The notes under the pieces were generated by a model. The model saw only the letters and a program-made list of their open reading frames with translations. It was not told the origin of the DNA and made no database searches. Shown in pieces: positions 1 through 37,715 of a stretch of 37,715 nucleotides of DNA. The stretch lies in assembly GCA_964200075.2 (NCBI GenBank), contig CAXNAA020000015.1:1-37715 (forward strand). Reading direction: 5' to 3'. The DNA is from Sphacelaria rigidula (lineage: Eukaryota). The translations under genes and the position numbers were made by a program. Positions within the stretch are counted from its first letter, which is position 1, and each line of letters starts with the position of its first letter.

Positions 1-529
1 GATCATGAGTACACTCCCCCTCCCCCCTCTTTGACACTCCCCCCTTTTTTTCTGCCTTTATCTTGTCTCTCTGTCCAGTTTCCTCACGTGCTCGCCCTTT
101 TTATACCTTGGATACGTCTATCTTGTGGATAATGACCGCGACTGTATCGCTGGGAGATCATTTGATGTGCGACAATCAGTCAGTTCATCCAGAGGGGAGC
201 CTACAGTTCCCGGCAATCTACAACACGTTTGGAAGATCACTCAAGAGTCCTCTGTACGATTGAGGCTCTTGATATTGTAGTATTTTGTTAGGGTTTTTAA
301 CCCCCGGACGAACAGCGAACATATTCTGTAGGGCATGTAGATTGCAAGCGTCTTGTGTTGCTCGCTGGCCCGAGGAAGCCACACCGCCTGTCTACCCTCA
401 CTTACGGAAGCACGTTCGCTTCCAAAAGACTCGGCAAGTCAGGGCGACAAAACATTAAGAGCCAATCCCAGACACCCTCTTGGTGATTTTGAGCTTCAGT
501 GCTCAAAGGACAAATGTGCGCGTTAGCAG

Positions 530-766
530 GGATGGAGCCGTGAAGGTACAAAGCTTGGCTCGTGCGCGTGCGTCGCGGCGTGAGACTGCGCTGCGCCGAG
601 AACGGCATGATAAAGCGAGGCATATTCAGTGTCTAGGAAGAAGAATGCTTGCTCGACAAGAGCTGCGCGCTAGAGCGGAGAAAACGCAGGCTGCCATTCG
701 GCTTCAGTGCCTGGTCAGGTCCAAGCTGGCGAACTCGGACGTCGCTATTAAACGCGCACAGCACAG
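530..766 (+). CDS. Internal exon of giant IQ-motif/acidic-repeat gene; three IQ-like motifs
   Basis: Acceptor gttagCAG|G (527-529) and donor CAG|GTGTGC (767). Translation DGAVKVQSLARARASRR...RHIQCLGRRMLARQE...AAIRLQCLVRSKLA matches the [ILV]Qxxx[RK]xxxx[RK] pattern. No start ATG, so the gene begins upstream. Confidence 0.75.
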
Positions 767-1288
767 GTGTGCGTTGTGTGGACCCCCTTGAATTTGTCGA
801 TCCTTGCGACATGTTGGTGCATTTTCTTACAAGTTTCTGTGAGTCATCGTCCATCTTTTTTGTCGATCGAGACGAAGGAACTAACAGCCATAGACACGGA
901 TCCTCCCCGCGGCCACAGCTTGTCCGAGCAACTGCACTTCAACATATCTATCCCCAGTTGATCCCGCGGTGCTGCTGTAGGGGGCCAAGGCTGCCCGACA
1001 TCACATGAGTGAGTGCTTGTTTTTGCCGCGCGTGAGCCACGACCTGACGTGAAACTTGATTCTTCTGGTGGTTTCGCTCACTTCCTGAATTTATTTTTAC
1101 TCGAGAGGAAACCGCGACGAAAACCACCGAGACAGAGCCAACTGTGCATGCACGGGGTGCACCCACCAACTCGGTGTCCGTTTCCCAATCTCCTGCCCTT
1201 TTCATGGTGAACTTCCCGTTATCGCCCCAGAGCGGCGGTGTCGATCGAGTCCCTTGTGCGGAAAAGAGCAGCCCACGCTCTTTTACAG

Positions 1289-1320
1289 GAGAAGAAGCGG
1301 AAACGGGCAGCGGCCCTCAG
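1289..1320 (+). CDS. 32-nt micro-exon (EKKRKRAAAL-R) completing an IQ motif with the next exon
   Basis: Acceptor ctcttttacag| and donor CAG|GTACGG. Joining to 1727 gives EKKRKRAAALRIQNLTR. Its 5' phase does not match the 766 donor (see findings). Confidence 0.55.
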
Positions 1321-1726
1321 GTACGGTGTGGTGTAAAGGCGGCGGCATGCCATCATGGTTTGAAAGACAAGCAAACGCACTATCTACTCGGAGTTAGCCG
1401 ACGCCGCCCATGATATTAAAACGTACTATGATTAAATTTTGTTGTACGCAACACTGATCGATCGTCTGTATCCAAGCATGTTACACGGTATTGCTCAGCA
1501 CGCAACCGGGGGAATATGTTGTGAATTTTTACCGCTGTTTCGAAGACACAGCGTAAACTCCAGTCCGTTTACAACGATAATAAATATATCAGCATTGTGA
1601 GCATTCCAAATTCGCTACTACGCATCGAAACAGAATTGCGTCGATTCGACGAAAAGGGCCATCTTCTTGTCTAAGGCTTACGTACGAACGCCGATCTCAT
1701 AATCTTTGCCCTTGTACCTCTACAAG

Positions 1727-1877
1727 GATCCAAAACCTAACGCGCATCAGGGCAGCTAAAGTGAAGGCCAATATGCGACGCAAGAACAGACAGGCAGCCG
1801 TAAGGCTGCAGAACCAGGCTCGGGCACTAGCAGCACGCCGACAGGCGGACGAACGACGCCGGCAGAGAAACGCAGCG
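1727..1877 (+). CDS. IQ-motif exon (not in the ORF track)
   Basis: Pyrimidine tract tctttgcccttgtacctctacaag|, donor GCG|GTACGT. Encodes IQNLTRIRAAKVKANMRRKNRQAAVRLQNQARALAARRQADERRRQRNAA. Confidence 0.75.
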
Positions 1878-2583
1878 GTACGTAGCAAGGTTTGAGGGAA
1901 GCATGCGTGTGTTTCATGGCGATTCAGCGCCGTTTTGATAAAAAAAAAAACTGTATAGCGTGGTCCTGGAAGTCCTGAGCGTTATGTTATAGGCCAGAAT
2001 TGTACATACTCCATGCTGGTCGTGAGTCATCCCACGATAGGGTGTACTCATGATCATGCATGCCATAGTCATCAGACCTATCGGTAGGGGGGAGCATTTC
2101 ATTTAACGAAAAACAAGGCTCATAGGTGTGCCAGGCGACCTGCCACACTCGTGGTGCACTTGTATTTGGACCAAAACGATGTCAAGCAGTATAAATGAGC
2201 ATGTTATTGATAACACGCTCGTTCGAACAATCGTCGCTGCTTTCAGCGACGATTTGACTTGGAATTTCGTGCAAGAAGTGGACCAAAATACCCCGCCTCC
2301 CCCCCCGTATCGTAGGATGACTCTCGTGTCGTTCTGGAGCCCGGTGTTGCCAGAAGCTTGAGATTGACCCTGGATGTAGCGGCACTTGACTGATGAAATT
2401 CCGCCATGTTTGGGTATGTAATTTGTCAGCATAGTTAGTGGCTGTACTATTCGCTCCTTTCCAACGGCGGCTAACGCCTAATGGGTACACCGTTTTGTAG
2501 CGAAGGTGCTATGGGGCTTTCCCCGGCACTATCCCGCTACTCGTGTGAAGACAGGAAAACTCACGTCCCGGTCAACACCACAG

Positions 2584-2757
2584 GTCAAGCTCCAGACACA
2601 GGTGCGCCGGGTGGAGGCTGCGAGACAGGTCGATGCTAGACGCCGCGCAGTGAGAGCTGTTCAGTGTTCACAACGGAAAGCGCACATCCTAAATCAGGAG
2701 AAGAAACAGCGCGCGGTCGTCCGCATCCAAGCTGCTGCCAAGGGCAGGCGCGCGAGG
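2584..2757 (+). CDS. IQ-motif exon
   Basis: Acceptor caccacag|, donor AGG|GTAAGA, phase 0 at both ends. Joins as RNAA|VKLQTQVRR...VVRIQAAAKGRRAR. Confidence 0.8.
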
Positions 2758-3230
2758 GTAAGAACAAACCTAGCTGGAACTTTAACGGTGACTCCAGCGT
2801 AGGGAATGCCTTTGAGCGCTCTTCATGGTTCGGTCCCGTCGTTTCCTGCGAACATGAACGCTCCCTCTCGGGATGTTTCAGTGAAACGATCAAAGATCAG
2901 GACACCGTGACCATGTATGCCAATCAAGATGCCGTGCAAGATACTTTTTGATCGCCTGGCGTGCTCGTCGCGGCTCTGGAGGGCTTTCGTTCGACAACCA
3001 AGATCAAACAACAGCCACGAGACTTGAGTCTAGATACCGCGATGTCCACCGACACGTACCCTATATCGTTAGCATTCAAGCACCACCCTTCTCTCGCGAG
3101 AACGCGGGCCATTGTCAAGATTGGCGAGTCATTCAATTGCGCGAAACAGAACCCCGAACAAACTATTGTTGCTACTATTCGCAGTCAGGAGGTCATTGGT
3201 CACTACTATTTTTCGATCTACGTACCTCAG

Positions 3231-3752
3231 GCACACGTGAACGACCTCAAACACCGACGACGCGAAGCTGCTTCCTTGAAGATCGCGTCGGTGGTCCGCG
3301 GTAGACAAGCCAGGCGTCGCGTATCTCAGCTGCGACAGGAGCAGATTGCGGCGACATATATTCAGGAGCTCGACAGACGTGGAGACGACGAACGACACGT
3401 GGAAAATACCGAAGGAGGCGAACCACATGCGGCGGCTACTCGGGGTGACGAGGCAGCAAGAACGATACAGAAGGTTGCCAGGGGTAGGGTCGATCGGCTC
3501 TACTTGAAGACTGTTCGAGAGCAGAAATCAGCAGCAATGGCGATGCAGAAAAAACGCCCCGAAAGTACTGAGCCAACAGGGATTCAGGAAGTTGCTGGAG
3601 GCAAGGACGACGAAGAGGACTCGACACTTATCACGGAAGAAAAAGCAGCAGCGTTCATGATGCAGGAAGATCCCGAGGGACAGGGTGATCGCACGAACGC
3701 CTTGTCACATCTCTCGATTGACCAACGTCCCGTGAATGTGATCAAACACGAG
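3231..3752 (+). CDS. Exon with last IQ-like motifs and transition to acidic sequence
   Basis: Acceptor tttttcgatctacgtacctcag|, donor GAG|GTAGGT, phase 0/0. Contains LKIASVVRGRQARRR and TIQKVARGRVDR. Confidence 0.8.
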
Positions 3753-4855
3753 GTAGGTATGAATGCATCTTGCGAGGGTAAAGCATGCTGTCCAAGTTAC
3801 TACAGTAGTGGTCGTCGTTTCGGTCTATCTAGTCAACATGACAGCACTAGCTCACGGCATTTACGCCGCCACAGCTCTATACGTAGCCAGACCCTTTCGG
3901 CTCCCCATATGTTTCATGAGAGCCATCTATGATCGCGACTTTGCCCGTGAATCTTTGATCATAGGCCCGGGATTCGTGCGAGCAACTTGTACACGAAACG
4001 ATGTCCGATGTGACGGAATCATCCCTCGCCAAGATAGCCGCCATTCGTGCTGCTCGGAGGACGCAGAGTGAGATTCACGTACTCGTCACGGGCGATGAAC
4101 TTCCTTCGCACGTACCTTCCGACAAAGAGAATGCTGAACACCAGGGCAAGGTGACCCCTCAAAAGGTCTCAAAGTGCTGAGCCACGGGTGTTGATCTTGG
4201 ACATGCAGCCTGCCACTAGAACCGCTACTTTTCAACACGGGCTGGTCCCGACGAAAGAGGGTGAAAACATTCCTCGGTCACTTTCCTCCGTAGATCGCTG
4301 ATGCGCTCTTGTCCTCAAAAGAGAAGTTCTACGGTAATATTTTCAAATCTCGAGCAAAGAAAATCCAAGGCCTGTGAATTCCTAAGGGCTTCGAAATTGC
4401 AAGTCGTTGTTTTTTCCACTACTCCTTTGGTCATAGATTGTGATTGGCGACGAGTTAGGAGTCGGAAACGTTCCCGCCGCGAGGCAAGATCATTCAGACC
4501 ATTGTTTTCGGACAATCAAACAAGAATTCAGCCAATCCGATCCTTTGTGCGAAAATCCCCCTACCAGCCTCCACCAGTCCATATTTAGTGTGCTGTCATA
4601 GCGTGGAGTGATATCTTTCCAGGCGCCTCATCCGAAACCCCAGCGGACTCTGAAGTAGCTATACAGTACAGCGGAGAAACTCTTAGCGCTTGGTCGAGGA
4701 GATCTATGCGGTACTTTCCACGGACTCAATTCTTGACCCCTTTCGTTGCGGCCAGTCTGTGAGGATGGCAAACTCATGGAGCTTGAACAGCCTAGCCCTG
4801 GGGTATCGTCTATTCCGGTGTTGTCTATCAGCCGATAGATTCTCTCACCAACGGA

Positions 4856-4894
4856 CTATTGACAAAACTTGTGATCTATTGACAAAACTTGTGA
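4856..4894. repeat. Intronic tandem duplication, 20-nt period (CTATTGACAAAACTTGTGA x2)
   Basis: Exact 19-mers at 4856-4874 and 4876-4894. Confidence 0.9.
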
Positions 4895-5045
4895 CAGTTC
4901 ACACTCACTACGATCACGTACATTGTTAGTCATGGGCGCTACGTTTGTAGACCCTGGGGCAGAAATACCGTGTGTGGGTAACATCGCTCACCCCATCCAC
5001 CTTACTATCCCCCGGCATGCTTGAATCATTTTCATACTCCAACAG

Positions 5046-8000
5046 CGGGTGATGTTCGAGGGTGCGGGTCCAGTAGACCAAGAGTTGTCGGCCGCACACG
5101 AGTTTCAAATTCAACTTTTGGCCTCCATTGGTGCGCACGTCGTGGCGAATAGACAAAAGGAGGCCGAAAGTACAATGGGTGCAGTGATGTCCGCAGCTGG
5201 GGGTGATTGTGAACAATCACAGGAGCTCTCTGAGCAGGAAATCTGCCAGCAACGGGGGGAGGAGAGTGAAGCTGAATTACTTGGCGACATCATCTTGACA
5301 GAAAACGCGCCGCCGGAAGATGTAAGCTCTGAGATAGGGTCGGCGGGGGATGTTTTCTGCGATCTCGACGGAGACAGGGTGTTGTCAAGGATGAGTCTTC
5401 GTGTGGGATTTTGCAGCACGGACGACGGAGCAAGCGCACCGCTTGTCGCGATTTCTACAGTCCTGGACGACACTGCAGATAAGGAGGATGGATCTCTATC
5501 CCTTTCAGTTACCGAATCAGATGTAGGATACTGTGATGGCTTGACTCCACCTGTCGTGGAGAGCACCATACGAACGGAGGGTTTCAGCAGCAGCCCCGTC
5601 AAGGACGAAGGCCGGACTCCCGTCGAACAGTTTGCACCTGAAACCTCGGGCGAAACAGAGCAAGGGGGGGTCTCGCCGAAAAGTCTTCGGTTAGGTATCG
5701 ATGTTGTCACAGAAATCCCTACCCACAGTGGAGAAGAAAACGGTGATGCGCTTCCTGTTGCAAGGGCTCCCGAGGAAGCCAGAATATCGACAGAAGTAGA
5801 TTCTCGAGCTTCCGACGATGAGGATCTTGGCTGTGCGGCAATGCCGCTTCATCATGAAGAGGCAATAGGTGTTACTATATCTACACAACTCGAGTACGCG
5901 GGCGTGTCAGGGGATGCAACGGCGGACACAGGCGGGGTGGAACTCGTGGAAGACGACTCTGTGGACAGGTTGCAAGTGGATCCGTCGGTAGCAGCAGTAC
6001 AAGCCGAAAATCAAGGTTCCGTACCTTCCACTGCCGTGTCGACGTCTGATACCTTTGACGAGGTTGAAGGGAAGTGCCTGGTGTTATCCTCAATGAAGGT
6101 GGATGCTGAAAGCGCTGTGGGTGAAAAGAAAGAGGCGATGAATGCGGATGGGCGGGAGAACGTACGAACGCTCAATCAGAGATCTGCTCAAGATGCCGCC
6201 AGTGCGGCAGATGAGGAGCTCACGACTGCTGCTCCGGTCGAGACCACTACGACCGAGGATGAGGTAGAGGTGGATGTCACCGCATCCGTACACGAGCAGG
6301 CGGCTGGCACAGGGGTGGGCGATACGCTGTCGGCAGGAGAAGCAGACCTCTCGAACATGACGGACAGTACCACAGTGCCTCCCTCGAACCCTGACGGAGA
6401 TCAACAGGCATCGACAGCCGAGGCAATCGACGACGAAAGCGCTACCGGTCGTGTGAACAACCAGGATTCCGACGGTGCAGCCCGCGAAATAATTCTGACG
6501 CCGATCGCCGCAGGCGATAGCTCCATGGGTGCTGCGACACAGGCGACGACTGTTGACGTTCTAGAGAACGTTGAATCGCCGAACCGACAAGCTACTGACG
6601 ACGTCGCCAGTACGGTAGATCCGGAACTCACGACTACCGCTCCTATCAAAGCAGGCACTACTAGGGGTGAGGTGGAAGTGGACGCTGCCGTATCTGCACA
6701 CGAGCACGTGGCTGCCCCAGAGGTGGACGAGGTGCTGTTGACAGGCGCAGAGGCCAACGAATCCGCCGTGGCGGACATGGCCACAGCTCATCCGGCGAAC
6801 GTTGATGGACATGGCCTAGCGCCCGCGGCCGAGGCAGTGGCCGACGGAAGTGTTGCTAATCGCGTGGACGACCCAGACTCTGAGTGTATTGCTTCGAAAA
6901 GCTTGGATACAACGATCATCGTAGTGGATACCTCGATTGAAACTTCTACAGTGGTGACGGCTGTTGACGGGCAAGGAAACGTACGAACACCTGATGAGAA
7001 CAGTACTGACGATGTGAAGGGTGCGTTATATCCGGACTCTGCGACTACTGCTGCGCTCGAGGCCACCACTACTGTGGGCCAGGTGGAAGTGGACGTCGCC
7101 GCATTCGGACACGAGCAGATGGCTGTCGCAGATGCGCGTGATGTGGTATCAGCAGTCGCAGAGGCCGACGAATCCGCCGTGGCGGACATGAACGCAGCCT
7201 CCACCTTGGACGCAGCTGGAGGTCAACGAGCATCGGCGGCCGAGGCAGTGGCTGGCGGAAGTGATGCTGGTCGTGTGGACGACCCGGACTCTGAGGGTGC
7301 AGTCCGCGATATGAATGATAAACCGATCGCCATAGTGGATGGCCCCGTGGGTGCTTCGACAGAGGCGACGACTGTAGGTGTGCAGGGGGACGTAGGAATG
7401 CCCCATCAGCAAGCCACTGATGATGTCGCCAGCGTGATAGGTCCGGAGGTGATGACTACTGGTGTGCTCAAAGCCGCCGCGACCGATGGTGAGGTGGGGG
7501 TAGATGTCGTTGCATACGGGCACGAGCAAGTGTCTGTCGCAGATGTGCACGATGTGCTGTCGGCAGGCCCGGAGGCCGACCAATCCGCTCTGGCGGACAA
7601 GGCGGCGGAGTCTATCTCGGACGCTGCTGGAGATGGCCGAGAATCGGCGACCGAGCCAGTGGCCGACGAAAGTGTCGTTGCTCGTATGGACGACTCGGAC
7701 GCTGACGGTACTCTAGCAAGCCTTGATACACCTATCGCCGCAGTGGATTGGCCCGTGGGTGCTCCGATAGAGTCGATGGCTGCAGATACGCAGGAGGATG
7801 AACGAACGTCCGACCAGCAAGCTACTGATAATGTCGCTAGCTCGGCAGATCCAGAGTGCACGACCGCTGCTCCCCTCAAAGCCACCGCGAGCGGGAGTGA
7901 GTTGGAAGTGGACCTTGCCGCATCCGGGCACGAGCAGGTGGATTTCGCAATGGTGCGTGATATGTCCTCGGCAGGCGCACAGGCCCATGACTCCACCGTT

Positions 8001-11000
8001 GCCGAAATGACTACAGCTCCTCCCTCGAATGATTATGGAGATAGTCGGGCATGGGTGACCGGGGCAGCGGCTGACGGAAGAAGTGCTGGTCGTGTGTACG
8101 ACCCGCACTCTCAGGATGGAGTCCGTGAACTGATCGAACAGCCGGTCGCCGCTGTGGATAGTACCGTGTGTGCTTTGATGGAGACGATGACTGTTGACGA
8201 ACGAGAGAACGTTGGATCGCCTAACCCGCAAGTTACGGAAGTTGTAGCCAGGCCGGCAGATCCGGAGTCGACAGCTGCTGCTCTGGTCGAGGCCTCGGCG
8301 ACCGGGGGCGAGGAGGAAGTGGAAGCTGCTGAATCTAGACACAAGCAGGTGGCTGTCGCAGAGGGGCGCAGCGTGCTGTTGGTAGGTCCAGAGGCTGACA
8401 ACTTCGCTGTTGCGGGTATTACCATAGCTTCTCCCTCAAACGCTGATAGAGAAAGCCGGGCATGGGGGACCGAGGCAGTGGCCGACGGAGGTGCTGCTGG
8501 TCGTGTGGACGGCCCTGATCCTAAAGGTGCAGCCCAGAGATTGACGGAGCAGCCGAATACTGCGGTAGACAGGTCCATGAGTGCTTCGATTGGGGCGGCG
8601 ACTGTTTACTGGCAAGAGGATGTACGATCACTTCACCAGCAAGATACGGACGATGTGGCCAGTGCGGCAGATTCGGAGTCCAAGACTGCTGCTCCGATCG
8701 ATGCCGCCACGGCAGGCAGTGAGGTGGGAGTGGACGCCGCCGCATCCGGACACAAGGAGGCGGCTGCCGGAGAGCCCTGCGATGTGCTGTCGGTAGGCAC
8801 GGGGGCCGATGACTTGACAGTGGCGGATGTGACCACAGCTCCTCCCACGAACGCTGATGGAGATGGCCGGGCATCGACGGCGGCCGAGACAGTGACCGAT
8901 ATAAGAGTGGAAGATCCGGAGTCGACGGCTGCTGCTCTGGTCGAGGCCGCCGCACCCGAGGGTGAGGTGGAAGTGGACGTCGCCGCATCTAGACACGAGC
9001 AGGATGATGTCCCAGAGGGCGGCGATGTGCTGTCCACAAGACCAGACGCCGGTGATAACGCCGGGAGGGACACAATCATAGCTCCCCCCTCGAACGCTGA
9101 TGACCATCGTCGGGCGTCAACGGCCGAGGCAGTGGGCGACGTAAGTGCTACTGGTCATATGGACGACCGGGACTGTGAGGGTTCAGTCCGCGAACTGACC
9201 AAGCAGCCGACCGCCGTAGTGGGTAGTCTCGTGGGTGCTTCGACACATGCGACGACTGTTGAGGTGCAGCAGATCGTCGTATCTCCCAACCAACAAGCGA
9301 AGGGCGATCCGGTCAGTGTGGAAGATCCGGCGTCGTCGATTTCTGCTTGGTTCGGGGCCGCTGCAACGGGAGACAAGGTGGCAGCGGACGCCGTCGCATC
9401 CGGACACGAGCATGTGGCTGTCCAAGAGGTGCGCGATGTGTTGTCGGCAGCCACAGTGGCAGAAGACACGACCGCGGCGGACATAGCACTGGATCCGTCT
9501 TCAAACGCTAATGAAGATGGCCGGCTATCGACAGCCAATGCAGTAGTCGATCGAAGTACTACTGGTCGTGTAGACGACCCTGATTCTGAGGGTGCAGTCC
9601 GCGAACCGATCGAGCAGGCGATCTCCGCGGTGGATAGTCCCGTGTGTGCTTCGATGGAGGCGACGGCTGTTGACGGGCGAGAAAACGTCGAATTTTCGAA
9701 CCAGCAAGCCACGTATGATGTTCTCAGTGCCACAGGTCCGGAGTCGACGACTGTTGCTTCGGTCGAGGCCGCCGCGACCGGGGATGAGGTGGAAGTGGAC
9801 GCTGCCGCATCTGGACATGAGCAGGCACCTGTCGCAGTGGTGCGCAATGTGCTATCGGTAGAACCAGAGGACGATGACTCGACTGCGGCGGACATAACCG
9901 TAGCTCTTCCGTTGAAAGCTGACAAAGATGGCAAGGCGTCGGAGGCAGTGACCGACGAAGGTGTTGCAGGTCGTGTAGACGACTCGAACCCTGGGGGTGC
10001 AGCCCGCGAGCGGATCGAGCAGCTGATCACTGCGGTAGATAGTGGTGTGCGTGCTTCGATAAAAGGAACAACTGTTGAGGAGCAGGAGAACGTCGGGTCG
10101 CCTCACCAGCAAGCTATGGACGATGCGGTCAGTGCGGTAAACCAGGCGTCCATGACAGCAACTGCGGTCCAGGCCGCAGCGACCGGGGTCGAGGTGGAAG
10201 TGGACGCCGCCGTATCCAGACACGAGCAGGCGCCTGTGGCAGAGGCGTGCGATGTGCTGTCGGCAGGTGCCGAGGCCGATGACTCGACCGTGGCGGACAT
10301 GACCACGGCTCCTCTCCCGCGTATAGTTGGAGATGTGCGGGCGTTTGTGGCCGAGGCAGTAGCCGACATATGTGCTGCTGGTCGTGAGGACGACCCGAAC
10401 TCTAAGGTTGCAGCCCGCAAACTGGTCGAGCAGCCAATCGCGGCGATGGATAGTCCCTTGGCTGTTTCGATAGACGCTACGGCTGTCGAGGAGGAGGAGG
10501 ACGTGGGATCGCCTCACCAGCAAGCCAGGGACAATGTGGCCAGCGCGGCAAATCCGGATTCGACAACTGCTGCTCCAGTCGAGGTCGCCGCGATCGGAGG
10601 TGAGATGGAAGGGGACGTCGCTGCGCCTGGACACGAACAGGCGGCCGTGGCAGAGGTGCGCGATGTTGTGTCAGTAGAACCAACGACCAATGACTCGACC
10701 GTGACGGACATAGCCGCAGCTCTTCCGCCAAACACTGACGAAGATGGCCGGGCGTTGGTGACTGAGGCAGTGACCGACGGAGGTGCTGCTGGTCGTGTGG
10801 ACGACCCGGACTCTGAGGGCTCAGCCCATAAACTGTGTGAGCAGCTGGTCCCTGCTGTGGATAGTGCTGTGCATGCTTCGACAGAAGGAACAGCTGTTGA
10901 GGAGCAGGGGAGCGTCGAATCACCTCACCATCACGCTACGGACGATGCGACCAGTCCCGCAGGTCTGGAGTCGACGACTGCTGCTCCGGCCGAGGTCGCT

Positions 11001-14000
11001 GCGATCGGGGGTAAAGTGGCAGAGGACGCCGCCGCATCCAGGCACGAGGACGTGGCTGTCGCAGAGGTGCGCGATGTGCTGTCGGCAGAACCAGAGGGAG
11101 ATGATTTGACAGCGGCGGACGTGACCGTAGCTCTTTTGTCAAACGCTGACGAATATAGCCGGGCGGTGGCGGCTGAGGCAACGACCGACGGAGGTGCTAC
11201 TGGTCGTGTGGACGACCCGGACTCTGAGGGTGAGGCCCGCGAGCTGTTAGATCAGGCGATCGTCGCGGGGAGTAGTGCCGTAGGTGCTTCGATAGAGGCT
11301 CTCGAGGGGCAGGAGAACGTTGGATCGCCTCAACAGCAAGCTAAGGATGGTGTGGTCAGTGCGGTAGAACCGGAGTCAGTGTCTGCATCTCCGGTCGAGG
11401 CCACCGTGGCAGACGGTGAGGAGGAAGTGGATGCCGCTCCATCTAGACACGAGCAGGTTACTGAGACAGACGCGCGCGATGTGCTATTGGTAGGCGCCGC
11501 GGCCGATGACTTGACAATGACGGACACGACCACAGCTCTTCCGTCGAACGCTGATGAAGGCAGCCGGGCATCGGTGGTCGACGCAGCTGCCGACGGAAGT
11601 GCTGCTGGTCGTGAGGACGACCCGGACTCTAAGGGTGCAGCCCGCAAGCTGGTCGAGCAGCCGATCGCCACGGCGGATAGTCCCGTGCGTGCTTCGACAG
11701 AAGTGACGGCTGCTGACGGACAGGAGAACATCGGATCGCTTCACCAGCAAGCTACGGACGATCTGGCTAATGCGGCAGATTCGGAGTCGACGAATGCTGC
11801 TCTGATCAAGGCCGCCGCAACCGTGGTTGAGGTGAAACGGGACACCGGTGGATCGGGACAGGAGCAGGTGGCTGTCGCAGAGGTGGGCGATGTGCTGTTG
11901 GCAGGCGCAGTGACCGATGACTTGACTGTGGCGGATATGGCCACAGCTCCTACTTTAAGCGCTGACGAAGCTGACCGGGAGTTGGCGGCTGGGGCAGTGG
12001 CCGATGTACGTCCTGCTGGTGATGTGGACGACCCCGAGGCTGAGGGTGTAGTCCACGAACTGATCAAGGGGCCGATCGCCGCCGTGGATAGTGCTGTGCG
12101 TGCGTCGATAGGGGCGATGACTATTGACGAGCGAGAAAATGTCGCATGTCCTAACCAGCAAGCTGAGAACGATGTGGCCAGTACCGCAGATCCAGAATCG
12201 ACGACTGCTGCTCCCGTCGAGGTCGCCGCAGCCGCGGGCGAGGTGGAAATGGACGGCGCCGCATCTGAACACGAGCAGGTGGCTGTCACGGTGGTGGGCG
12301 GTGTACTGTCGGCAGGCGCCGAAGCAGATGACTCGAGCGTGATGGACATGACCACAGCTCCTCCTACGAGCACTGGTGGAGATGGCAAGGCATCGACGTC
12401 CGACGCGGTGGCCGACGAAGTTGCTGGTCGTCGTATGGATGACACGGAATGTGAAAGTAAAGCTCACGAACTTATCGAGCAGCCGATCAATGTAGTAGAT
12501 GGCCCCGTGGGCGCTTCAAATGAGGTGATGACTGTCAATGGGAAGGAGATCGTGGAAACACCTCACCAGCATGCTACGGAGGATGTGGCCAATACGGCAG
12601 ATTTGGAGGCCACGACTGCATCTCCCGTCGAGGCCCACGCGGCCTGGGGCGAAGTGGGAGTGAATGTCGTGGAATCCGGACATGAGCAGGCGGCTGTCGT
12701 AGAGGTGGAAGGTACGCTGTTGGCAGGCGCAGAGATCGACGAACGCGCCATAACGGACATGACCACTGCTCTTCCCTTGAACGCTGATGGAAATGGCCAG
12801 GCATCGGCGGCCGAAGTAGTGGTCGATGGACATGCTCGTGGTGGTGTGGTCGATCCGAACGTCAGCGGTGCACCCTGCAAACCGACCGAGCCGGCCATCG
12901 CTGCGGTGGGTAGTCCCGTGAGTGCTTTGGTAGAGTCAAGGGCTGTTGGAGAGCTAGAGAATATCGGATCGCGTCACCTGCAAGCCGCTGGCGACGTGGC
13001 CAGTGCGGCAGATCTGGAGTCCAAGACTGCCGTTCCGGTCGAATCTACCGCGACCGGGGGCGAGGTGGAAGTCGGATCTGCCGTATCCAGACACGAGCAG
13101 GCGATTGTCGCAGAGGCGTGCGACGTGCTGTTGGCACGCGACGAGGCGAAAGACTCGATCGTGGCGGACATGACTACTACCCCCCCCTCGAACGCAGTTG
13201 GAGATGGCCCGGAGTCGGCGGCCAAGGCAGTGGCCGACGGAAGTGCTACTGGTCGTTTGGACGACCAAGACTCTGAGGGTGCTGCAGCCTGCAAACCAAT
13301 CGAGAAGCCAATCGCCGCGATGAGGAGTTCCGTGGGCGCCTCGATAGAGGCGACTGCTGCTGACGGACAAGGGAACATCGGATCCCCTGAGCAGCAAGCT
13401 ACTGGCGATGTGGCCAGTGCGGCAGATCCGCGGCCCACAACTGCTGCTCCAGTCGAGGCCGCTGCGACCGGAGGCGAGGTGCGAGTGGAGAACACTGTAT
13501 CCGGACACGAGCAGGCGCCTGTCGCAGAGGCGGACAATGCTCTGTCGGCAGGCGCAGAGGTCGACGAATTCACCGTGGCGGACATGATCACAGCTCCTCG
13601 CTCGAGCGCTGATGAAGGTAGCCGGGCGCCGGCGGCCGAGACAGTAGTCGACGTACGTGCTGCTGGTCGTGTGGACGACCTCGGTTCTGAGGGTGGAGCC
13701 CGCGAACTGATCGAGAAATCGGTTGTCGTGGTGGATAGTCCCGTGGGTGCCTCAATAGAGGTTGATGTGCAAGAGAACTTAGGATCGTCTGTCCATCAAG
13801 CTACTGACGATGTGGTCGGTGCCGCAGATCCCGGATCCATGACTGCTGCTCAGGTAGAGGCTACCGCGATCGGGGGTGAGGTGGAGGGGAGGGCCGCTGC
13901 ATCAAACCACGAGCAGTCGGCTGTCGCAGAGGCGGACGAGGTTTTGTTGACAGGCGCAGAGGTCGGCGAATCCGCTGTGGCGGACTCGCTGACAGCTCCT

Positions 14001-17000
14001 CTCACGAATGCTGATAAAGATGACCCGGCGCCGGCGGCCAAGACAGTGGCCGACGACCGTTCTGCTGGCCGCGTGGACGACCCGGACGCTGACGGTCGAG
14101 TCCTTAAATTGATCGAGCAGCCGATGGACGCCGTGGATAGTCCGCTGAGTGCTTTCACAGACGCGACGACTGTTGATGGACAAGAGCTCGTCGGATCGCG
14201 TTACCAGCAAGCTGCGGGCGATGTGGTCAGTGCGGGGGATCTGGAGTCGACAACTGCAGCTGCGGTCAAGGCCGCCGCAACCGGGGGCGAGAAGGAAGCG
14301 GATGCCGCGGTATTCGGACACGAGCAGGCGACCGTGGCAGAAGTGAAAGATGCGCCGACGACGGGTGCAAAGGAAGACGAACCCGCCATAGCGGCACCGA
14401 CCACAGCTCTTCCAACGAACGCTAATGAAGATGAGCCGGCGTCGGCGACCGAGGCAGTGACCGATGTAAGCTCTACTGGTTGTGTGTACAATCTGGATTT
14501 GGAGGGTGCAGCCCGCGAACCAATCGAGCAGCCGATCCCCGTAGTGGATAGTCCTGTCGATGCTTCGATAGACACGGCGGCTGTTGACGGAAGCGACAAA
14601 ATCGGGTTGGCTGACCAGGAAGCTACTGGCGATGGAGCCAGTGCGAAAGATCTGCAGTCCACGACTGCTGCTCCGGTCGAGGCCAGCGTGACCGAGGGTG
14701 AGGTGGAGGTGGGCGGTGCTGTACCTGGACACGAGCAGGCGACGGTCGCAGAGGCGGACGATATATTGTCGGCAGGCGCGGAGGTCGACGAATCCGCCGT
14801 GGTGCACATCACCGCAGCCACTTCCCCGAACTCCGATGGAGATGGCCGGGCATTGCCGGCCGAGGCAGTGACCGACGAGCGTGCTGCTGGTTGTGTGGAC
14901 AACGCAAATGCTGAGCGTGCAGCCCTTGATCTGATCGAGCAGCCGATCGCCGCAGTTGATAGTCTCGTCAGTGCTTCGATAGACACGGCAGCTGTTGACG
15001 GGCAAGAGAACGTAGGATCGTCTGACCATCAAGCTACCGGTGATGAGGCCAATGCGGCCGATTCGGAGTCGACGATCGCTGCTCCGATCGAGTCAACCGC
15101 GACCGGGGGCGAGGTGGAGATTGACGCCGCCGTATCTGGGCACGAGCAGGCGGTTGTGGCAGAGGTCGACAAATTAGCCATGGCGGACACGACGACAGGT
15201 CCTCCCACGAGCGCTGACGAAGATGCCCTGGTGTCGGGGGCCGATTCTGTGGTTGATGAAATTGCTACTGGTCGTGTAGGCGACCCGGACGCTAAGGATG
15301 CAACGCTTGAACGGATCGAGCAGCCGACCGCTGCGGTGGATAGTCCCGTGCGTGCTTCGATAGAGTTAACGGCTGTTGACGGCCAAGGCAATATCGAATC
15401 GGCTGACCCGCAATCTACTGGTGATGTGGCCGGTGTGGTAGATCCCGAGTCGACGACCGCTGCTTCGGTAGAGGCTAGCGAGGCCAAGAGTGAGGTGGAG
15501 GTGGGCGGCGCGTTTTCTGGACACGAGCAGGTGGCTGCTGCAGAGGCGAATGATGCGCTGTCGGCAGGCGCAGGGATCGACGAATCCGCCGTGGTGCACA
15601 ACACCACGGCCCCTTCCCCGAACGCCGACGGAGATGACCGGGCATCGCCTGCCGAGACAGTGGCAGAAGAACGTGCTTCTGATCGTGTGAGCGGCCTGAG
15701 CTCTGAGTGTTCAGCCTTTGAACTGATCGAGCAGCCGATCGTCACGGTGGATAGTCCCGTCGGTGGTTTGATAGACACGGCGGCTGTTGATAGGCAACAA
15801 AACGTAGGATCGCCTGACTATCAAGCCACCGGTGATGAAGTTAATGTGGTAGACCCGGACTCCACGACTGCTGTTCCTGTCGAGGCGGCCGCGACCGGGG
15901 GCGAGGTGGAGATGGACGCCGCCGCCTCAGCACACGAGCAGGTGGCTGTGGCAGAGGCGGACGATATATTGTCGGCGGACGCAAAGATCGACGAATCCGC
16001 CATGGCGGCGACAGCTCCTCCCACTAACGCTGATAGCGACGACCCGGCGTCTGGGGCCGAGGCAGTGGTCGATGTAGGTTCTATTGGTGGTGTGGACGAC
16101 CTCGACGTCAAGGGTGCAGCCCGTGAGCCAGTCGAGCAGCCGATCGCCGCGGTGGATAGTCCCGTGAGTGTTTCGATAGAATCGACAGCTATTGACAGGC
16201 AAGAGGACTTTGAAGCGCCTGACCCACGAGCTACCAGCGATGTGGCCGGTGCGGCCGATCCCGAGCGGACGACCGCTGCTCCTGTCGAGGCGGCCGCGAC
16301 CGGGGGCGAGGTGGAGATGGACGCCGTCGCCTCAGCACACGAACAGGTGGCTGTGGCAGAGGCGGACGATATATTGTCGGCGGGCGCAAAGGTCGACGAA
16401 TTCGCCATGGCGAACGCGACGACAGCCCCTCCCACTAACGCTGATAGTGATGACCCAGCGTCGAGGGCCGAGGCAGTGGTCGATGTAATTGCCACTGGTC
16501 GTGTAGACCCAGACGCTGAGGGCGCAGCCTTTGAAGTGATCGAGCAGCCGATCGCCGCGGTGGACTGTCCCGTCGGTGGTTCCACGGAGTCGACGGCTGT
16601 TGGCGGGCAAGACAATATTGAATCGGCTGACCAGCAAGCTACTGGCGATGTGGCCAGCGTGGTAGATCCCGAGTCGACGACTGCTGCTCCGGTCAAGGCC
16701 GGCACAGCCGAGGTTGAGGTTGAGGTGGACGTGGATGGCGCGGTATCTGGACACGAGCAGGCGGCTGTCGCAGAGGCGGACGATGCGCTGTTGGAAGGCG
16801 CAGAGGTCGACGAATCCGCCGTGGTGCACATCACCATGGCCCCTTCCCCGAACGCTGACGAAGATGGTCGTGCATCACCAGTCGAGACAGTGCTCGACCA
16901 ATGTGCTTCTGATCGTGCGGAAGACCCGGAAAGTAAGGGTGCACCCCTCGAACTGATCGAGCGAAATGCCGTAGTGGATAGCCCCGTCGGTGCTTCGACA

Positions 17001-20000
17001 GATCCAGCGGCTGTTAACGGGCAAGAGAACGTCGGTTCGCGTCAACAGCGAAATACTGGCGACGAGATCAGTGCGGCAGATCCGACCTCGACTACTGCTG
17101 CTTGGGTCGAGGCCACCGCGACCGGGGGCGAGGTGGAGCTGGGCGGCGTCGTATCTGAACACGAGCAGACGGCTGTCGCAGAGGCGGACGGTGCATTTTC
17201 GGCAGACATAGACGTCGACGAATCCGCCGTGCACATCATCCCGAAAGCCGATGAAGATGACCGGGCATCGTCGGCCGAGACAGTGGCCGACCAACGTGCC
17301 GCTAATCGTGTGGACGACTCGGACGCGAACGGTGCAGCTCTTGAACTGATCGAGCAGCCGATGATCGCAGTGGACAGTCCCGTGGGTGCATTGACAGACG
17401 CGACGACTGTTGACGGGCAAGAGGATCTAGGATCGCTGGAACAGCAAACTACCGGCGATGAGGTCCGTGCGCCAGATCCGGAGTCTATGACTGCTGCTGC
17501 GGTCGAGGGGACCGCGACCAGGGGTGAGGTAGAGGTGGGCGCATCCGCATCAGCACACGAGCAGGCAGCTTGCAGCCGCATCAGCACACGAGAGGCGAAC
17601 GAGATATTGTTAACAGGCGCAGAAGCCGACGAATCCGCCATGGTGGACACGACGACGGCTCCTCCCACGAACGCTGATGAAGATGACCCGGCGCCGGCGG
17701 CCGAGGTAGTGGTCGATATAACTTCATCCGGTGGAGTGGACGACCTCGACGCCAAGGGTGCAGCCCGCGAACCGATCAAGCCGCCGATCATTGTCGTTGA
17801 TAGTCCCGTCGGTACTTCGATAGACACGGTGGCTGTTGACGGGCAAGAGGACGTAGGATTGCCTTACCAGCAAGCTACCGGTGATGTGGTCAGTGTAGCT
17901 GATCCAGAGTCGACGACTGCTGCCCGGGTCGAGGCGACCGCGACCGAGGGTGGGGCGAAGGTGGGCGCCGCCGCATCAGCACTCCAGCAACCGACTATCG
18001 TAGAGGCGGATGATATGTTGTCGGTAGGCGTAAAGGTTGATGAATCCGCCATGGCGGACACGACGACAGCTCCTCCCACGAAGGCTGATGGAGATGGCCC
18101 GGCGCCGGCAGCCGAGGCAGTGGTCGATGTGAGTGATACTGATGGTGTGGACGACTCCGACTCCGAGAGTGCAGCCTACGAACCGATCGAACAGCCGATC
18201 GTCGTGATGGAGAGTCTCGTGAGTATTCCGGTAGAGTCGACAGCTGTTGACGGGCAAGAGAACGCGGGATCGGCCGACCAGCAAGCTAACGGTAATGAGG
18301 CCAGAATGGACGACCCGGAGTCGACGACTGCTGGCCCGGTCGAGGCGGCCGCGACCGGGGGCGAGGTGGAGGTGGGTGCTGCGGTATCCGGATACGGGCA
18401 GACGGCTGTGGCAGAGGCGCACGATATATTGTCGGGAGACGCAGAGGTCGATGAATCCGTCATGACGGACACGACGACAGCTCCTCCCACGAACGCTCAC
18501 GAAGATGACCCGGCGTCAGGGACCAAGGAATTGGTCGATGAAAGTGCCACTGGTCGTGGGGACGACGCGAACGCTGAGGGTGCAGCCCACAAACACTTCG
18601 AGCAGCCGTTCGCCGCGGTGGATAGTCCCGTAGATGTTTCGGTAAACGCAACAGCTCTTGACAAGCGAGAGAATGTAAGTTCGCCTGATCAGCAAGCTGC
18701 CGGTGATGCGACCAGAGTAGCCGATCCGACGTCGACGACTGCTGCTCCGGTCGAGGTGGTCGCGACCCGGGGCGAGGTGAAGATGGGCGCCACCGCATCA
18801 GTACACGAGCAGGTGGCTGTGGCTGACGTGGAAGATGCATGGATGGTGGGCGCAGCTGTCGGCGAATCCGTCATGGCGGACACGACGACTGCTCCTGTCA
18901 CAAAAGCTGACGAAGATGACCCTGCGTCGGCGGCCGAGGCAGTGGTCGATGCAAGTGCTAATGGTCGTGTTGATGACCCGGACGCTAACGGTGCAGCCCT
19001 CAAATCAATCGAGCAGGCGATCACAGTCGTTGATAGTCCTGCGAGTGTTTCGATAACGTCGATAGCTGTCGACGAGCGGGAGAACGTAGGATCGCCTGTC
19101 CAGCAGGCTACCGGTGATGACGCCAGCGTGGCCGATCCGGAGTCGACGGCTGCTATTCTGGTCGAGGCGGGCGCGACCGGGGGCGAGGTGGAGATGGACG
19201 CCGCGGCGTCCGCGCACGAGCAGGTGACTGTGGCAGAGGCGGACGATGCATTGTTGATAGGCGCAGAGGTCGACGAATCCGCCCTGGCGAACAAGACGAC
19301 AGCTCCTCCTGCGAGCGCTGATGAAGATGGCCCGGCACCGGCAGCCGAGGCGGTGGTGAGTGAAATTGCCACCGATCGTGTGGACGATCCGGACGCTGAA
19401 GATGCAGACCGCCAACCGATCGAGCAGCCGATCGCCGCGGTGGGTAGTCCCGTGAGTGTTTCGATAGAGTCGACGGCTGTTGGCGGGCAAGAGAACGCAA
19501 GGTCGGTCGACCCGCAAGCTACCGGTGATGAGGCCAGTGTCCTCGATCCGGAGTCGACGGTCGCTGCTCCGGTCGAGGCGGCCGCGACCGGGAGTAAGGT
19601 GGAGATGGGCGCCGCCGCGGTATCCGGACACGAGCAGTTGACTGTTGAAGAAACGGACGATATGTTGTGGGAAGACGCAGAGGTCGATATATCCGCCATG
19701 GCAGACACGACGACAGCTCCTCCCATGAACGCTGATGAAGATGACCCGGCGTCGGCGGCCCAGGCGGAGGTTGATAAACTCGCCATCGGTCGTGTGGATG
19801 ACCCAGACGCAGAGGGTGCAGCCCGCGAACCTATCGAGCAGCCGATCAGCGCGGTGGGTATTCCCATGAGTGTTTTGTTGATAGATTCGAGGTTTGTTGA
19901 CGGGCAGGAGGAAGTAGGAACGGCTGACCAGCAAGCTACCGGTTGTGTGGCAAGGGTGCTCGATCCAGATGCGACGATCGCTGCTATGGTCGATACGACC

Positions 20001-23000
20001 GCGACCGGGGGCGAGATGGAGGTTGGTGCCGCCGCATCAACACGCGAGCAGGCGGCTGTGGCAGCGGTGGACGATATATTGTCGGCAGGGGCAGATGTCG
20101 TTGAATCCATCATGGCGGACACGACAAAAGCTCCGCCCACGAATGGTGACGAAAATGGCCCGGCGTCGGCAGCCGAGGCAGTTGTTGATAAATCCACCAT
20201 TGGTCGTGTGGACAACCCGGACGCGGACGATGTAACCCGCGAGCCGATCGAGCAGTCGATCGCCGCGGTGGGTAGTCCCGTGAGTGTTTCGATAGAGTCG
20301 ACGGCTGTTGACGGGCAAGAGATCGCGGGATCGGCCGACCCACCAGCTACCGGTGATAAGGCCAGTGTGCTCGATCCGGAGTTGACGACTTCTGGCCCGG
20401 TTGAGGCGGCCGCGACCGGGGACGAGGTGGAATACGTCGACGCGGTATCCGTACAGGAGCAGGTGACTGTGGCAGAGGCGGATGATACATTGTTGACAGG
20501 CGCAGAAGTCGATGAATCGGCCATGGCGGACACGACCACAGGTCCTCCCCCGAGCGGGGACAAAAATCATCCAGCGTCGGGGGCAAACGCAGCAGTTGAT
20601 GAAGCTGCCACCGGTCGTGTGGATGACCTGCACGCTGAGGGTGCAGCCCGCGAGCCGATCGAGCAGTCGATCGCCGCGGTGGGCAGTCCCGCGGGCGTTC
20701 CGATAGAATCAACGGCTGTCGACGGGCAAGACAACGTAGAATCGGCTGACCAACAAGCTGCAGGTGATGAAGCCAGTATGGCCGATCCGAAGTCGATGAT
20801 CGCTGCTCCGGTCGAGGTGGGCGCGATCGGGGGCGAGGTGGAATCGGTTGACACGGTATCCGTACAGGAGCAGGTGACTGTGGCAGAGGTGGACGATACG
20901 TTGTTGATAGGCGCAGAGGTCGATGAATCTGCCGTAGCGATCACGACCACAGGTCCTCCCCCGAGCGGTGACGAAAACCATCCAGCGTCGGGGGCCGACA
21001 CAGTGGTTGACGAAGCTGCCACCGGTCGTGTGGATGACCTGCACGCTGAGGGTGCAGCCCGCGAGCCGGTCGAGCCGTCGATCGCCGCGGTAGGTAGTAC
21101 CGCGGGCGTTCCGATAGAATCAACGGCTGTCGACGGGCAAGACAACGTAGGATCGGCTAACCGACAAGCTACCGGTGATGAGGCCAGTATGGCCGATCCG
21201 GAGTCGATGATCGCTGCTCCGTTCGAGGCAGGCGCGACCGGGGGTGAGGTGGAATCAGCCGACGCGGTATCCGTACACGAGCAAGTGACTGTGGCAGAGG
21301 TGGACGATACGTTGTTGACAGGCGCAGCGGTCCATGAATCCGCCATAGCGATCACGACCACAGGTCCTCCTGCAAGCGGTGACGAAGATGATCCAGCGTC
21401 GGGGGCCGACACAGTGGTTGATGTAGCTGCCACCGGTCGTGTGGATGACCCGGACGCCGAGGGTGCAGCCCGCGAGCGGATCGGGCAGTCGATCGCCGCG
21501 GTGGGTAGTCCCGCGGGTGTTTCGATAGAGTCGACGGCTGTCGACGGGCAAGACAACGTAGGATCGGCTGACCGGCAAGCTACCGGTGATGAGGCCAGTA
21601 TGGCCAATCCAGAGTCAACGATCGCTGCTCCGGTCGAGGCGGGTGCGACCGGGGGCGAGGTGGAGGTGGACGCCGCGGTACCCGGACACGAGCAAATGAC
21701 CGCGGCATACACGAGCGATGCATTGTCGAGAGATGCAGAGGTCGACGAGCCCGCCATGGCAGACACGACGACAGCTGCTCTCACGAGTGCTGACGAAGAT
21801 GGCCCGGCGCCGGTGGCCGATGCTGTGATTGATGTAATTGCCACCGATCGTGTGGACGACCCCGACGCGGAGGGCGCAGCCCGCGAACCCGTCGAGCAGT
21901 CGATCACCGCAGTTGATAGTCTCCTGGATGTGTCGATAGAGTCGACGGCTGTTGACGCAGGGTTGGCTGACCAGCAAGCTACCGGTGATGTGGCCAGTAT
22001 GGCAGATTCGAAGTCGACGATCGCTGCCCCGGTCGAGGCGGCCGCGACGGGGGGCGAGGTGGAGGCGAACGCCGCGGTATCCGGAAATGCGCATGTGACT
22101 GTGGCAATCGCGGACGATACATTGTTGACATGCGCAGAAGTCGATGAATTCGCCCTGGTAGACACGATGACAGCTCCTCCCACCAACGGTGTCCAAGATG
22201 GCCCGGCGACGGCGGCCGAGGTAGTGGTCGATGTAATTGTCACCCGTTGTGTGGACGACCTCGACGCCCAGAGTGCCGCAAGCGTACCCATCGAGCAGGC
22301 GATCGCCGCGGTAGGTAGTCCTGTGAGTGTTTCGATAGAGTCGACGGCTGTTGACGGGCAGGAGGAAGTAGGATCGGCTGATCAGCAAGGTACTGGTGAT
22401 GAAGCTAGTGTGGCTGCTCCGGAGTCGATGACTGCTGCTGCGGTTGATGCAACCGCGACCAGGGGCGCGGTGGAGGTTGGCGCCGCCGCATCAGCACACG
22501 AGCAGGCGACTGTGGCGAAGGCGGACGATGTAGTATCGGCAGGCGCAGAGGTCGACGAATCTGTCATGGCGGACACGACGACAGCCTCTCCCTTGAATGC
22601 TGACGAAGATGGCCCGACGTCGGCGGCCGAGGCAGTGGTTGGTGTAATTGCCACCGGTCGTGTGGACGACCCGGGCGCTGAGGGTGCAGCCCTCGAAGCC
22701 ATCGAGCAGCCGATCGCCGCGGTTGGCAGTTACGTGAGTGTTATGATAGAGTCGACGGCTGTTGACGGGCAGGAGGAAGTACAACCGCCTGGTCAGCAAG
22801 CTACCGATGAGGCCAGAGTGGCTGATCCAGAGTCGACGACTTCTGCTACGGTCGATGCGACCGTGACCGGGGGCGAGATGGAGGTGAGCGCTGCCGCCTC
22901 AGCACACGAGCAGGTGGCTGTGGCAGACGTGGACGATATACTATCAGCGGGCGCAGCTGTCGACGAATCGGCCATGGCGGTCACGACGAAAGCTCCTGCC

Positions 23001-26000
23001 ACGAACAGTGAAGAAGGTGGCCCGGCGTCGGGGGTCAAGGCAGTGGTCGATGTAATTGCAACCGGTCGTGTGGGCGACCCGGACGCTGAAGATGCAGTCC
23101 GCGAACTTGTCAAGCAGTCGATCGCCGCGGTGGGTAGTCCCGTGAGTGTTTCGGTAGAGTCGACGGCTGTTGACGGGCAAGAGAACGCAGAATCGGCCGA
23201 TCAGCAAACTACCGGTGATGAGGCCAGTGTGGCAGATCCGGAGTCGACGACTGCTTGCCCGGTTGAGGCGGCCGCGATCGGGGGCGAGGTGGAATCGATC
23301 GGCGCGGTATCCGTATACGAGCAGGTAATTATGGCAGAGGCGGACGATACATTGTCGACAGTCGCAGCTGCCGACGGATCCGCCATAGCGGTCACGACGA
23401 CAGCTCCTCCCACGAACAGTGACAAAACCAATCCAGCGTCGGGGGCCGACGTAGTGGTTGATTTAGCTACCACCAGTCGTGTGGATGACCCGGACGCCGA
23501 GGGTGCAGCCCGCGAACCAATCGAGCAGTCGATCGCCGCGGTAGGTAGTCCCGGGGGTGTTTCGATAGAGTCGACGGCTGTTGACGGGCAAGACAACGTA
23601 GGATCGGCTGACCAGCAAACTACCGGTGATGAGGCCAGTGTGACCAATCCGGAGTCGATGGTCGCTGCCCCGGTCGAAGCGGGCGCGACCGGGGGCGACG
23701 TGGACATGGAGGCCGCGGTATCCGGACACGAGCAGGTGACTGTGGCAAAGACGGACGATACATTGCTGACACGCGCAGCTGTCGACGAATCCGCCATGGC
23801 GGACACGACGATAGCTCCTCGCACGAACGCTGACGAAGACGGCCCGGCGCCGGCGGCCGAGGCAGTGGTCGATGTAATCGCCACCGGTCGTCTGGACGAC
23901 CTCGACGCCGAGGGTGCAGCCCGCCAGCCCATCGAGCAGCCGATGACCGTCGACGATAGTCCCATGAGTGTTTCGATAGGGTCGACGGCTGTTGACGGAC
24001 AGGCGGGAGTAGGATCGGCTGATCAGCGAGCTACCGCCAGTGTGGCCGCTCCGGAGTCAATGACTGCTGCTCCGATTGATGTAACCGCGACCGGGGGCGA
24101 GATGGAGGTGGCCGCCGCCGCATCAGCACACGAGCAGGCGACTGTGGCAGAGGCGGACGATATAGCATCGGCAGGCGCAGAGGTCGACGAATCTGTCATG
24201 GCGGACACGACGACAGCTCCTCCCACGAACGGTGACGAAGATGGCCCGGCGTCGGCGGCCGAGGCGGTGGTTGATGAACTTGCCACCGGTCGTGTGGACG
24301 ACCCGGACGCTGAGAGTTCAGCCCGTGAACCAACCGAGCAGCCGATCGCCGCGGTAGGTAGTCCTGTGAGTGTTTCGATAGAGTCGACGGCCATTGACGG
24401 GCGGGAGGGAGTAGGATCGGCTGACCAGCAAGCTTCCGGTGATGAGGCCAGTGTGACCGATCCGGAGTCGACGGTCGCTGCTACGGTCGATGCGACCTCG
24501 AGGTGGGGCGAGATGGAGTCGGACGCCGCGGTATCTGGACACAAGAAGACGACTGCAGCAGAGGCGAATGATATATTATCGGCAGGCGCAGCTGTCGACG
24601 AATCCGCCATGGCGGACACGACGATAGCTCCCCCAATAAACGGTGACGAGGAAAATCCGGCGACGGGGGCCAAGGCAGTCGTCGATGTGAGTACTACTGG
24701 TCATACGGACGACCCGGACGCTGAGGATGCAGACGGTGAACCAATCGAGCAGCCGATCGTCGCTGTTGGTAGTCTCGGGAGTGTTTTGATAGAATCGATA
24801 GCTGTTGACCGGCGAGAGAACGCAGGATCGACCGATCAGCAAACTACCGGTGATGAGGCCAGTGTGGTAGACCCGCAGTCGACAATCGCTGCCCCGCTCG
24901 AGGCGGCCGCGACCGGGGGTAAGGTGGAGTCGGTCGCCGCGGTATCCAGACACGAGCAGGTGGCTGTGGCAGAGGCGGACGATACATTGTCGACAGGCGC
25001 CGGTGCCGACGAATTCGCCCTGGCGGACACGACGACAGCTCCTCCTACAAACGCTGATGAAGATAGCCCGGTGCCGGGGGCCGAGGCAGTGGTTGATAAA
25101 CTCGCCACCAGTCGTGTGGACGACCCGGACGCTGAGGGTGCAGCCCGCGAGCCGATCGGGCAGTCGATCGCCCCGGTGGGTAGTCCCGTGAGTGTTTCGA
25201 TGGAGTCGACGGCTGTTGATGGACAAGAGAACGCAGGATCGGCTGACCGGCAAGCTGCCGGTGACGAGGTCAGTGTGGCCGATCCGGAGTCGAGGACTGC
25301 TGTTACGGTCGATGCGACCACGACCGGGGGCGATGTGGAAGTGAGCGCAGCCGCATCAGCACACGAGCAGGCGGCTGTGGCAGAGGCGGACGATATAGTA
25401 TCGGCAGGCGCAGCCGCTGACGAATCCGCCATGGCGGACACAACAACATGTCCTCCCACGAACGGCAACGAAGATGGCCCGGCGTTGGCGGCCGAGGCAG
25501 TGGTAGATGCAAGTGCAACTGGTCTTGTGGACGACCCGGACGCTGAGGATGCAGCATGCGAACTCATCGAGCAGCCAATCACCGAGGTGGATAGTCCGGC
25601 GGGTGTTTCGATAGAGTCGACGGCTGCTGACGGGCAAGACAACGTAGGATCGGCTGACCAGCAAACTACCGGTGATGAGGCCAGTGTGGCAGATCCGGAG
25701 TCGATGATCGCTGCCCCGGTCGGGGCGGCCGCAACCGGGGGTGAGGTTGAGGTGAACGCCGCGGTACCCGGACACGAGCAAGTGACTGTGGCAGAGGCCC
25801 ACGATACATTATCGGGAGGCGCAGAGGTCGACGAATCCACCATAGCGGACACGACGACAGCTCCTCACGCGAACTTCGATGAAGATGGCCCGGCACCGGC
25901 GGCCGAGGCAGTGGTCGATACAATTGTCACCCATTGTGTGGACGACCCCGACGCTGAGGGTGCAGACCTCGAAGCGATCGAGGATCCCTTCGCCGGGGTG

Positions 26001-29000
26001 GATAGTCCCGTGAGAGTGTCGATAGAATCGACGGCTGTCGACGGGCGAGACAACGCAGGATCGGCCGACGAGAACGCTACCGGTGACGAGACCAGTGTGG
26101 CCGATCCGGAGTCAGTGGCTGCTGCTTCGGTCAAGGCCGCCGCGACCGGGAGTGAGGTGGGGATGGGCGCCGCCTCGATATCCGAACGCGGGCAGATATC
26201 TGTTGTACAGGCGGACGATAAATTATTGACAGGCGCAGAGGTTGATGTATCCGCCCTGGCGGACATGACGACAGCTCCTGACACGAACGCTGATGAAGAT
26301 GGCCCGTCGCCGGAGACCGAGACAGTGGTTGATGTAATTGCCACCGGTCGCGTGGACGACTCCGATGCTGAGGGTGCAGCCATTGAAGTGATCGAGCAGC
26401 CGACCGCGGTGGATAGTCCCATGAGTGTTTCGATAGAATCGACTACTGTTGATAGGCAAGAGGAACTTGAATCGCCTGACCAGCGAGCTACCAGCGATGT
26501 GGCCGATGCGGCCGATCCCGAGTCGACGACCGCTGCTCCTGTCGGGGCGGCCGCGATCGGGGGCGAGGTGGAGATGGACGCAGCCGCCTCAGCACACGAG
26601 CAGGTGGCTGTGGCAGAGGCGGACGATATATTGTCGGTGGGCGCCAAGGTCGACGAATTCGCTATGGCGGACACGACGGTAGCTCCTCCCACTAACGCTG
26701 ATAGCGATGACCCGGCGTCGCGGATCGTGGCAGTGGTCAATGTAGGTTCTATTGATCTTGCGGACGACTCAGACGCTGAGGATGCAGCCCGCGAGGCCAT
26801 CCAGCAGCCTGTCACCGCGGTGGAAAGTCGCGCTGGCCCAGCGCCCGCGGCCAATGCAGTGGTTGATGTAATTGTCACCGGTCGTGTCGACGATCCGGGC
26901 GCCGAGGATGCAGCCCGCGAACCGCTCGAGCACCTGATCGCCGCGGTGGATAGTCGCGTGAGTGTTTCGGTAGAGTCGGCGGCTATTGCCGGACAGGAGA
27001 ACATAGTGTCAGCTGATCAGCAAGCTGCAGGTGATGAGAGCTGTGTGGCCGATCCGCAGTCGACGATCGCTGCTCCGTTCCAGGCGTCCATGACAGGGGG
27101 CGAGGTGGAGGTGGACGCCGCGGTATCCGCGCACGAGCAGGCGGCTGCAACAGAGGGACAAGATGAACGGGTGGTAAACGCAAAGGTCGACGAATCCGCC
27201 ATGGAGGACACGACGATAGCTCCCCTTACGAACGCTGACGAAGACGGCCCGGCGCCGGCGGCCGACGCAGGGATTGATGCAATTGCCACCGATCGTTTGG
27301 ACAGCCCGGACGCTGAGGGTGAAGGCCGCGAATCAACCGAGCAGCCTATTGCAGCGGTGGGTAGTCCCGCGGATGTTTCCATAGAGTCGACGGTTGTTGA
27401 CGGGCAAGACAACGCGAAAGTGGCTGATCCGCGAGAAAGCGGTTATGACGTCAGCGTGGCCGGTCCGGAGTCGACGATCGCTGCCCTGGTCGAGGTGGCT
27501 GCAAACCGAGGCAAGGTTGAGGTCGATGCCGCGGTATTCGGACACGAGCAGGCGGCTGCGGCAGAGGTAGAAGGCGAACGAGTGATAGACGCAGAGGTCG
27601 ATGAATCTACCATGGCGGGCACGACGACAGCCCCTCCCACGAACGCTGATGAATATGACCCAGCGCCGGCGGGCGACGCAGTGAATGATGAAATTGCCAC
27701 CTGTCGTATGGAAGACCCGGACGCTGAGGGTGCAGCCTGCCAACGAATCGCACAGCCAATCGCCGCAGTCAGTCGTCTTGTGAGTGTTTCGATAGACACG
27801 GCAGTTGTTGATGAGCAGGAGAACGTAGAATCGGCTGATCAGCAAGCTACCGGTGATGAGGCCAGTGTGGCCGATCCGGAGTCGACGACTGCTGCTACGG
27901 TCGATGCGACCGCAACCGGGGGCGAGGTGAAGTCGGACGCCGCCGCATCAGCACACGAGCAGGCGGTCGTTGCAGAGGGGGACGATATATTATCGGCAGA
28001 CGCAGAGGTCGTCGAATCTGGCATGGCGGACATGACGACAGCTCCTCCCCTGAATGCTGACGATGATGGCCCAGCTTCAGGGGCCGACGCAGTGGTTGAT
28101 GTAATTGCCACCGGTCGTGTGGACGACCCGGACGCTGAGGGTGCAGCCCGCGAGCCAATCGAGCAGCCGATCGCCGCGGTGGGTAGTTTCGCGAGTGTTT
28201 CCACAGAGTCAACGGCTGTTGACGGGCAGGAGAACGTAGCATCGACTGACCAGCAAGCTACCGGTGACGAGGCCAGTTTGGCCGATCCGCAGTCGATGAC
28301 TGCTGGCCGGGTCGAGGCGGCCGCCACCGGGGGCGAGGTGGATTCGGATGGCGCGGTATCCGAACACAAGGAAGTGACTGTGACAGGGGCGGACGATATA
28401 TTGTTAACAGGCGCAGAGGTCGATGAATCCGCCATGGCAGATACGACGACCGCTCCTCTCACGAACGCTGATGAAGATGGCCCAGCGCCGGCGGCCGAGG
28501 TAGTGATTGATGTAATTGCTACCGGTCGTGTGCACGATCTGGACGCTGAGGGTGAAGACCGCGAGACCATCAAGCACTCGCTCATCGTGGTGGGTAGTCC
28601 CGTGAATGTTTCGATGGAGTCGACGGCTGCTGACGGTCAGGAGAATGCAGGGTCGGCTGACCAGCAAGCTACCGGTGAAGAGGTTGGTGTGGCCGATCCG
28701 GAATCGACGATCGCTGCTACGGTTGAGGCGGCCGCGACCGGGGGCGAGGTTGAGGTGAACGTCGCGGTATCCGGACACGAACAGACGACTGTGGCAGGAG
28801 CGGAGTATGCATGGATGATAGGCCCAGAGGTGGACGAATGCGGCATGGCGGGCACGACGACAGCCCCTCCCACGAACGGCGACGAAACTGATCCGGTGCC
28901 GGCGACCGACGCAGTGGTTGATTCAATTGCAACCAGTCGCGTTGATTGCCCTTCCGCTGAGGGTGCAGGCAGCAAACCGATCGAGCAGCGGATCGCCGCG

Positions 29001-32000
29001 GTGAGTAGTCCCGTGAATGTTTCGATGGAGTCGACGGCTGATGACGGGCAGGAGAACACAGAATTGGCCGACCAGCAAGCTACCGGTGACGAGGCCAGTG
29101 TGGCCAATCCGGAGCCGGCGAGCGCTGCTCCGTTTGAGGCGGCCGCGACCGGGGCCGAGGTGGAGGTGGACGCCGCGGTATCCGGACATGAGCAGACGGC
29201 TGTGGCAGAGGCGGACGATGCACGGGTATACGGCGCAGAGGTCGACGAATCCACCATGGCATACACGACGACAGCTCCTCCCACGAATGGTGACGAAGAT
29301 AACCCGGCGTCGGGGGCCGACGCAGTGGTTGAAGTAATTGCCACCGGTCGTGTGGAGGACCCGGATGCTGAGGGTGCAGCCCGCCAGCCGATCGAGCAGC
29401 CGATCGTCGCGGTGGGTAGCCCCGCGAGCGTTTCGATAGAGTCGACGGCTGTTGACGGGCAGGAGAGCGTAAGATCGACTGACCCGCAAGCTACCGGCGA
29501 TGAGTTCAGTGTTGCAGATCCGCAGTCGACGATCGCTGCCCCGGTCGAGGCGGCCGCGATCGGGGGCGAGGTGGATTCGGATGGCGCGATATCCGGACAG
29601 AAGCAAGTGACTCTGGCAGGGGCGTACGATATATTGCTAACACGCACGGAATTCATGAAATCCGCCATGTCGGTCACGACGACAGCTCCTCTCACGAACG
29701 CTGATGAAGATGGCCCAGCGCCGGTGGCCGACGCAGTTGTTGATGTAATTGCCACCGCTCGTGCGGACGACCTGGATGCTGAGGGTGCAACCCTCGAACC
29801 TATCGAGCAGTCGATCGTCGCGGTGGGTAGTCCCGCGGGTGTTTCGGTAGTGTCAACGGCTGCTGACGGGCAGGAGGGCACAGGATTGGCTGACCAGCAA
29901 GCAAACGGTGATGAGGCCAGTTTGGCCGATCCAGAGTCGACGATTGCTGCTGCGGTCGAGGTGGCCGCGGCCAGGGGCGAGGTGGAAGTGGATGCCGTGG
30001 TATCCGGACACGAGCAGGCGGCTGTGGAAGAGGCGGACGATATAGTATCGGCAGGTGTGGAGGTCGATGAATCCGTCATGGCGGACACGACGACAGCTCC
30101 TACCACGAACGGCGACGAAACTGATCAGGCATCGGGGGCCGAAGTAGTGGTTGATGTGATTGCCACTGGTCGTGCGGACGACCCGGACGCTGAGGATACA
30201 GCCCACGAACCAACCGAGCAGCCGGTCGCCGCGGTGGGTAGTCCCGCGGGTGTTTCGGAAGCGTCGATGGCTGTTGACGGGCAAGAGAACACAGGATCGG
30301 CTGACCAGCAAGCTACCGATGACGAGGCCAATGTGACCAATCCGGCGTCGATGATCGCTGCTCCGGTCGAGGCGGCCGACGAGGTGGAAGTAGACGCCGC
30401 GGAATCTGGACACGAGCGGGCGGCCGTGGCAGAGGCGGAAGATGCACGAATGACCGGCGGAGAGGTCGACAAATTCACCATGGCGGACACGACGACAGCT
30501 CCTCACACGAACGGTGACGAAAATGCTCCGCCGTCGGGGGCCGAGGCAGTGGCAGGTATAATCGCTTTTGGTCGTGTGAACGACCCCGACTACAAGATTG
30601 AAGCCTACGAACCGATCGAACAGCCGATCATCACGGTAGGTAGTCCCGTATGTGCTTCTTTAAACGCGATGGCTGTTGAAGGGCAAGAGAACATCGGATC
30701 GGCTGACCAAGCTGCTGGCGATGCGACCACCGCCGTCGATCTAGAGTCTATGACTGCTGCTTCAGTCGAGGTCGCTGTGGCTAAGGGTGACGTGGAGGTG
30801 TGCGCCGCCGCACCAATACACCAGCAGGCGGCTGTCGTGGAGGTAGGCGATGTATTGTCGGCAGGCATAGTGATCGACAAATTTCCTGTGGTGCACATCA
30901 CTACGGCCTCTTCTCCGAAAGCTAATGAAGATAACCCAGCATCGCCGGCCGAGGCAGTAGTCCATGTAAGAGCCGCTGGTCGTGTGGACAACCTGGACGC
31001 TGAGGGTGAAGCTCTTGAATTGATTGAGCAGCCGATCGTCGCGGTGGATAATCCCGCGGGTGCTTTGATTGACGCGACGGCTGTTAGCGAGCACGAGAAC
31101 ATCAAACCGTGTCAGCAGCAGCCTACTGGCGATGAGGCCAGTGCCACAGTTCCGACTTCGACGACTGCTGCTTGGGTTGAGGCCGCCGCCACGGGGGGTG
31201 GGGTGAGGGTGGGCGCCGCCGCATCAGCACAAGAGCAGGCGGCTGTGGCAGAGGTGGACGACGTATTGTCAGCAGGCGCAGAGGTTGATGAATTCGCCAT
31301 CGCGGACACGACGACAGCTCCTCTCACAAACGCCAATGAAGATGACCCGGTACCGGCGGCCGAGGCAGTGGCCGTTTCAACTTCTTCTAGTGGGGTGGAC
31401 GACCCAGGCCGAGAGAGTGCAGCCCGCGAACCGATAGAGCAGTTGACCGCCGCGGTGGATAGTTCTGCGGGTGTTTCAACACAGGCAACGGTTGTTGACG
31501 ACCAAGAGAGCATAGAATCGCCTGATCAGCAAGCTACAGGCCATGCGGCCCGTGTAGCCGATCCGGAGTCGACAACTGCTGCCCCGGCCGAGGCGGCCAC
31601 GACCGGGGGCGAGGTGGTGGTGGACGTCGCGGTATCCGAACCCAAGCAGACGGTTGCAGTAGAGGTGGGAGATGTGCCAACGGTAGGCCCAGAGATAGAC
31701 GAATCCGCCATGGCGGACACGACGACAGCTGCTCCCACAGACCCTGATGAAGATGGTTCAGCGTCGGGGGCCGAGGGGGTGGTCGATGTAATTGCTACTG
31801 GTCGTGTGGACGACCCTGACGCTGAGAATGCAGCCTGCGAACCGATCGAGCAGCCGATCGTCGCGATGGATAGTCCCGTGAGTGTTTCGATGGAAGCGAC
31901 GGCTGATAATGGGCAAGAGAATATACAATCGGCTGACCAGCAAGCCACTGGAGATGTGGCCAGTGTGCCCAATCCAGAGTCGACGACTTCTGCTAAGGTA

Positions 32001-35000
32001 GAACCCGCCGCATTAGGACGCAAGCAGGCGACTGTCGCGGACACCGGCGATGTTCTGTCGGCAGGCATAGAGGTAGACGAAACCTCCGTGGTGCATATCA
32101 CCGCGGGCCCCTCCCCGAACGCCGATGAAGCTTGGCTAGCGTCTAGGGTCGAGACAGTGGCCGACGAACGTGCTGCAGATCGTGTGGACGACCCGGACGC
32201 TGAGAGTGTAACCTGCGAACCGATCAAGCAGCCGATCGTCGCGATGGATAGTCCCGTGAGGTTTTCGATGGAAGCGACGGCTGTTGGCTCGCAGGAGAAT
32301 GTACAATCGGCTAACCAGCAAGCTATTGGAGATGTGGTCAGGGCGCCCGACCCGGAGTCGACGACTTCTGCTCAGGTAGAGCCCGCCGCATTAGGACGCA
32401 AGCAGGCGACTGTCGTGGACGCCAACGATGTGCTGTCGGTAGGCGTAGAGGTAGACGAAACCTCCGTGGTGCATATCACCGCGGCCCCCTCCTCGAATGC
32501 CGATGAAGATGGCCTGGCGTGTGGGGCCAAGACAGGGGCCGACCAACGTGCTGTAGGTCGTGCGGACGACCCGGACGCTGAGGGTGCAGCCTGCGGACCG
32601 ATCGAGCAGCCGATCGCCACGATGGATAGTCCCGCACGTGCTTTCATAGAGACGATGACTATTGACGGGCAGGATAACATCGAATCGCGTCAGCAGCAAA
32701 CTGCTGGCGATGTGGTCAGTGCGGGCGATCAGGAGGCCATTACTGCTGCTTCCATCGAGGCCGCCGCGACCGGGGGTGAGGTAGAGGTGGGCGCCGCCCC
32801 ATCAGGACGCGAGCAGGCGGCTAATGCAGAGGCGGATGATGTGCTGTTGGCAGGTGCAGAGATCGACGAATCCGTCGTGGTGAAAATCACCACGGCCCCT
32901 TCCCCGAAAGCCGATGAAGATGGCCGGGTATCGCCGGCCAAGATAGTGGCCGACCAACGTACTGCTGACCGTGTGGAAGACCGGGACGCTGAGGGTGCAG
33001 CCCGCGCACCGATCGAGCAGCCAATCGCCGCGGTGGATAGTCCCGCGGGTGCTTTGACAGACGCGACGGCCGTTGACGGACAAGAGCATGTCGGGTCGTG
33101 TCAGCAGCAAGGTTCCGGCGATGTGGCCAGAGTGGCAGATCCGGAGTCGCCGGCCGCTGCTCCGGTCGAGGCCGCCGCGACCGGGGACCAGGTGGAAGTG
33201 GACGCCGCGGTATCCAGACACGAGCAGGCGGTTGTGGCAGAGGTGGAAGATGCGATGACAGCGGGCGCAAAAAATGACGAATCTGCCGTTGCGGACACGG
33301 CGACAGCTCCTCCCACGAACGCTGATGAAGATGAGCCGGCGTCCGCGGCTGAGGCAGCGGTCGATGTAAGCTCTTCTGATCATATGAACGACCCGGACGC
33401 TAAGGGTGGAGCCCGCGGACTGATCGAGCAGCCGGTCGCTGTAGCGGATAGTCCCGGGGGTGCTTCAGTAGACCCGACAGCTGTTGACGGGCAAGAGGAC
33501 GTAGGATCGGTTGACCAGAACGCTACCGGTGATGAGGCCAGTGCGACAGATCCGAAGTCGACGATTTCTGCTTCGATCGAGGCGGCTGCGACTAAGGGTA
33601 AGGTGGAGGTGGGTGACGCGGTATCTAGACACGAGCAGGCGGCTCTGACAGAGATGAAAGGTGCGCTAACGGCAGGCGCAGAGTTCGACGAATCCGACAT
33701 GGTGGACATCATCACGGTTCCCTCGACGACCGTTAAGGAAGATGACCTGGTGTCGGCGGCCAATGCTGTGGTCGATATAGGGGCTACTGGTCGTGTGGGC
33801 GACCTGGATTCTGAGGATGCCGCCCCTGAACTGATCGAGCAGCCGATCGCCGCGGTGGACCGTTCTGTGGGTGCTTTGAAAGAGGCGGCGAATGTTGACG
33901 GGCAAGAGAACGTCGGATCGCGTCAGCAGCAAACTGGTGATGAGGCCAGTGTGGCCGATCCGGAGTTGACGGCTGCTGCTCCGGTCGAGGTCGCCGCGAC
34001 CAAGGGTGATGTTGACACAGGGGTTGCCGAACCCGGACACGAGCAGGCGGCTGTCGCAGAGGCAGACGATGCACTGTCGCCAGGGGCGGAGGTCGACGAA
34101 TCTGTCGTGGCAGACACGACCACAGCTTCTTCCCCGAACGCTGATAGATATGGCCAGGTGTCGGCGGCCGAGACAATGGCTGGCGAAAGTGCTGATCGTC
34201 GTGTGCACGTCTCGAACTCGGAGGGTGCATCCCTTAGAAGGATCGAGCAGCCGATCGCCGCAGTTGATAGTCACATGGGTACCTCGATAGAGGCGACTGC
34301 TATAGACGGGGAAGAGAACGTCAGATCTCTCAACCACCGAGCTATTGCCAATGTCTTCAGTAAAACAGGTCCCGAGTCGGCAACCGTTTCTCCGAGCGGG
34401 GCCACCGCGACTGAGGGCAAGGTGGAAGTAGGAGCTGCCGCAGCTGGACGCGAGCAGGCGGTTGTCGCAGAGGCGGGCGATGTACTGTCTGCGAGCGCAG
34501 AGGTTGACGAATTTTCCATGGCCAACATGATCACGGCCTCAACTTCGAGCGCTGATGGGGATGGGCGGGCGTCAGCAGCCGAGGCAGCGGACGACGCAAG
34601 CACTACTGGTCGTGTGGACGACCCGGATGCTGGCGATCGAGCCCGCGAACTGATCGACCAGCCGATCGCCGCGGTGGATAGTCCCGTGAGTGCTTCGATA
34701 GGGGCGACGGCTGTCAAGGGGCAAGAAAGCATCGGATCGCCTCATTATCAAGCTACAGGCGATGTCGACCGTACGACCGATCCGGAGTCCAGGACTGCTG
34801 CTCCGGTCGAGGTCGTGGCGACCGGGGATGTGGTGGAATTGGACACCGCCGCATCTGAACACGAACAGGTGGCTATCGAAGAGGTGCTCGATGCATTGCC
34901 GGTAGGCGCTGAGACCGATGGCTCGATTGTGGTTGACACGATGAGAGCTTCTCTCTCGAGGGCTGATAAAGATGGCCGGGTATCGCCGGCCGAGGCAATG

Positions 35001-36431
35001 GCCGACGAAAGTACTGCTGATCGTGGGGACGAGGCGAATTCTGAGGTAGCAGCCCACGAACTGATCGAGAAGCCGGTCGCCGCCGTGGATAGTCCTGTGG
35101 GTGGTTCGGTACAGGCGACGGCTGTAGAGAAACAAGAGCTCGTCGGATCGCCTCAACAGCAAGCGTTTAGGGTTAGGGTCCGCGAACCGACCGACCAGTC
35201 GATCGCTGCGGTGGATAGTCCCGTGGGTATTTCGAAGGAAGCGACGGTTGCTGTTGACGAGAAAGAGAGCGTAAGATCGTCTAACCAGCAAGCCACTGAT
35301 GATGTGGCCAGTGCGACCGACCCGGAGTCCGCGACAGCTGCTCCGGTAGAAACCACCGCGACCGAGGGTGAGATGGATGCAGGAGCTGCTGCAGCTGGGC
35401 ACGAGCAGGTGGTTGTTGCCGAGGCGGACGATATGCCGTTGGCAGGTGCGGAGGTCGATGCATCGACTGTGGCGGAGGTGATTACGGTCGCTTTCTCGAA
35501 CACTGACGGAGATAGGTGGGCATCGACGGCCGAGGCAGTGGCCGATGGCTGTGCTGCTGGCCGTGTCGGTGAGCCGGACGCTGACGGTCGACCCCTTGAA
35601 CTGATCGAGCAGCCGATCTTCGCTATGGATAATCCCGTGGGTGCTTCGATAGAGGCGACGGCTACTCAAGTGGAGGTCGCCGTGACTATGATTGGGGTGA
35701 AAGAGGACCTCAGTGGATCTATCCATGAGCGCGCGCCCGTTGCAGAGGTGCGTGGCGTACTGGACTTTGATCTGAAGGTCGAAGCCCCCGCCGTGATGGG
35801 CGATGTATCAGCTTCTCCTTCAAAAGTCGATCAACGTTGGCCGACGGAGACAGCCGACGCAGCTGGTGACGAAAGTGCTGCCAGTCGTGTTGACGAGCTG
35901 GGCTGCCAGAGTTCAGAAAAAAAGCCACCTAAGCTGCCGATCGTCACAGTTCATAGCGTTGAGCCTTCGCCTGGTACGGCGGCAGCCGATGGGGAGGAGA
36001 ATTCACAGATCGCTGGTGCCGCAGATGTAAACGTCGGAACTGCTGCTCTGATCGAGGTCGCTGTGACTCGGCAAGAGGTAGACGTAGGCGTCTCCGTGTC
36101 TTCAGGCCAGCAAGTGACTATTGCAGAGGTGCATGATACTGCCGTCGATACTTTGCTGGGTTCAACGGAAGATGAGGAGAAGAAGGCACAAGCGTCCGAC
36201 CGGGGAACTACTGGCTATATCACTCGTGTTGTTGATCCGAAGCCTGACAACGCTGCCCCAGTCGAGGCCGCCGCACCCGAGGTTGAGGTCGAAGCGCCTA
36301 TCGCTGCATCCGGAATCGAGCAGGTAGCTATTGCAGAGGTGCGTAACGTGTTGTCGGCAGGTACAAAAACCGGAGAGTCCGTCGTTGTGGACGCGTCTCC
36401 CCCGAATGTTGATGAAAATTGCCAGGACTAA
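5046..36431 (+). CDS. Giant exon encoding ~10,460 aa: acidic linker (~370 aa) followed by a 137-aa tandem repeat region rich in A/D/E/V/T/S/G/P
   Basis: Acceptor ttttcatactccaacag|CGG in phase 0 with the 3752 donor. No stop for 31.4 kb. The TAA at 36429-36431 is supplied by an inserted element. Confidence 0.88.
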   Translation, partial: RVMFEGAGPVDQELSAAHEFQIQLLASIGAHVVANRQKEAESTMGAVMSAAGGDCEQSQELSEQEICQQRGEESEAELLGDIILTENAPPEDVSSEIGSAGDVFCDLDGDRVLSRMSLRVGFCSTDDGASAPLVAISTVLDDTADKEDGSLSLSVTESDVGYCDGLTPPVVESTIRTEGFSSSPVKDEGRTPVEQFAPETSGETEQGGVSPKSLRLGIDVVTEIPTHSGEENGDALPVARAPEEARISTEVDSRASDDEDLGCAAMPLHHEEAIGVTISTQLEYAGVSGDATADTGGVELVEDDSVDRLQVDPSVAAVQAENQGSVPSTAVSTSDTFDEVEGKCLVLSSMKVDAESAVGEKKEAMNADGRENVRTLNQRSAQDAASAADEELTTAAPVETTTTEDEVEVDVTASVHEQAAGTGVGDTLSAGEADLSNMTDSTTVPPSNPDGDQQASTAEAIDDESATGRVNNQDSDGAAREIILTPIAAGDSSMGAATQATTVDVLENVESPNRQATDDVASTVDPELTTTAPIKAGTTRGEVEVDAAVSAHEHVAAPEVDEVLLTGAEANESAVADMATAHPANVDGHGLAPAAEAVADGSVANRVDDPDSECIASKSLDTTIIVVDTSIETSTVVTAVDGQGNVRTPDENSTDDVKGALYPDSATTAALEATTTVGQVEVDVAAFGHEQMAVADARDVVSAVAEADESAVADMNAASTLDAAGGQRASAAEAVAGGSDAGRVDDPDSEGAVRDMNDKPIAIVDGPVGASTEATTVGVQGDVGMPHQQATDDVASVIGPEVMTTGVLKAAATDGEVGVDVVAYGHEQVSVADVHDVLSAGPEADQSALADKAAESISDAAGDGRESATEPVADESVVARMDDSDADGTLASLDTPIAAVDWPVGAPIESMAADTQEDERTSDQQATDNVASSADPECTTAAPLKATASGSELEVDLAASGHEQVDFAMVRDMSSAGAQAHDSTVAEMTTAPPSNDYGDSRAWVTGAAADGRSAGRVYDPHSQDGVRELIEQPVAAVDSTVCALMETMTVDERENVGSPNPQVTEVVARPADPESTAAALVEASATGGEEEVEAAESRHKQVAVAEGRSVLLVGPEADNFAVAGITIASPSNADRESRAWGTEAVADGGAAGRVDGPDPKGAAQRLTEQPNTAVDRSMSASIGAATVYWQEDVRSLHQQDTDDVASAADSESKTAAPIDAATAGSEVGVDAAASGHKEAAAGEPCDVLSVGTGADDLTVADVTTAPPTNADGDGRASTAAETVTDIRVEDPESTAAALVEAAAPEGEVEVDVAASRHEQDDVPEGGDVLSTRPDAGDNAGRDTIIAPPSNADDHRRASTAEAVGDVSATGHMDDRDCEGSVRELTKQPTAVVGSLVGASTHATTVEVQQIVVSPNQQAKGDPVSVEDPASSISAWFGAAATGDKVAADAVASGHEHVAVQEVRDVLSAATVAEDTTAADIALDPSSNANEDGRLSTANAVVDRSTTGRVDDPDSEGAVREPIEQAISAVDSPVCASMEATAVDGRENVEFSNQQATYDVLSATGPESTTVASVEAAATGDEVEVDAAASGHEQAPVAVVRNVLSVEPEDDDSTAADITVALPLKADKDGKASEAVTDEGVAGRVDDSNPGGAARERIEQLITAVDSGVRASIKGTTVEEQENVGSPHQQAMDDAVSAVNQASMTATAVQAAATGVEVEVDAAVSRHEQAPVAEACDVLSAGAEADDSTVADMTTAPLPRIVGDVRAFVAEAVADICAAGREDDPNSKVAARKLVEQPIAAMDSPLAVSIDATAVEEEEDVGSPHQQARDNVASAANPDSTTAAPVEVAAIGGEMEGDVAAPGHEQAAVAEVRDVVSVEPTTNDSTVTDIAAALPPNTDEDGRALVTEAVTDGGAAGRVDDPDSEGSAHKLCEQLVPAVDSAVHASTEGTAVEEQGSVESPHHHATDDATSPAGLESTTAAPAEVAAIGGKVAEDAAASRHEDVAVAEVRDVLSAEPEGDDLTAADVTVALLSNADEYSRAVAAEATTDGGATGRVDDPDSEGEARELLDQAIVAGSSAVGASIEALEGQENVGSPQQQAKDGVVSAVEPESVSASPVEATVADGEEEVDAAPSRHEQVTETDARDVLLVGAAADDLTMTDTTTALPSNADEGSRASVVDAAADGSAAGREDDPDSKGAARKLVEQPIATADSPVRASTEVTAADGQENIGSLHQQATDDLANAADSESTNAALIKAAATVVEVKRDTGGSGQEQVAVAEVGDVLLAGAVTDDLTVADMATAPTLSADEADRELAAGAVADVRPAGDVDDPEAEGVVHELIKGPIAAVDSAVRASIGAMTIDERENVACPNQQAENDVASTADPESTTAAPVEVAAAAGEVEMDGAASEHEQVAVTVVGGVLSAGAEADDSSVMDMTTAPPTSTGGDGKASTSDAVADEVAGRRMDDTECESKAHELIEQPINVVDGPVGASNEVMTVNGKEIVETPHQHATEDVANTADLEATTASPVEAHAAWGEVGVNVVESGHEQAAVVEVEGTLLAGAEIDERAITDMTTALPLNADGNGQASAAEVVVDGHARGGVVDPNVSGAPCKPTEPAIAAVGSPVSALVESRAVGELENIGSRHLQAAGDVASAADLESKTAVPVESTATGGEVEVGSAVSRHEQAIVAEACDVLLARDEAKDSIVADMTTTPPSNAVGDGPESAAKAVADGSATGRLDDQDSEGAAACKPIEKPIAAMRSSVGASIEATAADGQGNIGSPEQQATGDVASAADPRPTTAAPVEAAATGGEVRVENTVSGHEQAPVAEADNALSAGAEVDEFTVADMITAPRSSADEGSRAPAAETVVDVRAAGRVDDLGSEGGARELIEKSVVVVDSPVGASIEVDVQENLGSSVHQATDDVVGAADPGSMTAAQVEATAIGGEVEGRAAASNHEQSAVAEADEVLLTGAEVGESAVADSLTAPLTNADKDDPAPAAKTVADDRSAGRVDDPDADGRVLKLIEQPMDAVDSPLSAFTDATTVDGQELVGSRYQQAAGDVVSAGDLESTTAAAVKAAATGGEKEADAAVFGHEQATVAEVKDAPTTGAKEDEPAIAAPTTALPTNANEDEPASATEAVTDVSSTGCVYNLDLEGAAREPIEQPIPVVDSPVDASIDTAAVDGSDKIGLADQEATGDGASAKDLQSTTAAPVEASVTEGEVEVGGAVPGHEQATVAEADDILSAGAEVDESAVVHITAATSPNSDGDGRALPAEAVTDERAAGCVDNANAERAALDLIEQPIAAVDSLVSASIDTAAVDGQENVGSSDHQATGDEANAADSESTIAAPIESTATGGEVEIDAAVSGHEQAVVAEVDKLAMADTTTGPPTSADEDALVSGADSVVDEIATGRVGDPDAKDATLERIEQPTAAVDSPVRASIELTAVDGQGNIESADPQSTGDVAGVVDPESTTAASVEASEAKSEVEVGGAFSGHEQVAAAEANDALSAGAGIDESAVVHNTTAPSPNADGDDRASPAETVAEERASDRVSGLSSECSAFELIEQPIVTVDSPVGGLIDTAAVDRQQNVGSPDYQATGDEVNVVDPDSTTAVPVEAAATGGEVEMDAAASAHEQVAVAEADDILSADAKIDESAMAATAPPTNADSDDPASGAEAVVDVGSIGGVDDLDVKGAAREPVEQPIAAVDSPVSVSIESTAIDRQEDFEAPDPRATSDVAGAADPERTTAAPVEAAATGGEVEMDAVASAHEQVAVAEADDILSAGAKVDEFAMANATTAPPTNADSDDPASRAEAVVDVIATGRVDPDAEGAAFEVIEQPIAAVDCPVGGSTESTAVGGQDNIESADQQATGDVASVVDPESTTAAPVKAGTAEVEVEVDVDGAVSGHEQAAVAEADDALLEGAEVDESAVVHITMAPSPNADEDGRASPVETVLDQCASDRAEDPESKGAPLELIERNAVVDSPVGASTDPAAVNGQENVGSRQQRNTGDEISAADPTSTTAAWVEATATGGEVELGGVVSEHEQTAVAEADGAFSADIDVDESAVHIIPKADEDDRASSAETVADQRAANRVDDSDANGAALELIEQPMIAVDSPVGALTDATTVDGQEDLGSLEQQTTGDEVRAPDPESMTAAAVEGTATRGEVEVGASASAHEQAACSRISTREANEILLTGAEADESAMVDTTTAPPTNADEDDPAPAAEVVVDITSSGGVDDLDAKGAAREPIKPPIIVVDSPVGTSIDTVAVDGQEDVGLPYQQATGDVVSVADPESTTAARVEATATEGGAKVGAAASALQQPTIVEADDMLSVGVKVDESAMADTTTAPPTKADGDGPAPAAEAVVDVSDTDGVDDSDSESAAYEPIEQPIVVMESLVSIPVESTAVDGQENAGSADQQANGNEARMDDPESTTAGPVEAAATGGEVEVGAAVSGYGQTAVAEAHDILSGDAEVDESVMTDTTTAPPTNAHEDDPASGTKELVDESATGRGDDANAEGAAHKHFEQPFAAVDSPVDVSVNATALDKRENVSSPDQQAAGDATRVADPTSTTAAPVEVVATRGEVKMGATASVHEQVAVADVEDAWMVGAAVGESVMADTTTAPVTKADEDDPASAAEAVVDASANGRVDDPDANGAALKSIEQAITVVDSPASVSITSIAVDERENVGSPVQQATGDDASVADPESTAAILVEAGATGGEVEMDAAASAHEQVTVAEADDALLIGAEVDESALANKTTAPPASADEDGPAPAAEAVVSEIATDRVDDPDAEDADRQPIEQPIAAVGSPVSVSIESTAVGGQENARSVDPQATGDEASVLDPESTVAAPVEAAATGSKVEMGAAAVSGHEQLTVEETDDMLWEDAEVDISAMADTTTAPPMNADEDDPASAAQAEVDKLAIGRVDDPDAEGAAREPIEQPISAVGIPMSVLLIDSRFVDGQEEVGTADQQATGCVARVLDPDATIAAMVDTTATGGEMEVGAAASTREQAAVAAVDDILSAGADVVESIMADTTKAPPTNGDENGPASAAEAVVDKSTIGRVDNPDADDVTREPIEQSIAAVGSPVSVSIESTAVDGQEIAGSADPPATGDKASVLDPELTTSGPVEAAATGDEVEYVDAVSVQEQVTVAEADDTLLTGAEVDESAMADTTTGPPPSGDKNHPASGANAAVDEAATGRVDDLHAEGAAREPIEQSIAAVGSPAGVPIESTAVDGQDNVESADQQAAGDEASMADPKSMIAAPVEVGAIGGEVESVDTVSVQEQVTVAEVDDTLLIGAEVDESAVAITTTGPPPSGDENHPASGADTVVDEAATGRVDDLHAEGAAREPVEPSIAAVGSTAGVPIESTAVDGQDNVGSANRQATGDEASMADPESMIAAPFEAGATGGEVESADAVSVHEQVTVAEVDDTLLTGAAVHESAIAITTTGPPASGDEDDPASGADTVVDVAATGRVDDPDAEGAARERIGQSIAAVGSPAGVSIESTAVDGQDNVGSADRQATGDEASMANPESTIAAPVEAGATGGEVEVDAAVPGHEQMTAAYTSDALSRDAEVDEPAMADTTTAALTSADEDGPAPVADAVIDVIATDRVDDPDAEGAAREPVEQSITAVDSLLDVSIESTAVDAGLADQQATGDVASMADSKSTIAAPVEAAATGGEVEANAAVSGNAHVTVAIADDTLLTCAEVDEFALVDTMTAPPTNGVQDGPATAAEVVVDVIVTRCVDDLDAQSAASVPIEQAIAAVGSPVSVSIESTAVDGQEEVGSADQQGTGDEASVAAPESMTAAAVDATATRGAVEVGAAASAHEQATVAKADDVVSAGAEVDESVMADTTTASPLNADEDGPTSAAEAVVGVIATGRVDDPGAEGAALEAIEQPIAAVGSYVSVMIESTAVDGQEEVQPPGQQATDEARVADPESTTSATVDATVTGGEMEVSAAASAHEQVAVADVDDILSAGAAVDESAMAVTTKAPATNSEEGGPASGVKAVVDVIATGRVGDPDAEDAVRELVKQSIAAVGSPVSVSVESTAVDGQENAESADQQTTGDEASVADPESTTACPVEAAAIGGEVESIGAVSVYEQVIMAEADDTLSTVAAADGSAIAVTTTAPPTNSDKTNPASGADVVVDLATTSRVDDPDAEGAAREPIEQSIAAVGSPGGVSIESTAVDGQDNVGSADQQTTGDEASVTNPESMVAAPVEAGATGGDVDMEAAVSGHEQVTVAKTDDTLLTRAAVDESAMADTTIAPRTNADEDGPAPAAEAVVDVIATGRLDDLDAEGAARQPIEQPMTVDDSPMSVSIGSTAVDGQAGVGSADQRATASVAAPESMTAAPIDVTATGGEMEVAAAASAHEQATVAEADDIASAGAEVDESVMADTTTAPPTNGDEDGPASAAEAVVDELATGRVDDPDAESSAREPTEQPIAAVGSPVSVSIESTAIDGREGVGSADQQASGDEASVTDPESTVAATVDATSRWGEMESDAAVSGHKKTTAAEANDILSAGAAVDESAMADTTIAPPINGDEENPATGAKAVVDVSTTGHTDDPDAEDADGEPIEQPIVAVGSLGSVLIESIAVDRRENAGSTDQQTTGDEASVVDPQSTIAAPLEAAATGGKVESVAAVSRHEQVAVAEADDTLSTGAGADEFALADTTTAPPTNADEDSPVPGAEAVVDKLATSRVDDPDAEGAAREPIGQSIAPVGSPVSVSMESTAVDGQENAGSADRQAAGDEVSVADPESRTAVTVDATTTGGDVEVSAAASAHEQAAVAEADDIVSAGAAADESAMADTTTCPPTNGNEDGPALAAEAVVDASATGLVDDPDAEDAACELIEQPITEVDSPAGVSIESTAADGQDNVGSADQQTTGDEASVADPESMIAAPVGAAATGGEVEVNAAVPGHEQVTVAEAHDTLSGGAEVDESTIADTTTAPHANFDEDGPAPAAEAVVDTIVTHCVDDPDAEGADLEAIEDPFAGVDSPVRVSIESTAVDGRDNAGSADENATGDETSVADPESVAAASVKAAATGSEVGMGAASISERGQISVVQADDKLLTGAEVDVSALADMTTAPDTNADEDGPSPETETVVDVIATGRVDDSDAEGAAIEVIEQPTAVDSPMSVSIESTTVDRQEELESPDQRATSDVADAADPESTTAAPVGAAAIGGEVEMDAAASAHEQVAVAEADDILSVGAKVDEFAMADTTVAPPTNADSDDPASRIVAVVNVGSIDLADDSDAEDAAREAIQQPVTAVESRAGPAPAANAVVDVIVTGRVDDPGAEDAAREPLEHLIAAVDSRVSVSVESAAIAGQENIVSADQQAAGDESCVADPQSTIAAPFQASMTGGEVEVDAAVSAHEQAAATEGQDERVVNAKVDESAMEDTTIAPLTNADEDGPAPAADAGIDAIATDRLDSPDAEGEGRESTEQPIAAVGSPADVSIESTVVDGQDNAKVADPRESGYDVSVAGPESTIAALVEVAANRGKVEVDAAVFGHEQAAAAEVEGERVIDAEVDESTMAGTTTAPPTNADEYDPAPAGDAVNDEIATCRMEDPDAEGAACQRIAQPIAAVSRLVSVSIDTAVVDEQENVESADQQATGDEASVADPESTTAATVDATATGGEVKSDAAASAHEQAVVAEGDDILSADAEVVESGMADMTTAPPLNADDDGPASGADAVVDVIATGRVDDPDAEGAAREPIEQPIAAVGSFASVSTESTAVDGQENVASTDQQATGDEASLADPQSMTAGRVEAAATGGEVDSDGAVSEHKEVTVTGADDILLTGAEVDESAMADTTTAPLTNADEDGPAPAAEVVIDVIATGRVHDLDAEGEDRETIKHSLIVVGSPVNVSMESTAADGQENAGSADQQATGEEVGVADPESTIAATVEAAATGGEVEVNVAVSGHEQTTVAGAEYAWMIGPEVDECGMAGTTTAPPTNGDETDPVPATDAVVDSIATSRVDCPSAEGAGSKPIEQRIAAVSSPVNVSMESTADDGQENTELADQQATGDEASVANPEPASAAPFEAAATGAEVEVDAAVSGHEQTAVAEADDARVYGAEVDESTMAYTTTAPPTNGDEDNPASGADAVVEVIATGRVEDPDAEGAARQPIEQPIVAVGSPASVSIESTAVDGQESVRSTDPQATGDEFSVADPQSTIAAPVEAAAIGGEVDSDGAISGQKQVTLAGAYDILLTRTEFMKSAMSVTTTAPLTNADEDGPAPVADAVVDVIATARADDLDAEGATLEPIEQSIVAVGSPAGVSVVSTAADGQEGTGLADQQANGDEASLADPESTIAAAVEVAAARGEVEVDAVVSGHEQAAVEEADDIVSAGVEVDESVMADTTTAPTTNGDETDQASGAEVVVDVIATGRADDPDAEDTAHEPTEQPVAAVGSPAGVSEASMAVDGQENTGSADQQATDDEANVTNPASMIAAPVEAADEVEVDAAESGHERAAVAEAEDARMTGGEVDKFTMADTTTAPHTNGDENAPPSGAEAVAGIIAFGRVNDPDYKIEAYEPIEQPIITVGSPVCASLNAMAVEGQENIGSADQAAGDATTAVDLESMTAASVEVAVAKGDVEVCAAAPIHQQAAVVEVGDVLSAGIVIDKFPVVHITTASSPKANEDNPASPAEAVVHVRAAGRVDNLDAEGEALELIEQPIVAVDNPAGALIDATAVSEHENIKPCQQQPTGDEASATVPTSTTAAWVEAAATGGGVRVGAAASAQEQAAVAEVDDVLSAGAEVDEFAIADTTTAPLTNANEDDPVPAAEAVAVSTSSSGVDDPGRESAAREPIEQLTAAVDSSAGVSTQATVVDDQESIESPDQQATGHAARVADPESTTAAPAEAATTGGEVVVDVAVSEPKQTVAVEVGDVPTVGPEIDESAMADTTTAAPTDPDEDGSASGAEGVVDVIATGRVDDPDAENAACEPIEQPIVAMDSPVSVSMEATADNGQENIQSADQQATGDVASVPNPESTTSAKVEPAALGRKQATVADTGDVLSAGIEVDETSVVHITAGPSPNADEAWLASRVETVADERAADRVDDPDAESVTCEPIKQPIVAMDSPVRFSMEATAVGSQENVQSANQQAIGDVVRAPDPESTTSAQVEPAALGRKQATVVDANDVLSVGVEVDETSVVHITAAPSSNADEDGLACGAKTGADQRAVGRADDPDAEGAACGPIEQPIATMDSPARAFIETMTIDGQDNIESRQQQTAGDVVSAGDQEAITAASIEAAATGGEVEVGAAPSGREQAANAEADDVLLAGAEIDESVVVKITTAPSPKADEDGRVSPAKIVADQRTADRVEDRDAEGAARAPIEQPIAAVDSPAGALTDATAVDGQEHVGSCQQQGSGDVARVADPESPAAAPVEAAATGDQVEVDAAVSRHEQAVVAEVEDAMTAGAKNDESAVADTATAPPTNADEDEPASAAEAAVDVSSSDHMNDPDAKGGARGLIEQPVAVADSPGGASVDPTAVDGQEDVGSVDQNATGDEASATDPKSTISASIEAAATKGKVEVGDAVSRHEQAALTEMKGALTAGAEFDESDMVDIITVPSTTVKEDDLVSAANAVVDIGATGRVGDLDSEDAAPELIEQPIAAVDRSVGALKEAANVDGQENVGSRQQQTGDEASVADPELTAAAPVEVAATKGDVDTGVAEPGHEQAAVAEADDALSPGAEVDESVVADTTTASSPNADRYGQVSAAETMAGESADRRVHVSNSEGASLRRIEQPIAAVDSHMGTSIEATAIDGEENVRSLNHRAIANVFSKTGPESATVSPSGATATEGKVEVGAAAAGREQAVVAEAGDVLSASAEVDEFSMANMITASTSSADGDGRASAAEAADDASTTGRVDDPDAGDRARELIDQPIAAVDSPVSASIGATAVKGQESIGSPHYQATGDVDRTTDPESRTAAPVEVVATGDVVELDTAASEHEQVAIEEVLDALPVGAETDGSIVVDTMRASLSRADKDGRVSPAEAMADESTADRGDEANSEVAAHELIEKPVAAVDSPVGGSVQATAVEKQELVGSPQQQAFRVRVREPTDQSIAAVDSPVGISKEATVAVDEKESVRSSNQQATDDVASATDPESATAAPVETTATEGEMDAGAAAAGHEQVVVAEADDMPLAGAEVDASTVAEVITVAFSNTDGDRWASTAEAVADGCAAGRVGEPDADGRPLELIEQPIFAMDNPVGASIEATATQVEVAVTMIGVKEDLSGSIHERAPVAEVRGVLDFDLKVEAPAVMGDVSASPSKVDQRWPTETADAAGDESAASRVDELGCQSSEKKPPKLPIVTVHSVEPSPGTAAADGEENSQIAGAADVNVGTAALIEVAVTRQEVDVGVSVSSGQQVTIAEVHDTAVDTLLGSTEDEEKKAQASDRGTTGYITRVVDPKPDNAAPVEAAAPEVEVEAPIAASGIEQVAIAEVRNVLSAGTKTGESVVVDASPPNVDENCQD
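6150..36425 (+). repeat. Coding tandem array, ~73 diverged copies of a 411-bp (137-codon) unit
   Basis: Homologous EQ(P)IAAV codons at 28161, 28572, 28983 and 29394 are exactly 411 nt apart. Manual count of the GRVDDPD-type marker gives ~73 units plus partials. Terminal units are degenerate and the boundaries are approximate. Confidence 0.93.
35166..35178 (+). repeat. Short telomere-like tract TTTAGGGTTAGGG at a rearrangement junction in the array
   Basis: Directly visible and not seen at this position in other repeat units. Confidence 0.6.
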
Positions 36432-36675
36432 TGCCGAGATAACCCCCCCACAAAAAGTGTACCGGAGACCATCCGACAAACCGGCTGCGATCCCACTATT
36501 GGGCTCGTTTGCAGCGATTTCGCCCACGTGAGGGGCGTATAGCAGCCTGAAATCAGCTATAATGCCCAAATAAGCCGCGTCGTGCAGCGCGAAACCAGCT
36601 CTAACGGCATTTTTTATCATCGCCTCCGTGCACGTTTTTGGCCAGTTCGGGGGGGGGCTATCTCGGCAGCAGTCA
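36426..36675. mobile_element. MITE-like non-autonomous DNA transposon (~250 bp) inserted in coding sequence
   Basis: Left end GACTAATGCCGAGATAACCCCCCC (36426-36449) is the reverse complement of right end GGGGGGGCTATCTCGGCAGCAGTC (36651-36674) at 21/24 positions. CAG flanks both sides (36423-36425, 36676-36678). The empty site reads in frame as NCQAETVVNE. Confidence 0.85.
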
Positions 36676-36678
36676 CAG

Positions 36679-37387
36679 GCGGAAACAGTTGTGAACGAGG
36701 ACAACGGGGCGCAGGCACACGATCGGAATACGGTCACCTCCGCCGCAGAGCCGGACGCCACTGTGAGTGAGACCGATGAAGGCACCCAACCATTCGGTGG
36801 TCAGCAGACCCTTGTTGTTCCTACAAATACAGGCTTTTCAGCCAAAGCACACCTTGAACAAGTCGTAGTTGTAACGGAGACAACCGATCCCCTTGTGAAC
36901 AACGATGAACACTTCGTTTTGAAGGCAGCAGATGCAGGCGCCGACCGAAGTGAGACACGTCAAGTGAAGAAAGGTTCTGAAGCGGCGAAAACAATGCAAG
37001 GCATGCCGCTCGCCAACGATATCCATCAACTGTGCACTGCACCGCCGTCCGAGGTGGACCCCACCGATAGTGATGTACCGGCAAGGGAGAGCTGCGCGAA
37101 TGTAAAGTTAGATGCATCACTCAATACGGACGACGATTATCATACACTACATGATACCTCGACTGGGTCCCGAGTGCAAGATTTGCCGGCAACAGCACTC
37201 GCCGAAGTGAACGTTACCATCACGTCGGGCGAGGGGACACCGCCAGACACTGTTGTAGAGGCTACGGTGGTCCAGCCCAAAACCACCGAACCGGAGAAGC
37301 TGACGGTACCTTCGATACACATGGGCGACAACGGCGCTGTGGGTAGAAGCATTGCGGCACCGCCCTCTGCTTTAGACGATAAACGAG
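36679..37387 (+). CDS. Continuation of the giant gene's reading frame 3' of the MITE (acidic, non-repetitive); expressed only if the MITE is spliced or absent, otherwise a relic
   Basis: Open ~236 codons with the same composition, in frame with the giant ORF once 253 nt are removed. Ends at donor AG|GTGAGC (37388) or TGA 37399-37401. Confidence 0.6.
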
Positions 37388-37502
37388 GTGAGCGCAAGTG
37401 AAACCTTGATATTGACGTCGTAGTCACCGCAGACACTATCGAGGTTGTTGGCATTTCGTCACACACAGCCGGAGGTGGCGATAAAACAATACGCTTTTGT
37501 AG

Positions 37503-37705
37503 GCGAGATGGGAAGGGGCGAAGTCACCCCGCCACTGACCTCAGGCGTTAATTTGGACCAAGCAGACGGTCAGGGTATGGATGATAATGTTGGAGTATCA
37601 AAAGATACCATAAAGCCTACTGACGTGTCGTTACTGGGGGACACAAGTGTCACAGAGTCATCCTACGATAGGGGGGGGGGCTTACTCATTTGTTGCTTGC
37701 CTTAG
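37503..37705 (+). CDS. Candidate further exon (GEMGRGEVTPPLTSG...)
   Basis: Acceptor cgcttttgtag| is phase-1 compatible with donor 37388 and the composition is similarly acidic. The 3' end runs through a G10 tract and is uncertain. Confidence 0.4.
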
Positions 37706-37715
37706 CCGTGTGACC

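Follow-up and report, generated by a model that had tools for sequence, protein, structure and literature searches.

An acidic tandem-repeat open reading frame of 10,468 codons with a possible IQ-motif head in Sphacelaria rigidula

Giant disordered tandem-repeat proteins are a known kind. AHNAK, with ~5,900 aa, carries central 128-aa repeats encoded in one giant exon, and Plasmodium Pf332 is a ~1-MDa protein composed of degenerate Glu-rich repeats. Among proteins with IQ motifs, which follow the consensus [FILV]Qxxx[RK]Gxxx[RK] and are docking sites for calmodulin-like EF-hand proteins, ASPM is a giant with a long IQ array in a large exon. Obscurin is another giant protein with IQ motifs (PMC2196875). 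The PEVK/poly-E region of titin is described as a disordered, repetitive, Glu/Val-rich spring whose stiffness responds to Ca2+ and pH (PMC9100103, PMC6469411). In PEP-19, a disordered protein, an acidic part beside the IQ motif is reported to steer Ca2+ binding to calmodulin (PMC5122967).

The locus described here lies in a window of 37,715 nucleotides of S. rigidula, i.e., the whole stretch of DNA that was analyzed (assembly GCA_964200075.2, contig CAXNAA020000015.1, positions 1 to 37,715), and its features are collected in Table 1. It has in common with AHNAK the giant single exon, the tandem units of ~130 residues, the presumed cytoplasmic setting and a non-repeat head, but the repeats of AHNAK, basic or amphipathic in character, form a family that is already known, whereas the unit found here is acidic, orphan and predicted to be unfolded. 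Pf332 is likewise a megadalton, strongly acidic and lineage-restricted protein of degenerate tandem repeats, and it is largely disordered, as the present tail is predicted to be; however, it is an exported parasite protein with another repeat and a Duffy-binding-like head, and no sequence match to it appeared in our searches. With titin PEVK the likeness would be that a giant cytoplasmic protein contains a lengthy repetitive segment, rich in Glu and Val and disordered (here by prediction), which acts through chain entropy. The titin units are of ~28 aa and Pro/Lys-rich, many small exons encode them, and Ig/Fn3 domains lie on either side, while the present array has 137-aa units, is Lys-poor and strongly net-negative, occupies one exon and gave no Pfam or sequence match.

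Regarding the upstream exons, PEP-19 and neurogranin carry an acidic sequence beside the IQ motif, and the 3231-3752 exon resembles them in having an acidic stretch directly before its strict IQ. These proteins have ~60-80 aa and one IQ, whereas the present locus has several of these motifs and, in the case of a fusion, an acidic tail of 10,000 aa; no sequence relationship was found. In IQ proteins of the myosin, ASPM or obscurin type, a motor, CH, Ig or GEF domain precedes the IQ region. Obscurin and ASPM differ by their folded Ig, CH or GEF domains, of which none was detected in the head ORFs scanned, the N-terminus being outside the window. Plant IQD scaffold proteins, characterised by an IQ67 domain and a microtubule-binding DUF4005 region, share with the head only the basic pI and the IQ motifs, and the six head ORFs scanned gave no match to DUF4005 or any other IQD-specific Pfam family at E<=1. 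The nearest working analogies would be the PEVK/poly-E spring for the tail and the PEP-19-type acidic-IQ regulators for the head (PMC9100103, PMC5122967).

Table 1. Coordinates of features recognized or predicted in the 37,715-nucleotide window.
Feature	Positions	Strand	Details
First visible IQ exon (predicted)	530..766	+	acceptor ttagcag|GG, donor CACAG|gtgtgc; GC 0.586
Short basic exon with degenerate IQ-like motif (predicted)	1231..1320	+	in-frame joins 766>1231 and 1320>1727; GC 0.611; no Pfam match
IQ-like exon (predicted)	1727..1877	+	two relaxed IQ regex matches; donor GCAGCG|gtacgt
IQ exon (predicted)	2584..2757	+	one strict IQ regex match; acceptor accacag|GT, donor GCGAGG|gtaaga, in frame
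Exon with acidic stretch followed by IQ, second half acidic (predicted)	3231..3752	+	one strict IQ regex match; donor CACGAG|gtaggt
Candidate extra exon	3965..4150	+	62 codons, both ends in phase 0; sites by inspection of the sequence: acceptor ...atag|G, donor CAAG|gtgacc
Giant ORF	5025..36431	+	10,468 codons; 0 in-frame stops
Giant coding exon	5046..36431	+	10,461 codons and stop; first in-frame ATG 5052
Unique acidic N-terminal part of the giant exon	5046..6059	+	338 aa
Array of ~74-75 units of 137 aa (411 bp)	~6060..36425	+	unit HMM; ORF residues 346..10467
TIR insert, MITE-like	36432..36666	.	235 bp; inverted arms and 9-bp flanking duplication
Degenerate array continuation	36667..37387	+	open in the +1 frame; ends at donor GAG|gtgagc

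The preliminary description of this DNA had reported an acidic repeat tail of ~10,000 aa in one giant ORF, and the count of codons, the absence of stops and the array of unit HMM matches confirm it. On the plus strand the next longest ORFs have 326 and 275 aa, and the longest ORF of the minus strand has 625 aa. The GC content is 0.51-0.53 at 1-6000 and 0.59-0.63 at 6001-36000, the latter region showing positive GC and AT skew throughout. To our knowledge, the 31.4-kb exon is among the longest uninterrupted coding exons known.

A non-coding satellite that is open by chance in one frame would be another way to explain such an ORF, and the predominance of GNN codons (58%) lowers the chance of stops. 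Nevertheless, when the observed differences of each unit from the consensus were placed randomly, using the observed substitution spectrum and the array's own composition, the 68 full units were expected to carry 88.8 +/- 9.0 in-frame stops (the lowest of 200 runs gave 69), whereas none is observed; units are treated as independent in this simulation, so that the number of events is overstated, by too little to matter. The other five frames do carry stops, ranging from 71 to 636 over 5025..36431 (439 and 636 in the two remaining plus-strand frames, 103, 71 and 273 in the minus-strand frames). Furthermore, 29 of the 73 unit periods deviate from the length of 137 aa, extending from 81 to 197 aa, and every one of these length changes is a multiple of three. 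A satellite is thus already strongly disfavoured, and we consider it highly improbable. Since all length changes are in frame and stops are absent where ~89 would be expected under neutral drift, the giant ORF is a genuine selected coding sequence of titin/AHNAK scale, in a eukaryotic locus with GT-AG introns. Long antisense ORFs of up to 625 aa (18689-20566) are also seen on the minus strand across 5111-36800; they seem to be a side effect of a repeat that is rich in GNN codons and poor in stops, as the minus-strand frames still hold the stops given above.

The array was delineated with a profile HMM built from the giant protein itself, which gave 79 matches, 68 of them full (>=131 of the 135 profile positions). 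Tandem Repeats Finder reported a 411-bp period over 8914..35164 in four blocks with 69-76% matches, and two further, shorter rows with periods of 402 and 378. The units share on average 48% amino acid identity in random pairs and 54% in adjacent pairs. At the DNA level the best unit-to-unit identity is 0.57-0.91 per unit, and identity falls with distance from 0.733 at lag 1 to 0.633 at lag 60. The most diverged units are those at the array edges, a pattern that homogenisation through unequal exchange would be expected to leave. Contigs of sequencing run X1, a DNA run that may be the source of the assembly, cover 108..7294 with no difference. The range of unit identities, its decay with distance and the agreement of these contigs argue that the array is not an assembly artefact and that the units are old. 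One X1 contig skips 91 bases at 7252-7344, with just 23 letters on its shorter side and hence weakly; this is probably a mis-join of neighbouring units or an allelic length variant.

Comparison among units yielded a dN/dS of ~0.7, with mismatch frequencies of 0.286, 0.299 and 0.341 at the three codon positions, and the unit alignment contains no invariant column and none that is even 90% conserved. Selection on the array keeps frame, length and composition, and individual residues are hardly constrained. No internal sub-repeat was found within the 137-aa unit (best circular shift z = 2.5). Similarity to the unit HMM beyond that of shuffles was absent from the unique N-terminal part, the 3231-3752 exon, the candidate exon at 3965-4150 and the ORF at 37424-37702. 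The unique part also contained no Pfam family above cut-off, found no usable match in the protein atlas and was modelled by AF2, from the single sequence only, with a pLDDT of 35.8.

Concerning relatives, the 137-aa repeat had not been recognised as any known family when first described, and a search with its profile was carried out here; it returned no match at E<=0.001 among 1.84 billion representative proteins. The unit likewise had no match at E<=1 among PDB sequences, and no Pfam family exceeded its cut-off in three ORF pieces of 500-1000 aa, the unique N-terminal part or the downstream ORFs. A word-indexed search with the product of 5046-8045 among proteins of 1,751-5,000 aa gave no match, and the 498 pattern matches of a 409-aa, three-unit query in metagenome contigs included none that could be confirmed. 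The array itself is evidently absent from the collections searched, so these nulls mean that the collections contain nothing similar and do not mean absence in nature. The window had no match in Rfam and none in a tRNA search. By sequence comparison, the 137-aa unit is an orphan that falls in no known family (titin PEVK, AHNAK, mucin PTS and others), in line with its first reading.

The tail, taken from 5046, comprises 10,461 aa and 1,045 kDa with a pI of 4.05, 2,100 acidic (D+E) and 447 basic (K+R) residues. Its main residues are A (19%), V (11.6%), D (10.4%) and E (9.6%), K+R amount to 4.3%, and 58% of the whole consists of A, V, D, E and G, the five residues with GNN codons. In the unit, which carries a net charge of ~-0.16 per residue, Ala, Val, Asp, Glu, Ser, Thr and Gly are abundant. 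AF2 with an alignment of the 68 units returned a pLDDT of 49.2, a pTM of 0.11 and no DSSP elements. The charge-hydropathy value of the tail (H 0.476 vs a boundary of 0.470) lies on the boundary and is borderline because Ala and Val are abundant, so that the disorder call rests mainly on AF2 and on the absence of residue conservation. The tail is acidic and predicted to be disordered or unfolded, and the AF2 values support the initial view of a disordered polyanionic chain. CK2-type [ST]xx[DE] sites number 430 in the tail against 330 +/- 14 in shuffled sequences, a hint only, as the copies are not independent. The opinion that a non-tryptic protease would be needed for proteomics does not hold, since trypsin yields 246 peptides of 7-35 aa, of which 239 are distinct.

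The repetitive composition, acidic and rich in Ser, Thr, Ala, Gly and Pro, would resemble that of acidic matrix proteins. By this analogy the product might be secreted or part of a matrix, as in cell walls or biominerals; it would have no relation to the IQ exons, and its signal-peptide exon would have gone unrecognised. Against this, no hydrophobic leader follows ATG 5052, no TM-like segment occurs in the tail (maximum 19-aa hydropathy 1.56), and inspection of 4181..5045 by eye gave no signal-like ORF. Moreover, N-glycosylation sequons are fewer than in shuffled sequences (15 vs 33 +/- 5), which is a hint only, as counts in repeats are non-independent. A matrix protein seems to us quite improbable.

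Upstream of the giant ORF, translation of 1..5200 revealed short open segments in which Arg, Ala and Gln are abundant. The best-consensus chain consists of the five exons 530-766, 1231-1320, 1727-1877, 2584-2757 and 3231-3752, every join being GT..AG and in frame; an alternative acceptor at 1751 for the third exon is in frame too. GC is 0.55-0.62 in these exons and 0.45-0.53 in the introns. As the exon at 530 begins at an acceptor (528-529), the gene start should lie further upstream or outside the window. The conceptual head of 391 aa has a pI of 11.6, with 96 K+R and 45 D+E. In the ORF at 459-788 the Pfam IQ family (PF00612) reached 24.7 bits in two stretches, above its cut-off of 20.3, and in 3231-3752 it scored a sub-threshold 13.2 bits; at E<=1 it was not found in 1211-1333, 1584-1892 or 2482-2799, so that one of the five head exons exceeds the cut-off. 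The IQ regex gave two strict and six relaxed matches in the 391-aa head (2000 shuffles: mean 0.94, maximum 5) and none in the giant ORF. The earlier count of 8-10 IQ-like motifs therefore stands as to the presence of IQ, which the Pfam score bears out, but their number comes to ~6, with a few more degenerate ones by eye. Taken together, it is supported that the upstream exons would encode a very basic, helix-type, IQ-type segment.

With the product of exon 531-764, a search among longer proteins gave no match. The nearest protein-atlas clusters of the 3231-3752 exon are IQ proteins (score 0.90, a weak lead), its one match among PDB sequences (E=0.13) is at chance level, and its sole match among longer proteins is P0001, a prokaryote-style ORF call of 368 aa on a 5-kb contig of another assembly. 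P0001 is 99% identical to the window and runs through the intron. Its allele has a frame-shifting length difference after the 3752 donor, in the segment coded near 3820-3835, and the frame change fits this stretch being intronic.

How the head relates to the giant exon is the main question of gene structure. The joins 1877>2584, 2757>3231 and 3752>5046 had been proposed as phase-consistent, and all are GT..AG and in phase at the sequence level; 4150>5046 keeps the frame as well. The CAG acceptor at 5043-5045 follows a pyrimidine-rich run and is in phase with both upstream donors. The candidate exon 3965..4150 forms a GC island (0.559 vs 0.486 and 0.487 in its flanks) inside the 1,293-bp intron of the 3752>5046 join. 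The frame set by the AG at 3963-3964 is open over 3965..4177 and meets a stop at 4178-4180, nine codons past the donor 4150/4151. This exon had no Pfam match. The conceptual fusion product has 391 + 10,461 = 10,852 aa and ~1.09 MDa, which agrees with the previously estimated size of more than 10,800 aa and ~1.1 MDa. A single gene is favoured by the gap of just ~870 bp between the alternative stop at 4180 and ATG 5052, the common strand and the acidic turn of the 3231-3752 exon. That the IQ exons are spliced to the giant one, whether directly or via the 3965..4150 exon, we regard as evenly balanced between true and false.

Almost as much weight, at somewhat below even probability, is given to two genes, in which case the last exon of the IQ gene would run from 3965 to the stop at 4178-4180, and a separate giant acidic-repeat gene would have its promoter in 4181..5051 and its translation start at ATG 5052. 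That ATG is well placed, as the first of the giant ORF and merely nine codons after the upstream stop. The exon-like island within what had been taken as intron and the stop soon after its donor also suit two genes, as does the lack of shared similarity between the head and the unique N-terminal part. However, a terminator, a promoter and two UTRs (the 3' one of the IQ gene and the 5' one of the giant gene) would all need to fit into 870 bp where introns measure 0.4-1.3 kb, the pyrimidine-rich acceptor is in phase with both upstream donors, and the giant protein alone would be without a recognisable anchoring or targeting part. The sequence fits equally the use of donor 4150 (one gene) and the stop at 4178-4180 with ATG 5052 (two genes). 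At 4856-4894, ~150 bp 5' of the giant exon, a 20-bp unit is duplicated perfectly in tandem (2.0 copies); this could be a promoter element, an intron element or a simple slippage product.

At the 3' end, position 36431 had been taken as the end of the gene, which our analysis does not sustain, as this stop was made at an insertion. In the last unit, the agreement with the HMM extends to position 43, at 36419, and TGC CAG GAC TAA follows; unit positions resume at 47 at 36673, directly past the insert and in the +1 frame. The arms of the insert (36426-36454 and 36646-36674) have 29 nt and are 83% complementary. Its 9-bp flanks (36423-36431 and 36667-36675) agree at 6 of 9 bases, share a derived first codon and are each aligned with positions 45-47 of the unit, where Pro-Ala-Ser is typical. 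The start-to-start distance of the flanks, 244, is 3n+1 and equals the observed frame change. The stop 36429-36431 occupies the Ser position of the left copy, and the right copy keeps the Ser codon. Because of the inverted arms, the alignment of the flanks to unit positions 45-47 and the match of the 244 spacing with the frame change, the arrangement bears the signature of a TIR element that inserted here and duplicated 9 bp of its target site.

Downstream of the insert, 36667..37398 is an acidic stretch (D+E 40, K+R 18) whose 244 codons include no stop. It scores 18.3 bits against the unit HMM, which none of 1000 composition-preserving shuffles reached (maximum 9.7). The consensus-like donor at 37387/37388 precedes the stop of this frame by ten bases. 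We infer that the ancestral frame continued for at least 240 codons past the insert and into a further intron; further exons and the true or ancestral C-terminus are probably situated beyond the window. In the present sequence, either the protein ends early at 36431 or the insert is spliced out, and in-frame GT..AG pairs spanning it exist (e.g., 36407>36670), with weak sites. A 93-codon open segment with acidic stretches (37424-37702, plus strand) is located 3' of the donor and runs into the MITE end at 37654; it had no Pfam match, nor unit similarity as stated above, and may be the next exon of the giant gene.

It could also be argued that the locus is a disabled or decaying allele, in which the TIR insertion at 36432 shortened the gene and the weak constraint reflects loss of function. 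The stop in the left duplication copy where the right copy has a Ser codon, the array remnant in precisely the frame that the insertion predicts, and the dN/dS of ~0.7, which would fit relaxed selection too, are compatible with decay. On the other hand, 31.4 kb 5' of the insertion are free of any stop or frameshift, the divergence of the units is much older than a plausible recent inactivation, the 244 downstream codons are still open, and the insert is removable as part of an intron through the weak sites mentioned. Decay is therefore, in our opinion, unlikely, and we retain the reading of a selected coding array whose present stop stems from the insertion.

Other mobile-like elements were also noticed. 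A MITE-like element of ~300 bp occupies 2024-2326 in the intron 1878-2583, with 22-nt inverted ends (2021-2042 and 2305-2326) that are 86% complementary; a third copy of the MITE end is found at the 3' edge of the window (37654-37679). The start of the window (1-21) belongs with these features as well, in that bases 1-14 are an inverted copy of the sequence at 2040-2078. The latter, like 2250-2293, is a hyper-abundant short sequence with a summed word depth of 38,000-168,000 in four runs; it often stands after G-runs and usually continues differently past 2078. Sequencing runs X1-X4 behave as DNA, their contigs running through introns. Within 1..7500, runs X5 and X6 (possible RNA) cover just 2040-2078 and 2250-2293, show no splice joints and are uninformative on expression.

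With regard to mechanism, the explanation that we find best combines a coding giant array, a tail acting by bulk properties, a possible IQ fusion and a stop made by insertion, and as a whole it has in our judgement about an even chance of being correct. Frame, length and charge are conserved while the sequence drifts, so that action of the array via polymer physics appears most likely. The tail would then work through the bulk physical properties of a polyanionic chain, whose contour length would be ~3.8 um if fully extended. It might be an entropic spacer or brush that excludes volume and either spaces structures apart or bears load, and it might serve as a low-affinity sink for divalent cations; such a spacer, cation-buffer or tether function we infer from composition alone. 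If the head is fused, its basic IQ neck with EF-hand light chains would anchor the acidic tail, and Ca2+ could be coupled to the anchoring or the conformation of the tail. The present stop would have arisen where the small TIR element entered a unit. More tentatively, and with a probability that we place clearly short of even, all this may amount to one protein of at least 10,850 aa, in which a light-chain-loaded basic neck and a ~1-MDa orphan polyanionic chain, predicted to be disordered, form a Ca2+-responsive brush or tether, a kind that has not been described.

As a gene prediction the locus is thus well supported, and the function given for it is a proposal. With the IQ head included, calmodulin-type Ca2+ sensing would be linked to a polyanionic chain of great length, an architecture that our literature search did not find. 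The insertion-made stop would illustrate that a small transposon is able to set a new end for a giant repeat gene. Finally, if expressed, the product would be a megadalton protein consisting almost wholly of one orphan unit predicted to be disordered, and it would offer a clean natural case for the purpose of a very long polyanionic chain, with selection acting on frame, length and charge and hardly on sequence.

Follow-up and report, generated by a model that had tools for sequence, protein, structure and literature searches.

A 31.4-kb uninterrupted coding stretch built from old 411-nt tandem repeats, probably a single giant exon, in Sphacelaria rigidula

The window analysed here is the whole 37,715-nt stretch of contig CAXNAA020000015.1 (assembly GCA_964200075.2) of Sphacelaria rigidula. 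It is dominated by one open frame on the forward strand, most of which is a tandem array of acidic repeat units. The main features of this frame are as follows:

5046..36431, forward strand: uninterrupted coding stretch of 10,461 codons plus TAA, enclosed by the stop-to-stop ORF 5025..36431
5046..6209, forward strand: first 388 aa of the exon, acidic (net charge -54) and non-repeat
6210..36425, forward strand: tandem array of 137-aa (411-nt) acidic units, all in frame and gap-free, delimited by profile and tandem-repeat search
36429..36431, forward strand: TAA that closes the frame

The stop-to-stop ORF 5025..36431 spans 10,468 codons and contains a single stop, the terminal TAA, where base composition predicts ∼355 (log10 P of no stop = -157). 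Over 5046-36431, stops number 439 and 636 in the other two forward frames and 72-271 in the minus frames. ORFs on the opposite strand reach 625 codons; they were dismissed as genes because they lie in these broken frames and mirror the GNN-rich sense frame.

The array itself has a period of 411 nt according to TRF. A profile made from the protein yields 78 matches between nt 6060 and 36425, including 66 full units with 2-3 residues between them, for a copy number of ∼73 diverged units; some are partial or rearranged (e.g. 8670-8912, 26514-27041, 31974-32720 and 35166-36425). The frame closes at its TAA within sequence still homologous to the unit (profile positions 1-65). The giant stretch contains no intron-like insert: among the profile matches, the largest unmatched run inside the array is 17 residues. 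This confirms the sequence-only reading of a continuous ORF of ∼31.4 kb with no intron-like break in the repeat register. The units are old and diverged. Compared in pairs, they are identical at a median of 0.694 and at most 0.901 of nucleotide positions, and the alignment of the 66 full units has no invariant column and none conserved at 90% or more. Exact repeats within the exon do not exceed 61 nt in length, and 97.4% of the 31-mers in it are unique.

The array is coding sequence and not satellite DNA, because its units contain 0 stops against a neutral expectation of ∼95-108, because its gaps are all multiples of three and because its dN/dS is ∼0.69. Simulated decay of the consensus unit under the observed all-site spectrum produced 94.7 ± 10.1 stops per 73 units (minimum 67 over 200 runs), and under the third-position spectrum 108.1 ± 10.6 (minimum 82 over 200 runs). 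In a frame-blind nucleotide alignment of the 66 units, each of the 340 gap runs has a length divisible by 3. Constraint on individual residues is weak, as seen in the median dN/dS of 0.69 (5-95% range 0.49-0.98; 2,145 unit pairs) and in the nearly equal diversity of the three codon positions (0.273/0.294/0.329). This diversity is even along the unit, and therefore no segment of the unit is intron-like.

These data bear directly on whether the region could be a non-coding 411-bp satellite or a dead gene, its frame open by composition or through very recent amplification. The weak amino-acid constraint and the absence of homologues from the collections searched would suit such an origin, and the long antisense ORFs indicate that composition alone lengthens ORFs here. 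Against it stand the stop-free units (the simulations never fell below 67), the intact gap phase and the 72-636 stops that break every other frame. Furthermore, even the two most similar units are only 0.90 identical, so the repeats are old and their open frame is not inherited from a recent copy. Taken together, a satellite or dead gene is extremely improbable. The array length could also be an assembly artefact, an over-expanded or collapsed repeat, as tandem arrays are classic misassembly sites and the read comparison covered positions 1-20000 of the window. This comparison used Logan contigs from four runs (three of one study and one of another). Contigs 3-5 kb long match the window in collinear order; those of X1, for example, span 2265-7294, 7270-10816 and 11203-14531 with 0 differences. 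Depth over 5046-20000 is flat and single-copy in the three runs and in the run of the second study, at ∼61-66 in most bins against 66-78 in the flanks, with a few higher bins (95.5, 114.2 and 154.3). In the remainder of the exon (20001-36431), 95.9% of the 31-mers are unique in the exon, whose longest internal exact repeat is the 61-nt one noted above. Misassembly is unlikely because depth is flat and single-copy over 1-20000 and 97% of the exon's 31-mers are unique, and an array length created by the assembler seems very improbable.

The same comparison provides a view of strain variation, including one length change:

16721..16722, forward strand: point at which an EVEVEV run is longer by one Glu-Val in the diverged strain X4 (insertion of 6 nt, in frame)

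X4 is a ∼1%-diverged strain, and this +6-nt insertion is its sole exon indel over the compared part; a 4-nt deletion at 3820 lies within a putative intron. None of the 13 listed X4 exon SNPs creates a stop (9/13 are non-synonymous and 4/13 synonymous). In six contigs wholly inside the exon, X4 differs at 108 of 9,837 nt (1.10%). Divergence upstream of 5046 is lower than in the exon, with at least 27 differences in 4,584 covered nt (0.59%), a contrast that speaks against the giant-exon reading. The densest part of the window is the stretch 4161-4850, where 690 nt contain 13 of the X4 differences listed. In X5, three 1-nt indels fall in the exon (8279, 8410 and 9083), each in one contig at a depth of ∼3.3-3.5 and flagged as a possible error. 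Two joints in the contigs, 15976>18852 and 19998>15889, were considered as a deletion variant and rejected. Their coordinates are those at which 19999-20265 of the window itself aligns by BLAST, in register, to paralogous sequence, and they are therefore products of ending the compared stretch at 20000.

The flanks of the giant stretch contain candidate splice sites and exons on the same strand:

530..766, forward strand: upstream exon candidate with IQ motifs (PF00612), 237 nt
1231..1320, forward strand: upstream exon candidate, 90 nt, IQ-like basic helix
1727..1877, forward strand: upstream exon candidate, 151 nt, whose junction with the preceding exon makes a 'LRIQNLTRIRAAK' motif
2602..2757, forward strand: IQ-like upstream exon candidate of 156 nt, or of 174 nt with a start at 2584
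3231..3752, forward strand: upstream exon candidate, 522 nt, ending in phase 0, from which a direct splice to 5046 is in frame
5044..5045, forward strand: candidate 3' splice site AG (atactccaacag|CGGGTG), giving a predicted exon start at 5046 in phase 0
5052..5054, forward strand: in-frame ATG, a possible independent start if the ORF is a separate gene
36324..36340, forward strand: two putative phase-0 donor-like sites, CAG|GTAGCT (between 36323 and 36324) and GAG|GTGCGT (between 36338 and 36339), either of which may end the exon before the stop
36574..37401, forward strand: 275-codon open frame of similar acidic, T/V-rich composition, without an ATG in roughly its first 140 codons, a putative next exon

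Upstream, a frame-compatible GT-AG chain of predicted exons was rebuilt (237, 90, 151, 156 and 522 nt) that contains no stop. It reproduces the 522-nt neighbouring exon proposed in the sequence-only reading (3231-3752), and its five junctions are open across 485 codons into the giant exon. The first of these exons lies in a frame (459-791) that matches PF00612 in 3 stretches at 24.7 bits, above the gathering cut-off of 20.3 (E = 1.6e-5). The 522-nt candidate has a weak IQ match of 13.2 bits, under this cut-off, and the frames 1211-1336, 1584-1895, 2482-2802 and 3965-4180 have no match to PF00612. Together, the upstream candidates would encode ∼11 basic IQ-like helices at a spacing of ∼23-25 residues, one stretch of which exceeds the Pfam cut-off. 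The giant exon would probably form the tail of a protein whose upstream exons encode these ∼11 IQ-like, light-chain-binding basic helices. The resulting architecture would be a light-chain-coated rod followed by a megadalton acidic tail, with the link between the two parts predicted from frame and splice-site compatibility.

At the 3' side, the donors at 36323|36324 and 36338|36339 both join in frame to the 275-codon ORF, where acceptor-like AGs before 36646 and 36670 are phase-compatible with them. A further donor, CAG|GTACAA at 36357, was rejected as phase-1 and incompatible with these two AGs. Given the in-frame candidate donors upstream of it, the stop at 36431 may not be the end of the exon. 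The downstream frame lacks an early ATG and can be reached in frame from these donors, therefore suggesting that the transcript continues; 36574..37401 is probably the next exon. An exon of 31 kb would be tolerable in such a gene because the flanking introns are short (∼200-1,300 nt), so that splice sites could be paired across introns (intron definition), with no limit on exon length.

We consider it likely that 5046-36431 is a real, uninterrupted protein-coding stretch, most probably one exon of ∼31.3-31.4 kb, in which a 411-nt unit was amplified in tandem long ago. Selection against nonsense and frameshift mutations would since have preserved its frame, and its product would be a giant disordered polyanion, probably the tail of an IQ protein. 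Sequence statistics argue for its single-exon status; its transcription and both of its boundaries are predictions.

The principal competing gene model treats the giant ORF as a separate gene, whose CDS would run, as a single exon or a first exon, from the ATG at 5052 to the TAA at 36431, with the upstream IQ gene ending at a TGA near 4178-4180. An in-frame ATG does lie 6 nt inside the proposed exon, the ORF 3965-4180 is stop-terminated and has an AG ahead of 3965 that would allow in-frame entry, and the TAA at 36429-36431 closes the frame inside unit-homologous sequence. The cluster of X4 differences in 4161-4850 is what an unconstrained spacer would show, although a SNP-dense stretch fits an intron equally well. 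Several observations point instead to a joined transcript. The 3752-to-5046 join is open, with exon 3231-3752 ending in phase 0 and the AG at 5044-5045 opening in phase 0. Both parts lie on the same strand with a similar GC3 (0.55 in exon 3231-3752 versus 0.51-0.60). Furthermore, the 275-codon ORF downstream, which lacks an early ATG, can be joined in frame from two donors. A separate gene is a possibility to which we give perhaps one part in four of our belief, and the continuation of the IQ gene into the giant exon is the preferred reading.

The interior of this exon could also be spliced. The sequence-only reading pointed to splice-like sites recurring in the same register in each unit, from which exitron-type splicing might produce length isoforms. 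The sites do exist at fixed columns: AG|GTR occurs at unit column 54 in 44/66 units, column 60 in 17/66, column 99 in 15/66 and column 129 in 13/66, always in phase 0, and 62 of the 66 units carry at least one (152 AG|GTR in the exon in total). That description of the sites is borne out in part. The coded peptide accounts for the GAG|GTG and CAG|GT sites, which are simply the Glu/Gln-Val codon pairs of 'GEVEVD / HEQV'. The exon has 0 matches to AGGTRAGT and 2 to GTAAGT, and in its 31.4 kb of purine-rich sequence (G+A 56.7%) only 8 acceptor-like YYYYNCAG sites. Removal of whole units in frame, either by exitron splicing between in-register sites or from in-phase Glu/Gln-Val donors to a downstream acceptor, is improbable on these grounds, and the exitron idea is unsupported. 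In its favour, the gene's own putative donors are weakly defined beyond GT(A/G), and the interior sites are therefore not clearly worse; in addition, the candidate terminal donors 36323|4 and 36338|9 in the last partial unit are the same kind of Gln-Val/Glu-Val codon pairs. The DNA joints 15976>18852 and 19998>15889, which might have suggested missing units, fit paralogous alignments of the window's own continuation. A bolder proposal, which remains a long shot, is that this is the largest internal coding exon described in a spliced eukaryotic gene, at ∼31.3 kb (from 5046 to either 36323 or 36338). Its product would be a lineage-restricted, megadalton, polyanionic disordered tail on an IQ-rod protein, whose length could be tuned in whole-unit steps through alternative donors and a single downstream acceptor. 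The tunable tail is proposed from the in-phase, fixed-register Glu/Gln-Val donor-like sites of dozens of units, which include the type of site that seems to end the exon.

Translated as one exon, the stretch would give a product of ∼10,460 residues and ∼1.05 MDa, with a pI of ∼4 and a net charge of -1,653 (mean -21.7 per unit). Its composition is rich in Ala/Val/Asp/Glu/Ser/Thr/Gly, with A, V, D and E dominating: D+E account for 20%, K+R for 4.3% (Lys 1.4%), and S (8.1%), T (7.7%) and P (5.5%) together for 21.3%. No 19-residue window exceeds a hydrophobicity of 1.6. Structural modeling with AlphaFold2 gave no secondary structure, either for one unit (66 aligned units, pLDDT 47.6) or for three (39 aligned triples, pLDDT 32.3). 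In the charge-hydropathy plot, the protein is borderline, nominally on the folded side (H = 0.475 versus a boundary of 0.470). The acidic composition, the lack of any invariant position and the lack of predicted structure suggest that the product is a giant intrinsically disordered polyanion, in which length, charge and a few short motifs would outweigh exact sequence. Such a polyanion may serve as a spacer, tether, bristle or low-affinity cation buffer. Its disorder and function are predicted here from models and composition.

The repeat family is an orphan, with no relatives in the collections searched. Two parts of the array, of 822 aa and 409 aa, matched 0 Pfam families, and Rfam gave 0 matches. 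A profile of the 66 units, compared with 1.84 billion representative proteins, had one match at E <= 0.001, an unrelated low-complexity protein (E = 5.7e-4). The ESM Atlas yielded nothing usable (best score 0.77), and a three-unit protein had no relative in prokaryote genome, viral and metagenome contig collections. The non-repeat N-terminal part (5046..6209) has no family and no look-alike. Word-based searches with it found none among proteins of 680-2,000 aa, and with residues 1-1500 none among proteins of 5,491-17,474 aa. Orphan giant ORFs are sometimes artefacts.

If transcribed as read, the exon would be ∼200x the usual size among short introns, which bears on how limits to exon length depend on splicing by intron definition rather than by exon definition. 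Frame, length and charge would then be strictly kept while residues drift almost neutrally, the signature expected of a functional disordered polymer, here at megadalton scale and replicated internally 66 times. The gene for such an orphan protein would be overlooked or broken up by annotation pipelines and homology searches; the protein is a candidate giant cytoskeletal tether or cation buffer.

The giant exon is not a new kind of genetic element. In its upstream part, the putative gene resembles IQ-array proteins, such as myosin necks and ASPM-type IQ runs, through its ∼11 predicted IQ-like helices. Unlike these, it has no motor, CH or other defining domain in the window, and most of its motifs fall below the Pfam threshold; IQ-array families are not known to carry a giant acidic tail. 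Titin provides a second parallel, with a giant exon in a many-exon gene and a repetitive, Glu/Val-rich unstructured segment in part of the protein. The PEVK segment of titin acts as an elastic spring, and titin's largest exon encodes folded Ig/Fn3 domains. In contrast, no fold is predicted here, the composition is not that of PEVK (Lys 1.4%, Pro 5.5%), and there is no homology.

In size, the stretch exceeds the human exons to which the sequence-only reading had compared it. The human figures are >21,000 nt for the largest internal exon, MUC16 exon 3, >17,000 nt for the largest of TTN, and >10,000 nt for exons of MUC4, MUC12, MUC17 and MUC5B (PMC3467050). At 31.4 kb, its claimed place among the larger coding exons described is likewise upheld against the records consulted, as the longest Drosophila exon is given as 27.7 kb (PMC3563967). 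A phrase-based literature search returned no paper on a spliced-gene exon of >31 kb, a result that is not proof of absence. Nor is 31 kb an upper limit for eukaryotic genes, as the fungal NRPS gene tex1 is listed at ∼62.8 kb (PMC11610996). Its product consists of modular folded enzyme domains, in contrast to the disordered repeat predicted here. The tex1 gene is reportedly one continuous ORF.

The mucin VNTR exons, above all MUC16 exon 3, share with the giant exon a very large internal tandem-repeat exon and a non-globular product (PMC3467050; PMC13345508). The giant exon is ∼10 kb longer than MUC16 exon 3, and the N-terminus of its protein lies outside the window. It differs from mucin repeats in the length of its units (137 aa) and in their age (median identity 69%), which set it apart from a young VNTR, and no sequence similarity was found. 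By the customary threshold for such a composition, its S+T+P content of 21.3% is not PTS-rich, and the product is instead strongly acidic. More generally, long internal exons are described as tending toward tandem repeats and as encoding disordered regions (PMC12457776; bioRxiv 10.1101/2022.04.03.486857). The longest Drosophila exon and the intronless spidroin AcSp1 are likewise record-size exons for repetitive structural proteins (PMC3563967). In contrast, the stretch from Sphacelaria rigidula is longer at 31.4 kb, acidic rather than Gly/Ala/Ser silk-like, and apparently set within a spliced gene.

Positions 5025-36431 on the + strand form one stop-to-stop frame of 10,468 codons under the standard code, and within the giant exon (5046-36431) the only stop in this frame is the terminal TAA. 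Over the same interval, the two other + frames carry 439 and 636 stops, and ∼355 are predicted from base composition alone (log10 P = -157). G+C is ∼0.51-0.52 in the 5' flank and higher, at 0.59-0.63, in the giant ORF, where GC skew and AT skew are steadily positive. Tandem Repeats Finder detects a 411-nt period over 8914-35164, and an iterative unit profile derived from the ORF's translation yields 78 matches (nt 6060-36425), 66 of them full units. Gaps between full units are 2-3 residues long, and the sole unmatched stretch within the array measures 17 residues. The partial matches are in-frame truncated or internally duplicated units, and the profile places partial or rearranged units at:

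8670-8912 (+): partial/rearranged units
26514-27041 (+): partial/rearranged units
31974-32720 (+): partial/rearranged units
35166-36425 (+): partial/rearranged units

Frame stops and profile matches thus bear out the sequence-only reading of a continuous frame and an unbroken repeat register with no intron-like insert. Minus-strand ORFs of up to 625 codons, such as 18689-20566 (-), also overlap the array, and a gene finder might call them. They were rejected as genes: they mirror the GNN-rich sense frame, the three minus frames are broken by 72-271 stops over the exon, and they are best taken as composition artefacts.

The array behaves as coding sequence under selection. When the consensus unit was mutated with the array's observed substitution spectrum (200 simulations per spectrum), 73 units acquired 94.7 ± 10.1 stops under the all-site spectrum (minimum 67) and 108.1 ± 10.6 under the third-position spectrum (minimum 82), versus 0 in the real array. 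All 340 gap runs in a MAFFT nucleotide alignment that ignored frame measure 3, 6, 9, 12, 15 or 30 nt. Nei-Gojobori dN/dS has a median of 0.69 (5-95%: 0.49-0.98; median dS 0.505; 2,145 unit pairs). Because the simulated stops are absent, the gaps are multiples of 3 and dN/dS is 0.69, selection on frame and length is strong and residue identity is weakly constrained; the unit alignment contains no invariant column and none conserved at ≥90%. Codon positions 1, 2 and 3 have diversities of 0.273, 0.294 and 0.329, even along the unit, and no part of the unit shows intron-like behaviour. The units are old: pairwise nucleotide identity among the 66 full ones never exceeds 0.901 (median 0.694), and the units nearest the consensus lie mid-array. 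Three adjoining units, u35-u37 (20373-21599), have the highest likeness in the array (0.86-0.90 nt identity), a sign of comparatively recent local triplication or conversion within an otherwise old array.

A run search gave five matching sequencing runs from two studies, none recorded as RNA; Logan contigs from four of them were aligned to positions 1-20000, with which they are collinear. They are genomic, since they cross putative introns unbroken (e.g., X1 record 2, 2265-7294). Every listed piece from runs X1 and X3 shows 0 differences from the window. X1 word depth is 61-66 in most array bins vs 66-78 in the single-copy flanks; a few array bins are deeper (95.5, 114.2 and 154.3). No exact repeat in the exon is longer than 61 nt, and 97.4% of the exon's 31-mers (95.9% of those from 20001-36431) occur once. 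Collapse or over-expansion of the array is unlikely, with the contig comparison covering 1-20000. Two array joints (15976>18852 and 19998>15889) were rejected as real: they match in-register paralogous alignments of 19999-20265 exactly and arise because the compared stretch ended at 20000.

Run X4, from the other study, represents a strain ∼1% different from the window. Its six contigs lying wholly within the exon carry 108 differences over 9,837 nt (1.10%), and upstream of 5046 at least 27 occur over 4,584 covered nt (0.59%). Among 13 listed SNPs in the exon, nine are non-synonymous, four are synonymous and none creates a stop. The sole X4 indel within the exon inserts 6 nt at 16721, lengthening an EVEVEV run by one Glu-Val; a 4-nt deletion at 3820 falls in a putative intron. 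In run X5, which has low depth, three 1-nt indels fall in the exon, each in one contig at depth ∼3.3-3.5 and possibly an error.

Exitron-type splicing had been proposed from splice-like sites recurring in the repeat register. AG|GTR occurs 152 times in the giant exon, recurrently at unit columns 54 (44/66 units), 60 (17/66), 99 (15/66) and 129 (13/66) and there in phase 0 without exception; the fixed register holds in part, with each column occupied in a subset of units. These sites are the Glu-Val and Gln-Val codon pairs of 'GEVEVD' and 'HEQV'. The extended donor AGGTRAGT is absent from the exon, GTAAGT occurs twice, and pyrimidine-tract acceptors are scarce (YYYYNCAG, 8), so splicing is not needed to explain the sites and the proposed length isoforms are unsupported. 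Splicing at interior sites might still occur, as the putative genuine donors of the giant-exon gene are weakly defined too.

Upstream of the giant exon, a candidate GT-AG chain comprises:

530-766 (+): candidate exon, 237 nt
1231-1320 (+): candidate exon, 90 nt
1727-1877 (+): candidate exon, 151 nt
2602-2757 (+): candidate exon, 156 nt
3231-3752 (+): candidate exon, 522 nt

Its introns are 464, 406, 724 and 473 nt long, its joined frame is open across 485 codons, and passage from 3752 to 5046 would take a 1,293-nt intron. Neighbouring exons had been put at 32-522 nt; the 522-nt exon is matched by 3231-3752, and the 32-nt exon was not recovered in the rebuilt chain. The predicted product is a run of ∼11 basic helices resembling IQ, the calmodulin-binding motif PF00612. 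Frame 459-791 exceeds the Pfam IQ cut-off (24.7 vs 20.3 bits, 3 stretches), exon 3231-3752 falls under it at 13.2 bits, and another four upstream frames have no Pfam IQ match. An IQ-like motif is put together across junction 1320|1727, which favours the upstream exon model. The giant ORF could possibly be a gene separate from this IQ gene: an in-frame ATG lies at 5052-5054, and 3965-4180 may be a terminal exon of the IQ gene. Also bearing on this possibility, 4161-4850 holds the densest X4 differences (13 listed SNPs in 690 nt vs 6 in 2416-4160), a pattern that suggests an intron or spacer free of constraint immediately before the giant ORF. Some 150 nt before the giant exon, 4856-4894 holds two exact tandem copies of a 19-nt sequence, spaced 20 nt start to start.

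Within putative intron 1878-2601, a short element at 2040-2078 (weaker to ∼2323) reaches extreme abundance in each of the four genomic runs. Mean word depth in bin 2002-2668 is ∼508,000 in X1 vs ∼66 nearby, and thousands of different contigs start or end at 2038-2040 and 2078. It resembles a dispersed repeat of very high copy number, perhaps MITE-like, rich in short palindromes. Reverse-complemented, the element's first 14 nt (2042-2055) equal window positions 1-14 exactly, so the window begins inside an inverted copy.

On the 3' side, the exon may end before the TAA, as judged from two donor-like sites:

36323|36324 (+): phase-0 donor-like site, CAG|GTAGCT
36338|36339 (+): phase-0 donor-like site, GAG|GTGCGT

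Both join stop-free to AGs before 36646 or 36670, entering a 275-codon frame (36574-37401) whose composition is similar to that of the giant exon and which contains no ATG for about the first 140 codons. If donor 36323 or 36338 is used, the exon would be internal and measure 31,278 or 31,293 nt. G homopolymers of ∼9-10 nt occur in the 3' flank (36649-36657 and 37671-37680), one just before candidate acceptor 36670; they are potential sequencing-error hotspots and could affect the downstream frame.

The giant stretch encodes 10,461 residues (∼1,045 kDa, pI ∼4.05), with 2,100 Asp+Glu vs 447 Lys+Arg; net charge is -1,653 (∼-22 per unit). Its composition (%) is A 19.0, V 11.6, D 10.4, E 9.6, S 8.1, G 7.7, T 7.7 and P 5.5, with Cys and aromatic residues each at ≤0.5%, and it contains no hydrophobic window of transmembrane strength. 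AlphaFold2 predicts no secondary structure for one unit with 66 units as alignment (pLDDT 47.6) or with 39 three-unit segments as alignment (pLDDT 32.3); the charge-hydropathy plot is borderline. No Pfam family matches the 822 aa and 409 aa of the array searched, the unit profile finds one match among 1.84 billion representatives (an unrelated low-complexity protein, E = 5.7e-4), and word-based protein, ESM Atlas and genome, viral and metagenome contig searches return no relatives. Short motifs such as DPES, HEQ, GRVDDPD, IEQP and VDGQ are each repeated as exact strings only 19-47 times. The product would be a giant polyanion, disordered and joined to an IQ rod that binds light chains; its function may depend on length, charge and a handful of short, semi-conserved motifs, and it might act as a spacer, tether or cation buffer.

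Giant repeat exons are of a kind known already; this instance is unusually long, with large, ancient units of no known family. The fungal gene tex1 is reportedly a continuous ORF. Published work puts tex1 at ∼62.8 kb (PMC11610996) and describes tandem repeats and disordered regions as enriched in long internal exons (PMC12457776; bioRxiv 10.1101/2022.04.03.486857). Published sizes give MUC16 exon 3 (>21,000 nt) as the largest human internal exon, the largest TTN exon as >17,000 nt (both PMC3467050) and the longest Drosophila exon as 27.7 kb (PMC3563967, citing Peng et al. 2009). The suggestion of a record-class exon is partly supported: with its frame confirmed, the giant stretch would, as a single exon, exceed MUC16 exon 3, the largest TTN exon and the longest Drosophila exon.
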